54,651 nt of DNA from a virus. Its lineage: Duplodnaviria > Caudoviricetes. Numbering within the stretch: position 1 is the stretch's first letter; each line of letters begins with the position of its first letter. The translations under genes and the position numbers were made by a program. Positions 1 to 54,651 of the stretch are shown here, in pieces. The stretch is from positions 1 to 54,651 of IMG/VR virus record IMGVR_UViG_3300032240_000649. One strand, written 5' to 3'. The notes under the pieces are model-generated. The model was not told the DNA's origin and searched no databases. It was given only the letters and a program-made list of their open reading frames with translations.

Positions 1-123
1 GCAACCGCGACATCTTGTACGGTGCGTTGGGATACCGCCAGCTTCCATCACGGGAGACCATGAGCGGTCTGTACACCAACAGCCTTGGTGGTGTTGAAAA
101 CAACCCCATGACTATGGCCCGGC
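1..123. repeat. Terminal direct repeat, left copy (circular assembly overlap)
   Basis: Bases 1-123 are identical to 54529-54651, and a reading frame runs through the join. Confidence 0.97.
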
Positions 124-911
124 CGCTGATGGATTTCCCCACCGGTGGTGGCGGATTTATGGCCCCACAGTCACGCAAGACCATGGACGCTGTCGAACAC
201 TTCCGCGCCTTCCAAGACGCCCAAGAAGCTGGCGCATACAACTTGCCCAACACCATGAAGGGCGTCAAAGGCAAGAACTCCATCATGTTTGATGCCCGCA
301 GCACCAACCCCGACAAGTTTAAAGACCCGACAGCGGCCGTTGAGCCAAACGCCCAACAATTGACTGACATCGATGCACTCATCCGCCGATTGACCCCAGA
401 GGGCAAAGACGTGGACTTTGGCGTGTCGGCCACTAACCGTGGCGTGGTTGTGTTCCCGTTTGACCCAACCATGAACTCCAAGGACGCCAACAAATTCCTG
501 AACAAGCTCAAGAAGGAAGTGCCAAAGATTTACCCGTCGTCGCCAGAAAAAGCCATGACAACCACAGGCTACATGCCCGGTATTGGTAAGCGTGGCGAGT
601 ATGGGCCACTGTCTACCATGCCGTACAGCGGCGAGGCGACCAGCGACCTGCTGCGCCACTTCTCTGAGCTGCCGCAATCGGTGTCGGAAAACCTAAGCGA
701 ATCCGAATGGGTTAGAAACCAGATTCGCGAAAAGGCGCTGCGTGATTCGCTCATGGGCGGCACACGCGGTGACATTCAAGAGTCGCGCCGCTTCTTTAGT
801 GAGGCGGATTGGCCAAAAGCAGTCAGCATGATCCGCGAGGGCATGACGCCCGCCGCTGCACTTGCTGCACTTGGCTACAGCGCCAGCTCCATGGCTGGAG
901 AGCGCGAATGA
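1..911 (+). CDS. C-terminal part of the 1325-aa polyvalent protein starting at 51462
   Basis: The listed ORF 15..911 is in the same frame as the unterminated frame from 51462 (position 15 equals 54543). Stop TGA at 909-911. Confidence 0.9.
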   Translation, partial: NRDILYGALGYRQLPSRETMSGLYTNSLGGVENNPMTMARPLMDFPTGGGGFMAPQSRKTMDAVEHFRAFQDAQEAGAYNLPNTMKGVKGKNSIMFDARSTNPDKFKDPTAAVEPNAQQLTDIDALIRRLTPEGKDVDFGVSATNRGVVVFPFDPTMNSKDANKFLNKLKKEVPKIYPSSPEKAMTTTGYMPGIGKRGEYGPLSTMPYSGEATSDLLRHFSELPQSVSENLSESEWVRNQIREKALRDSLMGGTRGDIQESRRFFSEADWPKAVSMIREGMTPAAALAALGYSASSMAGERE

Positions 912-1121
912 TTAAATCCGCCCTCGTGACTTCATGTAGAACCGAGCGCCGCCTTCGGCCTGCTTCGCCCATGCAAGCTCTTCTGCGGTCCACTGCTGAG
1001 GCTTGGGGCGTGACTTATGAGCCTGAGCAAGCAGCTCTTCCATCAACTCCGCGCACTCATCAAAGTAGCTGCCCGGTTCAACACTCTTCAAAAACTCAAT
1101 TGCTTGATCGTACTTATCCAT
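912..1121 (-). CDS. Small antisense hypothetical protein (69 aa, MDKYDQAIEF...)
   Basis: Fills the gap before the portal exactly. On the minus strand, AGGAGAG precedes the ATG at 1121 and an extended -10-like TGCTATGAT lies upstream. Confidence 0.75.
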   Translation of the reverse strand: MDKYDQAIEFLKSVEPGSYFDECAELMEELLAQAHKSRPKPQQWTAEELAWAKQAEGGARFYMKSRGRI

Positions 1122-1175
1122 CCGCACTCTCCTACGGTGTAATGTGAAGTTAAATCATAGCACAAGGAACACGAT

Positions 1176-3710
1176 ATGGCTACAGAATTTCCAATAGACC
1201 AAGAATACAACCGATTTGTTGGTGGGCAACCACAGGACCAAGACGAGGAAGTCGCGGTCGACATGCCCGACATGGACGATTCTGAGCTGGAAGAGCTGCC
1301 CGACGGGTCTGTCGTGGTTAAGCTTGACACCAAGGGGCCGATGGAAGACGAAGACTTCTACGCCAACCTTGCCGAGAGCGACCACATCAACCCGCTTGAC
1401 ATCGACGGCTTGGCCTTGCGCTACATCGAGCTGGTCGAAAAGGACAAGAACGCCCGCAAACAGCGCGACAAACAGTACGAAGAGGGCATCAAGCGCACCG
1501 GCATGGGCAATGACGCGCCCGGTGGAGCCAACTTCAACGGCGCATCCAAGGTGGTTCACCCCGTAATGGCCGAGGCCTGCATTGATTTTGCGTCCCGCGC
1601 CATCAAAGAGATGTTCCCGCCAGACGGCCCAACGAAAACCAAAATCTTGGGCGACGTCACAGAGGACAAAACCGTCATTGCCGAGCGCAAATCGGATTTC
1701 ATGAACTGGCAGCTCACCGAGCAAATCGAGGAATTCCGCGACGAGCAAGAGCAAATGCTCACACAGCTCCCGCTGGGTGGCTCGCAGTACATCAAGCTCT
1801 GGTACGACGAGAAGAAGCGCCGCCCCTGTGCGCAGTTTTTGCCCATCGACAACGTGCTTTTGCCCTACGCCGCAGGAAACTTCTACACTGCGCAGCGTTT
1901 TACTGAAGTTGACGACATTTCTGACTTTGAATTCAAGCAGCGCGTGGCTGCCGGTCTGTACCGCGACACCGCATTGACCCGCGCCACCATGGACCCCGAG
2001 ATGACGGCGGCCCAAAAGGCGACAAACAAGGTCGAAGGCAAGTCAGAAAACGACAATGACGACGGTTTGCGCCGCGTCTATCACGTCTACACATGGCTCC
2101 AGCTTGACGACGACCCCGTTACCAAGGGCGAGCTGGCCCCGTACATCCTGATGATTGACGATCTGTCGTCAGAAGTCATCGGCCTGTACCGCAACTGGGA
2201 AGAAGGCGACGAAACAATGACCAAATTGGACTGGATCATTGAGTTCAAGTTTATTCCTTGGCGCGGTGCATACGCCGTCGGCCTGCCACAGCTCATTGGA
2301 GGCCTCTCAGCGGCCCTTACAGGCGCTTTGCGGGCCTTGCTGGACTCTGCCCACATTAACAACGCTGCAACGCTCCTGAAGCTCAAGGGCGGCAAGATTT
2401 CTGGCCAGTCCCAAGAGGTCGAAGTCACGCAGGTTGTGGAAATTGAGGGCGCTCCCGGTGTGGACGACGTGCGCAAAATCGCCATGGCCATGCCGTTCAA
2501 CCCGCCATCGCCCGTTTTGTTCGAGCTTTTGGGCTGGTTGACCAACGCAGCCAAGGGCGTCGTTACCACCGCCGAGGAAAAGATCGCCGACGTCAACAGC
2601 AACACCCCAGTTGGCACGACTCAGGCGCTGATCGAGCAGGGCGCTGCTGTTTTCTCGTCCATTCACGCCCGTTTGCACGAGTCTCAGGGCCGCGTGCTCA
2701 AGGTTTTGAGCCGAATCAACCGTTGGTATCTCGACGACATGCGTCGCGGCGAGGTGGTGGAAGATCTGGACATCAAACGCGAAGATTTTGCTCGCGTGAC
2801 CGACGTTATTCCGGTCTCTGACCCGCACATCTTCAGCGAAACCCAGCGTATGGCCCAAACCCAAGCGGTTATGGCCATCATGGACAAGAATCCCGAGCTT
2901 TTCAACAAGCGTGCGGTGATTCAGCGCTTCCTAAAGCAGATCAAAGTGCCCGGCATCAACGAAATCATGACCGACGTGCCGCCACCCGTCAAAATGGACT
3001 CGGCCAACGAGAACGTGGCCATGGCCATCGGTCAGGCAGCGTTTGCGTACCCCGAGCAGGACCACCTTGGTCACATTCAGGCGCACTTGGACTTTGCAAA
3101 GAGTCCGATCTTTGGTGGCAACCCCATCATTGCGCCAGCGTACCTGCCCAAGGCCGTGGAACACATCAAGCAGCACCTTGTTTTGTGGTATTTAAACCGC
3201 ATGAACGGCTACGTTCAGAAGTCTTTGGGCGAGAAGCTGCCGGACTACGACTTGGCCAGCGATCCCAAGGCCGTTGACAAGCTGTTTGCGCTGGCATCTC
3301 AGCACGTCGAGCTGGACGCGGACCAAACGCTCAAAGGCATCATGCCTGTGGTGCAGCAGTTGGTTGCTGGCTTGAAGCAATTCCAGCCTCAGCCGCCAAT
3401 GACGCCGGACGCCAAGGTTCTGCTGGACACCAGCATGGCCGAGACCCAACGCCGTACCAATCGCGACCAAGCCGAATTGCAGCTCAAGGACAAAGAGCTG
3501 GCAGCCAAGATCCAAATGGACATGGCCGACTTGCAACAACGCCAGCAGCGCGACATGGAAGAGATGCAGTTGCGTCTGGCCATCGCCATGGGCGACAACG
3601 AAATGAAGGAACGCATCGAAACAGCCCGCCTAACGCGAGATGCTGCCAAGCTCAATTTCGAGCAAAGCAAGGCTGTACCAACCACAGGAGGCCAATATGG
3701 CAACGAGTGA
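1176..3710 (+). CDS. Portal protein (P22-like, long C-terminal coiled coil)
   Basis: 844 aa, downstream of terminase and first in the head block. Has portal-like segments (HPVMAEACIDF, YAVGLPQLIGGL, TPVGTTQALIEQG) and a Gln-rich helical tail. Confidence 0.85.
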   Translation: MATEFPIDQEYNRFVGGQPQDQDEEVAVDMPDMDDSELEELPDGSVVVKLDTKGPMEDEDFYANLAESDHINPLDIDGLALRYIELVEKDKNARKQRDKQYEEGIKRTGMGNDAPGGANFNGASKVVHPVMAEACIDFASRAIKEMFPPDGPTKTKILGDVTEDKTVIAERKSDFMNWQLTEQIEEFRDEQEQMLTQLPLGGSQYIKLWYDEKKRRPCAQFLPIDNVLLPYAAGNFYTAQRFTEVDDISDFEFKQRVAAGLYRDTALTRATMDPEMTAAQKATNKVEGKSENDNDDGLRRVYHVYTWLQLDDDPVTKGELAPYILMIDDLSSEVIGLYRNWEEGDETMTKLDWIIEFKFIPWRGAYAVGLPQLIGGLSAALTGALRALLDSAHINNAATLLKLKGGKISGQSQEVEVTQVVEIEGAPGVDDVRKIAMAMPFNPPSPVLFELLGWLTNAAKGVVTTAEEKIADVNSNTPVGTTQALIEQGAAVFSSIHARLHESQGRVLKVLSRINRWYLDDMRRGEVVEDLDIKREDFARVTDVIPVSDPHIFSETQRMAQTQAVMAIMDKNPELFNKRAVIQRFLKQIKVPGINEIMTDVPPPVKMDSANENVAMAIGQAAFAYPEQDHLGHIQAHLDFAKSPIFGGNPIIAPAYLPKAVEHIKQHLVLWYLNRMNGYVQKSLGEKLPDYDLASDPKAVDKLFALASQHVELDADQTLKGIMPVVQQLVAGLKQFQPQPPMTPDAKVLLDTSMAETQRRTNRDQAELQLKDKELAAKIQMDMADLQQRQQRDMEEMQLRLAIAMGDNEMKERIETARLTRDAAKLNFEQSKAVPTTGGQYGNE

Positions 3711-3852
3711 TCAAGAGCAAAAGAGCGTGCAGGTTCCCCAGCACAAACGCATGGCAATGGGCGAGAAGCTCGACGGCCAAACCATGCAATCCAAGGGCCA
3801 GTCAAACGGCTCTAAACCACAAGGAGGTCTGTCACAGGCAAAAGGCAAATGA
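3697..3852 (+). CDS. Small hypothetical protein
   Basis: AGGAGG RBS before ATG 3697; overlaps the portal stop. Confidence 0.65.
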   Translation: MATSDQEQKSVQVPQHKRMAMGEKLDGQTMQSKGQSNGSKPQGGLSQAKGK

Positions 3853-4034
3853 AAACCCTATCAGACCTCATTGGTGGAATTAAGTCTAGGCAGGCTGAAA
3901 TAGCCGCGTCCCTTGCTGCTGGTAATGCAGCGAACTGGGAGTCTTACATCCGCTGTGTTGGTCATCACGCGGGCTTACAAGAAGCCCTCGAAATCTTAAA
4001 CAACCTGATGAAGGAAGATGATGAATATGAGTGA
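3849..4034 (+). CDS. Small hypothetical head-module protein
   Basis: ATGA coupling to the previous gene; 61 aa, helical. Confidence 0.75.
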   Translation: MKTLSDLIGGIKSRQAEIAASLAAGNAANWESYIRCVGHHAGLQEALEILNNLMKEDDEYE

Positions 4035-4458
4035 ACCGGTAGCTTCTCACGAAGCTGAAATGGCTTGGGCATTTCCGAGCGTAGACCCCGGTGCTAAACC
4101 TCTTGGCGGACGCGTATTGGTGCAACTTCGCCGCACGAAAAAGAAGGCAACTAGCATGGGAATTATCTTGGTCGAAGAGACCAAGGAAACCGAAAAGTGG
4201 CAGAACATGGTGGCCAAAGTCATCGAGATCGGACCGCTGGCGTTCAAGCATCGTGACACGATGCAAGGCTGGCCAGAAGGCTCTTGGTGTACAGAGGGCG
4301 ATTTCATCCGCGTGCCCAAGTGGGGCGGCGACCGCTGGGAGGTACGAGTGCCCGGTGACGATGAGCACGAAGATCCAGCGCTGTTTATGGTGCTGAATGA
4401 CCATGAGGTGATCGCAAAGCTCACCGGTGATCCACTTGCTATGAGGGCCTTCCTATGA
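4027..4458 (+). CDS. GroES/Cpn10-like co-chaperonin
   Basis: KPLGGRVLVQ...GIILVEETKE...AKVIEIGP...EGDFI...LNDHEVIAKL follows the Cpn10 pattern. Confidence 0.8.
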   Translation: MSEPVASHEAEMAWAFPSVDPGAKPLGGRVLVQLRRTKKKATSMGIILVEETKETEKWQNMVAKVIEIGPLAFKHRDTMQGWPEGSWCTEGDFIRVPKWGGDRWEVRVPGDDEHEDPALFMVLNDHEVIAKLTGDPLAMRAFL

Positions 4459-5396
4459 ACACAGAAGCCAAAAAAGAACAACATGACGACATCGCGGTCG
4501 TGGAAGAGAAGGACGGGTCTGTCACGGTAGACCTGCCCGATCACATTGAGTCGCCCGATGCGCAAGCGTCCGACGACCACCATGACGACGGCGGTGACGT
4601 CGATCACCCTGACGATACTGATGCGGTCCGAGAAGCTCGCCGCAACCGTCGTCGGGCCAAAAAAGAGTACATCAAGCGCACCAACGAGGAAAAGGACCAA
4701 AACCTGATCCTGTTGCGCCGTCAGAACCAAGAGCTGATGGAGCGCCTGTCGGTCGTGGAGCGCAAGACCCACGGTGCGGATCTGGCACGTTTTGAGAAGG
4801 CTATCGAGGACGAAGAATATCGCCTGCGCTACGCCCAACAAAAGATGCAAGAGGCCACCGACAACTCTGACGGTGTGGCGTTTACCAAGGCCCAAGAGCT
4901 TTGGTACGACAGCCGCCGCAAGCTCGAAGCCATGAACAACTACAAGGAGCAGGCTGCACGCACCAGCGTTCAAGACACAGCGCCAGCAAACCCCAAGTTG
5001 ATTCGTTTGGCAAATAGCTGGATGGAGCGTAATTCTTGGTACGACCCAGAGGCTGGCGATGAGGATACTCAAATCGCCAAAGTCATCGATAACCGCCTTG
5101 TTGCCGAGGGTTGGGACCCCGCAACACCCGATTATTGGGATGAGCTTGACAATCGCTTGCAAAAGCGCTTACCACACCGTTATACTAGATCTAATGACGA
5201 AAATTCCAGAAGGACTCCTCGGAGCGTCGTAACTGGGTCTAGTCGTGAATCAGTTGGTCGTGGAAACGGCAACACATTTGTTTTGGAACCCGAACAGGTT
5301 CGAGCAATGAAAGATGCCGGATTTTGGGATGATCCCGAAAAACGCAACCGAATGATTAAACGATACGCCCAAGAAGCACGCAATAAAAGGAGCTGA
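4455..5396 (+). CDS. Capsid scaffolding protein
   Basis: Acidic N-terminus, long coiled coil, short helical C-terminal tail; lies between portal and capsid genes. Confidence 0.7.
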   Translation: MNTEAKKEQHDDIAVVEEKDGSVTVDLPDHIESPDAQASDDHHDDGGDVDHPDDTDAVREARRNRRRAKKEYIKRTNEEKDQNLILLRRQNQELMERLSVVERKTHGADLARFEKAIEDEEYRLRYAQQKMQEATDNSDGVAFTKAQELWYDSRRKLEAMNNYKEQAARTSVQDTAPANPKLIRLANSWMERNSWYDPEAGDEDTQIAKVIDNRLVAEGWDPATPDYWDELDNRLQKRLPHRYTRSNDENSRRTPRSVVTGSSRESVGRGNGNTFVLEPEQVRAMKDAGFWDDPEKRNRMIKRYAQEARNKRS

Positions 5397-5401
5397 ACAT
5401 T

Positions 5402-5944
5402 ATGGATACACGTCTTAAAAAAACTCTCAACGCGGGTGGCCGCGAACAAAGATCTTCACAAGATCTAAACCGAGCCGCTCCCGAGGAGAAGTTCATTTCA
5501 AAGCAGGAACGTCGCAAGATGTGGAGCGATGAATGGACACAAAGTGCGCTGCCGAAGGTTCCGGAAATTCCGGGATGGCATCTTTGCTGGTTATCAACCA
5601 CCAACGGCTACGACAGTATTGATAAGCGGATGCGACTGGGTTATGTACCCGTGAAAGCGGATGAGTTACCCGGATTCGACAATTACCGCGTAAAGGCTGG
5701 CGAAGACATTGGTTTTATCGCGTGCAATGAGATGCGCTTGTATAAGCTTCCAATGGAAGTTTATCAAGAGGTCATGACTCAAATGCACCATGAGGCACCC
5801 AATGAGGAGTCTGACAAAGTTCAGGTCCAAGTTGAGCAGCTTCAAGGCAACCGCGATAGCTCAGGCAAAAGTCTGGGAAGCGTTGAAGGTGAAGGCTTTG
5901 GCAATTTGAACCGAAACGTCCAAGCACCTGTGTTTTACGGGTGA
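5402..5944 (+). CDS. Hypothetical head-module protein
   Basis: 180-aa ORF with GGAG RBS, in operon. Confidence 0.75.
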   Translation: MDTRLKKTLNAGGREQRSSQDLNRAAPEEKFISKQERRKMWSDEWTQSALPKVPEIPGWHLCWLSTTNGYDSIDKRMRLGYVPVKADELPGFDNYRVKAGEDIGFIACNEMRLYKLPMEVYQEVMTQMHHEAPNEESDKVQVQVEQLQGNRDSSGKSLGSVEGEGFGNLNRNVQAPVFYG

Positions 5945-5966
5945 GGACTTAACAAAGGAGTTAAAT

Positions 5967-6539
5967 ATGTCTTCGACTAATGCTCCGTTCGGCTTGCGTC
6001 CTTCGTTCCACCCATCGGGTCTGGATCGCGCTGTGGCGCTTGCTAACGGTATTGCCTCCGGTTACAGCACCGGAATTTTGAAGGGTCAACCTGTTGCCCT
6101 TAACACGTCAGGCAACATCGTTGCTGCTACTGCTGGCAGTGCCTATCAAGGCGCTTTTGCTGGTCATGAGTACACCGATTTGACTGGCCGTCGTGTTGTC
6201 AGCAACCAATGGCTTGCAAACACTGCATACCAAACTGGTTCTGAAGTGACTTACTACTACTCTGACCCGAACATCGTTTACGACATTCAGGCTGACGGTA
6301 GCTTGGCACAAACCTCTGTTGGCGATCAAGCCAACTTCAGCAACATTACTGCTGGTTCTACGACCACTGGTTTGTCGCAATGCACCATCTCTTCGAGCTT
6401 GGCGGGTGCTGGTAATGTGGGCGATCTGCGCATTATTGGTTTGTATAACGGCGTTGACAATGCATGGGGTGATGCATACACGGTTGTTCAGGTTCAAGTG
6501 AGCCGCAGCCAGTTCGTCGCCACTGTTAACGCAATCTAA
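5967..6539 (+). CDS. Probable capsid decoration/cement protein
   Basis: Rich in small residues, beta-type; immediately before the MCP; strong AAGGAG RBS. Confidence 0.6.
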   Translation: MSSTNAPFGLRPSFHPSGLDRAVALANGIASGYSTGILKGQPVALNTSGNIVAATAGSAYQGAFAGHEYTDLTGRRVVSNQWLANTAYQTGSEVTYYYSDPNIVYDIQADGSLAQTSVGDQANFSNITAGSTTTGLSQCTISSSLAGAGNVGDLRIIGLYNGVDNAWGDAYTVVQVQVSRSQFVATVNAI

Positions 6540-6552
6540 GGAGGACTAAAAA

Positions 6553-7467
6553 ATGGCCGCTCCAATGCGCAGTACGGACTTTCGCTCAATCGTTGAGCCT
6601 ATTCTCAACGAGTGTTTTGACGGAGTCTATGACCAACGTACCGATGAATGGTCGCGAGTTTTCCGCGAGCAAGACGGTATTCCCCGCAACTACCACGAAG
6701 AACCCGTCCTGTACGGTTTTGGCGCTGCTCCTCAGTTGCCTGACGGCACTCCCGTCAGCTACCAGCAGGGCGGCGTGCTGTTCCTCCAGCGCTATGTGTA
6801 CAACGTGTATGGCCTAGCCTTCGCGTTGACCAAAGTGTTGGTTGAGGACGGCGACCATATCCGTATCGGTCAGGTCTATGCTCGTCACTTGGCTCAGTCT
6901 CTCATCGAGACCAAAGAGACTTTGTGCGCGAACATTTTGAACCGCGCGTTCAACAGCAGCTACCCCGGTGGCGACGGTGTGTCTTTGATCAACACCGCTC
7001 ACCCCATCGTGAACGGCACTTTCAGCAACCAGTTGGCAACTTCTGCCAACCTGTCCCAGACTTCTTTGGAGCAGATGCTGATTCAGATCCGTCAAGCTGT
7101 CGACAACAACGGCAAGAAGATTCGTTTGGTGCCCCGCCAATTGGTGGTCGCCCCCGGCAACGTCTTCCAAGCTGAAGTTTTGTTGAAGAGCGTTCTGCGT
7201 GCTGGTACTGCAAACAACGACCTGAACCCTGTCAAGTCTATTGGCTTGTTGGACGAAGGCGCTGCTGTTATCAGCCGTTTGACCAGCTCTACCGCATGGT
7301 GGGTTCAGACCGACGCTCCCGAGGGCATGAAGCTCTTGATGCGTCGCAAGCTGGAGAAGACCATGGAAGGCGATTTCGAGACCGACTCGATGCGCTACAA
7401 GGCTACCGAGCGTTACATCCCCGGATTCACTGATCCGCGTGCAATGTACGGTACTCCCGGCGTATAA
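6553..7467 (+). CDS. Major capsid protein (HK97 fold, Mu gpT-like)
   Basis: 304 aa; GGDGVSLINTAHP, LVVAPG, EGDFETDSMRYKATERY...DPRAMYG motifs; AGGAGG RBS; followed by a terminator. Confidence 0.88.
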   Translation: MAAPMRSTDFRSIVEPILNECFDGVYDQRTDEWSRVFREQDGIPRNYHEEPVLYGFGAAPQLPDGTPVSYQQGGVLFLQRYVYNVYGLAFALTKVLVEDGDHIRIGQVYARHLAQSLIETKETLCANILNRAFNSSYPGGDGVSLINTAHPIVNGTFSNQLATSANLSQTSLEQMLIQIRQAVDNNGKKIRLVPRQLVVAPGNVFQAEVLLKSVLRAGTANNDLNPVKSIGLLDEGAAVISRLTSSTAWWVQTDAPEGMKLLMRRKLEKTMEGDFETDSMRYKATERYIPGFTDPRAMYGTPGV

Positions 7468-7474
7468 GCCAAGC

Positions 7475-7505
7475 GGGGCGGGAGTAAAAACCCCGCCCCT
7501 TTTTT
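7475..7505 (+). terminator. Rho-independent terminator after MCP
   Basis: GGGGCGGG-loop-CCCGCCCC followed by a T run. Confidence 0.85.
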
Positions 7506-7545
7506 GTTAATTTGTATTTGTCAAACTTTTCAAGGAGAAGACAAA

Positions 7546-8517
7546 ATGCCTCAATATTCAGACGACCTATTTTTAGGCCCAGCCCAAACCTACATGGGTA
7601 CGGGTCTGCGCCCCTACACATCAGTTTTCACTGGCTCAATGTCTGGTACGACATTGACCGTAACCGCTCTTTTATCAGGCGCACCAATTCTTGTTGGTAT
7701 GTATGTTGACGGCACTAGCGTGACCGACGGCACATATATCACCGCGTTTGGCACTGGTACAGGCGGTGCAGGTACTTACACGATTAACCAATCGGTAACT
7801 GCCTCTAGCACTTCTATGACTGCTCATAGCAATGCTCCACTTGATAACCCTGCACCAATGGATTTGGGTGTTGGCCCTCTGGGTCGCATCTACGTTTGGG
7901 ACATCGTTCCTCAAGCCGCCGTCACTAACAACATTGCGGCGTCGCAAACTGCCGCCGCCGCTGGTGCTGTCACTTTGACTGCTGGTACTTCGGTGAAGTC
8001 CGTCACTACTGCTGGTGGTGCGACTGTATTGCAACTTGACTGCCCTCGCGCTGTTAAGGTGAACTGCTCTACAACTGCTCGTGCTTTTACTGTTAGCGGG
8101 TACGACTACTACGGACAGGCAATGAGTGAAGTTATCACTGTTGCCACCGCTGGTACTGCTGTTACTGGTTTGAAGGCTTTCTTCCAAATCTCTAGCGTAA
8201 CCATCGCTGGCTCTGCAACTGCTGTTGTGGTTGGTACAAGCGACGTTTTAGGTCTGCCAGTTCGCGTGTTCAACGTGGCTTATGTGGCAAGCGTCAAGAG
8301 CAACAACGCGCTGGCGCAAGACGGTGGTAATTTTACTGCCGCTGACACTAATACCGCTACAACCACCACTGGTGACGTTCGCGGTACATACACCCCCGCT
8401 ACTGCATCGAACGGTATCGTTCGCACTGTAATGGGAATTCTGTTGCCTGCTATTGCAGTCGGTCCAAATGCTACCCGTGTGGGCGCTTTGGGTGTAAACC
8501 AAAACTTAGTGTCCTAA
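7546..8517 (+). CDS. Minor virion structural protein (T/A/G-rich, with an inserted small beta domain)
   Basis: AAGGAG RBS before ATG 7546; beta-rich composition; follows the MCP. Confidence 0.7.
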
Positions 8518-8529
8518 CAGGAGGCCAAC

Positions 8530-9612
8530 ATGGGTCAATTCAAACCAATGGTCAAAATGATGACCACAGAGCCTTCAGTTGAACTGAAGCTCAAAAAAGG
8601 TGGCAAGGTAGCCAAGAAGGCCGATGGCGGCATGATGGGTGCTCCTATGGGCGCTTCTGATGGCCTGCCCCCTGCTATGCCTGCCCGTGGTGGCATGATG
8701 GGCGCTGCGGCCCCCATGAAGCCTTCGCTGGCTATGCGTCGTCGCGCAATGAAGGGCTTGCCTGCTGGTGCTGGCCCCGCTGGTCCAGTTGGCGGCGCTG
8801 CTCAAATGCAGCCCCCAATGGGCGCTCCTAGCGGCATGCCTGCTATGAAAAAGGGCGGCAAGGCTGAAGGCGGCAAGATGGACATGGCGCAAGACAAGGC
8901 CATGATCAAGAAGGCCTTCAAGCAGCACGACATGCAAGAGCACAAAGGCGGTAAAGGCACTTCTTTGAAATTGAAGAAGGGCGGCAAGATGATGAAGTTT
9001 GCAACTGGCGGCGCAATCCCCAGCGAAACAACTTCTGGTTCGCCTGCTACAACCATCATGCACCAAGCCAAGCCTGACAACGCTCCAGCAAAAACTGGTG
9101 GCGTCAAGAACGGCAACGGCGGCGGCTTCAAGACGGGCGGCAAGATCAAGAAGATGGCCACTGGTGGCGTCGTCAAAGGTCAAGCTGGCTACGCTACTGG
9201 CGGTGCAATTCCTTCTGAGACCACTTCTGGCAGCTACGCAACCACTGAGATGCATTCGGCCAAACCTGACAATTCACCTGCCAAAACAGGCGGCGTGAAA
9301 GACGGCAATGGCGGTGGCTACAAGCGCGGAGGGTCTGCGTCAAAAAAAGCCTACGCGGCGGGGGGTACTGTTGATTCAGGTCGTCCCGTCGCGATGCCTC
9401 AAGGTCGCAAACCAATCCCCAAACCTGTAGAGATCAACGAACTCGCTGGCACCTACAAGAAGGGCGGAATGGTAGCTCCCGGCAATCGTAAATTGCAGGC
9501 AATCTCCGATAAAGAGAACGCGCCTGCTATGCGTGCAGCCAAAGCAATGAGCAACGAAAAGTACGGCCCAGCCAGTACGATGAAGCTCAAAAGAGGCGGC
9601 ATGGCTTGTTGA
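8530..9612 (+). CDS. Basic low-complexity protein with many xxGG motifs and an internal duplication
   Basis: 360 aa, rich in K/G/M/A. The ATGGAIPSETTSGS...AKPDNxPAKTGGVKxGNGGG unit occurs twice. AGGAGG RBS. Confidence 0.85.
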   Translation: MGQFKPMVKMMTTEPSVELKLKKGGKVAKKADGGMMGAPMGASDGLPPAMPARGGMMGAAAPMKPSLAMRRRAMKGLPAGAGPAGPVGGAAQMQPPMGAPSGMPAMKKGGKAEGGKMDMAQDKAMIKKAFKQHDMQEHKGGKGTSLKLKKGGKMMKFATGGAIPSETTSGSPATTIMHQAKPDNAPAKTGGVKNGNGGGFKTGGKIKKMATGGVVKGQAGYATGGAIPSETTSGSYATTEMHSAKPDNSPAKTGGVKDGNGGGYKRGGSASKKAYAAGGTVDSGRPVAMPQGRKPIPKPVEINELAGTYKKGGMVAPGNRKLQAISDKENAPAMRAAKAMSNEKYGPASTMKLKRGGMAC

Positions 9613-9616
9613 AAAC

Positions 9617-9642
9617 GAGTGGGGGCTTCGGCCCCCGCTTTT
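9617..9642 (+). terminator. Rho-independent terminator
   Basis: GTGGGGGC-TTCG-GCCCCCGC followed by TTTT. Confidence 0.8.
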
Positions 9643-9656
9643 AATTGGAGAAAAAT

Positions 9657-10076
9657 ATGGCTGATGCAGTCGCAAGTCAAACGCTCATGGATGGTGAGCG
9701 CGTTGCAATTATGAAATTTACAAACACCAGTGATGGCACTGGTGAAACCAATGTGGTCAAAGTTAATCCTTCGACTTTGGCTCCTTCTGGTTCAGGCGGT
9801 GGCGCTTGCGACCGAGTAACAATTACCAAAATTACCGCTTTGACTCATGGCATGGAAGTGCAATTGAAGTGGAAAGCCAGCACGCCCGTCATCATTGAAA
9901 CCATTCCTCAAAATAATGCTTACCAGCAAGACTTTGAAAAAATTGGTGGTTTGACAAACAATGCTGGCACTGGTGTTGATGGCGCAATCACATTTACCAC
10001 TTTGGATGCAAGCGCTGGTGACACCTATACCGTGGTTTTGGAGATGGTCAAACACTATGTAAATCCGTTAGGTTGA
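9657..10076 (+). CDS. Hypothetical virion protein (beta-sandwich-like)
   Basis: GGAG RBS before ATG 9657; in the structural operon. Confidence 0.7.
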   Translation: MADAVASQTLMDGERVAIMKFTNTSDGTGETNVVKVNPSTLAPSGSGGGACDRVTITKITALTHGMEVQLKWKASTPVIIETIPQNNAYQQDFEKIGGLTNNAGTGVDGAITFTTLDASAGDTYTVVLEMVKHYVNPLG

Positions 10077-10078
10077 TC

Positions 10079-10600
10079 ATGCCAAGCAAGTCACCAGCCC
10101 AACACAAATTGATGGAGGCGGTTGCGCATAATCCTGCGTTCGCCAAGAAGGTTGGCATCCCCTCAAAGGTCGGCAAAGACTTTGCCAAGGCCGACGAGGG
10201 CAAGAAGTTCAAAGGAGGCGGACTCTATGACAACATCAATGCAAAACGCGAAAGAATCGCTGAAGGCTCTGGTGAGCGCATGCGCAAGCCGGGCAGCAAA
10301 GGTGCTCCAACGGCTGAAGCTTTTCGTGAGTCAGCTAAGACAGCCAAAATGAAAGACGGCGGCCCCAGTTTGGCCATCGGTCGTGGTGAAAAATTACCTG
10401 CCGAAAAAGGCGCTGGCCTGACCAAAAAAGGTCGCGAGAAGTACAATAGAGAAACAGGGTCCCACTTAAAGGCACCGCAGCCTGAAGGTGGCTCACGACG
10501 CGATTCGTTTTGCGCTCGCATGGGTCCGGTTGCAGAAAAAAGCGACGAGGGGAGCCGTGCTAGAGCCTCGATGAAGCGTTGGAATTGTCCGGGGTGGTGA
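10079..10600 (+). CDS. Basic three-module protein; C-terminal module resembles DUF6321-type phage proteins
   Basis: Modules separated by FKGGG and MKDGG; C-terminal AGLTKKGREKYN...RRDSFCARM...KRWNC motif. Confidence 0.75.
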   Translation: MPSKSPAQHKLMEAVAHNPAFAKKVGIPSKVGKDFAKADEGKKFKGGGLYDNINAKRERIAEGSGERMRKPGSKGAPTAEAFRESAKTAKMKDGGPSLAIGRGEKLPAEKGAGLTKKGREKYNRETGSHLKAPQPEGGSRRDSFCARMGPVAEKSDEGSRARASMKRWNCPGW

Positions 10601-10601
10601 C

Positions 10602-11663
10602 ATGGCATATTCAGGTTCGGTAGGCACGACCGTAGTAACGGTCCAAACGCTAATAGATCACGGCGCACGGCGCTGTGGGAAGTTGGCCGAGGAGCTGACC
10701 TCCGAGCAAGTCCTGAGCGCCCGCGAGTCGCTGTTCTTCCTGCTCTCAAACCTGATCAACATTGGCATTCAGTATTGGGCCATCGACAAGAAGGTCTATG
10801 GTTTTACGCCTGACCGCGCAACGTATTTCTTGCCCCTTGGTGGCAACGACGTTCTGAACGCGCTGTACCGCTGGATGAACCGCCCAAACGGTGCGTACAC
10901 GTCCTCTGCTGGTGGTACGGTTGGCAATTTGTATGATGGCGATGTCGATACAATCTGCACCCAGAGCACGGCCAACGGCAATTTTTCTGTCAATTACGGT
11001 CCCTCTGACCCCATTTTTATTGGCTCAATTGGCTTTTTGCCTGCTGCCTCTGGCACTTGGTCAATCATCTACGAATACTCGCAAGACAACTCCACATGGC
11101 AGACCCTTGCGGACCTTGGGACCATCACGGTGGTCAACAACGAGTGGGTGTGGACCGATATTGCCAACGGCCAGACCGTGCCGTACTACCGCATTCGCGC
11201 CTACAACGGCACAACACTGAGCTTGCGCGAATGGTACTTGGGCAACAACTCCACTGAAATCACCATGTCGCGCTTGAACCGCGACGATTTCACCAACCTG
11301 CCCAACAAGAATTTCACGGCCAACCAGCCGTTTCAATACTGGTTCAACCGCACGATTCCTCAAAGCGAGATTGTGCTGTGGCCAACGCCTCAAAACGCCT
11401 TCTACCAGATGACCATTTGGTACTCGCGCCAGATCATGGACGTGGGCGATCTGTACGGCGAGCTGGAAGTGCCGCAGCGCTGGTACGAGGCCGTGGTCAT
11501 GATGCTGGCTCACCGCATGAGCTTGGAGCTGCCCGGCGTTGACATGGCCCGCACGCAGTACCTTGAGGGTCAGGCTGAGAAGTACCTTGCTATGGCCGAA
11601 GAGGAAGAGCGCGACAAGTCGCCGATCTACTTCGCACCAAACATCAGCGTCTACACGAGGTGA
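10602..11663 (+). CDS. Head-tail adaptor/tail tubular A-like protein with an inserted discoidin-like domain
   Basis: Helical N- and C-termini and a LWPTPQNAFY motif flank an insert (NLYDGDVDT...YEYSQDNSTW...YYRIRA). Confidence 0.65.
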   Translation: MAYSGSVGTTVVTVQTLIDHGARRCGKLAEELTSEQVLSARESLFFLLSNLINIGIQYWAIDKKVYGFTPDRATYFLPLGGNDVLNALYRWMNRPNGAYTSSAGGTVGNLYDGDVDTICTQSTANGNFSVNYGPSDPIFIGSIGFLPAASGTWSIIYEYSQDNSTWQTLADLGTITVVNNEWVWTDIANGQTVPYYRIRAYNGTTLSLREWYLGNNSTEITMSRLNRDDFTNLPNKNFTANQPFQYWFNRTIPQSEIVLWPTPQNAFYQMTIWYSRQIMDVGDLYGELEVPQRWYEAVVMMLAHRMSLELPGVDMARTQYLEGQAEKYLAMAEEEERDKSPIYFAPNISVYTR

Positions 11664-11666
11664 TCC

Positions 11667-12029
11667 ATGCCTGTATTTTTGGACACCCTTGGATACTCTG
11701 ACATCGCGATAGCGATATGTGACCGCTGCAAAATGAAGCGGCCGCACGCTGTCATGCGCAATGATCCTAATTTCCCGGGACTTCGGGTTTGCAATGAAGG
11801 GTGTGCCGACCAGCTTGATCCGTACCGACTGCCTGCTCGTAAAACCGAAAGGATAACGATTCGGTTTCCACGTCCTGACGCGCCTATTAACGCGGGTGAC
11901 AACTACTTGATCACTGGTGGAGAAACCAACGTGTTCCAGATCTCGACTGAGCAGAACACCCAAATTCCAACATCGACCGGGAACAAGGACACTATTGCAC
12001 CGAACCCACCTGACAATACGAGCACATAA
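11667..12029 (+). CDS. Small Cys-containing (Zn-ribbon-like) tail-module protein
   Basis: AICDRC...GLRVCNEGCAD...RFPRPD. Confidence 0.7.
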   Translation: MPVFLDTLGYSDIAIAICDRCKMKRPHAVMRNDPNFPGLRVCNEGCADQLDPYRLPARKTERITIRFPRPDAPINAGDNYLITGGETNVFQISTEQNTQIPTSTGNKDTIAPNPPDNTST

Positions 12030-14311
12030 TGTCCGCACAAGTAACCATCACCCAACTGCCAGCGGCTGGCCCCATTACAGGGGCTGAGTCTGTTCCTATT
12101 GTTCAAAATGGCGTCACCGTGCAGACGACCACGGGCGCAATTGCTGCTGCCCCGTCGCAGGTTTACACCTATCTGACAGTTTCGCAGACACCGCAACTTC
12201 CAAACAGCCGCTACGTTGGCGTGACCAACGGCTTGGTGATTACCGACGGCGGTGCTCAGGGCCTCTTCAATATCAGCACCACAGGCGCTTTGTTGTCGCT
12301 GGTGAACTCCGGTACTGGGTTTCAGGTAAAAACGTCTTCTACGGCCATTACGGGCCGTTCTATCGCCGTTTCTGGAGTCGGCCTGTCCATTTCCAACGGC
12401 GACGGCATATCTGGCAACCCAACAATCACTTTGGCTGGCCAAGTCCTAAATTTGGCTAACTTGAGCGCCAACGGTTTGATGACGATCACGTCCGCTGGCG
12501 CGTTGTCGGCCACCAGTTTGCTCAATGTTGCGGACCAAACTGCGGTTTACAACGCCAACGGCGTCACCGGCAACCCAACAATTGGTTTGGCCGACAACCC
12601 AATTATTCCCGGTACTGGTGCAATTCAGATCCCTGCTGGCACAACTGGCCAGCGCCCTGCTGGCGTAGCTGGCAAGATCCGTTACAACTCTTCTGACGGA
12701 GCCTACGAGGGCTATTCCGCAGGCTCATGGCGTCAATTCTCGTTGTCTGGTGGTGTGACCTTGGTCGACACCGGTACGGGCCTCACAGGCGGCCCTATCA
12801 CGGGCACGGGCACGATTTCAATAGCCAACACCACGGTGACGGCTGGCTCCTATGGCTCCACAACTCAGGTTGGGTCGTTCACTGTTAACGCTCAGGGCCA
12901 ACTGACTGCCGCGTCCAATGTGACGATCACGCCTTCCGCGATTGGCGCGGTGGCTTCCGTCTCTGGGACCGCAAACGAAATAACCGCAATTGGAACAACC
13001 AACGTCGTCATTTCGCTGCCTGTTGCTTTGACGTTCACCGGCAAGACTGTGACGGGTGGCACGTTCAACATGACGGCGGCTTCTGTCGCCTCTGACACGG
13101 TCACTACGAATACTGCAACGCAGACCCTGACCAATAAGACTTTGACCTCCCCGGTCATTGCAACGATTGTCAATACGGGTACGCTGACGCTGCCAACAAT
13201 CACCGACACCTTGGTGGCTCGCACAACGACCGATACGCTCACAAACAAGTCGATGAGCGGCTCGGCCAACACGTTCACGAACATACCAAACTCGGCCCTG
13301 ACCAACAGCACCATCTCTGGTGTTGCGTTGGGGTCCAACCTGTTTGCCTTGACAATTGGCACGGGCTTGACCGGTACAAGCTACAACGGGTCTGCTGCGG
13401 TTACGATTGCAATTGATTCAACTGTGGTGACGCTGACCGGCACGCAAACGCTGACCAACAAAACCATCAGTGGCGCAAGCAACACGCTGACCAACATTGG
13501 CAACAGCTCGCTGACCAATTCATCGTTGACGATTGGCACGACCAGCATCTCGCTTGGCGGCACATCGCTCACGCTTGGCGGCCTGACATCGGTTGCGGTC
13601 ACTCAAGACCCAACAACAGCCCTCCAGCTCGCCACCAAACAGTATGTGGATAACACCGCTGCCGTTGGTTTGACCTTTCACCAGCCTGTGCAGGTGGCAA
13701 CCACGCAAAGCCTCGCAGCTCAAACTGGCGGACTTGTTGTTTACAACAACGGCGCTTCTGGTGTTGGCGCTACGCTGACGCTGACCGTTGCGCTGACCAC
13801 CTTGGATGGATATACCCTCACCAACGGTGACCGCATTCTAATTAAGAACGAGGTCAACCAAGCCTACAACGGCGTGTATACATGGGCCACTGGTGGCACG
13901 GTGTTGACTCGTTCGACCGACACAAACTCGTATGGACCCGGCTCTACCCAATTGAGCGAAGGCGATTACTTTTTCACCCAAAACGGTACAGTCAACAAAG
14001 GCAACTCTTTTGTTTGTACGACTGTTGGCACGATCACGTTTGGCACAACGGCAATCACTTTTGCCCAATTCAGCTCATCGCAGGTCTATACAGGCACATC
14101 ACCAATTAATATTTCCGGCACGGTCATATCTTTGACCACGGTCCCGGTTAATTTGGGCGGTACGAACTTAACGAGTTACACCACCGGCGACACGCTTTAC
14201 GCAAGTGGGTCAACAACATTGTCTAAACTAGCACTGGGAACGCAAGGTTATGTGCTGACTGCGGGCGCAACTGGCCCGACTTGGTCTGGCATCTCTGGCG
14301 GAACTTTCTGA
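12029..14311 (+). CDS. Tail fibre protein 1
   Basis: T/G/S-rich; ITQLPAA N-terminus, TQTLTNKT repeats, ATKQYVD, GDRILIKNE...NGVY; ends GGTF. Confidence 0.8.
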   Translation: MSAQVTITQLPAAGPITGAESVPIVQNGVTVQTTTGAIAAAPSQVYTYLTVSQTPQLPNSRYVGVTNGLVITDGGAQGLFNISTTGALLSLVNSGTGFQVKTSSTAITGRSIAVSGVGLSISNGDGISGNPTITLAGQVLNLANLSANGLMTITSAGALSATSLLNVADQTAVYNANGVTGNPTIGLADNPIIPGTGAIQIPAGTTGQRPAGVAGKIRYNSSDGAYEGYSAGSWRQFSLSGGVTLVDTGTGLTGGPITGTGTISIANTTVTAGSYGSTTQVGSFTVNAQGQLTAASNVTITPSAIGAVASVSGTANEITAIGTTNVVISLPVALTFTGKTVTGGTFNMTAASVASDTVTTNTATQTLTNKTLTSPVIATIVNTGTLTLPTITDTLVARTTTDTLTNKSMSGSANTFTNIPNSALTNSTISGVALGSNLFALTIGTGLTGTSYNGSAAVTIAIDSTVVTLTGTQTLTNKTISGASNTLTNIGNSSLTNSSLTIGTTSISLGGTSLTLGGLTSVAVTQDPTTALQLATKQYVDNTAAVGLTFHQPVQVATTQSLAAQTGGLVVYNNGASGVGATLTLTVALTTLDGYTLTNGDRILIKNEVNQAYNGVYTWATGGTVLTRSTDTNSYGPGSTQLSEGDYFFTQNGTVNKGNSFVCTTVGTITFGTTAITFAQFSSSQVYTGTSPINISGTVISLTTVPVNLGGTNLTSYTTGDTLYASGSTTLSKLALGTQGYVLTAGATGPTWSGISGGTF

Positions 14312-14320
14312 GGAAAAAAT

Positions 14321-17300
14321 ATGGCTGCAACGAACTACACACCGATCCAACTCTACTATTCGACGACTGCCTCGGCAGCGCCGACGTCTGGCAATTTAGC
14401 CAGCGGTGAGCTGGCAATCAACATCACTGACGGCAAGCTGTATTACAAAGATAACGGCGGCGTTGTTCAAGTGATCGCCACCAAGGGTGCCGGTACTATC
14501 GGCGGCTCGACCACGCAGATCCAGTACAACAATGCAGGCGCATTGGCTGGTAACGCAGCGATGACGTTTAACAGCGGAACCAACACCACCACGCTGACCA
14601 CGTTGAACCTCACCAATGCCCTTGGTGCGACCTATGGCGGCACTGCGCAGTCTGCCTATACCCAAGGTGACATTCTGTACGCCTCGGCCACCAACACGCT
14701 TTCCAAGCTTGCTGTGGGCACTGTCAACTACATCTTGACATCGACCGGCTCGGTTCCTCAGTGGGTTGCGCCTACCAGCGTGACGGTCAACACGGCAACC
14801 AACCTTGCTGGTGGCGCTGCTGGATCGGTTCCTTACCAGTCTGGCGCGGCCACAACCACGTTCTTGGCTATTGGGGCTGCGAACACGGTTATGACGTCTT
14901 CTGGTACTGCGCCGCAGTGGGGAACGACTCTAACGGGCCTTACAGGGCTTTCTACGTCCTCGTTCACCAACACCAGCCTGACTGCCACCCGCGTCCGCTA
15001 CAGCACTACTGGTGGCCTTGAAACCGACTCCGCGAACTTGACCTTTGACGGCACGACTTTGTCTGCTGCTGGCCTGTCTACGACCGGCTTTACCACGATG
15101 GTCAAAACCATCACTGCCGGTAATAGCAACTTCAACGGCACGGCCGTATTTGCACCTGCGACTCCTGCCAAGCTGTTTATCGGCACTGGCACTGTGACTG
15201 ACGTTACTTCTGCTGCAAGCGCCACCAACACCGCCGGTGCGATTGTTGCAATGGGTATTACGCCGATTGCCGCCACCAATGCTTCAGTGACTTACACCAA
15301 CGCATCGACCCTGTACATTGCAGGCGCTCCAAGTGCTGGCACAAACGTCACGATCACCAATCCATACTCACTGTATGTGGCTGCTGGCGCTGCCTACTTT
15401 GGCGGCGCTGTAACCGTTGCTGGAACAATTTCGTTGGCTGGTGTCACCGTCACTTCGTTGACCGATTCTGGCCTAACCTCTGGCCGTGTGACTTACGCTA
15501 CGACTGGCGGCTTGTTGACTGACTCTGCCAATTTGCTGTACAGCGGCACTGACCTGACTGTTTACGGCATCACAGTAGGCCGTGGTGCAGGTGCTGTGTC
15601 TACCAATACTGCGGTGGGTACTAGTGCTTTGGCGGCTAATACGACTGGCAGTTATTCTGCCGCGTTTGGCGATAGGGCGCTCACTCAAAACACTACTGGA
15701 GCAACCAATGCCGCTGTTGGCTCTCTTGCGCTTTATAGCAACACTACTGGCTCAAACAACGCCTCCTTGGGTTATGCGGCTTTGTATGGCAACACAACAG
15801 GAAGCGCAAATACCGCAGTAGGCCGAGAAGCCCTCCAAGCCAACACCACAGGCGCACAAAGCACCGCCATAGGCTACAAGGCTTTGTATTCCAACACCTC
15901 AGATTCAAACACGGCCGTTGGTTGTAACGCTCTTACTGCAAATACCTCAGGGTATAAAAATGCCGCTTTTGGCGGGAATGCTTTAACTGCTAACACCACA
16001 GGCAAGGGCAATACCGCAATTGGTATTGAAACCATGTCTTTCAACACCACTGGCGTGGGCAACGTGGCGCTTGGCGGTGTGGTTGATGTTGTTACAAACG
16101 CCGCTTTGTATGCCAACACAACTGGCACATACAACTTTGCTGGTGGCTCTGGTGCGCTTACCGCAAACACAACGGGCTCTTACAACGTTGCAGTTGGTCA
16201 TGCGGCTTTAAATTCAAACACCACAGCATCATTTAACACTACGGTTGGTGTTCAATCGCTTTACTCTACAACCACTGGCGCTCAAAACACAATTGTTGGT
16301 TATCAAGCGGGTTACTACATTACTGGCAATTACAACGTCGGCATGGGTATGGGTGCTATGTCTGGCATTGACCGAGGCGGTATAAGCACTGGCGCGAATA
16401 GCACGGGTATTGGCTATTACGCTCTTGCTAAAAACGGGGCAGATTCAAACACAGCCGTTGGTTATTTGGCTTCTTACAGCAACACCACTGGTACTGTAAA
16501 CGTCTCTGTTGGTAATAATGCTTTGTATACCAACACAACAGGCTCTCAAAACACTGCTGTTGGTTATCTTGCTCTTACCGCCAACACTACGGCCTCATAC
16601 AACACTGCGGTTGGTCATCGTGCCGCAAACGCTACTACTACTGGAACCGAACTTTCGGCATTTGGTGTTGGCGCTTTGTTTGCCAACACAACTGGTTCCT
16701 ACAACACTGCGCTTGGCGTAAATGCTCTTGCAAACAACACCACAAGTTCATACAACGTTGCGGTAGGCCATTCCGCGCTCAACTCAACCACCGCAGGTCA
16801 AAATACTGCAATTGGTTATCAGGCGGGTGTTATCAACACAACAGGTAACTCTCTTGTTTTTATTGGCTATGGCGCGGGGTATAGCAATACCACAGGTAGC
16901 GACAACATTGCAATTGGCGTGAATGCTAGTTACTACAACACAACCTCCACGAACAACACAGCCGTTGGTCGTGCCGCTTTGTTTTACAACACAGGGGGGA
17001 ACAACACTGCGATGGGTGGAAGTGCCGCCTTCAGCACTACTACTGGAACAAATAACGTTGCGATGGGCGCTAGTGCGCTTTACAACAATACGACTGGCTC
17101 ATCAAACGTGGCAGTTGGTTATTCAGCCCTTGGCGCTAACACCACAGCCAACGGAAGTACTGCTGTTGGCTATCAGGCCGCATACAGCAACACAGCGCAG
17201 GCTGTAACTGCGTTTGGTTATCAAGCGGGTTATACGCAATCTGGAGCAAACCCCGGAGACAATACTTATATTGGCTCCCAGTCAGGTTATGCCGTGACCA

Positions 17301-18292
17301 CTGGTGGCGCAAATACTGCGGTGGGTTCAAATTCGGCTCGCTACATGACAACTGGCACATACAACACTGCAATCGGTGCTTATGCGTTAAATAGTCAAAC
17401 AACCGTTTCTTACACCACGGCGATTGGTTACAAGGCTGGTCAAGGTGGTGCAAGTGCAAACGATAGCGTGTTCGTCGGTTATCAAGCCGCATACAACTGG
17501 ACTGGTTCAAATAACGTCGTTATTGGCTCCAACGCAGGCGGCACAAACGCAACCGCATCTACAAACTCCACAATCATTGGTTATAGTGCTGGCAACTCAC
17601 TTAATAATGGTTCAGACCAACGTAATACTTTTGTTGGCTCTCAGGCTGGCGCTTCTGTAACCACTGGTTCTGGCAATACATTTATTGGTGGCACCTCCAC
17701 TGGTTCTGGTAACGGCGCTGGTCGTCTAGTTACCACTGGCTCCAAGAACACCATTCTTGGAACCTACGATGGCAACCAATACGGTATTGACATTCGCACA
17801 TCAAGCAACAACATTGTGTTGTCTGATGGAGACGGTATTCCTGCTGTTTTTTATTCTAGTGCGCAGGGTCTTCAGGTTGGTCAAGGTACTTCTGGCACTA
17901 GCATTGGCAACTATGCTCCGGGCGAAAAAGGGTTTGCAAATGCTTTGACAAACCTATCCACATCGTATGTAAGTTTTACAGCGTTTGCTGGCAATGGTTG
18001 CGAAATTCATATTGGCATCCAAACTATTGAAACCCATCAAGGCACATTGGTTATCTACGGTGGTCGTGAAACCGGCATTTCGCACCGCTGGACTGCTGTT
18101 GCTGGAGGCAACGTAAATAGTTTGTCAGAACCATCCGAAGGCAACTTTACATTCACAATTGGCGGCAGTTCTACTGTTTACACGATTGACATGGGAACAG
18201 CTTCCCCTAATCCCAGAATCAAAGCGGATGCGACAAAAACTGGAACAACCTATGTTTCCACTTGGTCAATCAACTACAACTTGGCGGGTTAA
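14321..18292 (+). CDS. Tail fibre/adhesin 2: Mtd-N-like anchor plus YadA-head-like beta-roll repeats
   Basis: N-terminal PTSGNLASGELAINITDGKLYY; dozens of ~14-aa NTAVGxxALxxNTT repeats. Confidence 0.85.
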   Translation: MAATNYTPIQLYYSTTASAAPTSGNLASGELAINITDGKLYYKDNGGVVQVIATKGAGTIGGSTTQIQYNNAGALAGNAAMTFNSGTNTTTLTTLNLTNALGATYGGTAQSAYTQGDILYASATNTLSKLAVGTVNYILTSTGSVPQWVAPTSVTVNTATNLAGGAAGSVPYQSGAATTTFLAIGAANTVMTSSGTAPQWGTTLTGLTGLSTSSFTNTSLTATRVRYSTTGGLETDSANLTFDGTTLSAAGLSTTGFTTMVKTITAGNSNFNGTAVFAPATPAKLFIGTGTVTDVTSAASATNTAGAIVAMGITPIAATNASVTYTNASTLYIAGAPSAGTNVTITNPYSLYVAAGAAYFGGAVTVAGTISLAGVTVTSLTDSGLTSGRVTYATTGGLLTDSANLLYSGTDLTVYGITVGRGAGAVSTNTAVGTSALAANTTGSYSAAFGDRALTQNTTGATNAAVGSLALYSNTTGSNNASLGYAALYGNTTGSANTAVGREALQANTTGAQSTAIGYKALYSNTSDSNTAVGCNALTANTSGYKNAAFGGNALTANTTGKGNTAIGIETMSFNTTGVGNVALGGVVDVVTNAALYANTTGTYNFAGGSGALTANTTGSYNVAVGHAALNSNTTASFNTTVGVQSLYSTTTGAQNTIVGYQAGYYITGNYNVGMGMGAMSGIDRGGISTGANSTGIGYYALAKNGADSNTAVGYLASYSNTTGTVNVSVGNNALYTNTTGSQNTAVGYLALTANTTASYNTAVGHRAANATTTGTELSAFGVGALFANTTGSYNTALGVNALANNTTSSYNVAVGHSALNSTTAGQNTAIGYQAGVINTTGNSLVFIGYGAGYSNTTGSDNIAIGVNASYYNTTSTNNTAVGRAALFYNTGGNNTAMGGSAAFSTTTGTNNVAMGASALYNNTTGSSNVAVGYSALGANTTANGSTAVGYQAAYSNTAQAVTAFGYQAGYTQSGANPGDNTYIGSQSGYAVTTGGANTAVGSNSARYMTTGTYNTAIGAYALNSQTTVSYTTAIGYKAGQGGASANDSVFVGYQAAYNWTGSNNVVIGSNAGGTNATASTNSTIIGYSAGNSLNNGSDQRNTFVGSQAGASVTTGSGNTFIGGTSTGSGNGAGRLVTTGSKNTILGTYDGNQYGIDIRTSSNNIVLSDGDGIPAVFYSSAQGLQVGQGTSGTSIGNYAPGEKGFANALTNLSTSYVSFTAFAGNGCEIHIGIQTIETHQGTLVIYGGRETGISHRWTAVAGGNVNSLSEPSEGNFTFTIGGSSTVYTIDMGTASPNPRIKADATKTGTTYVSTWSINYNLAG
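15600..17760 (+). repeat. Degenerate 42-bp coding tandem repeats (14-aa NTAVG units)
   Basis: Visible periodicity in the translation of 14321..18292. Confidence 0.85.
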
Positions 18293-18295
18293 AAC

Positions 18296-18613
18296 ATGAC
18301 TACATACAACTGGCAAATTGTTTCAATGCCCTCCTATTCTCAGATTGATGGGCAATCCGATGTGGTGTTTCAGGTGAATTGGTCTTGTTTTGCAGTCGAT
18401 GGAAATTATTCGGCTCAAACAACTGGTTCAGTTCCAGTGACTTATACCGCTGGAACACCTTTTACGCCATACAACCAACTCACACAAGACCAAGTGTGGG
18501 GATGGATTAACCCAAGCATCGACAGGCCAGATGTTGAGGCCAATCTTCAGGCTTTGATTGATGCCCAAAAGAACCCACAAACCGTAACCCCACCCTTACC
18601 TTGGAGCAACTAA
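18296..18613 (+). CDS. Fibre-associated protein (assembly chaperone-like)
   Basis: Directly follows the fibre; FTPYNQLTQDQVWGW...PPLPW. Confidence 0.7.
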   Translation: MTTYNWQIVSMPSYSQIDGQSDVVFQVNWSCFAVDGNYSAQTTGSVPVTYTAGTPFTPYNQLTQDQVWGWINPSIDRPDVEANLQALIDAQKNPQTVTPPLPWSN

Positions 18614-18614
18614 A

Positions 18615-18839
18615 ATGACTGAAATCGTTCAAGAAAAACCCACCGCTGAAGAGATTGCCAAGCACTACAGCGCCGCAATAGACTCAGTGAACCTCATCAA
18701 CGGCGGCAAGCCTGAAGGCATGGAAGACGCCGACTGGGCTGATACCGTGTCACGCAACAAAGAGCACCTCAAAATCATGCTGGCCAAAGACTTTTGGACT
18801 ACCGAAGACCTTGGTCCTTTGCAGGCCGCTGCGGCATAA
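18615..18839 (+). CDS. Small fibre-associated hypothetical protein
   Basis: 74 aa, in operon. Confidence 0.75.
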   Translation: MTEIVQEKPTAEEIAKHYSAAIDSVNLINGGKPEGMEDADWADTVSRNKEHLKIMLAKDFWTTEDLGPLQAAAA

Positions 18840-18879
18840 TTGCACATGGGCAAACCGCTGGCCCTAACAGCGGCAATTA
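18837..18879 (+). ncRNA. Candidate cis-acting RNA: H-type pseudoknot with an alternative outer stem
   Basis: GGGC(18848-51)/GCCC(18861-64) and CCGCTG(18855-60)/CAGCGG(18868-73); TAATTGC(18837-43)/GCAATTA(18873-79). Confidence 0.5.
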
Positions 18880-18893
18880 CACGGAGAGTGAAA

Positions 18894-19058
18894 ATGGAAA
18901 AAGTGACTTTGTCAACGCAACTGGTGAACGCAGTTCTTCAATATTTGGGCAGCCGTCCTTTTGTTGAAGTGCAGCAATTGATTGGTGGTATCCAGCAAGA
19001 AGCCCAAGGCCAGTTCCCTGCGCCTGAGGCACCTGCTGAGGCACCCAAAGCGGAGTAA
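18894..19058 (+). CDS. Small hypothetical protein (MEKVTLSTQL...)
   Basis: GGAGAG RBS before ATG 18894. Confidence 0.75.
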   Translation: MEKVTLSTQLVNAVLQYLGSRPFVEVQQLIGGIQQEAQGQFPAPEAPAEAPKAE

Positions 19059-19064
19059 ACCGTT

Positions 19065-19238
19065 ATGGCCACGAAGTGGATTCAAAAAGCGATCACGCAC
19101 CCCGGCGCACTGAAGAAGTCGTTGCACGTCCCTATGGACAAGACGATTCCTGCAAAGAAGCTGGAAAAGGCCGCCAAGGCCCCCGGCAAGCTTGGTCAAC
19201 GTGCTCGTTTGGCGAAAACACTTCGTGGGTTTGACTGA
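19065..19238 (+). CDS. Small basic protein, 57 aa (MATKWIQKAITHPGALKKSL...RARLAKTLRGFD), not in the ORF track
   Basis: Translated by hand; GGAG upstream; stop overlaps the next ATG (TGATG). Confidence 0.8.
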   Translation: MATKWIQKAITHPGALKKSLHVPMDKTIPAKKLEKAAKAPGKLGQRARLAKTLRGFD

Positions 19239-19453
19239 TGGCCGACGTTCATGAACTTGCCTCGGAAACCGACAAGCGCCTGAGCGTCCACGAGGCCATC
19301 TGCGCCCAGCGCTATGAGAATATTCAGGGCCGTTTTGACGACGGCTCCAAGCGCATGACCAAGATTGAGCGCCTGCTGTATGTGGTCATTTTGGCCGTAC
19401 TGCTTGGCCCCGGCGTCGCTGCTGACTTTGTCCGAAAGATCATCGGTATATGA
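19238..19453 (+). CDS. Small coiled-coil membrane protein (XhlA/holin-like)
   Basis: N-terminal coiled coil and one C-terminal hydrophobic helix; in the lysis cluster. Confidence 0.6.
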   Translation: MADVHELASETDKRLSVHEAICAQRYENIQGRFDDGSKRMTKIERLLYVVILAVLLGPGVAADFVRKIIGI

Positions 19454-19719
19454 ATTGGTCAGACGTTCTCAAAGCAGTCATCCCCATCGTGGTGATGTCC
19501 TTGGCTTGGCTGCTTGGTCAAGTCAACAACTTTTCTGAGCGACTGACAAGAATTGAAGGGCAAATGCCCGCTCTGATCACCAAAGAAGGCGTCCCAACGG
19601 ACAGCCCAATCAGCGCTGAGAGACGTGCCGTTTTGAAAGAGCAGCTCATGCTCCACATTAACGACTTGCAGGTCAAAGTCAGGCTCCTTGAAGAGCGCGA
19701 AAAATTGGGGAAAAAATGA
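19450..19719 (+). CDS. Small membrane-anchored coiled-coil protein (lysis cluster)
   Basis: N-terminal TM helix followed by coiled coil. Confidence 0.6.
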   Translation: MNWSDVLKAVIPIVVMSLAWLLGQVNNFSERLTRIEGQMPALITKEGVPTDSPISAERRAVLKEQLMLHINDLQVKVRLLEEREKLGKK

Positions 19720-20237
19720 TTCCAATCGTTGCCACACTCCTTGGGACCCTTGCTCAAAACGGCTTGGGTCTTTTGTCTTCTGCAATCCAAGCCAAAGGCA
19801 AGCAGGTCGTCGAGGACACCCTTGGCGTCAAGATCTCTGACAACCCAAGCCCTGAAGAGGTTAGCAAGCTGCGCCAGCTTCAGTACGACCACGAAGAGCG
19901 CTTGCTGGAGCTTGGCATCGAAAAGGCCCGACTGGAGCAAGAAGAGCTAAAAGCTTTGCTGGCTGCCAAGGTGGCCGAAGACAACAACGTCACCGACCGC
20001 TGGAAGGCCGACATGTCGTCGGATTCTTGGCTGTCAAAGAACATCCGCCCCGGCACGCTGATCTACATTCTGACGGCTTACTTACTGTTTGCGCTGCTTG
20101 ATGGCGGCGGCTACCGCATTGCCGAGTCCTACGTTCAATTGTTGGGTCAGTGGGGCATGTTGGTCATGACGGCTTACTTTGGCGGCCGGACCGTCGAGAA
20201 GGTCATGGAGCTGCGCAACAAGGGGAAAGACAAATGA
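19716..20237 (+). CDS. Holin (GTA 3TM-holin-like)
   Basis: SDSWLSKNIRP, hydrophobic helices, AYFGGRTVEK motif. Confidence 0.75.
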   Translation: MIPIVATLLGTLAQNGLGLLSSAIQAKGKQVVEDTLGVKISDNPSPEEVSKLRQLQYDHEERLLELGIEKARLEQEELKALLAAKVAEDNNVTDRWKADMSSDSWLSKNIRPGTLIYILTAYLLFALLDGGGYRIAESYVQLLGQWGMLVMTAYFGGRTVEKVMELRNKGKDK

Positions 20238-20575
20238 GCTTGAGCCAAGAACAAGCCGCCTTCCTGCTGGACGCCTGCAAGCTCATCCAGCACGCCACAG
20301 AGCAGGGTTTTCAGGTCACTGGAGGCGAATTAGCTCGCACTCCTGAGCAACAGGCCATTTACGTCAATACAGGCCGTTCCAAGACGTTAAATTCGATTCA
20401 TTTAAAACGCTGCGCAATTGACCTAAATTTCTTTAAAGACGGTAAAATCATTTGGGATAAAACAATATTGGCACCGCTCGGTGCTTATTGGGAATCTTTG
20501 AACCCAAAAAACCGTTGGGGAGGCAATTTTAAGTCGCTGGTTGACTGCCCGCACTTTGAACGCAACGTCGGATAA
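20234..20575 (+). CDS. Endolysin, peptidase M15 family
   Basis: RTPEQQ...SIHLKRCAID...WGGNF...DCPHFE Zn-binding pattern; ATGA coupling to the holin. Confidence 0.88.
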   Translation: MSLSQEQAAFLLDACKLIQHATEQGFQVTGGELARTPEQQAIYVNTGRSKTLNSIHLKRCAIDLNFFKDGKIIWDKTILAPLGAYWESLNPKNRWGGNFKSLVDCPHFERNVG

Positions 20576-20587
20576 GGGGAGAACAAG

Positions 20588-21223
20588 ATGACAGTCGCCG
20601 CCGTAATGACGTATGACTCGCTGGTCAATGACATCCAAACTTATTTGGAGCGTACTGACGCGCAAACTTTGGAGAAGATTCCGCAGTTCATTATGCTGGC
20701 GGAGCAGATCATTGCGTCTGAAATTAAATTCTTGGGCAACCTGACTGTTGCTGAGAGCACCTTGGTTCAAGGTGAAAACATCATCCCCAAACCAGCTCGC
20801 TGGCGCAAGACCGTTTCAATGAACGTCACCGTTGACGGCAAACGGCAGCCGGTCCTGCTGCGCACTTACGAATACATCCGCGAATACTGGCCAGACGCCG
20901 CCTCAACCGACGTGCCGCTGTATTTTTGCGATTATGACTACGAGCACTGGCTTGTTGGCCCAACGCCCGACGCGTCGTACTCGTATGAGGTCCTGTATTA
21001 CCAACGAGTCCAGCCTTTGGACTCAGCGAATCAGTCAAACTGGTTCACCCAGTACGCCCCGCAGGCGCTGCTGTACGGCTCTTTGCTGCAAGCCATGCCG
21101 TTCCTGAAAAACGACGAGCGCATGCCTATGTGGCAAGGTAACTTTGACCATATCATTGAAGTCCTGAAAGCCGAGAACGTCACCCGGGCGGCTGATCGTC
21201 AGGCGATTGTGAGGGATTCATGA
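20588..21223 (+). CDS. Second adaptor/neck ring protein
   Basis: TYDSLVNDIQTYLER...IPQFIMLAE...GPTPDASY...APQALLYGSL pattern. Confidence 0.65.
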   Translation: MTVAAVMTYDSLVNDIQTYLERTDAQTLEKIPQFIMLAEQIIASEIKFLGNLTVAESTLVQGENIIPKPARWRKTVSMNVTVDGKRQPVLLRTYEYIREYWPDAASTDVPLYFCDYDYEHWLVGPTPDASYSYEVLYYQRVQPLDSANQSNWFTQYAPQALLYGSLLQAMPFLKNDERMPMWQGNFDHIIEVLKAENVTRAADRQAIVRDS

Positions 21224-22716
21224 GCTTTACCAGTCCATTTACCGGTCAGGTTATTCAACCGACCGACGTCTCCTACCGCGAGGTCATCCTCGTAGCCGAC
21301 GAAACCCTGTCATGGCCAATCAACGGCAGCGTGACGGACAACGCCGCAGCTCGTATCATGGACGTCACGTCCTTGTCCAGTGGCTTGGCTTTGTCTGGCG
21401 TTACCGTCACTGGCACAAACGGTCAGTGTTCCTGCACTACGACCCCGAGCCTGTTCATTGGCCAAGCGGTTGTTGTCACCGGAATCTCAACCGGCACGTC
21501 AACCGGCATTACAACCGGCAACACCTACTACATCATTGCCACCAATGGCACGACAACCTTCACCTTGTCGGCCACTTTGGGCGGTGCTGCGGTGGCCACC
21601 ACGGCTGGCACAACTACCGGCCTGACGTTCACGCTTGATTCGTTTTCCCTTGCCATGCCACCGGCAAGTCAAGCCTCAGTTGGCATCGATGCGTTGTTCC
21701 GCAACGTCGGCTCTTACACTTTTACGGTTACTGATTACGTCGGCGGCACAATTTGCACGGTTGCACCGGGCGCGGCTAAGTACATCTACCTGACGGACAA
21801 CGCCACAACGGCTGGCACTTGGGGCTTGATTGCTTTTGGCGTCGGAACATCAAACGTCGACGCTGCGACGCTTGCCGGTTTTGGCCTCAAGGCCATTTCA
21901 AACACGCTGAATTCTGCAAACAATGTCAACACATTTGCGTCAAGCTACACAGCCCTCAGCACAGACCGCGCATCAACCTATGTTTGGACCGGTGGCTCTG
22001 GCACGCTGACGTTAACGTCTGCCATCACGCTGGGCAACGACTGGTACATGATGGTCCGTAACAGCGGATCTGGCACTTTGACGATTGCCCCTTCCGGCGG
22101 CATTCAGATCAACGGCGCTTCAACAATCTCGCTGTCGCCTGCTGACTCTTGCGTGATCTGCTGCTCTGGCGCTGCCTTTTATACCGTTGGTCTTGGCCGT
22201 AGCACTCAGTTCAACTTCACCCAGCTCACCAAGGCAGTGGTGACCGGCAGTTACACCTTGAGCGCCTCGGAGGCCGCCAACACCATTCAGAAATACACCG
22301 GAACCCTGACTGGCAATGTGACTGTTGTCTTGCCTCAGACCGTGCAGGTGTACTACATCACCAACCAAACCAACGGCGGTGGTCCGGGCTACCAGATCAC
22401 CTTCACCACGGGCGCAGGTGGTGCGACTGCTACGGTCCCCGCTGGCCAGCAGGTGATTCTGCTGTGCGACTCGGTGAACCTGCTTAACGCCTCGACGATT
22501 GCCGCCGGTGCTGTGAACGTCTCATTGGTGGACGGCACGGTCGGCGCACCTTCATTGAATTTTGCAACTGAAACATCGACTGGTATTTACCGTCCCGGAT
22601 CTGGAGAGTTTGGCATTTCAATTTTGGGCGTGAAGCTGTTTGGCTTGACGTCCACGGGCCTCAATATTCCGGGGACTGGTAACTTTACCGGGGGTGTGCA
22701 AGGCGGGACCTTCTGA
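21220..22716 (+). CDS. Tail structural/fibre-like protein
   Basis: Beta-rich T/G/S composition; DGTVGAPSLNF...TGIYR motif; ends GGTF. Confidence 0.7.
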   Translation: MSFTSPFTGQVIQPTDVSYREVILVADETLSWPINGSVTDNAAARIMDVTSLSSGLALSGVTVTGTNGQCSCTTTPSLFIGQAVVVTGISTGTSTGITTGNTYYIIATNGTTTFTLSATLGGAAVATTAGTTTGLTFTLDSFSLAMPPASQASVGIDALFRNVGSYTFTVTDYVGGTICTVAPGAAKYIYLTDNATTAGTWGLIAFGVGTSNVDAATLAGFGLKAISNTLNSANNVNTFASSYTALSTDRASTYVWTGGSGTLTLTSAITLGNDWYMMVRNSGSGTLTIAPSGGIQINGASTISLSPADSCVICCSGAAFYTVGLGRSTQFNFTQLTKAVVTGSYTLSASEAANTIQKYTGTLTGNVTVVLPQTVQVYYITNQTNGGGPGYQITFTTGAGGATATVPAGQQVILLCDSVNLLNASTIAAGAVNVSLVDGTVGAPSLNFATETSTGIYRPGSGEFGISILGVKLFGLTSTGLNIPGTGNFTGGVQGGTF

Positions 22717-24929
22717 TGACTGCAAAAGTCTTTTCCCTCGACACGCAGCCGGGTATCCAGCGCGATGGAACGGTGTTTGACAAGCAGTTCTACAACGACG
22801 GTTTGTGGGTCCGCTTCCAGCGTGGCCGACCCCGCAAGATTTTGGGTTATCGCGTTATTTCGGACCAATTAACCGGACCATCTCGCGGCATCTGGGTCAA
22901 CCCGCAAAATGCATTCACGTCGATCTTCAGCGGCTACAACAATGGCCTGCAAGTTCTGACAATTGACAACAACGGGGTGGGCGCTGGCATCGGTGACTTC
23001 ACGTTGGCCAACTTTACCCAGTCCAATTTGAACCTGTGGCAGTTTGATGGCTTCTATGACGTTGCGGGCACCGGTTTGCAGTCTTTGGTGGCTCACCCCG
23101 GACAGAACCTTGCATCGATTGACAACGACGTCAACACGCCTGTTTTGATTGGCGACATCACATCATTGAACATGAGCCAGATCGGCGTGTTCACTAACTC
23201 TGGAACCACCACGGCACTCAGCCCTACGGTGACTTTGGCTGCTGCAAACCCATTGATTGGTGCTGGCCAAACGGTGACAGGCACAGGCATTCCGGCAAAT
23301 ACCACGGTGCTGTCTGTTTCTACGACCACGGTGACTTTGTCCAACAACGCTACGGCGTCGGGCACTGTGGTGCTGACCTTCAACAACAACATTTCGGTGT
23401 CCGGCGGTTTGGTATCGCTGCACCCGTACCTGTTTGTGTACGGCAACAACGGCTTGATTCAGAATTGCTCGGCTGGCAACACCAACGACTGGGTCTCTGC
23501 GGACGCAAACGCGACCAACGTGGCCTCCGGAAAGATTGTCCAAGGGTTACCCGTCAGGGGCGGTTCAAACGCGCCTTCTGGCTTGTTTTGGAGCCTTGAC
23601 AGCTTGATCCGCGTGTCGTTCATCGGCGGCACGGGAACACCTCCCCAATACTGGCGCTATGACATCATCAGCAGTCAGTCCTCAATTCTGTCTTCGCAGT
23701 CGGCCATCGAGTACGACGGCGTCTACTACTGGTGCGGTGTTGACCGTTTCTTGCTTTACAACGGTGTTGTGAAGGAGATCCCCAACAACATGAACCAGAA
23801 CTATTTCTTTGACAACTTGAACTATGACCAGCGTCAGAAGGTTTGGGCAACGAAGGTCCCTCGTTACGGCGAGATCTGGTGGTTCTACCCACGCGGCGAC
23901 GCAACCGAATGCACCGACGCGATCATCTACAACGTGCGCGAAAACACTTGGTACGACGCAGGCCAAGCGCTCGGTGCGCAGCGCTCTGCCGGTTACTTCT
24001 CGCAGGTGTTTGCATACCCTGTGGCCGCCGATTGGCACACCACCACGGCAGAGACCGTGTTCACCGGGACCTTTAATGAGGTCAGCGGCAGCAAGTTCCT
24101 GTACAACGACACCTACAGCACGCAGGTTGCAATTGGCCAAGTCATCTCTGGCTCAAACATCCCAACCGGCACCAAGGTGGTGGCGATCACCACAAGCAAC
24201 GTCAAGACCCTTGGGTCCATTACGCCCGGCTCTGGCTACGTCAACGGCTCATATACCAATGTGCCCCTCACCGGAGGCTCTGGATCGGGCGCTAAGGCCA
24301 CGATTGGCGTTTCTGGGGGTGCAGTGACCACCGTGACAATTACGGCCCGTGGAGCCGGTTATGCGGTTGGTAACGTGTTGAGCGCGTCGAACACAAACCT
24401 TGGCGGTACTGGCTCCGGGTTTTCAATCCCCGTGACGGCCATTTACACCCAAGCCATTGAGATGTCATTGGCGTCGACCGGAACCGGTTCGGTTTCGCTT
24501 ACCTTTTCGATTCCTGCTGACCTGATTGAGATCTATCAGCACGAGATTGGCACGGACCAGATCGTCGGCCAGAACGTGCGTGCGATCCGCAGCTACTTTG
24601 AGACCAACGACCTTGGCTGGGTCACCGGCGGACCCTCGCAACCAACGGCCGATGGCAACAACCGCTGGTTGCGTTTGGAGCGGGTGGAACCTGACTTTGT
24701 ACAAGAGGGTGAGATGTCACTGATTGTGACCGGGCCGCCGTTTGCGCAGGGTGAGGATAAAGAATCTGACCCCTACGTTTTTGGACCCAACACCGGCAAG
24801 ATTGACATGCGTGAGCAGCGCCGCGAATTGCGGCTGCGGTTCATCTCCGACGTGGCTGGTGGCAATTACCAGCTTGGTAAAGTGATTTTGGACGCCGACA
24901 TTGGCGACGTGAGGCCCTATGGCCCTTAA
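22716..24929 (+). CDS. Tail nozzle/DNA stabilisation protein (P22 gp10/T7 gp12-like)
   Basis: 737 aa; WVRFQRGRPRKI N-terminus, propeller-like YYWCGVDRFLLYNG and EIWWFYP...IIYNVRENTWY; precedes the ejection genes. Confidence 0.7.
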   Translation: MTAKVFSLDTQPGIQRDGTVFDKQFYNDGLWVRFQRGRPRKILGYRVISDQLTGPSRGIWVNPQNAFTSIFSGYNNGLQVLTIDNNGVGAGIGDFTLANFTQSNLNLWQFDGFYDVAGTGLQSLVAHPGQNLASIDNDVNTPVLIGDITSLNMSQIGVFTNSGTTTALSPTVTLAAANPLIGAGQTVTGTGIPANTTVLSVSTTTVTLSNNATASGTVVLTFNNNISVSGGLVSLHPYLFVYGNNGLIQNCSAGNTNDWVSADANATNVASGKIVQGLPVRGGSNAPSGLFWSLDSLIRVSFIGGTGTPPQYWRYDIISSQSSILSSQSAIEYDGVYYWCGVDRFLLYNGVVKEIPNNMNQNYFFDNLNYDQRQKVWATKVPRYGEIWWFYPRGDATECTDAIIYNVRENTWYDAGQALGAQRSAGYFSQVFAYPVAADWHTTTAETVFTGTFNEVSGSKFLYNDTYSTQVAIGQVISGSNIPTGTKVVAITTSNVKTLGSITPGSGYVNGSYTNVPLTGGSGSGAKATIGVSGGAVTTVTITARGAGYAVGNVLSASNTNLGGTGSGFSIPVTAIYTQAIEMSLASTGTGSVSLTFSIPADLIEIYQHEIGTDQIVGQNVRAIRSYFETNDLGWVTGGPSQPTADGNNRWLRLERVEPDFVQEGEMSLIVTGPPFAQGEDKESDPYVFGPNTGKIDMREQRRELRLRFISDVAGGNYQLGKVILDADIGDVRPYGP

Positions 24930-25179
24930 TCCAGCACAGGTCTATGACCCTCGTTACCACACGTTTGAGTCGTGGGCGTCGCTCATGTGCGAGCTTTACG
25001 GCGCTCAGAATCTTGAGATCCCCAACGCTTTGACCGAGTGGAAAAAGTGGGGCAACGGCCTGAACGCAATCGATGTTTTTTCAAATGAAGCCACCCCGCG
25101 CACTGACCAGTACGACAATTGGTTCGACTGGGCCGAGGCCATGGTGGCGGCAGTTAACCCGGCGACCCAAACAACATGA
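24919..25179 (+). CDS. Hypothetical Trp-rich protein
   Basis: 86 aa; overlaps both neighbours; GAGG RBS. Confidence 0.7.
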   Translation: MALNPAQVYDPRYHTFESWASLMCELYGAQNLEIPNALTEWKKWGNGLNAIDVFSNEATPRTDQYDNWFDWAEAMVAAVNPATQTT

Positions 25180-25874
25180 CATATTGGTGCGACAACTCCC
25201 CTGTGTGGAGTCATTACGGCAACGCCTCTAGCGTCCTTTTCCCGGCGTGGGAAAGGGCGTTTGCGGCCGTGATTAAGCACTACCTGCCTGTGGTTCAGGA
25301 TCAAGACCTGAAGGCCCGCATGGTGCAGTTCATGAACGAAGAGCTGGCTCACGCATCGGCGCACGAGGCTTTCAACAAGCGCCAAGGCCTTGAGGAGCTG
25401 GAGGCCGTTGAATTCAGACGCGCCCGGATTGTGCTGCGCAAGCCCGGGTTGCCGTTTTGGCTGGGCACCATGGTGTCGATTGAGCACTTGGCGGCCTGCA
25501 TGTCTCGTTCGGTGATTGGCCGTTGGGGCGGGCGCGAAGGGCGCGATTACAAACTGTTCCTGTGGCACGCTAAAGACGAGCTTGGCCACAAGGCCTTGGC
25601 CATCGACCTGTGGCGCTACCTTGGCCATTCTGACGCCGAGCTGCGCAAAATTGCGCGGAGCAACCAGTTCTACGTCATGGGCGGCATGATCAAACATACC
25701 ATCAAGCAAACTGCAAAGGATGGCCAGCTTCGCAACTGGAGAACGTGGAGCGATCTGCTGTCGTGGTCGTTCTTTGTGACCACCAAGGTCCTGATCCCGA
25801 TGCTAACAATTTATTTGCCCGGGTTTCATCCAAACAAAACAGACGACACCAAATACATGGAGGTGCCCGCATGA
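25176..25874 (+). CDS. Ferritin-like dimetal protein (predicted metal-dependent hydrolase, PF10118-like)
   Basis: FPAWERAF, EELAHASAHEAFN, IEHLAA, FLWHAKDELGHKALAID, YLPGFHP match the family pattern. Confidence 0.8.
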   Translation: MTYWCDNSPVWSHYGNASSVLFPAWERAFAAVIKHYLPVVQDQDLKARMVQFMNEELAHASAHEAFNKRQGLEELEAVEFRRARIVLRKPGLPFWLGTMVSIEHLAACMSRSVIGRWGGREGRDYKLFLWHAKDELGHKALAIDLWRYLGHSDAELRKIARSNQFYVMGGMIKHTIKQTAKDGQLRNWRTWSDLLSWSFFVTTKVLIPMLTIYLPGFHPNKTDDTKYMEVPA

Positions 25875-26356
25875 ACGCAACAGGCATCCACCCCGTCAGC
25901 TCCAAGGAGCACATGCTCAAGCCCACCGACATTTTTGCGGTGGCTGCGCACGAGTACAAGCAAGGCATTGAAAACTGCACCGCTGCTGCAAAAAAATATC
26001 ACGTCTCGCCTGAGCGTTTGTCGTACTCAATCATGATTCAAGAGTACAGCGATCCACGCTTGATTCGTATTCGCGAAGGCAACACCTTGTTCACGATTGC
26101 AGCGATGCCGCACCGTGTTGGCTATGTCCGCAGCTACAACGGCGACACGGCAGACAACTTTATTGAAAACATGATTGTGTTTAATCAAGCAGCTCGCAAG
26201 ATGGGTTTTGACGTTTTGGTTGCGCACACCTCGCCTGACATTGTTCGGGCGCTAAAGCTCTCGTTAAGAAAGCACAAAATCAAGGGCATCAAATCAAACT
26301 TTGATTCCTCACAAAATATGTTTGCGATCACCACTGGTGAACCAAGGGGTGAATGA
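25871..26356 (+). CDS. Hypothetical protein (possible GNAT-like/T7 gp13-position assembly protein)
   Basis: ATGA coupling; alpha/beta pattern; lies just before the ejection genes. An alternative start at 25913 has AAGGAG. Confidence 0.55.
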   Translation: MNATGIHPVSSKEHMLKPTDIFAVAAHEYKQGIENCTAAAKKYHVSPERLSYSIMIQEYSDPRLIRIREGNTLFTIAAMPHRVGYVRSYNGDTADNFIENMIVFNQAARKMGFDVLVAHTSPDIVRALKLSLRKHKIKGIKSNFDSSQNMFAITTGEPRGE

Positions 26357-29300
26357 TGGGATGGGTAAATAACAACATCATAAAACCTGCCGTCAACTTA
26401 GTTAGCTCCGTTGTTGGCGGCGTAGTCGACCTTGCAAGCAGCGCTTTAAAGACCGTAGGCGATGCAATTGGTAGCGTCGTTAAAACTGTTGGCAAGACCG
26501 TTGAGGCCGTACTAAAAGATCCCCTGCCTACGCTGCTGCAAATCGGTGGATCTTTTATTGGTATACCGCCTTACGTTACTGCTGCGGTGATCACTGCTGC
26601 CAAGGGCGGCAAGCTTGAGGACATTGCCAAATCAGCCGCAATTTCGTATGCCTCGACGCAGATCTTGTCGAACACTGAGATTGGCACAACGATTGGCGAC
26701 ACGACCAAGACTTGGGGCAACGACTTCACCAACAACATGATGAAGACGTTTGACCTGCCGCCCGACACGGCAGTGTCGATTGCCAAATCGGCTACGGCTG
26801 CCTTGAACTCATCTGTGATTGGCGGCATTAACGCTGCCATCAGCGGTAAGTCAATTGCAACCGGCATCACGTCTGGCTTTACGTCCGGCTTGGTGTATTC
26901 ATCAACCGACAGCTTCTTTGACTCGATCAATAAAGACCCTAATTGGGGTTTCAGCGACAAGGCAGTGAGCTTGATGAAGGGCGCAACCAGCACCGCCCTG
27001 AATACATTCATCTCTGGCAAGGGCGACCCCGCTCAGGCCGTTGGAAACTACATTGCTTACGCCGCTTTGAACATGGGTGGCACATCGCTTGCGCAGTCTG
27101 CAAAAGATGCCTACAAACTGTTGACCACTGACACTGAAGCAGCAAAAGCGGCACAAGACAAATACACCACGCTCAAGGCCGACTACGATCAAAAAATTAA
27201 AGACGGCGAAACTTTGCGCACAACCATCAATGATGAGTCTGCTGCATACAAAAAAGTTGTTGACGAGCAATACAACCCATATAAGGAAAAGCTGGACGGA
27301 TTGATTGCCGAAAACACTACGGCTGTTGATGACTTCAACACCAACAAAAAGGCATACGACGACAACAAGTGGGCCTACGACAACTATGCAACCAAAATGA
27401 GTCAGCTTGGTTATGAGGCGTCCGCTAATGAAGACGGTTCTAACACTTATTACAAGCGAGTTGGTGGCCGTTATGAAATGCGAGATGATGGAGAAGGCGG
27501 CCAGTACCGGGCCTATATTCCTGATGGCTCTATAAGAGACGATGAAGGAAACCCAACATGGCGCACGGTTTATGACGCGCCTTCTCAGCAATCCTATGCC
27601 GATGCGGCCAACGCTGCGGCTACAAAAGCCAACGCTGCGGCTGATAAGTACACCAGCACCAAAAATGCGGCAGAAAAACTTGCGGCCGACAACAAAGACA
27701 TGGTTGACGGTCTTGTGGCCTCTGGCAAGTCCATCGATACCAAGATGACCGACTTGCAAAAAATTAAAGACGATGTTGAGAAGCCCAACGCTGACGGCAC
27801 AAACTTGGCTGCCAAAGTCAAAGCCGCGTCTGACGCATATCAGACCAAGTACGACGCATGGGCCAAGACCAAGGAAGCCGCAGATCGCTCTGCCGAGAAC
27901 TACACCAAGGCCTTGGCCGAGGCGGCCACCAGAAACGCCACCATTGACGCGCTGAACACCGGCGCAATCAAAGCCACAAGCAAAGACGCTGACGGCAACT
28001 GGACGCTTTCTAACGGCATGACTTTGACCAGCGATGGCAAGTTTATACAGGACGGCAAGCAGGCCTTTACAAACACCGCAGGCATTCCACAGGCCGTGCT
28101 TGACTTCAAGGCGGCCGACGGAACCAAGGTTGACTTCAATGAGAACGCTGGCCGCGTAATGTCCACCACTGACGTTCAAAGCGTCATGAAGCGCGACTAC
28201 AACCTTGACGTGAGCGAAGACGAAGCCAAGAAGTTTGCAGGCACAACCTACGGCACAACAGATGCCAAGGCGATGAACGACTTCACCAATCAAAAGGTGC
28301 GCGACGCTTACTTCCAAACCGTTGGTGCGCAGCCTACCGATGCTCAAGTCACTCAGATCAGAGCAACTGGTGGTGGCGGTAACGACCTTTTAACCAGCGC
28401 CAAAGAGTTTGCTGTCAACGGCCTCGACCTGCCTGAAGACTACAAGTTCCCCGACACCAACGCCAAAATATCTTTTGGCCAAGCCTATGCCGCAGCCCGT
28501 TCTGCTTACGGCCCAAATGCCACGTTTGAGTGGAACGGCAAAAAGTACACCACCGAAAACCGCGAAGAAAAAATTGTTCGTGACGACACGGCCGCTGCGG
28601 CTGCTGGCAAGTACGACACGCAAGTTTCGTCATATGCCAAGTACAAGATGCTGGACAACCTCAGCAGCCCTGACTTCAATCCGGCGGACTTGACCAAAGG
28701 CGAGATGTCAAAGTTTGTTGACGCATACACAAATGCAAGCCCGCTGCAACGGGCTGCAATGCTCAAGGGTTCTGACAGCTCGACCTACAAAGTCATTGAC
28801 ACAATTTTGAACGAAACGGCTCGTTATAACCCAACGGGTCAAATCAATACCACCTACAAAGGCACGACAACCGGAACTATCTCGGCTTACAACCCCACCG
28901 GCGTTGAGAAAATTCTTGACTCTGTCAGAACCGGCAAAGATGTGCTCAATGCTGGTTTGAACATTGCAACGGCTGACGTGGCAGGTGTTGTCACTCGCGG
29001 CGCACAGTTGCTTCGCGACGCAATAGGTTTGGACAATACGACTGCTGACAAGATCCAGCAAATGTGGAGTGACTCCAAGGACAAGTCCCTCAAAGGCCTT
29101 GCAACCGACAATCAGCGCGTTATTGCAGGCGGTATTGCATCTGGCCTTGAATCGGTTGGTGCGTTTGCTACAAGCGGCCCTGTTGGGGCTTTGATGACCC
29201 TTGGCGCTATTGCCGCCAATAACTCATACCAAGAGGGCGCTACCACTTGGATTGACAACAACGGCAAGGCTTACTCGTCCAAAGATGAGGCTGCACGCGC

Positions 29301-32274
29301 GGCAGGCGTCAGCAATATTCGCCAATTGACGCCAGAAGAGAACATGCAGCGCACGGCTGTCATGACGGCTCTGGAAATTGCTGGTGAAGCCGCAGGCATC
29401 CCGGGTATGACTCGTTTGATGAAGGGCATCCCGCTCACTGGGAACACTGGCCAAATTGTCAACGCCGTCAAAAATTTTGGTGTTGGTTTGGGTAACGAGC
29501 AGGTGTCTGAACTTTTGACCACCACGGCCCAAATGGCTGCCGACAAGTGGCTAAGTTTTGGTTTGGGCAGGGACGCTACTCTGGCTGACTACACCAAGGC
29601 GCTGCAAGATACTGCGCTGGCCACCACAGCGGCTGTGGGCACTGCTGGGTCAATCTCGACCGCAACCCGCAACATGCAGGATCTGAAGAGCTACTCCAAT
29701 CCGTTCTCAACAAACACCGGTCTGGATACAATTTCCCCGACCGTTCCGTCATTGAAGCAGGCGGCCGCAACGCTTGGCCTTAGCGAATCTGATTTTGCAA
29801 CCATCCAGCGCAACGTCACCAACAGCGTGCGTGCTGGCAACGCATACATTGGATCGGCAGAAGACCTTATTTCACAGTCTTTGCAAGACAAAGGCATGTC
29901 GACTGTTAAGGCAGACGCAGTTGCTTCTATTCTTTCGCAAAAGCTTGAGACGGTCGCCGTTACGGACTTCTTGACAGCCAACGGTATTGACCCGGCCAAG
30001 ATCCCTGCGCTGACGCCTTTGATTCAGTCTCAGCTTGACCCCAACATCAACACTGCTGCTGCGGCAAAAAACATTGCGTCGATCTTTGCATCCGCCGGTA
30101 TGGACCCAGCCTTGGCTGGAAAAACCGCAAGCACGTTCTATTCAAACACTGTGGCGGCCCCAACCATCACGCAGGCCGATATTGACTTGTCAAATCAGCT
30201 CATGAAAAACGCCGGGCTTGAGGTTGGCAAGGTTTACATTTCGCCCAAAGGAACTACCACTACCGTCACTTCTACGCCGGGCACGACGGTCACCAACGAT
30301 CAGTTGCAAACCACATTTGGTACAACTGGCACGACTGGCACTACAACGACCACCGGCAACACTGCGGTTGGAACCGGCACTACTACTGGGACCACAACTG
30401 GAACCACTACCGGTGGCACTGCTGGAACCGGAACCACTACGGGTAGTGGCACTACAACCGGCGGAACAACTGGAACAACTACTGGCGGCACTACTGGAAC
30501 TTTTGCAACTACCGGCACTTTGACTGGTGGTGGCACTACGACCTCTACGGGCGGGACAACCGGAACCACAACGACCGGCGGCACTACCGGTACAACCACA
30601 GGTGGTACAACAACTGGCGGCACAACGACAGGCGGTACAACCACCGGCACGACTACTGGCACGACCACTGGCACGACCACTGGTGGGACCACTACGGGCA
30701 CTACCACCGGCGGAACTACGACTGGCACAACGACCACTGGCGGGACAAACACCGGAACAACCACTGGTACAACAACCGGAACGACAACTGGCACCCAGAC
30801 TGGTACTCAGACTGGCACGACTACTGGTACACAAACAGGCACCCAAACAGGAACGCAAACCGGGACACAAACCGGTACGCAGACCGGAACTCAGACCGGA
30901 ACTCAGACTGGAACGCAAACTGGAACCCAGACTGGTACAAACACGACCACTGCAAACACAATAACGCAGCAAAACCTGACTGACCTTCAAACCGCGTTGA
31001 ATACTCGTATTGGTGAATTGATCAGCCAAGGCGTGAATCAGCAAACTGCAATTCAGCAAGCCATCAAAGAAGTTCAAGGTCAAATTACGACCAACAACAC
31101 TGCGGTCAACACCCGCATCAATGATCTGATTGCTACTGGCTTGACTAATCAACAAGCCACCGAGGCTGCAATTAAAGAAACGCAGGGCAAGGTTACGAAC
31201 CTTGGAACGCAACTTGATACGCGCATCAATGACCTTGTTAAGCAAGGCATGACCAATCAAGAGGCAACCAACCAAGCTATTAAAGAAACGCAAAGTCAAG
31301 TCACGCAAACCAAACAAGAGCTGACTACTCAGATTGAAAAAACCAACGCGACGTTCAATCAGCGGGTCAACGAATTAGTTGAGCAAGGCAAGACTTATCA
31401 AGAGGCAACTCAGCAGGCGTTCAAGGAAACAAACCAAAGCATTGCAGACGTTCAGAAAGCGCAAGACGAGGCCAAGAAAGCTCAAGAAGAAGCTGCAAAA
31501 GCCGCACGCGCAAAAGAAGGCCAAGCCAAAACCGCAAGCAACCTTGCTCAGGCCGTGTCTTTGGCTGCTTTGCCAGCCGCTGCTGCTGCTGGAACTGACG
31601 AGACAACACCGTTCAAGAACATTGGTTTAAAAACAACCGGTGAATCTAAATTTGAAGGCCCGCTTGAGCAATACCTCAAGCTGGTGAAAGGAACCAACTA
31701 TGCACAAAAGCCAGCGGAAGCGCAGCAGCAGCAAACTCAACAACAAGTTCAGCAGGGGGCCAACGTGCAACAAGACCTATTGACCCCGCAACCGGAGCAG
31801 CCTGTGTCCGGATCTGACTACTTCAACTATGGCCAGCAAACTGACATTGACAAGCTATTGGCCGGTCAAGTCAATGAGACCAATACCATGCAAGCCAAAC
31901 GCGGCGGGTTGGCTACCCCGCTTTTTGCTGGTGGCGGCACAACCCGCTATGGTCGTTATGCAGGCGGCGGTTTGAACGTGATCAACCATTCTGGCAAAGC
32001 CCGTGTGGACTTCAGAACCGGCGATGCCGTAAGCGGACCCGGCGATGGCCAGTCTGACGACATCCCTGCAATGCTGGCTGACGGTGAATTTGTGTTCCCG
32101 GCTGACGTAGTTTCGGCTTTGGGAAATGGCTCAACAAAGGCCGGAAGCGATAAACTATACGACATGATGCATTCAATTCGGGCGTATCACCGGTCGGCTA
32201 AACCAGAGGACTTGCCGCCACCCGCGAAAAAGTCACCTCTGGATTATTTGAAAACTCGTAAGGCAAGGAGATAA
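26353..32274 (+). CDS. Giant (1973 aa) internal virion/ejection protein
   Basis: Gly/Ala-rich hydrophobic helices, coiled coils, Thr/Gly tract, and C-terminal xxGG motifs plus a GPGDGQSDDIPAMLADGEFV domain. Confidence 0.8.
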   Translation: MMGWVNNNIIKPAVNLVSSVVGGVVDLASSALKTVGDAIGSVVKTVGKTVEAVLKDPLPTLLQIGGSFIGIPPYVTAAVITAAKGGKLEDIAKSAAISYASTQILSNTEIGTTIGDTTKTWGNDFTNNMMKTFDLPPDTAVSIAKSATAALNSSVIGGINAAISGKSIATGITSGFTSGLVYSSTDSFFDSINKDPNWGFSDKAVSLMKGATSTALNTFISGKGDPAQAVGNYIAYAALNMGGTSLAQSAKDAYKLLTTDTEAAKAAQDKYTTLKADYDQKIKDGETLRTTINDESAAYKKVVDEQYNPYKEKLDGLIAENTTAVDDFNTNKKAYDDNKWAYDNYATKMSQLGYEASANEDGSNTYYKRVGGRYEMRDDGEGGQYRAYIPDGSIRDDEGNPTWRTVYDAPSQQSYADAANAAATKANAAADKYTSTKNAAEKLAADNKDMVDGLVASGKSIDTKMTDLQKIKDDVEKPNADGTNLAAKVKAASDAYQTKYDAWAKTKEAADRSAENYTKALAEAATRNATIDALNTGAIKATSKDADGNWTLSNGMTLTSDGKFIQDGKQAFTNTAGIPQAVLDFKAADGTKVDFNENAGRVMSTTDVQSVMKRDYNLDVSEDEAKKFAGTTYGTTDAKAMNDFTNQKVRDAYFQTVGAQPTDAQVTQIRATGGGGNDLLTSAKEFAVNGLDLPEDYKFPDTNAKISFGQAYAAARSAYGPNATFEWNGKKYTTENREEKIVRDDTAAAAAGKYDTQVSSYAKYKMLDNLSSPDFNPADLTKGEMSKFVDAYTNASPLQRAAMLKGSDSSTYKVIDTILNETARYNPTGQINTTYKGTTTGTISAYNPTGVEKILDSVRTGKDVLNAGLNIATADVAGVVTRGAQLLRDAIGLDNTTADKIQQMWSDSKDKSLKGLATDNQRVIAGGIASGLESVGAFATSGPVGALMTLGAIAANNSYQEGATTWIDNNGKAYSSKDEAARAAGVSNIRQLTPEENMQRTAVMTALEIAGEAAGIPGMTRLMKGIPLTGNTGQIVNAVKNFGVGLGNEQVSELLTTTAQMAADKWLSFGLGRDATLADYTKALQDTALATTAAVGTAGSISTATRNMQDLKSYSNPFSTNTGLDTISPTVPSLKQAAATLGLSESDFATIQRNVTNSVRAGNAYIGSAEDLISQSLQDKGMSTVKADAVASILSQKLETVAVTDFLTANGIDPAKIPALTPLIQSQLDPNINTAAAAKNIASIFASAGMDPALAGKTASTFYSNTVAAPTITQADIDLSNQLMKNAGLEVGKVYISPKGTTTTVTSTPGTTVTNDQLQTTFGTTGTTGTTTTTGNTAVGTGTTTGTTTGTTTGGTAGTGTTTGSGTTTGGTTGTTTGGTTGTFATTGTLTGGGTTTSTGGTTGTTTTGGTTGTTTGGTTTGGTTTGGTTTGTTTGTTTGTTTGGTTTGTTTGGTTTGTTTTGGTNTGTTTGTTTGTTTGTQTGTQTGTTTGTQTGTQTGTQTGTQTGTQTGTQTGTQTGTQTGTQTGTNTTTANTITQQNLTDLQTALNTRIGELISQGVNQQTAIQQAIKEVQGQITTNNTAVNTRINDLIATGLTNQQATEAAIKETQGKVTNLGTQLDTRINDLVKQGMTNQEATNQAIKETQSQVTQTKQELTTQIEKTNATFNQRVNELVEQGKTYQEATQQAFKETNQSIADVQKAQDEAKKAQEEAAKAARAKEGQAKTASNLAQAVSLAALPAAAAAGTDETTPFKNIGLKTTGESKFEGPLEQYLKLVKGTNYAQKPAEAQQQQTQQQVQQGANVQQDLLTPQPEQPVSGSDYFNYGQQTDIDKLLAGQVNETNTMQAKRGGLATPLFAGGGTTRYGRYAGGGLNVINHSGKARVDFRTGDAVSGPGDGQSDDIPAMLADGEFVFPADVVSALGNGSTKAGSDKLYDMMHSIRAYHRSAKPEDLPPPAKKSPLDYLKTRKARR
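30313..30950 (+). repeat. Thr/Gly low-complexity coding tract (TTGG, TTTG, TQTG units)
   Basis: Direct reading; 12-bp units with variable third positions. Confidence 0.9.
30990..31450 (+). repeat. Four ~37-44-aa helical repeats (TRINDLxxQGxTNQxATxxAIKE)
   Basis: Visible in the translation. Confidence 0.8.
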
Positions 32275-32276
32275 CC

Positions 32277-33323
32277 ATGGCATTAACTCAAGGATCGCCG
32301 CTGCCCGATATTACGCAAACCACAACGCGTACCGATCAGGCCCCCGATTACTACACCAATTATTTGTCCGGCTTGTCGCAGGCCGGGCAAACTGCCATGG
32401 CTCGCTCGCCGACTCAGTCGGTGGCCGGTTACGACCCCTTGCAGGTCATGGGCTACAACAACCTGCCTGCTGCAACAGAGTCGTACAAAACCGGGCTGAC
32501 GGCCGCTCAAAACACCGCAGCACAGGCAGCTCAGGGTATTACGCCTGAGCGCATCAATGCTTTGATGAACCCGTACACCACCAACGTGGTGGACGAGATG
32601 GCTCGCCTGTCCCAGCAGAACGTGCAACGCAACTTGCTGCCCACCATGAAGGCTGGTTTTGTCGGCACTGGTGGCATGGGCAGCCAACGCTACGCTGGCG
32701 CTCTTGGGCAGTCCATGGCGGACATCCAAGCCGGTTTGACGGGCCAACAGTACGGCGCATTATCAAAAGGCTACAGCGAGGCTCTGAAGGGCGCTTTGGA
32801 TGAGGCCCAACTGCAAAACCTAGCCGCTGGCACTCAGGGCAAGCTTGCGCAGCAAGAGCTGGACATGGGGTTAACCGGTGCCGGTGCTTTGACCAAGGCC
32901 GGTGCGGAGCGTCAGGCGTACCAACAAAGTCTACTCGACGCTCCCTTGAAAACGGCGACAGCATCGTCAGGACTCATGCGGGGCTACACCGTGCCGCAGT
33001 CGCAGGTCGAAAAGTTCGTGGGGCCAAAGGCTGGCTCTTACGGCACGTCGGACCTGTCAAACATTCTTGGCGTGTTGTCGGTGCTTGGAAGCGCCGCAGG
33101 CGGCAAGGGCCTTTCAACTGTGGCAACCGCTGGTGGCGACTTGATCAACTGGCTCAAAGGCGGCGGTGGCGGTGGCAACCAAGACCTTTTTGGCAATTTT
33201 AAAATTGACCCCAACGAATTTACCGGCGGCACAAATGCAAACGGCGTGCCTGTTTATTGGGACACAGCCACCGGCAAATACTACGGGACTGACGGCAAAG
33301 AAGTTCCTGTGACTGGAGATTGA
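32277..33323 (+). CDS. Internal virion/ejection protein
   Basis: Q/A/G-rich; MNPYTTNVVD motif; position after the giant protein. Confidence 0.7.
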   Translation: MALTQGSPLPDITQTTTRTDQAPDYYTNYLSGLSQAGQTAMARSPTQSVAGYDPLQVMGYNNLPAATESYKTGLTAAQNTAAQAAQGITPERINALMNPYTTNVVDEMARLSQQNVQRNLLPTMKAGFVGTGGMGSQRYAGALGQSMADIQAGLTGQQYGALSKGYSEALKGALDEAQLQNLAAGTQGKLAQQELDMGLTGAGALTKAGAERQAYQQSLLDAPLKTATASSGLMRGYTVPQSQVEKFVGPKAGSYGTSDLSNILGVLSVLGSAAGGKGLSTVATAGGDLINWLKGGGGGGNQDLFGNFKIDPNEFTGGTNANGVPVYWDTATGKYYGTDGKEVPVTGD

Positions 33324-33324
33324 T

Positions 33325-35199
33325 ATGTCAGAAAAGACGCAATCAGCCAGTTATTTGCCGGGCACTGACCCGGACATCGTCGAGGCCAACCGCCGCTATC
33401 AAGAGGCGCTGGACACGCTCACGCAATCGCTGGACACCCGCAAGAACCGGTACTTTGATCCGGTCATGCTGGCCATGGCTCAGGGCTTCTTGGCTCCCAC
33501 CCAGAGCGGCAGCTTTGGTGAATCGTTAGGCAACGTCGCTGGTAAGGTCGGACCTGCCGAAGCGGCTGCCATGAAAGAGCAGCAAGACATCGCCCAGCAA
33601 AAGCTTGGCGTGGCCACGCAAGGCCTTGAGCTTCAGCGCTTGAAGTCACGCGACGCCGAGCTGGCCAAGTACCTTGGCGAAGGCCCCACAGCAGGCCCAC
33701 AGGCGGCCCCTGTAGCCGGTCCGAAGGCTGGCCCCTTGTCTGGTGCTTTGGCAGGCCCTGCGGCCGCTCCTGAAGCTCCTCCTGCTGGTCCTTTGAGCGC
33801 CACCGGCCCGGCACAGACTGGTGCAGTGACCGTTCAACCACCTCCGGGCGCGATTAAAGTAACCCAAAATGATGGAACAGGCGCTGGCGCATTACCTGAG
33901 CCTGTCAAAACAATCACTCCGCAGGCGGTCAGCAAAGGCCCGTTGTCGGCTGGCGACAAGCCTGTCGGTTTTGAGAATGTTGAGGGAATTCAGGTTGCGC
34001 CTCCAAACTCCAACTTCATGTCGGCCCGTGACTACATTCGTTTGAACCGGTTCGACAAGACCAAGTCACCCGGCGACCTGATCAAGGAAGGCCAAGAGAT
34101 CGAGCAAAAGCGCTACCGCGACAAAGAAGGTGGCGTGCTGGATCTGGCCACCGGCAAATATTACCAGTACCCCACCGGCAAGACCGAGCAGATCCAGCTC
34201 TACGGTTATCCCGGCACTTACAACGTCGACGCACGCACGGCTGCGCAACTCAGCCTGTTTGCGGCAAACAACGACCCAAGGTATCACGATCTTGCGGAGC
34301 GCGTGGTCAAGGGTCCTGAGAAGCGCAAGCCTGAAGGTGAAGGCAAGCCTGCCGAAGGTGGCAAGGAAACCGAAGGCGGCAAGCCTGCCGGTGGCGGCAA
34401 ACCAGCAGAACCAGCTCGTATGAAGTCCAAAGAAGAGCTGGAGCTGGAGCAGGAAAAGAAAAAGAAGATGCAGGAAGCTGAGGTGTCTTCTGAGATTGAA
34501 GCTCGCAAAGACTTCAACCAGCGCAGGAAAGACGCTGACGAGACCATTACCACGGCCAACGTGTTCCGCCGCTTTGCGACCGATCCAAAAGCCAAAGACA
34601 TGTTTGGTATTTTGAACAACGACAAGGTCATGTCAGGTGTTGCCACGCTCGTGCGTGATGGCATCGGGCTGCCCGGCTTCACAGTGGGCACCAAGTCGAT
34701 TGAGGACATCATGCGCAACGCTGGTTTGAATGCGGCGGACCAAGCCAAGTACCGCACGTTCTTGATGTACGCAACGCAAATGCAATTGCAGCAATCCAAG
34801 TACATGAAGGGCGCGGTGTCAGACTTTGAGCAGCGCTTGATGGCCAACGCTGGTATCACCAACCAAGACACACCAGAGTCGATTCGCATCAAGGCCGACT
34901 TGTTGACGCGTCGTGCTCAGTTTGACCGCCGTGTAGCGAAGGCGTTCAAAGAGTCTAAGATGACCGCCGACGAGTTTTTGGATTCGGACAAGTACGACCA
35001 GATGCGCGACAAGTACAACGAGGACCTTTCGGACCTTGCGTCTGGCAGCAAGATTCTTGTTGCGCCTCCCAAGCCCGCCGCACCAGCAACAACTCCCGGA
35101 GCAGCGCCCGGGGCGGCACCCGGAGCCGGGCAACCAAGCGCCGGATTTATTCGTGACCCTGTGACTGGAGTGATCCGTCGCAAGAAGCCGGGGGAATAA
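33325..35199 (+). CDS. Internal virion/DNA transfer protein
   Basis: LAMAQGFLAPTQSGSFGESLG N-terminus, Pro/Ala linkers, KGAVSDFEQR motif. Confidence 0.7.
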   Translation: MSEKTQSASYLPGTDPDIVEANRRYQEALDTLTQSLDTRKNRYFDPVMLAMAQGFLAPTQSGSFGESLGNVAGKVGPAEAAAMKEQQDIAQQKLGVATQGLELQRLKSRDAELAKYLGEGPTAGPQAAPVAGPKAGPLSGALAGPAAAPEAPPAGPLSATGPAQTGAVTVQPPPGAIKVTQNDGTGAGALPEPVKTITPQAVSKGPLSAGDKPVGFENVEGIQVAPPNSNFMSARDYIRLNRFDKTKSPGDLIKEGQEIEQKRYRDKEGGVLDLATGKYYQYPTGKTEQIQLYGYPGTYNVDARTAAQLSLFAANNDPRYHDLAERVVKGPEKRKPEGEGKPAEGGKETEGGKPAGGGKPAEPARMKSKEELELEQEKKKKMQEAEVSSEIEARKDFNQRRKDADETITTANVFRRFATDPKAKDMFGILNNDKVMSGVATLVRDGIGLPGFTVGTKSIEDIMRNAGLNAADQAKYRTFLMYATQMQLQQSKYMKGAVSDFEQRLMANAGITNQDTPESIRIKADLLTRRAQFDRRVAKAFKESKMTADEFLDSDKYDQMRDKYNEDLSDLASGSKILVAPPKPAAPATTPGAAPGAAPGAGQPSAGFIRDPVTGVIRRKKPGE

Positions 35200-35200
35200 C

Positions 35201-36775
35201 ATGGCAAACAAGAACGTCGAAGCTTTTATCACCACCTACGGGCCTGTTGCACAGCAGGTCAGTAAAGAGATCAACGTCGACCCCAACGTGTTGGTTGGCC
35301 AGTGGGGCATGGAGAGCCGCTGGGGCCAGTCCGAGATGGCCAAGAAATACAACAACGTGGGCGGCATCAAAGATTTTAGCGGTACTGGCCACGAGGCCAA
35401 AGACAACAAGACCGGAGCTGTGGACAAGTACGTCAAGTTTGAGGACCCCGAGGTCTTCGGTATGTATTACGCCGACCAGATCAAGCGCAACTTCCCCAAC
35501 GCCGTGAACACCGGCCCTGATGTGGGCGCGTTCACTCGCGGCTTGGCGTCTGGCAAAAAAGGTTCGTACTTTGGAAACACGCCGATTGAGGAATACCAAT
35601 CGGCCTTGACCGGTGCTCAAAACGCCATCCCGCAAGACAAGCAGTTGCCTTTTGAGCCGACAGCAAAGCCTGAAGGTGAAACCAAGCAAGAGGGCGAAGG
35701 CGACATGGTTACGGCTGATGCGCCGCCACCCCCACCACCTCCGCCAGAGGGCGACAAGTCTGGTGCAAGCCCCGGTGAGCGCTTCCTTGGTGCTGCTCTT
35801 GGTACGGCTGCTGGCACGGTGTCTACCGGTGCTCAGGCCTACGGCGCTCAAAAAACATCCAGCGCGGTCAAACGTGCAGGGCTTGAAGAGGCCGCCAGAA
35901 TCGCAGCCCAGCAAAAGGCAGGTGTGGTCCCTCCTCCCGCAGGTGGCTTACCGGGTTCCACTCCCGGTGCAGCGCCCGGTCAAAGCATTATGCGCCAGCC
36001 CATTCCATCGGGCGGCCCTGACGCTGGCCGCATGGCCCCGGGTCAAACCGGCAACATGGTTTACAACTATGGCAAGGCGGCAAAACTGACTGACATTGAA
36101 GCTGGCCGCGCTTTGGATATGACCAAGGAAGCTGGTGGTGTTCATGACCTGACCACGCAGCGCCGAGAAAATCTGAACAAAATTCAGACCATGTTCCCCG
36201 GCGAAAAGTATGTTGAGAACCCACGCTTTGGCGGCTTGATGACTTTGGACCAAGGCGTTGGCAGTGGCCCTCGCGCCAGCTACAAGGTGCAAGGCCCAGT
36301 GTCAGATCTGCCCCCCGGCCACATGCCCGGCCCAGCAGCGCCAGCGGCACCCGGCACATTGGTACAGATACCAAAGCCCCAGCCCGTGCCAACCACGCCC
36401 CCGCCACCTACAATGGGCGCACGCATGATGTCTGGGCTTGACTCAGTCAACAGCATGTTCAAAAACATGATGCGGCCTGTGACGACCGCCGTGGGCACCG
36501 TTGGCAAGTACGCCTTGCCGCCCCTTGCCGGTCTTTCAGCAGGCCTTGACGTGGCTGAGATGGCGCACGAGTACGACAAGCCTCAAGACCAACGCGACTA
36601 CACCAAGCTGGGATTGAAGGGCGCAAGCCTGATTGGTGGCGGCCTGTCAATGTTCCCGCCCACTGCGCCGATTGGAATTCCGTTGTCGCTTGGCGCGTCT
36701 GCATACCAAGCTTACCGAGAAGACCCGGAATTCTTCAAGCAAAAAATGAAGGAGTACACCGGGTACTCCCCCTAA
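35201..36775 (+). CDS. Virion protein with N-terminal GH73/FlgJ-like glucosaminidase domain
   Basis: FITTYGPVAQQV...VLVGQWGMESRWGQS...NNVGGIK; Pro-rich linkers; C-terminal hydrophobic helices. Confidence 0.78.
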   Translation: MANKNVEAFITTYGPVAQQVSKEINVDPNVLVGQWGMESRWGQSEMAKKYNNVGGIKDFSGTGHEAKDNKTGAVDKYVKFEDPEVFGMYYADQIKRNFPNAVNTGPDVGAFTRGLASGKKGSYFGNTPIEEYQSALTGAQNAIPQDKQLPFEPTAKPEGETKQEGEGDMVTADAPPPPPPPPEGDKSGASPGERFLGAALGTAAGTVSTGAQAYGAQKTSSAVKRAGLEEAARIAAQQKAGVVPPPAGGLPGSTPGAAPGQSIMRQPIPSGGPDAGRMAPGQTGNMVYNYGKAAKLTDIEAGRALDMTKEAGGVHDLTTQRRENLNKIQTMFPGEKYVENPRFGGLMTLDQGVGSGPRASYKVQGPVSDLPPGHMPGPAAPAAPGTLVQIPKPQPVPTTPPPPTMGARMMSGLDSVNSMFKNMMRPVTTAVGTVGKYALPPLAGLSAGLDVAEMAHEYDKPQDQRDYTKLGLKGASLIGGGLSMFPPTAPIGIPLSLGASAYQAYREDPEFFKQKMKEYTGYSP

Positions 36776-36834
36776 TTCAAGCGGCTCTCCCCGCTTGGAT
36801 TGCCGTGGCTTTACCAGTTGCCTGCGGCATCCTT

Positions 36835-36867
36835 GATCCCCCCTCCTTCGCGGGAGGGGGTCTTTTT
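36835..36867 (+). terminator. Terminator at the convergence of the late and leftward operons
   Basis: CCCCCTCC-TTCGCG-GGAGGGGG followed by TCTTTTT. Confidence 0.85.
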
Positions 36868-37093
36868 ATGGACGTTGACTTTGTAGACCGTTGGCCACTT
36901 CGCGGTTCATGTGAGCCACGATAGTGACGCAGCGCTTGTGCTCTTCGGCAGCAATCAGCGGGCGCAATACAGCTTCGAGCTTCTCGGCAAACTGCACGAT
37001 GTCAACCTCATCAGCGATCAACGGATTTGGCCGCCTCTCGTCGCTGTAGAAAAACACTTGCTTGACCAGCTCTTCATTGAGGAATGATTTCAT
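36866..37093 (-). CDS. Hypothetical protein (MKSFLNEELV...)
   Basis: Last gene of the leftward operon; start taken at the internal Met. Confidence 0.65.
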   Translation of the reverse strand: MKSFLNEELVKQVFFYSDERRPNPLIADEVDIVQFAEKLEAVLRPLIAAEEHKRCVTIVAHMNREVANGLQSQRP

Positions 37094-37295
37094 TTTTGGA
37101 CTTCCATAGTTCCCAGTTGATAACAGTTTGTCGTGCCATTGCTCGATGCGCATGACCTTTATATGGGTTCAATTCGTCATCTAAAAAGGTCTCAACGACG
37201 CCTTCTTTTTTGAGCAGCATTTCATGACGTTCGGCCTCCCGTTGTGTTTCAAACAGGGACCCGTCCGAAGTTTGGTAGGCTTTGATTGGTTTCAT
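37074..37295 (-). CDS. Hypothetical protein (MKPIKAYQTSDG...)
   Basis: ATGA coupling to the exonuclease stop. Confidence 0.7.
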   Translation of the reverse strand: MKPIKAYQTSDGSLFETQREAERHEMLLKKEGVVETFLDDELNPYKGHAHRAMARQTVINWELWKSKNEIIPQ

Positions 37296-38053
37296 TGGTG
37301 TTGGTTCTTCAACTGCCAAAATTGTAAGAGAGACATAAACATGGCCCAGCCACGCTTGAGGTCCTCTTGCGACCATTCTTTGACGACCACCAGCCCGGGC
37401 ACGCTGCGCGATACAAACACGTTTGCACATCGGGCCTCTGGCATGCCCAAGCCAACCCGGTAGGCGGCAAGCTGCATCAGGTGCTCATCGTAGGCGTCAA
37501 CCTTCTTGGGGTCGTCAAACTCTTTGGTCTTGATGTCGGCCACCACGCCGGGCGCGTGCAAGTCAACCTTGCCACCAAACCCAGCCTCGTGGGCAAAGGC
37601 CCGTTCAGAAATCCATTCCAAGGCCCCAAATTCCTTCACCAAGGCCTTCGCGCAGCCTTCGACATGTGCATGGTGCTTGGTGACCGCTTGGCCCTCATAG
37701 AAGCCCTGTATCGAGGCGTGGATGTCCGTACCAGCATCGGCGGCGGCTCGGCCCTGCTCTTTACTGTCGTCCATGATGCGGGCGATGTAGTCGTCTTCCG
37801 GCTCGTTGTCAATGCGCGGCAGCGTGAGCGCGGCCAGCAGGACCTGCTTTTGGACCCACTGAATGAGCGCTGGCTTGGCCGCCACGTTCAGGATGGTGGT
37901 CACGCTGGGGACAAGACTCTCGGTGCGAGCGTCACGCAGGGTGGTGTTGCGCTCTTTGCCGTTCTTGCCCATGACGGTGTAACGGGGCACGCCGTCGCGG
38001 GTGTACCAGTGATTGCCTTCGCTGGCGCGGGGTTCTTTTGCTGTGATGGTCAT
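37292..38053 (-). CDS. PD-(D/E)XK exonuclease (phage recombination, Cas4/RecB-like)
   Basis: PSVTTIL, GTDIH, GGKVDL, ADIKT, QLAAY motifs. Confidence 0.85.
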   Translation of the reverse strand: MTITAKEPRASEGNHWYTRDGVPRYTVMGKNGKERNTTLRDARTESLVPSVTTILNVAAKPALIQWVQKQVLLAALTLPRIDNEPEDDYIARIMDDSKEQGRAAADAGTDIHASIQGFYEGQAVTKHHAHVEGCAKALVKEFGALEWISERAFAHEAGFGGKVDLHAPGVVADIKTKEFDDPKKVDAYDEHLMQLAAYRVGLGMPEARCANVFVSRSVPGLVVVKEWSQEDLKRGWAMFMSLLQFWQLKNQHQ

Positions 38054-38062
38054 ACGGTTCCT

Positions 38063-38443
38063 TTATTGAAGTCGCAAAAACTCGACGCAGTTTTTGTCGC
38101 GGTTGACGGTGGTGGTTACAGACCCAATGCCCCACATTTTTTGGGACACTGAGGTGCCAATACTTTGCACCATGTGCAGCTCATACGGACCCTTGGGGAC
38201 CTCGACAACGCCGCCGATGGGCATGTCTTTCAAAAACTGCCGCGCGTACTTGGAGCGCTCACCAAACACAAACTCGGTGTTGGTGGTGCGTTTCGTCGGC
38301 TCTTTGATCTCAAGGCTGCCGTGCTTGTTTCCCAATGGGTCAACGACCGCGTATTTGCACTTGATGCCATCCAGCAAAAGCAGCGCCCGCTTCAAGGCTT
38401 GCTGCTGCACTTGTGAAAGCTCGAATTCCAGTTGCTCTTTCAT
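38063..38443 (-). CDS. Hypothetical protein (MKEQLEFELS...)
   Basis: GAGG RBS before ATG 38443; the longer listed ORF overlaps real genes. Confidence 0.7.
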   Translation of the reverse strand: MKEQLEFELSQVQQQALKRALLLLDGIKCKYAVVDPLGNKHGSLEIKEPTKRTTNTEFVFGERSKYARQFLKDMPIGGVVEVPKGPYELHMVQSIGTSVSQKMWGIGSVTTTVNRDKNCVEFLRLQ

Positions 38444-38445
38444 AA

Positions 38446-38934
38446 CTACCTCACTGTGTAAATTTTGGCTCCTGCCATGTTGATGAATGCATTGGTCCGC
38501 AGCGCTCTCCCGCCGTTGATCGTTGCCTGTGTTGACGTGGTCGAAAGGCGCACTTCCGCTGCCAGACGGCCCTCGTTGTCGGACAGCCTTTGCGTCAGCA
38601 GCACCTTCGGTTTGACGAGGTACAAAAAGCCGACACACGGCACGCCCATTGATGTCGCGATGTTGATTGCGTTGCTCACTTTGGACCACGTCACCAGCCA
38701 CTCGTTTTTGTAGTTGGTCTGGAACTGCTCCAGTGAAGCTAGGTCGTACCGGCACTTGGTTTCGGCCACCCCCAAAAGCTCCGAAGAGTTCTTGTTGGTT
38801 AGGATGGCGTCGACCAAAGCCGGTGTTTCTTTGGGGGTCTGGATGTACTTCATCGCGAACGTCTTCTCCAGCCACTTCGCCAGAGCTTGCTCGTCGCTGA
38901 GGGACACCTGACCCTTTTCGGTCAGGATGTCCAC
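38446..38934 (-). CDS. Putative PD-(D/E)XK nuclease-fold protein
   Basis: E...VDAIL...VAETKCR pattern. Confidence 0.6.
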   Translation of the reverse strand: MDILTEKGQVSLSDEQALAKWLEKTFAMKYIQTPKETPALVDAILTNKNSSELLGVAETKCRYDLASLEQFQTNYKNEWLVTWSKVSNAINIATSMGVPCVGFLYLVKPKVLLTQRLSDNEGRLAAEVRLSTTSTQATINGGRALRTNAFINMAGAKIYTVR

Positions 38935-38936
38935 TA

Positions 38937-39611
38937 TCAGAAGGGAATGTCATCGTCCATGTCGTCAAAGCCTGAGCCTTGACGCGCTTGGCGATCTGCA
39001 CCGGACATGGACTCGTTGCGGCCGTAGTCGCCGCCCTCACGCGCTTGCCACTCTGGTGAGGCTTTGATCTTGTCCCGCAGGCCGTTGCTGAAGCTCTCGA
39101 ACAACTCCATGTCGGGGTTGCTGATTGCAAACATTGCCGTGTTGTTGACGCCTGACGGCAGGCCAGCCTTTTTGATGGCAGCAGGCACTGGGTTCACCGA
39201 CATGATGTTGGTGTATTCCTTGCCGTTGTTGCCAACTGACTTGGCCACGCTGATCATGGCCCATACGCCGAGCACGTTTTTCAGCTCAAAGCCGCGCAGC
39301 TCTTCGGCCGTGAAGTCACGACCGCGCCATGCCTGCAAGTCTTTGCGAAGCGTGGCCTTCTCTGCAAGGCTCAGGGTGTAGTTCTTTGAGATGCTCATGG
39401 GTTCACCCTTGTTGGTGACCAACGAACGTCCCGCGTCGTCTTCGCCGTGAACCTCAAACTGGACCATGACCTTCTGAAGGTACTTGATCTGCCCTTGGTA
39501 TTCGGACTTCTGGGTTCCCAAGTCAACGATGCGGTAGCACCGTGCAAGGTGCATGCCCGGGGGTACGGGGGTAAAGCTGCTCTCGCCGCTGTCTTTCGCT
39601 ATTAAACTCAT
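38937..39611 (-). CDS. ssb: Phage ssDNA-binding protein
   Basis: FTPVPPGMHLARC OB-fold-like start; acidic SSB-type tail DDMDDDIPF. Confidence 0.75.
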   Translation of the reverse strand: MSLIAKDSGESSFTPVPPGMHLARCYRIVDLGTQKSEYQGQIKYLQKVMVQFEVHGEDDAGRSLVTNKGEPMSISKNYTLSLAEKATLRKDLQAWRGRDFTAEELRGFELKNVLGVWAMISVAKSVGNNGKEYTNIMSVNPVPAAIKKAGLPSGVNNTAMFAISNPDMELFESFSNGLRDKIKASPEWQAREGGDYGRNESMSGADRQARQGSGFDDMDDDIPF

Positions 39612-39799
39612 TCTTCGCTCCTAGTGATTGAAACACTCTCCATGGTTACAAATGGCCTTCTGGGCAGCCCGCACTCGCTGCGGATGATGTCCCAGTCGTC
39701 CTCGGTAGCAACGCCTGCCTTGGCCCGTTCATAGGCCTCCTCAAGCATTTGCATTCTTTCCAGCATCATTTGATGCATCTCGGCTTCGTAGTTCCTCAC
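39608..39799 (-). CDS. Hypothetical protein
   Basis: Coupled overlaps on both sides. Confidence 0.7.
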   Translation of the reverse strand: MRNYEAEMHQMMLERMQMLEEAYERAKAGVATEDDWDIIRSECGLPRRPFVTMESVSITRSEE

Positions 39800-39993
39800 A
39801 GCGTGCGCTCCATGCGGTTGCGCAAAAGGTTGGCCAAGCGAACAAAAAAGTTGGGCCTGATAACGCGTGGCGTTAGCAGTGCTGTTTGCAGCAGCTCCAT
39901 GTCGTAGTCCAAAGGCGTGATTTGGCCTCTCTCAAACCTGCTACCAATTTTGATGCCCGTGCTGGTGGTGTAGGGCGGTTGTTTTTCGTTCAC
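39796..39993 (-). CDS. Hypothetical protein, first gene of the leftward operon
   Basis: AAGGAGAG RBS before GTG. Confidence 0.7.
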   Translation of the reverse strand: MNEKQPPYTTSTGIKIGSRFERGQITPLDYDMELLQTALLTPRVIRPNFFVRLANLLRNRMERTL

Positions 39994-40113
39994 TTCGCTC
40001 TCCTTCGCTGTTGATGTGTGGCGAGTGTAACAAGTTTAAGTTGAACATACAACCCCCTTGCGCATAATTTTTTTTCGTGTATGATGGGCTTAAACCAACC
40101 ACAAGGAGATTGC
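39994..40113. promoter_or_regulatory. Divergent sigma70-type promoters
   Basis: Minus strand: TTGTAT-17-TACACT. Plus strand: TTGCGC(40058)-16-TATGAT(40080). AT-rich. Confidence 0.7.
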
Positions 40114-40323
40114 ATGACACTGGAAGAGTTTTTTAACACCAAACCGCGAGGCGCGAAGATCGAAATGGCCCGGGCTTTAGGCGTGAGCAAGACGTGGATG
40201 AGTCTCATCATCAGCGGCAGATCGCTTGCCAGCCCTGAACTGAGTTTGGCCATCGAGCGGTACACCAAAGGCCAAGTGAAGCGCAAGATTTTGCGGCCTG
40301 ACATCTTTGGAGACATACGGTGA
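40114..40323 (+). CDS. Cro/YdaS-like HTH regulator
   Basis: EMARALGVSKTWMS HTH; AIERYTKGQVKRKILRPDIF; AAGGAG RBS. Confidence 0.82.
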   Translation: MTLEEFFNTKPRGAKIEMARALGVSKTWMSLIISGRSLASPELSLAIERYTKGQVKRKILRPDIFGDIR

Positions 40324-40970
40324 TTTGGTACAAATTCCACCTTGGTGACTACATCACCCACACCACGCATCTTAGCGATGCAGAGGACTTGGCTTACCGC
40401 CGCCTGCTGGATTTGTACTACATGAGCGAGAAGCCAATCCCACTCGATACCCAATCGGTATCACGAAAAATTCGCCTTGATTTGGACATAACCGAATCGG
40501 TTTTGGGGGAGTTTTTTGAACATACCGAAAATGGGTACATCAACAATCGTTGTGATGCCGAAATCGCGAAATATCAAGCACAAGTCGAGAACAACCGACA
40601 GCTCGGAAAGCGAGGCGGCAGGCCGAAGAAAACCGAATCGATAACCGAATCGAAACCGAACACGAACCCTAAGAAGATACAGAATAAGAATATATCTATA
40701 TCGTCGGTTTCACCGACAACATCGCGATTCGGTGAGTTTTGGGCAGCATGGCCAACGTCAAAACGAAAGGTGGCCAAGTCATCTTGCGAAACCAAGTGGC
40801 TCAAGCTGAAGCTCGACAAGGTGGCCGACCAGATCATTGCCAACGTCAATTCTTTGAAGACGACCGAGCAGTGGACAACGGGTTACGAACCCGCGCCCCT
40901 AACGTACATCAACCAGCGTCGCTGGGAAGATGGTGATGCGCAGCCGGTCCAATCGCGGAGGGTGATATGA
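40320..40970 (+). CDS. Replication initiator, DUF1376/YdaU family
   Basis: WYKFHLGDY...HLSDAEDLAYRRLLDLYY; GKRGGRP; internal iterons; FGEFWAAWP...TYINQRRWED C-terminal domain. Confidence 0.85.
   Translation: MIWYKFHLGDYITHTTHLSDAEDLAYRRLLDLYYMSEKPIPLDTQSVSRKIRLDLDITESVLGEFFEHTENGYINNRCDAEIAKYQAQVENNRQLGKRGGRPKKTESITESKPNTNPKKIQNKNISISSVSPTTSRFGEFWAAWPTSKRKVAKSSCETKWLKLKLDKVADQIIANVNSLKTTEQWTTGYEPAPLTYINQRRWEDGDAQPVQSRRVI
40446..40690. repeat. Iterons/probable replication origin within the initiator gene
   Basis: AACCGAATCGGTT at 40490-40502; tandem AACCGAATCGA x2 plus AACCGAAC at 40631-40661; an AT-rich tract follows. Confidence 0.7.
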
Positions 40971-41401
40971 CCCCTGTCGAGAACTTGATCCAAAGGCTTG
41001 AGAAGGTCAAAGGCCGTAACGGCTCATGGACCGCTTGCTGCCCGGCGCATAACGACAAAGGTCCTTCACTGGCGGTGAGAGAGCTTGACGATGGCAGGAT
41101 CTTGGTTCACTGCTTTGCCGGTTGCGAGACCGCCAGCGTGTTGGGTTCGGTTGGTTTGGATATGACCGATTTGTTCCCACCTGACGACAAGCGCAAGGAC
41201 TATCCTGTGGGCGGCAAGCCTTCATTGAAGCCTGCGTTTTATGCCAGCGATTTGATGCGCATCATTGCCTTTGAGGCGTTGGTCGTTCAGATCGTCGCCT
41301 TTGACATGGCCAAGGGCAAAACTATAACCAGCGAAACACGCGAGCGCATGCAGCTTGCGCACGAGCGAATTGAAGAAGCGATGAGGTATGCAAATGTCTA
41401 A
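40967..41401 (+). CDS. Primase-type CHC2 Zn-finger protein (no TOPRIM domain seen)
   Basis: CCPAHNDKGPSL...LVHCFAGC; only 144 aa. Confidence 0.78.
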   Translation: MTPVENLIQRLEKVKGRNGSWTACCPAHNDKGPSLAVRELDDGRILVHCFAGCETASVLGSVGLDMTDLFPPDDKRKDYPVGGKPSLKPAFYASDLMRIIAFEALVVQIVAFDMAKGKTITSETRERMQLAHERIEEAMRYANV

Positions 41402-42404
41402 AGTCAGCATGATTGAGCAGCGGGCGCGGCAGCTTGATGAAGAGCGCAAACTGCGCCTGCTCAAGTCCGAAGAGATTGACACCGAAAAATATTTGAAGGC
41501 TCATGACGTGAGCCACAAGGTCCACGAGGCAGAGCTGTGGTTGTACGAGCTGCACGAAGAGTTGATGCGGCCACCAGAGGCCGTGCCTGTCGTCACGTTG
41601 CCATGGCCAAAAACACATGCCGGGTTTCAGTTTCGCCCCGGCGAGGTGACCCTTTACGCTGGGTCAAATGGTGGCGGTAAGTCATTGATTACTGGTCAAG
41701 TGGCGCTGGGTTTAATCAAGCAAAAGCAGCGCGTGTGTATTGCAAGCTTTGAGATGAAGCCCAAGCGCACGTTGTACCGCATGTTGCGTCAGTTCTCCGG
41801 AGAGAACATCGAGTTCCCGCGCTACACCGACAAGAAGACTTTCATGACTCGGCTGCTTGATCGGTTCATCTCGTATTCGCACAACTACATGTGGCTGTAT
41901 GACCAGCAAGGCACGACATCATCGCAGCAGGTGATTGCCATGGCCCGTTACTGTGCGATAGAGCTGGGCGTGCAGCATGTGTTCATTGACTCGCTGATGA
42001 AGTGCGTGGCCGGTGAAGACGATTACAACGCGCAAAAGTATTTTGTCGATGAGTTGACCGCAGTTGCCCGCGACCACAACATTCACGTTCACTTGATCCA
42101 TCACATTCGCAAGCTGCAAAACGAAGAGATGCAGCCAAACAAAAACGACATCAAAGGCACTGGTGCAATTGCCGACCAAGTCGACAACGTGCTGCTGATG
42201 TGGCGCAACAAAAAGAAGGAGCACGAAATTCAAAACGGCGGCATACCAGACGTGAACAAGCCTGACGCCATGCTGATGTGCGAGAAGCAGCGCAATGGTG
42301 AAGCTGAGGACTGGTTCAGCCTTTGGTATCACAAGGACAGTCAGCAGTTTGTTGAGGCCAGCGGTGGCGTGCCAATGTCATTTGATGACAGGGGAGCATT
42401 TTGA
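41388..42404 (+). CDS. DnaB-like (SF4) helicase, ATPase domain
   Basis: Walker A GSNGGGKS, SFEM, VFIDSL, HHIRK, DIKGTGAIADQVDNV, KQRNG. Confidence 0.88.
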   Translation: MQMSKVSMIEQRARQLDEERKLRLLKSEEIDTEKYLKAHDVSHKVHEAELWLYELHEELMRPPEAVPVVTLPWPKTHAGFQFRPGEVTLYAGSNGGGKSLITGQVALGLIKQKQRVCIASFEMKPKRTLYRMLRQFSGENIEFPRYTDKKTFMTRLLDRFISYSHNYMWLYDQQGTTSSQQVIAMARYCAIELGVQHVFIDSLMKCVAGEDDYNAQKYFVDELTAVARDHNIHVHLIHHIRKLQNEEMQPNKNDIKGTGAIADQVDNVLLMWRNKKKEHEIQNGGIPDVNKPDAMLMCEKQRNGEAEDWFSLWYHKDSQQFVEASGGVPMSFDDRGAF

Positions 42405-42640
42405 TTGAAGGCCAAGGAGAAGACGAGCATCGGTATCGCTGTCTCGTTCGAGACGTCATCAAACGTCGGGTACAAGATCGTGATGCTGCGCACCGATTCC
42501 TTTACGGCTATCGTGACCACCTTGGCCGTTATCACAAGGGTTGGAATGAATTACATCCCGGCTCAGGACTTGAAAAAGATGTGCGAGAGCAATGGGCCTT
42601 GGGCAACCGGGGCGATTACAACGACTGGAGAGAACGATGA
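42401..42640 (+). CDS. Hypothetical protein
   Basis: GGGGAG RBS; TTG start coupled to the helicase stop. Confidence 0.65.
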   Translation: MIEGQGEDEHRYRCLVRDVIKRRVQDRDAAHRFLYGYRDHLGRYHKGWNELHPGSGLEKDVREQWALGNRGDYNDWRER

Positions 42641-42924
42641 AAAAAGTGGAACTGAGTGATTTTCAAAAACGATTCCTGCTTGGGCAAGGCGCTGGCCAAA
42701 CGCTGTACACCGACAAGGAGTTTGCTGAGGCGCTGGCGCAGGCCAAGGCTGAGATCATGGCCGTGGCAATTCAAACGAGCAGGCAGGCCGTGTTCATTGA
42801 GCGTCAGGCGTGCTCAGAGCTGGTGCTGGACCTCGCCAATGATGAGGACGAGGGTGAGGTGGCCACGGCGCTGCGCAACGCGTCTGAGGCGATCCTGAAC
42901 CGCATACCGAGCCAGCGCCAATGA
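42637..42924 (+). CDS. Hypothetical protein (MKKVELSDFQ...)
   Basis: GGAGAG RBS; ATGA coupling. Confidence 0.7.
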   Translation: MKKVELSDFQKRFLLGQGAGQTLYTDKEFAEALAQAKAEIMAVAIQTSRQAVFIERQACSELVLDLANDEDEGEVATALRNASEAILNRIPSQRQ

Positions 42925-43322
42925 CAGTTGATGAATTGCAGCAGCACATTGCCGATCTAATTCGTAAAAACGAAAACACGATTACTTTGACGCTGCCATG
43001 GCCGCCAAGCGTGAACAAATATTGGCGCACGTTTCAAGGCCGCATGATCATCAGCGCAGAGGGGAGGTCTTACCGCAAGGCCGTGGCCGACCAAGTGCTG
43101 ATTCAACGCGGAGCAAAACACTTTGCGTGCAAGTTGCGCGTGAACATTGAGGCATACCGGCCAGACAACAGGCGGCGCGACCTCGACAACTTGCTGAAGG
43201 CAGTGCTCGATGGCTGCACTCACGCAGGTGTTTGGGAAGACGACAGCAACATCGTCGACCTGCGAATTTATTGGGCCGAATCAATCGGCGGAATGTTAAA
43301 AGTGAAAGTGAGCGAAGTATGA
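42921..43322 (+). CDS. rusA: RusA-family Holliday junction resolvase
   Basis: LPWPPSVNKYWR; RRRDLDNLLKAVLD; WEDDSNI. Confidence 0.92.
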   Translation: MTVDELQQHIADLIRKNENTITLTLPWPPSVNKYWRTFQGRMIISAEGRSYRKAVADQVLIQRGAKHFACKLRVNIEAYRPDNRRRDLDNLLKAVLDGCTHAGVWEDDSNIVDLRIYWAESIGGMLKVKVSEV

Positions 43323-43525
43323 GCACACCGTTAAAAGTGAAATGGTTTGAAGGACCCAAAGGCAAGATTGGTATTGCAAAAGTGAGAACCGACGATGGCA
43401 ATATCGAGTTCCGAATAAGCGCCGTCGATGGATTCCTTGAGCACATGGACGTGCAGCAGGTCGTGGCGTGGGGCGCACCGTTTCCCGACGCCGCCGGTTT
43501 TCCGTTGTTTGTGGAGGCAGCATGA
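43319..43525 (+). CDS. Hypothetical protein (MSTPLKVKWF...)
   Basis: ATGA coupling. Confidence 0.65.
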   Translation: MSTPLKVKWFEGPKGKIGIAKVRTDDGNIEFRISAVDGFLEHMDVQQVVAWGAPFPDAAGFPLFVEAA

Positions 43526-43686
43526 AGCACGAACCAGAATTGATTGACATTTTTGCAATGTTTGTGGCAGCAGGCCTTGCTCCCGAAGGAATAGACAGAC
43601 CAAAAGATTTTGCCGAATACGTCTATGTGCTTGCAAATGAAATGATGGAAGAGCGTAAACATTGGATAGGAGAGAACAATGAGTGA
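43522..43686 (+). CDS. Hypothetical protein (MKHEPELIDIF...)
   Basis: GGAGG RBS; ATGA coupling. Confidence 0.65.
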   Translation: MKHEPELIDIFAMFVAAGLAPEGIDRPKDFAEYVYVLANEMMEERKHWIGENNE

Positions 43687-44017
43687 CAGCGACGTAAAGA
43701 ACCCAGAGCTTGCGATTGAGTACATCTTCAAGAACGGCAAGCGCTATGCAAAGGCTAAGGCCGACCGGATCTATTGCGAGGAGTACCGCAAGAGCTTGAA
43801 GGCCATAATCATGAAGCGCAGCATTGAGACCGCAGTCAATGCACAAGAGCGCGAAGCGTACAGCGACCCTGAATACGTTCAGCTCTTGCAGGGCTTGCGT
43901 GAGGCCGTCGAAATTGAGGAGGAAATTCGTTGGGGACTGGTGGCTGCACAGGCTCGCATCGAGGTGTGGCGATCATTGGAGGCGACCAACAGAGCAGAAG
44001 GGAAGGCCACGTTATGA
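43679..44017 (+). CDS. Coiled-coil hypothetical protein
   Basis: 112 aa, helical; AGGAG RBS. Confidence 0.75.
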   Translation: MSDSDVKNPELAIEYIFKNGKRYAKAKADRIYCEEYRKSLKAIIMKRSIETAVNAQEREAYSDPEYVQLLQGLREAVEIEEEIRWGLVAAQARIEVWRSLEATNRAEGKATL

Positions 44018-44184
44018 AGACCGAAGAGGATGAAGAGTTCGAGCGTATTGAGCGCGAGCAAACAGAACGTCAGAAGGCTATGGGCTGGCGCAAGCGACAG
44101 ATCGAGGACGAGCGCGTGCGCAAGACTGAGCCGTATTGCCCCCACTGTGGTTACGAACTCAAAGGGATTGAAGTCAATGATTGA
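44014..44184 (+). CDS. Small hypothetical protein (CPHCG)
   Basis: ATGA coupling. Confidence 0.6.
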   Translation: MKTEEDEEFERIEREQTERQKAMGWRKRQIEDERVRKTEPYCPHCGYELKGIEVND

Positions 44185-44326
44185 TGAAGCGAAAAAAAAG
44201 ACGTGCTCGGTGTGCCGCCTGCGACCGGCCGAGAAGCAAGTGCCCATCAGCAACGGCCTCAAGCAATGGCGCTGCCAAGTGTGCATTGACCAGCGCAACC
44301 CGTCCGGGTTCAAGCTGCGCAAATGA
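44177..44326 (+). CDS. Small Zn-finger protein
   Basis: CSVC...CQVC. Confidence 0.6.
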   Translation: MIDEAKKKTCSVCRLRPAEKQVPISNGLKQWRCQVCIDQRNPSGFKLRK

Positions 44327-44613
44327 CCACCATTGCAGAGCGCAAGCACATGAGCGCGGTGGCCGAGCTGGGCTGCGCCGTGTGCCGCCGTATGGGCTAC
44401 CCGGGAACACCGGCCGAGATCCATCACAAAAGGGCCGGAATAGGCCTTGGAAGACGCGCAAGCCACTTCGAGGTCATACCGCTATGCCCAGAGCACCATC
44501 GCGGCTCTACGGGCCTGCACGGCCTTGGGACCAAGGGATTCCCAAAGCACTGGGGTTTCACTGAGGACGACCTGCTGGAAGACGTGCGGGTGTTGCTTAG
44601 GGAAAACACCTAG
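44323..44613 (+). CDS. Ref/DUF968-like HNH-type nuclease
   Basis: LGCAVC...AEIHH...VIPLCPEHHRG..GLH. Confidence 0.8.
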   Translation: MTTIAERKHMSAVAELGCAVCRRMGYPGTPAEIHHKRAGIGLGRRASHFEVIPLCPEHHRGSTGLHGLGTKGFPKHWGFTEDDLLEDVRVLLRENT

Positions 44614-44718
44614 AAAATATTTTTGCAAAAGGTGTTGACAAGGTTTAAGTTGGTGTTAAACTTCATACATCGACACAGCAATACCGCACAGTCGATTACA
44701 GCGAAGGACAGTGAAATG
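44598..44718 (+). promoter_or_regulatory. Cassette head 1: boundary motif, promoter and leader
   Basis: TAGGGAAAACACCTAG, AAAATATTTT, TTGACA(44635)-16-TAAACT(44657), CAGCGAAGGACAGTGAAATG. Confidence 0.85.
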
Positions 44719-45000
44719 AACAACGACATCAACTTCAACAGCGTCGACAACCTCGGCTCCCTCTTGGCACAGATCGCCGATCTGCAAAAGCAGGCCGACG
44801 CCATCAAGGACAGCATCAAAGAGTCCGCCAGCGCAGGCGGTGCCAAGGTCGTCGAAGGTGCGCTCTTCAAGGCCACCTACATCGAGAGCAACCGCTCGGT
44901 GTTCGACAAGGACGCCTTCATCAAAGAGCACGGCGCTGAGGCATACGCCAAGTTCACCAAGGTGAGCGCAGTGTTCTCGGTCAAGGTCACCAGCAAGTAA
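44716..45000 (+). CDS. Hypothetical early protein
   Basis: ATG follows the leader; helical N-terminus. Confidence 0.75.
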   Translation: MNNDINFNSVDNLGSLLAQIADLQKQADAIKDSIKESASAGGAKVVEGALFKATYIESNRSVFDKDAFIKEHGAEAYAKFTKVSAVFSVKVTSK

Positions 45001-45012
45001 TCGGAGGCCGCC

Positions 45013-45405
45013 ATGAAATACCAATTCAATGACGGCGGCCGCAAGGCCGCAGGCTTCAGGGGTACGGCAGGCGACTGTGGTGCTCGCGCCATGGCAATCG
45101 CCTTGGGCCTTGACTACAAGGCGGTTTATAAGGAGCTGGCTCAGGCCAATGCCGACAACGGCCGCGCAAAGTCAGCACGCAACGGCATCAACAAGGACAT
45201 CTACGCCGAGGTGCTCAAGCGATATGGCTGGGTGTGGTTCAAAGCCCCACAGTTTGCGGGCCGCAAAGCTCGATGCAGCGACATGCCAGCGGGCGTGGTC
45301 ATTGCCAAACAAGCTCATCACTTTGTGGCCGTGGTCGACGGCGTGGCCAACGACATTTGGGACTGCACCGGGCGCATGGTGTACGGGTACTGGGCAAAGC
45401 AATAA
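45013..45405 (+). CDS. Hypothetical protein with a papain/C39-like Cys-His pattern
   Basis: AGDCGARAMAIALG...HHFVAVVDG...D; GGAGG RBS. Confidence 0.6.
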   Translation: MKYQFNDGGRKAAGFRGTAGDCGARAMAIALGLDYKAVYKELAQANADNGRAKSARNGINKDIYAEVLKRYGWVWFKAPQFAGRKARCSDMPAGVVIAKQAHHFVAVVDGVANDIWDCTGRMVYGYWAKQ

Positions 45406-45451
45406 ACCAACCGGGGGCCTCGGCCCCCATCTAAAGCGAAAGGAAAGCGAA

Positions 45452-45631
45452 ATGGATAACTTCACAGCAGTGGGCCTTGCAGAGGGCTTCATCGAGGCAG
45501 AGAGCGAAGAGCAGGTGTTGACCGCGTGGCAGCACCTTGTCGACACAGGCATGGCGTGGCGGCTGCAAGGCTGGTTCGGCCGCACGGCTCGCGACTTGAT
45601 CGACCAAGGCCTGATCGAGGTGGCAGCATGA
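45452..45631 (+). CDS. Small hypothetical protein (AWQHLVDTGMAWRLQGWFGRTA)
   Basis: AGGA RBS; preceded by the hairpin GGGGGC-CTCG-GCCCCC. Confidence 0.75.
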   Translation: MDNFTAVGLAEGFIEAESEEQVLTAWQHLVDTGMAWRLQGWFGRTARDLIDQGLIEVAA

Positions 45632-45813
45632 AGCACGCAGCCGTCCAATACATCAGCCTCGGCTACAAGTACGAGAAGGCCAAGTCAGCAGAGGCTGGCC
45701 AAGCCGCCGCGCAGGCCATCAGAAGCCTGCTAGAGGCCGAAACAATCGAAGACAGGACCGAGGCCCGCTATCTTGTCGAGCGCGGCCGTAAAGAGGCGCG
45801 GGAGGGCGTATGA
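45628..45813 (+). CDS. Small hypothetical protein
   Basis: GAGG RBS; ATGA coupling. Confidence 0.7.
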   Translation: MKHAAVQYISLGYKYEKAKSAEAGQAAAQAIRSLLEAETIEDRTEARYLVERGRKEAREGV

Positions 45814-45980
45814 GCGAGACCACCATGTCCGAGTACATCAAAGGGTTCGACGCCGGTTACGGCTATGTGCTGGTCGAGATCGAGCGCTGGATCAAGCAGC
45901 ACGAGCACGAGCCGCGAGTCACCCAACCCATCGAGACCCTGCTGGCACACCTGAAAATGGAAGGTAGGGAAAGTACCTAG
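45810..45980 (+). CDS. 56-aa hypothetical protein (MSETTMSEYIKGFDAG...GREST), not in the ORF track
   Basis: Translated by hand; GGAGG RBS; stop lies inside the next boundary motif. Confidence 0.7.
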   Translation: MSETTMSEYIKGFDAGYGYVLVEIERWIKQHEHEPRVTQPIETLLAHLKMEGREST

Positions 45981-46081
45981 AAAATATTTTGGTTGGAAGT
46001 GTTGACACCGTTTAAGTTGGTGTTAAACTTCCAATCACTGCAATAAGCAGGTAACAGCGAAACGAAAGCGAGATCATTATG
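45965..46081 (+). promoter_or_regulatory. Cassette head 2
   Basis: TAGGGAAAGTACCTAG, AAAATATTTT, TTGACA(46002)-16-TAAACT(46024); spacer nearly identical to head 1. Confidence 0.85.
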
Positions 46082-46843
46082 GAAAAAGCAAACTTCAGCC
46101 AGCTCCTCAAAGACGCCGTCAACCAACCCGGCATCATCAGCAAGTGCTACAGCACGTTCCACGGCTACAGCATCGGCAACCAACTGCTGGCATGGGTGCA
46201 GTGCGTCGAGCGCAACATTCCCCTTGGCCCCATCGCCACCTACAAAAAGTGGTCCGAGCTGGGCCGTCAAGTCACCAAGGGCCAGAAGGCCATCGCGTTG
46301 GTGATGCCCGTTACCATCAACAAAAAAGACGCCGCAGGCGAGAAGACCGGCGACGTGTTCAGCATGTTCGTGCTGCGCAATAACTGGTTTGTGTTGAGCC
46401 AGACCGAAGGCGAGGACTACGTCAACGAGGTGGTCATCCCCGCATGGGACAAGGCCAAGGCGCTGGCCAAGCTGGACATCAGCGAAGTGCGCTTTGACCA
46501 CGCCGACGGCAACTGCCAAGGCTACGCCAGCGGCCGCACCATCGCGGTCAACCCTGTGGCCGTGCTGCCCCACAAAACCCGCTTCCACGAGTTGGCCCAC
46601 GTTGTGCTCGGTCATACCACCGACGAGGTGATGGCCGACAGCGAAGTGACACCCCGCGACATTCGCGAAGTCGAGGCCGAGAGCGTGGCCTACATTCTGT
46701 GCAGCCTGCTGGATCTGCCCGGCCTGCACGAGTCACGCGGCTACATTCAGAACTGGCTGCAAGGCGCAGAGGTCAGCGACAAGTCGGCCCAGCGCATCTT
46801 CAGCGCGGCCAACAAGATCCTCGAAGCTGGCCAAGACGAGTAA
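46079..46843 (+). CDS. ardC: ArdC-like antirestriction protein (ssDNA-binding N-terminal domain plus zincin-like HExxH domain)
   Basis: YSIGNQLL, ATYKKWSELGRQVTKGQKA, FVLSQTEG, FHELAH, REVEAESVAY, SRGYIQNW. Confidence 0.8.
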   Translation: MEKANFSQLLKDAVNQPGIISKCYSTFHGYSIGNQLLAWVQCVERNIPLGPIATYKKWSELGRQVTKGQKAIALVMPVTINKKDAAGEKTGDVFSMFVLRNNWFVLSQTEGEDYVNEVVIPAWDKAKALAKLDISEVRFDHADGNCQGYASGRTIAVNPVAVLPHKTRFHELAHVVLGHTTDEVMADSEVTPRDIREVEAESVAYILCSLLDLPGLHESRGYIQNWLQGAEVSDKSAQRIFSAANKILEAGQDE

Positions 46844-46953
46844 GGGTAAGTCCCTAGAAAATAATTTATCGAGGGGGTTGCTGACACCCCCTTGATTTAA
46901 GTTATAATTAAACCACTGCGATGTGCAGGACAGCGAATCAGGAGCGAATCATG
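46842..46953 (+). promoter_or_regulatory. Cassette head 3
   Basis: AAGGGTAAGTCCCTAG, AT tract, CTGACA(46881)-16-TATAAT(46903), CAGCGAATCAGGAGCGAATCATG. Confidence 0.8.
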
Positions 46954-47739
46954 ACCAAATTGTTTACCCGCCAAGGCGTCGAGTTCACCGGCACCGTTGA
47001 GACCAACGAGGCTGGCAAGGCCGTGCGTTATGTCAACGTGAGCTGCGACCGTTGCCACGTCATCAACGGCCAGCGCCTGTGGATCATGGGCACTGAGAAT
47101 GGCCGCCCCTACAGCAAGACCGGCTTTGACTGCTGGACCTGCGGCAACACCGGCGTGCGTGGTACACGTCAAGAGCGTTTGTTCACTGAGGCCGAGTTGG
47201 CCCGCGCCAACAAAACCGCAGCCACCCGCGCCGCTCGCAAGGCCGAGGCCGACCGTGTGGCCCGCGAGCAGATCGAGGCCGCCCGTGCAGCCAAAGATAG
47301 CGAGTTCCGCGCAACCTGCGGTGAGTTTATTGCCAAGCTGGCCACACTCAACGGTGAGTTCTGGGACGGCTTCCGCGAATCCTTCCTGAGCCGCGCTGTG
47401 GCCCCTACAGAGCGCCAGATCGCGCTTGTTGATGCCGAGGTAGCCAAGCGTGCTGCAAACGCCGCCAGCGCCCATATCGCGGCCGTGGGCGATAAGGTCA
47501 CCCTGAGCATCACCGTCGAGCGCATTGTGGTGCTGGAGTCTCAAATTTACGGCACAAACTACATCACCATTGGCCGCACGCCAGAGGGCTGCGTGGTGAC
47601 CTACAAGGGCCGCGTTGACCTCGGTGGCGTGGGCGACACCAACACCGTCAAGGCTACGGTTTGCGCGCATACCGTATACAACGGCGTGGCCCAGACTGGC
47701 ATCCAACGCCCCAAGCTGGTTGAAGAAGTATTAGGGTAA
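46951..47739 (+). CDS. Hypothetical protein: Zn finger, coiled coil and OB-fold-like C-terminus
   Basis: CDRC...CWTC; VGDKVTLSITV...KATVCAHTVYNGVAQTGIQRPK. Confidence 0.7.
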   Translation: MTKLFTRQGVEFTGTVETNEAGKAVRYVNVSCDRCHVINGQRLWIMGTENGRPYSKTGFDCWTCGNTGVRGTRQERLFTEAELARANKTAATRAARKAEADRVAREQIEAARAAKDSEFRATCGEFIAKLATLNGEFWDGFRESFLSRAVAPTERQIALVDAEVAKRAANAASAHIAAVGDKVTLSITVERIVVLESQIYGTNYITIGRTPEGCVVTYKGRVDLGGVGDTNTVKATVCAHTVYNGVAQTGIQRPKLVEEVLG

Positions 47740-47843
47740 GTCCTAATAAATATTTTTGATCTGGCTGTGTTGTTGTTTAATTTGAGGTTATACTTTCAAC
47801 ACGGTCAGCAAGATCGGCAACAGCGAAAAGGAACAGCGAAATG
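47732..47843 (+). promoter_or_regulatory. Cassette head 4
   Basis: TAGGGTAAGTCCTAAT, AAATATTTTT, TATACT(47789), CAGCGAAAAGGAACAGCGAAATG; -35 element is weak. Confidence 0.72.
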
Positions 47844-47981
47844 ACACTTTATCAAACAAACCAAGCCATCAGAACGCTTCGCGCAGCAGCGCACTCAGGC
47901 CCCTTACCAATGAAGCTTCACGACGAAATCACGAAGGCTTTGATCAACTTGTTGAACCACAAAGAATCATTGAAAAAGTAA
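47841..47981 (+). CDS. 46-aa hypothetical protein (MTLYQTNQAI...), not in the ORF track
   Basis: Translated by hand; AAGGA RBS within the leader motif. Confidence 0.65.
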   Translation: MTLYQTNQAIRTLRAAAHSGPLPMKLHDEITKALINLLNHKESLKK

Positions 47982-47991
47982 GGAGAGCACC

Positions 47992-48240
47992 ATGTCATAC
48001 ATCGCAGAAATTGAAACCCGTGTGGCAGGCATCCCCTGCATCATCGGCGTCACCCACTTCGAGAGCGTGCGCGGCTCATACAGCTACCACGCTGCCAGCG
48101 ACTGGGACTACCACGGCTACACCGAGGCCGAGTGGGAAGTGCTGGACCGTCGTGGCCGCCCTGCTCCATGGCTGGCCAAGAAGCTGTCCGATAAGGACGA
48201 GTCCCGCATCGAAAAAGAAATCTCAGAATATTTTCAATGA
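47992..48240 (+). CDS. Hypothetical protein
   Basis: AAGGAG RBS; 82 aa. Confidence 0.75.
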   Translation: MSYIAEIETRVAGIPCIIGVTHFESVRGSYSYHAASDWDYHGYTEAEWEVLDRRGRPAPWLAKKLSDKDESRIEKEISEYFQ

Positions 48241-48316
48241 GCTGTTGCAGCCTTGAAAATTTAATGTACAATTAAACCACTGCAACCCGCAGGCAACATT
48301 GAAGGACAGCGAAATG
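48225..48316 (+). promoter_or_regulatory. Cassette head 5 (lacks the TAGGG motif)
   Basis: AATATTTT, TTGCAG(48245)-16-TACAAT(48267), TAAACCACTGC as in head 3, GAAGGACAGCGAAATG. Confidence 0.72.
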
Positions 48317-48508
48317 ACACAAGAAATCGAAACAACCATCTACACCGAAGACGACGTGCGCTTGCATGTCAGCGAGTGGGACGATGGTGGCGCATGGATT
48401 CGCCTCAGCGCCCGCCACGGCTCGATGTCCACGGCTCTGACCCGTGCCGAGGCCGAGCAATTGTTGGCTGGCCTGCAAGCCGTCTTGGCCAAAGAGGTGG
48501 CAGCATGA
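48314..48508 (+). CDS. Hypothetical protein
   Basis: ATG follows the leader motif. Confidence 0.72.
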   Translation: MTQEIETTIYTEDDVRLHVSEWDDGGAWIRLSARHGSMSTALTRAEAEQLLAGLQAVLAKEVAA

Positions 48509-48711
48509 ACTACGGTCAATGGCACGAGGTGTTCACCAACAAGGTCAAGGGCTACGATTGGCACACATGCCGTCGCGCCTTGTTCGATTGCCACGACACG
48601 CTGGCGCTGCATAAGGACCTGTCGACCGACGACGCCTACTACATCAAGCTGTGGGCCGAGATCGACGCCCTGCGCGAACGTCAACTCAAACTCTCAAAGG
48701 TGGCAGCATGA
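48505..48711 (+). CDS. Hypothetical protein
   Basis: GAGG RBS; ATGA coupling. Confidence 0.7.
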   Translation: MNYGQWHEVFTNKVKGYDWHTCRRALFDCHDTLALHKDLSTDDAYYIKLWAEIDALRERQLKLSKVAA

Positions 48712-48851
48712 ACAAGCACGAGATCGACGAAATGATGCGTCATTTACCAAGCCAGCAGCGCGAAGAAACATTGATTGAACGCTGTATAATTGGTACAATG
48801 TTCATTGTGTTTTTGGTATTGCTGATGATGCTGCCCGAGCTGTATCGATAA
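48708..48851 (+). CDS. Small membrane protein
   Basis: ATGA coupling; one C-terminal TM helix. Confidence 0.6.
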   Translation: MNKHEIDEMMRHLPSQQREETLIERCIIGTMFIVFLVLLMMLPELYR

Positions 48852-48950
48852 CCGAACCAAAACCGAATCGGTTCCCCCGACCGCAGAACAAAACGGGGGC
48901 CAAAGAATACTTAAAGCGATCCGAAAGCGAAGAGAAACCGAATCGGTTTC
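48850..48950. repeat. Paired AACCGAATCGGTT palindromes flanking a GC hairpin
   Basis: Palindromes at 48861-73 and 48936-48; CCCCCG...CGGGGG lies between them. Confidence 0.8.
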
Positions 48951-48995
48951 GACCAGCACAAGGGGCTGGGATCACAAAACAAATCGGAGAGCCAC

Positions 48996-49208
48996 ATGGC
49001 AGAACGCATCTACATCGTCCACGGTCCCCAAGGGACCCGCCTCGTCAAAGCCAGCTTGCGCCAGCAGGCATTGAGCCACGTCGCAAACAGCACCTTTGCC
49101 ATTTGCGTCGCATCACAGGACGACCTCGTGAAGGCCATCACGGCTGGGACCAAGATCGAGCAATATCGCGCACCAGAGCAGGCCGACCTGCTTGATGCAG
49201 CCGAATAG
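48996..49208 (+). CDS. Hypothetical protein
   Basis: GGAG RBS; 70 aa. Confidence 0.75.
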   Translation: MAERIYIVHGPQGTRLVKASLRQQALSHVANSTFAICVASQDDLVKAITAGTKIEQYRAPEQADLLDAAE

Positions 49209-49255
49209 CGAATCGGTTACGATAACGGCAAGATCAACGGACGAGGACTACGGTC

Positions 49256-49867
49256 ATGCCAGAAACCGCCGCAAAGCCACCAAAACGAGCCACAGCAGCT
49301 CAAACGCCCAAGGCTAAGGCCAAGGGTGCAGCAACGCCCGCGAGCGCCCCAAAAGCCCAAAAGAAGATGGGAGCACCAAAAGGATCGGGATCAAAGTACA
49401 CCGAACAGATAGCAGACCAGATCTGTGACCTCGTTTCCAATGGAGTCAATCTAAGAGCGGTATGCCGTATGCAGGGTATGCCAGCATGGCGGACGGTTTA
49501 CGATTGGGTGGTGGCAAAGCCTGACTTTGCCGCACGCCTCGCGCGCGCCAGAGAGATGGGTTACGACGCCTTGGCAGAGGAGGCCCTCGAAATCAGCAAC
49601 ACGCCGGTGATGGGCCAGAAGCAGGTGATGGGTGACAACAAGACCTACACCACGGTCGAGGACATGCTTGGCCACCGCAAGCTCCAGATCGAGACGCGCC
49701 TCAAGCTGTTGGCCTGCTGGGACCCTTCCAAGTACGGCAGCCGCACCACGCTGGCCGGTGACGCCAAGAACCCGGTGGTGATCGACGCGGCCAAGGAAGC
49801 CAAGGACCTGCTCGACGCCTTACTGGCCAACGTCGAGCTGACCAAGCAGGCCAAGGTCAATGGCTGA
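49256..49867 (+). CDS. terS: Terminase small subunit (Sf6/P22-like)
   Basis: SKYTEQIADQICDLV..G..LRAVC...MPAWRTVYDW; RKLQIETRLKLLACWDPSKYG; directly upstream of terL. Confidence 0.88.
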   Translation: MPETAAKPPKRATAAQTPKAKAKGAATPASAPKAQKKMGAPKGSGSKYTEQIADQICDLVSNGVNLRAVCRMQGMPAWRTVYDWVVAKPDFAARLARAREMGYDALAEEALEISNTPVMGQKQVMGDNKTYTTVEDMLGHRKLQIETRLKLLACWDPSKYGSRTTLAGDAKNPVVIDAAKEAKDLLDALLANVELTKQAKVNG

Positions 49868-51278
49868 GGTCATCGACTTCTTAAAAGACCCCAAGGTTCA
49901 GAAGAGCCTAGACATTGTCGACCCTTTTTACCGCCTTGCATGGGCATGGCGCATGACGTGGCTCAAGAAGCAGCACGACCACCAGACCCTACCACCGGGC
50001 GAGTGGTGGAGCATCTGGCTGCTGCTGGCCGGTCGTGGAGCCGGTAAAACGCGCACAGCGGCCGAGCAAATCGCGTGGTGGGCCTACACCATGCCCGAGA
50101 CCCGTTGGCTCGTTGCAGCCCCTACCAGCGCCGACGTGAAGGCAACCTGCTTTGAGGGTGACTCCGGCCTGCTGAACATCATCCCGGCCCCGCTGGTGGC
50201 CGACTACAACAAGCAGTACCACGAGCTGCGCCTGCACAACGGCAGCCTGATCAAGGGCATCCCGGCGTCCGAGCCTGAGCGCTTCCGGGGGCCGCAGTTC
50301 CATGGGGGCTGGTGCGACGAGCTGGCTGCGTGGGACTACCTGCAAGAGGCGTGGGACCAGATCCAGTTCGGCATGCGACTGGGTAAGCGCACGCGCCTGA
50401 TCTGCACCACCACGCCCAAGCCCAAGGACCTGATCATCGAGCTGATAGGGCGCGAGGGCGACGACGTGGTGATGACCACGGCCTCGACCTACACCAACCT
50501 CGACAACCTGTCCGACAACTTCCGCAAACAGATCTTGTCCTATGAGGGCACGACGCTGGGGCGGCAGGAGATTTACGCCGAGATCATCGACCCTGAAGAG
50601 GGCGGCATCGTCAAGCGCGACATGTTCAAGCTGTGGCCAGCCGGGAAAGAGTTCCCGCGCTTCGAGTACATCCTGCAAAGCTATGACGTGGCCACGTCTG
50701 AGAAGGTCCAGAACGACCCGACGGCCTGCATCACGTTCGGCGTGTTCAAGCCTGTGGACGGTCCGATGTCGGTCATGGTGATCGACTGCTGGCAAGAGCG
50801 CATGCAGTACCCGGACCTGCGCCCCAAGGTCATCGACGAGTATGAGACCGTCTTCGGCGAGGGCAAGGACCGCAAGCGCGTGGACCTGCTGCTGATTGAG
50901 GACAAGAGCGCGGGCATCAGCCTGATCCAAGACCTGCAACGCGCCCACCTGCCCGTGCGTGCTTACAACCCGGGGCGGGCCGACAAGACCCAGCGCCTGA
51001 ACATCGTGTCCAACATCATCGCCCGTGGCCGGGTGTGGATACCCGAGAGCGACAAGCGCAAGGGCTACGTCAAGGACTGGGCCGAGGGCTTCGTGAGCCA
51101 GATCTGCTCGTTCCCCGAGACCACCCACGACGACCTTGTGGACGCCTGCACGCAGGCCCTGCGCTACCTGCGCGACGCTGGCTGGCTGGACATTGACCCG
51201 CCGCCCAATGACGCGTGGGACGAGGATGACTACGCCGACACCGGCCGAGTAAGGAGGGTAAACCCGTATGCAATCTGA
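49860..51278 (+). CDS. terL: Terminase large subunit
   Basis: AGRGAGKT Walker A, WCDE Walker B, TTTP coupling motif, SYDVA...DPTA, HDDLVDACTQAL nuclease motifs. Confidence 0.95.
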   Translation: MAEVIDFLKDPKVQKSLDIVDPFYRLAWAWRMTWLKKQHDHQTLPPGEWWSIWLLLAGRGAGKTRTAAEQIAWWAYTMPETRWLVAAPTSADVKATCFEGDSGLLNIIPAPLVADYNKQYHELRLHNGSLIKGIPASEPERFRGPQFHGGWCDELAAWDYLQEAWDQIQFGMRLGKRTRLICTTTPKPKDLIIELIGREGDDVVMTTASTYTNLDNLSDNFRKQILSYEGTTLGRQEIYAEIIDPEEGGIVKRDMFKLWPAGKEFPRFEYILQSYDVATSEKVQNDPTACITFGVFKPVDGPMSVMVIDCWQERMQYPDLRPKVIDEYETVFGEGKDRKRVDLLLIEDKSAGISLIQDLQRAHLPVRAYNPGRADKTQRLNIVSNIIARGRVWIPESDKRKGYVKDWAEGFVSQICSFPETTHDDLVDACTQALRYLRDAGWLDIDPPPNDAWDEDDYADTGRVRRVNPYAI

Positions 51279-51435
51279 TGAGACCCAAGTGCCACCGGCC
51301 AAGGTGGAGATGTGCGCCAACCGGTTCGAGTTGGTCAGTGGCTGGCAGCAGCCGCTCGACAAGGACTGGGCGCGGCAAATGTTTGAGACGTGGCTGGCGC
51401 AGCGTGATGGACTTGACAAGCCGCAACGATTATGA
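51268..51435 (+). CDS. 55-aa hypothetical protein (MQSDETQVPP...), not in the ORF track
   Basis: Translated by hand; AAGGAGG RBS inside the end of terL. Confidence 0.6.
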   Translation: MQSDETQVPPAKVEMCANRFELVSGWQQPLDKDWARQMFETWLAQRDGLDKPQRL

Positions 51436-51461
51436 TTAAGGGAAAGTGAAAGGACACCACC

Positions 51462-54400
51462 ATGGCTGATGAAATTCGGGCGCTAGACCCAACGATCCGC
51501 GAGCGGCTGTCGTCCGGGCTTCAGCAGGGCATGGAGGGTCTGGGCATGGACCGCTACAAGGCCCGCCAACGAGCGCAGACGGTTATGGGCGGCGAGAGCA
51601 GCAACCTGCCAATGGGCATGGGCATTGCCGACTTCGTGCCCTTCATTGGGACCACCATGGGCGCTGAGGAAGGCGCTCACGATCTGGGCAAGGCCTACGA
51701 CGCGGCCAAGCGCGGCGACTACATCGATGCGGCGGCCAACACGGTCGGGGCTGCGGCAGGGCTGATCCCCGGCGCGGCAGGCACGGTCAAGGCAGGCAAG
51801 GCGGCCATCAAGAAGCTCAAGGCCATGGAGCTGCCCAAGCTAAAGCCAATCGAAACCGATTCGGTTCCCAAGCGCCAGTCATTGAAAGAGTGGCACGCAG
51901 CCGGTGGCGGCATACCGACCAGCCACAAGGACCGGGCGGACGTCTGGCATCAGAAGGTCCAGCGCTTTGCAGCCGGTGGCGAGGTCTACAACACCGTGCC
52001 CGACATGAGCGACGGCGGCGAGATCATCGACGGCCCGGCTTATGCCAAAGGCGGCGCGGTGACCAAGGTAGCCAAGGACGTCATCGAGGGCGTGGTCGAC
52101 GCCGTCAAGCCAATGGTCGACCGCATCAACATGCACTACAAGGACGTGACCAAGCGCATCCCCGAGCTGCAAGAAGGTGCCCAGAAGATCAAAGACGAGG
52201 AGATGACCCGCGCCCAATATGAGAAGCTGGTCAACAAGTACAAGCCCGTCAAGCCCTACGAATTCATTCCCAAGCCCGCGACCCGCGAGGAGGCCGTCAA
52301 CGCCCTGACGTCGGACAAGCGCGACCTGTACGGCACGCCATCGAGCATGCTCAATGCTGGCCATCCCGTGGGCTTGCGCCTTGACATCCCGGCCTACAGC
52401 GACCACGGCGTGTGGGTTCCGGCCATCCACCAGCAGGACGCTGGCTTTGGTGCTGGAGAGCGCATTGGGTACGAGAGCATCGCCTCGGTGCTGGACCCGC
52501 GCTTTGGCATGGTCGAGAAGGGCGCACTGAACATCGCCGCCGGTAAGCCCAAGGCCACCATTGCCACGATCAAGGGCAACTGGAACCCGATGGACCAAGA
52601 GGCCGCACTGGCCCGCGCCCAAGAGTACCTCGATCACCCCGAGTGGGCGCAGGTGGGCATGGACCCCGAGCGCCACAGCTACTTCTACGACCGCCGCACC
52701 ATGCAGCCCGTCGTAGGGGCCGAGGAGGCCATTCAAGTCGGCCCGCTGGTGCTGGCCCGCAAGCCGCAGTACGGCAACAAGAAGGACTACAAGTACGCCG
52801 GTGGTGGCGCGATCAAGCGCATGGCCAAGAGCGCAATCGAGAGCGCAGCCGAGGCCGCTGGCATGAAGGCTCCGGTCACCGCAGCCAAAGACCTGACGAC
52901 CCTGCAAGACTTCCACACGTCACTGGGTGACGAGGTCCGACGCCGCGCCACCGAAGCCAAGAAGCAAATGGACGCCTTCGACTACAAGTACGACAAGGGC
53001 CAGCGCGTGTTCACTGAGGACAGCGCCAAGAAAAACAGAGCGCCTTACGAGATCATTGAGCGCTACCGCCACGGCAACCAACTGATGTGGGAAGGCGAGC
53101 CGTGGAACAGCAAGAAGATCATGGACCCTGAGACGGGCAAGGCCAAGCGCACGCCATACGAGCCGGGCTACCGCGTCCGGGGCGAGATGGGCGAAATGAT
53201 TTTGCCCGAGACCGCCATCAAGGGCGACGTTGAAATGGCCGGTGGCGGTGCAGCCAAGAAGGGCGCAAAGGAAGTCATCGAGGCTGGCGTCAAGGGCGTC
53301 AAGAGGTTGCTGGGCATGGCCGATGAGGCACCCAAGGGCGTCGAGCCTATCGTGGTCCGCACCCCAGAAGAACGGGCCGTGATTGAGAAGTTTGGCCAGA
53401 AGCAAGAGCAAGAGGCCGCTCGACAGAAGAAGGTCGAGAAGATGGCCAGTGAGAGTGCAGGCCAAAGCCCAGAGGCACAAGCGGCAAAGCCCGCCAAGTC
53501 AAAGGGGCCGCGCACCAAGGTCGAGGCAGACACCTACCGCAAGATGGCCGAGAGCCAAGGCGACGAGGCCGTGCTCAAAGCAGCCCGCGCCGGTGAGCAC
53601 CTCAAGCCCACCAACACCGGTTACGTTGGCGCACCCCGCACCGTGACCAGCGGCCAAGGCCTTGGAGCCATGCGCCGTGGCATCGACAAAGACTTTGCCG
53701 ACTCGGTCGAGGCCGTCAAACTGGCAGACCCCGAGCGGCTGGGCACATGGTACGACCGTGCCAAGCAGGGCATCGCCGAGAGCGTCGAGCCGTATCAGCT
53801 CAACCGCGCATTGGAGCAGCACGGCGTCTACTCCGCTGGCGTCAGCCCCGAGTCAGAATTAGGGTTTGCCCTAAAGCATTTGAACAGCCGCGTGGCCGGT
53901 ATTCCCGAGATGGCCTACCGTGGCGCACCGATGCGCACGCTGGATGAGGCTGTAGCTGAGGGCCGCCCGGTCAAAATGGGCTTCAAGATCGGCGAGTACG
54001 CCAACAAGAACGACCCGCGCATTCCCAACGAGGGCCTGTTTGGCGTGAACGACTTCCGCCGCGCCCAAGGTATGGGCTACACCGACCCGCAGGGCAACCC
54101 GTGGAAGGCTGGCGTGTCCGAGACCATGCACCCGTTCATGGACGCCGAGACCGCCTTGCAGGTGGACCGCGCCAACAAAGCCGGGACCGGTGGCCGCACC
54201 GACTGGGCTGGCCCCCACATTCAAGAGGTGCCGTGGGTTTACGGCAAGGGCCAAGACCTGTACAGCCGGGGCAAGAAGGGCCGCTACGGTGGCGACGAGC
54301 TGGAAGGCATCAAATCGGCCCTGCAAGACGCAAACAACACCGCCCGCGACTACATGTACAAGCACGCAGCCACGGCCACGCACGAGGCCGTTCCCGGCGC

Positions 54401-54651
54401 AAGGCTGGGCCACGTCCGCCAAGTGTTTGACATGACGCCCGAAGAGAAGCTGGAGTACGGCAGGCGCGGCCGCTGGGACTTGCCATCGCCAGAGTCAGCA
54501 CTGAACGAATACCCGGACGTGGGCGCAAGCAACCGCGACATCTTGTACGGTGCGTTGGGATACCGCCAGCTTCCATCACGGGAGACCATGAGCGGTCTGT
54601 ACACCAACAGCCTTGGTGGTGTTGAAAACAACCCCATGACTATGGCCCGGC
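51462..54651 (+). CDS. Polyvalent multidomain protein, N-terminal part (continues through the join to 911; 1325 aa in total)
   Basis: AAGGA RBS then ATG 51462 (MADEIRALDPTIRERL...). The frame is open to the window end and in phase with 15..911; the ORF track omits it because it has no stop in the window. Confidence 0.9.
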   Translation, partial: MADEIRALDPTIRERLSSGLQQGMEGLGMDRYKARQRAQTVMGGESSNLPMGMGIADFVPFIGTTMGAEEGAHDLGKAYDAAKRGDYIDAAANTVGAAAGLIPGAAGTVKAGKAAIKKLKAMELPKLKPIETDSVPKRQSLKEWHAAGGGIPTSHKDRADVWHQKVQRFAAGGEVYNTVPDMSDGGEIIDGPAYAKGGAVTKVAKDVIEGVVDAVKPMVDRINMHYKDVTKRIPELQEGAQKIKDEEMTRAQYEKLVNKYKPVKPYEFIPKPATREEAVNALTSDKRDLYGTPSSMLNAGHPVGLRLDIPAYSDHGVWVPAIHQQDAGFGAGERIGYESIASVLDPRFGMVEKGALNIAAGKPKATIATIKGNWNPMDQEAALARAQEYLDHPEWAQVGMDPERHSYFYDRRTMQPVVGAEEAIQVGPLVLARKPQYGNKKDYKYAGGGAIKRMAKSAIESAAEAAGMKAPVTAAKDLTTLQDFHTSLGDEVRRRATEAKKQMDAFDYKYDKGQRVFTEDSAKKNRAPYEIIERYRHGNQLMWEGEPWNSKKIMDPETGKAKRTPYEPGYRVRGEMGEMILPETAIKGDVEMAGGGAAKKGAKEVIEAGVKGVKRLLGMADEAPKGVEPIVVRTPEERAVIEKFGQKQEQEAARQKKVEKMASESAGQSPEAQAAKPAKSKGPRTKVEADTYRKMAESQGDEAVLKAARAGEHLKPTNTGYVGAPRTVTSGQGLGAMRRGIDKDFADSVEAVKLADPERLGTWYDRAKQGIAESVEPYQLNRALEQHGVYSAGVSPESELGFALKHLNSRVAGIPEMAYRGAPMRTLDEAVAEGRPVKMGFKIGEYANKNDPRIPNEGLFGVNDFRRAQGMGYTDPQGNPWKAGVSETMHPFMDAETALQVDRANKAGTGGRTDWAGPHIQEVPWVYGKGQDLYSRGKKGRYGGDELEGIKSALQDANNTARDYMYKHAATATHEAVPGARLGHVRQVFDMTPEEKLEYGRRGRWDLPSPESALNEYPDVGASNRDILYGALGYRQLPSRETMSGLYTNSLGGVENNPMTMAR
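54529..54651. repeat. Terminal direct repeat, right copy
   Basis: Identical to 1-123. Confidence 0.97.

What the first reader, a model, noticed from the sequence alone, without database searches (positions are those of the whole stretch)
8530..53249. Genome-wide [F/Y/M/L]-[A/K]-x-GG motif punctuates four unrelated late proteins: candidate polyprotein-processing or virion-cargo tagging system
Seen: the motif recurs about ten times in 8530..9612 (LKKGG x2, MKKGG, FATGG, FKTGG, MATGG, YATGG, YKRGG, YAAGG, YKKGG, LKRGG). It occurs twice in 10079..10600 (FKGGG, MKDGG), three times near the end of 26353..32274 (AKRGG, FAGGG, YAGGG) and five to six times in the 51462 protein (HAAGG, FAAGG, MSDGG, YAKGG, YAGGG, MAGGG). 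It sits in linkers between apparent folded modules, and I did not notice it in this linker role in capsid, portal or replication proteins. Established: di-glycine sites are cleaved by ubiquitin/SUMO-type and C39 peptidases, and some phages target and cleave internal head proteins at short motifs. Inference: this is a shared cleavage or docking signal that lets arbitrary cargo be strung together, packaged and released. No prohead protease is recognisable, so the reader of the motif is unidentified.
Basis: partly seen in the sequence, partly recalled or inferred. Interest (0 to 1): 0.85.

Follow-up and report, generated by a model that had tools for sequence, protein, structure and literature searches.

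The report
Shared Gly-Gly connector in injected proteins
A short five-residue word (bulky hydrophobic, Ala/Lys, any, Gly, Gly) really does mark the joints between modules in four phage proteins that are probably carried in the virus particle and injected with the DNA, and the same word flanks a conserved piece of tape-measure proteins in phage lambda and other phages, but whether it is cut, bound or just a hinge is still open.

Summary
In this complete 54.6 kb phage genome the strict word [FYML][AK]xGG occurs 11, 2, 2 and 4 times in the four named proteins. It occurs once in one other ORF and in none of the remaining 39 ORFs. In 80 related contigs it stays confined to the same gene families.

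It lies at module borders. Homology breakpoints pile up on it. AlphaFold puts it in low-confidence linkers between helical modules.

The four proteins:
- a disordered basic protein;
- a three-module basic protein carrying DUF6321;
- a tape-measure-like ejection protein;
- a hypervariable "polyvalent" protein between terminase and portal, whose positional counterparts carry ART-PolyVal domains.

The same word brackets the conserved "hook" unit of lambda gpH, JBD30 gp46 and actinophage tape measures.

My reading is a helix-stop plus Gly-Gly hinge used as a universal connector for beads-on-a-string injected proteins. Some copies may serve as maturation cleavage points, but nothing here shows cutting or docking. 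In lambda one copy stays uncut in the virion. No conserved protease was found. An ArdC-like zincin (46079-46843) is a weak candidate reader.

Known protein classes; the connector itself appears undescribed.

The parts
8530..9612 (+). Basic (pI 10.3), Gly/Lys/Met-rich disordered protein of 360 aa. It has 11 strict motif copies, starting at nt 8590, 8845, 8971, 8998, 9127, 9154, 9190, 9319, 9352, 9454 and 9586. They often come as pairs: phi-K-x-GG, 3-5 residues, phi-A-x-GG.
   Evidence: Motif count and shuffles. Codons. pI. The ESM Atlas's own model has pLDDT 0.36. At least 5507 homologous clusters in metagenomes; sampled rows have 10-13 copies each. No Pfam or PHROG family.
10079..10600 (+). 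Basic three-module protein. The ATG at 10079 is the likely start. Module 1 is a small helical bundle, module 2 a basic helix pair, module 3 is DUF6321. FKGGG (nt 10208-10222) and MKDGG (nt 10349-10363) are the two joints.
   Evidence: PHROG mini-families match residues 3-45, 50-94 and 110-172 separately. Pfam DUF6321 matches at E 1.4e-13. Breakpoint histogram. AlphaFold pLDDT is 79.6 and pTM 0.34, with helices 6-38, 49-61/79-92 and 116-167, and dips at both motifs.
26353..32274 (+). Tape-measure-like ejection protein of 1973 aa. It has a hydrophobic N-terminus, coiled-coil stretches, Thr/Gly repeats and a highly conserved C-terminal domain.
   Evidence: Translation. The C-terminal 174 aa have at least 2788 homologues on very different N-termini. 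tblastn hits tape-measure proteins. Tandem repeats at 30588-30935.
31894..31971 (+). Motif cluster AKRGG, FAGGG, YAGGG just upstream of the hook unit. It is nearly invariant in 50 aligned homologues.
32035..32112 (+). 'Hook' core (G-P-G-D-G-Q-S-D-D-I-P-A-M-L-A-D-G-E-F-V-F-P-A-D-V-V), shared with siphophage tape-measure proteins.
   Evidence: Invariant columns. PDB profile search hits the Douge tape measure 8zdo at E 2.8e-4 (two copies) and JBD30 8rk3. hhalign to lambda gpH gives E 0.0012, probability 19%. The monomer model is poor, pLDDT 53.5.
51462..54650 (+). First 1063 residues of the protein between large terminase and portal, at the polyvalent-protein locus. Motif copies at nt 51894 (HAAGG), 51966 (FAAGG), 52005 (MSDGG), 52041 (YAKGG), 52794 (YAGGG) and 53235 (MAGGG). 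The last three are each followed by a Lys/Ala-rich amphipathic stretch.
   Evidence: Positional counterparts are listed. ART-PolyVal in 4 of 5 counterparts scanned. The window's own copy has no Pfam family.
3..911 (+). C-terminal continuation of the same protein across the assembly's terminal repeat.
   Evidence: 54531-54650 encodes the same 40 residues as 3-122. Read-through without a stop gives 1325 aa.
54531..54650 (.). Direct terminal repeat of the record, identical to 3-122. The window is a complete, circularly closed genome.
46079..46843 (+). ArdC-like protein: an ArdC-N domain plus a zincin-type metallopeptidase half (HELAH at residues 170-174). It holds the only HExxH among the 44 window ORFs scanned. 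It is a weak candidate for a reader of the motif.
   Evidence: Pfam ArdcN at E 1.9e-11. Peptidase_M78 at 20.4 bits and MPTase-PolyVal at 17.3 bits are both under their cut-offs. HExxH scans. Found in only 1 (L013) of the fetched loci of relatives.

Best explanation
The word phi-[A/K]-x-G-G (phi = F, Y, M or L) is a universal inter-module connector of proteins that this phage group carries in the particle and sends into the cell with its DNA.

Structurally it is a helix stop followed by a Gly-Gly hinge. The hydrophobic residue and the Ala/Lys close the last helix of one module. The two glycines break the chain. The next module then begins, very often with a Lys/Ala-rich amphipathic helix.

The connector keeps modules independent, like beads on a string. 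Small basic DNA-side modules, effector enzymes and the tape-measure-type hook can be added, lost or swapped at these points. The chain can also be stored and threaded through the portal and tail channel one module at a time.

Shown: specificity, conservation, position at module borders, linker and helix-end geometry, and presence around the hook of distant tape-measure proteins.

Inferred: that all four proteins are virion-internal and injected; that the hinge serves threading and modular exchange; that some copies double as maturation cleavage points, as in lambda gpH and T5 pb2.
For: Specificity and enrichment:
- In the window.
- Across 80 related contigs.
- Selection acts at protein level, not nucleotide level.

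Module borders:
- 185 matched stretches in 150 homologues of the 10073 protein begin or end at the two motif sites.
- Stand-alone versions of the same modules start with Met-Ala-Lys-Lys or Met-Pro-Lys exactly where fused forms carry the motif.
- 31 of 79 internal module-2 junctions and 9 of 19 module-3 junctions carry the strict word.
- In 58 terminase-portal proteins, 15.1% of 2206 internal BLAST end points lie within 5 residues of a strict motif, against 3.1% for random positions.

Geometry:
- In the AlphaFold model of 10079-10597 (pLDDT 79.6, pTM 0.34), helix 79-92 ends at Met91-Lys92 of MKDGG. The next helix after FKGGG starts at residue 49. Confidence dips at both joints.
- In lambda the resolved gpH coiled coil is 818-842, ending at Met842 of MRDGG (PMC10721106, passages).

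Kind of proteins:
- ART-PolyVal in 4 of 5 positional counterparts, PcfJ in 3 of 5, and LPD23 in 1 of 5 at 20.7 bits, under its cut-off of 27.
- The tape-measure hook.
- A large polyvalent protein was found by proteomics in phi24B virions (bioRxiv 10.64898/2026.04.10.717836, passages).

Reach beyond this lineage:
- A phi-x-x-GG word lies within about 30 residues upstream of the hook core in 10 of 12 hook-bearing proteins read.
- A second copy lies downstream in lambda, JBD30, Auxilium, Jflix2, Nitrincola and RW.
Against: - A passive hinge does not normally need a five-residue word kept this strictly in unrelated proteins. Tandem doublets (GG-E-V-H/K-M-x-x-GG) are more than a hinge requires.
- No evidence here shows that any of the four proteins is in the virion. 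Modules 2 and 3 of the 10073 protein occur as small ORFs in replication regions of T7-like cyanophages.
- Only about 40% of module junctions in distant homologues use the word. Close relatives by portal, such as Caulobacter phage RW and Roseobacter phage CRP-901, lack it except in the tape-measure-like protein. It is a lineage habit, not a requirement.
- The breakpoint statistics count related sequences, so they are not independent events.
- The AlphaFold model rests on 28 sequences.
Confidence: 0.45

Rival explanations
1. Cleavage code. The word is the recognition site of a protease: phage-encoded, host, or the adjacent hook unit acting on itself. The protease cuts these chains into their modules in the particle or after injection, as a polyprotein is processed. 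The cut would fall next to the word, for example phi|A-x-G-G.
For: [quoted passage not shown] Both the site and the enzyme are unknown (PMC12617516, passages). A-x-G-G words stand at 707, 711, 718, 734 and 779. A cut before 711 or 734 gives fragments of 14.6 or 12.5 kDa.
- T5 pb2 was mapped as cut after R1127 (PMC10038345, passages). The next residues are A-E-G-G, and A-x-G-G occurs only twice in 1219 residues.
- Iyer et al. 2017 predict processing of polyvalent proteins by zincin peptidases (PMC5512222, abstract and passages).
- HExxH modules sit inside 9 of 58 counterparts, and the window has an ArdC-like zincin.
- Stand-alone modules begin where the word stands.
- F/Y/M/L looks like a P1 pocket preference (my inference).
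Against: - The T5 site is disputed. An earlier report put it after V1148 +/- 1, and R1127 is also a tryptic site (PMC11937520, passage).
- The T5 residue before the cut is Arg, not hydrophobic, and hhalign finds no homology between pb2 and the hook profile.
- Lambda's MRDGG copy is intact in the virion model 818-849.
- Several proteins end 2-7 residues after a copy (window 8530 protein, RW, lambda), where a cut would be pointless.
- No protease is shared by the motif-bearing phages. The ArdC-like gene is seen in only 1 fetched relative.
- Eleven cuts would reduce the 8530 protein to peptides.
- The T4 gp5 maturation site (position recalled) has no such word.
Confidence: 0.3
2. Docking or cargo tag. 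The word, together with the amphipathic helix that follows it, is a short linear motif bound by a particle component (portal, capsid interior, scaffold or the hook domain). Any module carrying it is thereby recruited into the procapsid.
For: - Multivalency in a disordered protein: 11 copies.
- Copies at extreme C-termini, as in terminal cargo tags.
- Each module of the terminase-portal proteins starts with the word plus a Lys/Ala-rich helix.
- Motif residues are somewhat better kept than the rest between the window's 8530 protein and its MW202545.1 counterpart: 34 of 55 against 121 of 305 identical.
Against: - No partner was identified.
- Known cargo tags are single and terminal, not repeated at every joint.
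- In siphophage tape measures the word sits in the tail, not the head.
- The AlphaFold model gives no sign of a defined peptide conformation beyond a helix end.
Confidence: 0.13
3. No function of its own: a by-product of Gly/Lys-rich composition, of tandem duplication, or of in-frame ribosome-binding sites and internal starts (Met is the commonest first residue).
For: - The 8530 protein is 18% Gly and contains an internal duplication of about 50 residues.
- Met is 54% of first positions in the terminase-portal proteins, and doublets place GG three codons before a Met.
Against: - Residue shuffles keep composition yet give 10- to 25-fold fewer copies.
- The word recurs in non-repetitive proteins and in distant phages.
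- Motif Gly codons are GGC/GGT, not the GGA-GG of a Shine-Dalgarno site.
- Phe, Tyr and Leu replace Met at the same aligned positions.
Confidence: 0.04

Closest known systems
Polyvalent proteins of phages and conjugative elements (Iyer, Burroughs, Anand, de Souza, Aravind 2017, PMC5512222)
   Same: - A giant, rapidly reshuffled multidomain protein encoded beside the packaging and portal genes.
- Positional counterparts carry ART-PolyVal, PcfJ and LPD23 domains, and some carry zincin-like HExxH modules.
- Predicted to be packaged, injected and possibly processed.
   Different: - The window's own copy has no Pfam-recognisable domain.
- The paper's main text has no occurrence of 'linker' or 'glycine', so the junction word is not described there.
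- Here the same word also joins modules of proteins that are not polyvalent proteins.
C-terminal region of siphophage tape-measure proteins (lambda gpH, JBD30 gp46, Douge gp16, Arthrobacter/Rhodococcus phage TMPs) and their maturation cleavage
   Same: - The same hook unit, flanked by the same word.
- gpH is cut somewhere in the Gly-rich stretch next to the first copy.
- The C-terminal helix ends at a copy.
   Different: - The gene set here is podovirus-like: SU10-type adaptors and no tail-tube or chaperone genes recognised. The protein therefore cannot measure a long tail.
- It is far larger, with Thr/Gly repeats.
- No cleavage is shown.
- The sequence matches are weak: E 1e-5 to 1e-12 by tblastn, 2.8e-4 by profile.
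Gly-Gly-directed processing of core and internal proteins in adenovirus and African swine fever virus (recalled, not looked up here)
   Same: Basic internal proteins and polyproteins carry a hydrophobic residue a few places before Gly-Gly. They are cut inside the particle by a packaged protease.
   Different: - The spacing differs. Only the phi-x-G-G-G subset would fit the recalled adenain consensus.
- No clan CE cysteine peptidase was found in any scan.
- The terminase-portal protein has no cysteine at all.
Capsid-targeting sequence of T4 internal proteins and cargo-loading peptides of encapsulins (recalled)
   Same: A short shared peptide on otherwise unrelated cargo of an HK97-fold shell.
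   Different: - Those tags are single and terminal. This word is internal and repeated at every joint.
- This word also occurs in tail-resident tape measures.
- No binding partner is known.

Membership tests
Polyvalent proteins (Iyer et al. 2017) | Large protein built of many independent, reshuffled domains | tested here: met
   1325 aa. Homology with counterparts breaks into blocks. 65 complete ORFs at the same locus range from 386 to 2451 aa (two were terminase mis-picks, dropped later), while portals stay 74-91% identical.
Polyvalent proteins (Iyer et al. 2017) | Carries recognised polyvalent-protein domains (ART-PolyVal, LPD, MPTase-PolyVal, etc.) | tested here: inconclusive
   The window's own protein matches no Pfam family even at E up to 10. 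Among positional counterparts, ART-PolyVal is in 4 of 5, PcfJ in 3 of 5, and LPD23 in 1 of 5 under its cut-off.
Polyvalent proteins (Iyer et al. 2017) | Encoded among virion and packaging genes, implying delivery with the DNA | tested here: met
   The gene lies between large terminase (49860-51278) and portal (1176-3710). Actual packaging was not tested.
Tape-measure proteins | C-terminal hook unit homologous to that of known tape measures | tested here: met
   tblastn to annotated tape measures at E 1e-5 to 1e-12. Profile search against Douge gp16 at E 2.8e-4. phmmer against JBD30 gp46 at E 0.054. hhalign against lambda gpH at E 0.0012, but probability only 19%.
Tape-measure proteins | Fills a long tail tube and sets its length; encoded with tail tube and assembly-chaperone genes | tested here: not met
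   PHROG and Pfam scans of the late genes give SU10-type adaptors, tail spike or fibre, and stabilisation-type proteins. They give no tail tube or chaperone. The protein therefore works like a tape measure or ejection protein but is not one in the strict sense.
Tape-measure proteins | Trimeric C-terminus | tested here: inconclusive
   The one complex job (three copies of residues 45-174 of alignment A1) gave no verdict. It is reported only under Tried and rejected.
Gly-Gly polyprotein processing by clan CE or C39 peptidases | A cognate cysteine peptidase encoded by the virus | tested here: not met
   No peptidase family of that kind appeared in Pfam, PHROG or NCBIfam scans of the window ORFs I tested. 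Not every ORF went through every library, and 18296-18613 and 19716-20237 were not scanned with Pfam. The only peptidase-like hit is a zincin.
Gly-Gly polyprotein processing by clan CE or C39 peptidases | Cleavage directly after Gly-Gly | not testable with these tools
   This needs virion mass spectrometry. The only mapped analogue (T5 pb2, disputed) is cut before A-E-G-G, not after GG.
KGG stress-protein repeat (Pfam PF10685; name recalled) | Match to the family model | tested here: not met
   The Pfam scan of 8530-9612 at E up to 10 returned no family.

The most novel reading that the evidence does not exclude
phi-A-x-G-G is a conserved maturation code for injected virion proteins. The same word would direct the still unexplained cut of lambda gpH into gpH* and gpHC, and of T5 pb2. 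In this podophage lineage it would be multiplied to dice polyvalent effector chains, a tape-measure-like protein and basic internal proteins into their modules.
Probability: 0.25. Interest if true: 0.8.

Novelty: new variant of a known kind. Interest (0 to 1): 0.6.

Why it matters
- It gives a simple rule for where modules of phage polyvalent and ejection proteins begin and end. That helps to parse the many giant 'hypothetical' proteins of environmental phages: the disordered protein alone has at least 5507 homologous clusters, and the hook domain at least 2788.
- It suggests how effector cargo is swapped so quickly at one locus while the portal stays nearly constant.
- It links podophage internal proteins to the tape-measure C-terminus.
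- It points to a concrete, cheap test in lambda and T5. The site and the enzyme of a tail-protein cleavage, which the 2025 Ur-lambda paper still calls unknown, could be looked for at the A-x-G-G words.

Tried and rejected
In-frame Shine-Dalgarno or internal start. Doublets place GG three codons before a Met. The motif's Gly codons are GGC/GGT like the rest of the genome, so this is rejected.

Mimicry of a co-chaperonin mobile loop. The phage's own GroES-like protein (4018-4458) has no Gly-Gly word in its loop region, so I dropped the idea.

Search for a head protease:
- The 4455, 5402 and 5967 proteins gave nothing in Pfam, PHROGs (functions unknown), NCBIfam or PDB sequence searches.
- The 5402 family keeps no His/Ser/Cys set across RW and CRP-901 counterparts.
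- The PF10118 'metal-dependent hydrolase' (25176-25874) has two E-x-x-H words and looks di-iron-like, not a peptidase.

Monomer fold of the hook domain: pLDDT 53.5, unusable, so no fold search was made.

Complex prediction with three copies of the hook domain: no verdict, score 0.10 against a mark of 0.42. This counts neither for nor against.

T5 pb2 against the hook profile by hhalign: no match. The likeness of its A-E-G-G ... G-E-H-G-T-E-V-V stretch is by eye only.

The T4 gp5 maturation site (position recalled from memory) carries no such word.

ESM Atlas look-alikes of the 8530 protein and of residues 215-445 of the 51462 protein: only unnamed viral clusters under 0.9.

tblastn of the 8530 protein against 50,697 phage records: no match, with the low-complexity filter on. 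MW202545.1 nevertheless has a counterpart.

Literature:
- No paper holds 'DUF6321'.
- No relevant paper holds the words YAxGG, FAxGG, YAGGG, YATGG, FATGG or YAKGG. The two hits were unrelated.
- These two searches, plus the word counts in PMC5512222, are the basis for calling the connector undescribed. Subscription journals are not covered.

Supplements are closed.

Full report
What the window is. The record is a complete phage genome of 54,651 bases whose ends repeat: 54531-54650 equals 3-122. The gene order, from PHROG, Pfam and NCBIfam scans, is:
- small terminase (49256) and large terminase (49860);
- a very large ORF (51462 to the end, continuing in 3-911);
- portal (1176);
- a GroES-like protein (4018);
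- a charged scaffold-like protein (4455);
- two conserved proteins of 180 and 190 aa;
- major capsid protein (6553) and an Ig/fibre-like protein (7504);
- the 8530 protein, then 9645 and 10073;
- an SU10-type adaptor (10602);
- tail and spike genes, a holin, and a second SU10-type adaptor-like protein (20588);
- a PF10118 protein (25176);
- the 1973-aa protein (26353);
- two unknown proteins and a protein with an N-terminal glucosaminidase/SLT domain (35201).

Replication genes follow (DnaB-type helicase, primase zinc ribbon, RusA), together with an ArdC-like protein.

The nearest records by portal are an uncultured freshwater phage, MW202545.1 (61%), then Caulobacter phage RW (47%), Roseobacter phages CRP-901/902 and Pelagibacter phages HTVC027P/023P.

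The observation. For the strict pattern [FYML][AK]xGG, 2000 residue shuffles per ORF gave:
- 11 observed against 0.45 expected in the 8530 protein (never reached);
- 2 against 0.09 in 10073 (p 0.0015);
- 4 against 0.38 in 51462 (p 0.001);
- 2 against 0.51 in 26353 (p 0.078);
- one copy in 32277-33323;
- none in the other 39 of 44 ORFs.

The codons of the two glycines are GGC or GGT in 37 of 42 cases, as elsewhere in the genome. The constraint is therefore on the protein.

The pattern holds across the lineage. In 80 viral contigs whose portals are 74-91% identical, orthologues of the 8530 protein carry 431 copies in 45 proteins (16.8 expected). Orthologues of 10073 carry 41 in 38 (2.2 expected). 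Terminase, portal, GroES-like, capsid, adaptor and other families are at or below expectation. The scaffold-like family has 7 against 1.0. MW202545.1 shows the same distribution. RW and CRP-901 do not, except in their tape-measure-like protein.

The motif marks module borders. PHROG profiles split the 10073 protein into three mini-families (residues 3-45, 50-94, 110-172), with the two motif copies in the gaps.

An exhaustive phmmer search found 3180 relatives. In the best 150, the 185 matched stretches start at query 41-50 (53 times) or 91-100 (36 times) and end at 86-100 (49 times). That is at the two motifs.

The same modules occur alone as small genes. These start Met-Ala-Lys-Lys or Met-Pro-Lys exactly where the fused forms have the motif.

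Among internal junctions, 31 of 79 before module 2 and 9 of 19 before module 3 carry the strict word. Another class of junction (Leu-Glu-Glu-Lys-Arg-Gly) is also common, so the word is frequent but not obligatory.

An AlphaFold model with 28 homologues (pLDDT 79.6, pTM 0.34) shows three helical units that do not pack on each other. Confidence dips at 41-50 and 81-100. A helix ends at Met91-Lys92 of MKDGG, and another starts right after FKGGG.

The 8530 protein. It is basic (pI 10.3). The Atlas's own model has pLDDT 0.36, suggesting it is probably disordered. No Pfam or PHROG family matches. At least 5507 homologous clusters exist in metagenomes, with 10-13 copies each in the rows sampled.

Copies often come in pairs a few residues apart. 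A 50-residue unit bounded by copies is present in about half of the homologues. Between the window's protein and its MW202545.1 counterpart, 34 of 55 motif residues are identical against 121 of 305 others. That is a modest excess.

The 1973-aa protein. Its last 174 residues are 60-86% identical to at least 2788 proteins with quite different N-termini, from about 165 to over 1000 residues. This stretch holds the AKRGG, FAGGG and YAGGG copies and a near-invariant core ending in Gly-Glu-Phe-Val.

The core matches annotated tape-measure proteins of Arthrobacter, Rhodococcus and Nitrincola phages. It also matches the tape measure of mycobacteriophage Douge (PDB 8zdo, E 2.8e-4, two copies), JBD30 gp46 (E 0.054) and lambda gpH (hhalign E 0.0012, probability 19%). 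The JBD30 paper calls the corresponding region a predicted 'hook' (PMC11445458, passages).

I read twelve hook-bearing proteins: the window, MW202545.1, RW, MW202701.1, lambda, JBD30, Auxilium, Jflix2, Nitrincola 1M3-16, DSL-LC04, HTVC027P and MinM2. In ten of them a phi-x-x-GG word stands within about 30 residues before the core. The exceptions are Auxilium, whose upstream copy lacks the hydrophobic residue, and HTVC027P, where the nearest copy is about 50 residues away.

Lambda, JBD30, Auxilium, Jflix2, Nitrincola and RW have a second copy after the hook. The hook is thus one more module bracketed by the connector, in phages as far apart as lambda and actinophages. In none of the solved structures is the hook region itself resolved. 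My monomer model of it was poor (pLDDT 53.5).

The 51462 protein. With its continuation it has 1325 residues and no Pfam family.

In the 80 related contigs, the ORF just upstream of the portal could be read completely in 65. It ranges from 386 to 2451 residues. Two of the 65 were terminase mis-picks and were dropped later.

These proteins are mosaics. Only short blocks are shared with the window's copy, chiefly residues 100-230, which hold four motif copies.

Pfam finds ART-PolyVal in 4 of the 5 large ones scanned, PcfJ in 3, and LPD23 (under its cut-off) in 1. Nine of 58 hold HExxH words, four of them in a typical zincin context. This is the class that Iyer et al. 2017 named polyvalent proteins and predicted to be packaged, injected and processed (PMC5512222, abstract and passages). 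A 2811-residue polyvalent protein has since been found by proteomics in phi24B virions (bioRxiv 10.64898/2026.04.10.717836, passages).

In the 58 distinct proteins the strict word occurs 190 times against 19.4 in shuffles. 15.1% of 2206 internal BLAST end points lie within 5 residues of a copy, against 3.1% for random positions. These end points come from related sequences and are not independent.

The extended logo is GG-Glu-Val-His/Lys-Met-Ala-x-Gly-Gly-x-Val-Lys, followed by a Lys/Ala-rich stretch. Met (54%), Tyr (23%) and Phe (15%) occupy the first place.

What it does. Two literature anchors bear on this.

First, in lambda the resolved C-terminal coiled coil of gpH is 818-842, and the model runs to 849 (PMC10721106, passages). 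Met842 is the first residue of MRDGG. So the word closes a helix, and this copy is not cut in the virion.

[quoted passage not shown] Both site and enzyme are unknown (PMC12617516, passages). A-x-G-G words stand at 707, 711, 718, 734 and 779, and a cut before 711 or 734 would give 14.6 or 12.5 kDa.

For T5 pb2, Linares et al. place the cut after R1127 (PMC10038345, passages). The next four residues are A-E-G-G, one of only two such words in 1219 residues. A later exchange notes an older assignment at V1148 +/- 1 and that R1127 is also a tryptic site (PMC11937520, passage). pb2 shows no detectable homology to the hook profile.

I therefore treat the hinge/connector role as shown in outline and cleavage as a live but unproven addition. 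Docking to a particle component is possible, because the word is regularly followed by an amphipathic helix and often ends a protein. I found no partner, and the one complex job gave no verdict (reported only as tried).

Who could read it. No head protease is recognisable. The window's only HExxH is in an ArdC-like protein (46079-46843). Its ArdC-N domain matches at E 1.9e-11. Its peptidase half matches Peptidase_M78 and MPTase-PolyVal only below their cut-offs. This is the enzyme type Iyer et al. proposed for processing. Among the fetched loci of relatives it appears only in L013. Those loci cover at most 10 kb either side of the portal, so its absence elsewhere is not established.

Novelty and limits. 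The protein classes are known. The shared connector, and its reach from polyvalent proteins through small basic modules to the tape-measure hook, I could not find described. The library lacks most subscription journals, and supplements were closed.

Nothing here shows that any of the four proteins is in the particle. Modules 2 and 3 of the 10073 protein sit in replication regions of T7-like cyanophages. Module 1 heads an annotated 'structural protein' of an E. coli jumbo phage and stands alone in phiKZ-like phages.

Noticed in passing
window 54531-54650 and 3-122: 120-base direct terminal repeat. The record is a closed genome, and the ORF at 51462 runs across the ends into 3-911.
   Followed up: yes
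L009-L088, ORF upstream of the portal (e.g. L086:2668-10020, L036:4139-9994): The terminase-portal locus is a hot spot of cargo exchange. ORFs range from 386 to 2451 aa among phages with 74-91% identical portals. They carry ART-PolyVal, PcfJ, LPD23-like and zincin-like (HExxH) modules in changing order.
   Followed up: partly
window 46079-46843: ArdC-like protein (ArdC-N plus a zincin half with HELAH) in the replication region. This is an anti-restriction type protein usually discussed for plasmids.
   Followed up: partly
window 25176-25874: PF10118 'predicted metal-dependent hydrolase' (E 8e-38) sits inside the late operon, just before the tape-measure-like gene. It has two E-x-x-H words, so it may be a di-iron protein. 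Its role in a virion gene block is unexplained. The ORF 25745-26356 overlaps it by 130 bases, so one of the two starts is probably wrong.
   Followed up: partly
window 30588-30935: Tandem 12-36-base repeats encode about 270 residues of Thr-Gly-Thr-Gln repeats in the 1973-aa protein.
   Followed up: partly
window 4018-4458: Phage-encoded GroES-like co-chaperonin (Cpn10, E 1.2e-5) with an N-terminal extension of about 25 residues. It is conserved in 77 ORFs of the related loci.
   Followed up: partly
window 10602-11663 and 20588-21223: Two proteins match the SU10 adaptor family: 24.8 bits (under the cut-off) and 87.8 bits. This suggests a duplicated adaptor or nozzle component.
   Followed up: no
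proteins P0050, P0051, P0032, P0074, P0100: The C-terminal hook domain of the 1973-aa protein also exists as apparently complete stand-alone ORFs of 163-184 aa in other metagenomic phages. One cluster is seen on 8 contigs.
   Followed up: no
L006 (MW202701.1) 31242-34226, minus strand: A different phage type places a 994-aa protein right after its portal. The protein combines the domain shared with window 51462 residues 230-453, a hook unit, and a Gly/Ser-rich tail. The hook is therefore not restricted to tape-measure-like proteins.
   Followed up: partly
window 35201-36775: The last protein of the ejection block has an N-terminal glucosaminidase/SLT-type muralytic domain. This resembles the lytic domain of podophage internal proteins.
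   Followed up: no
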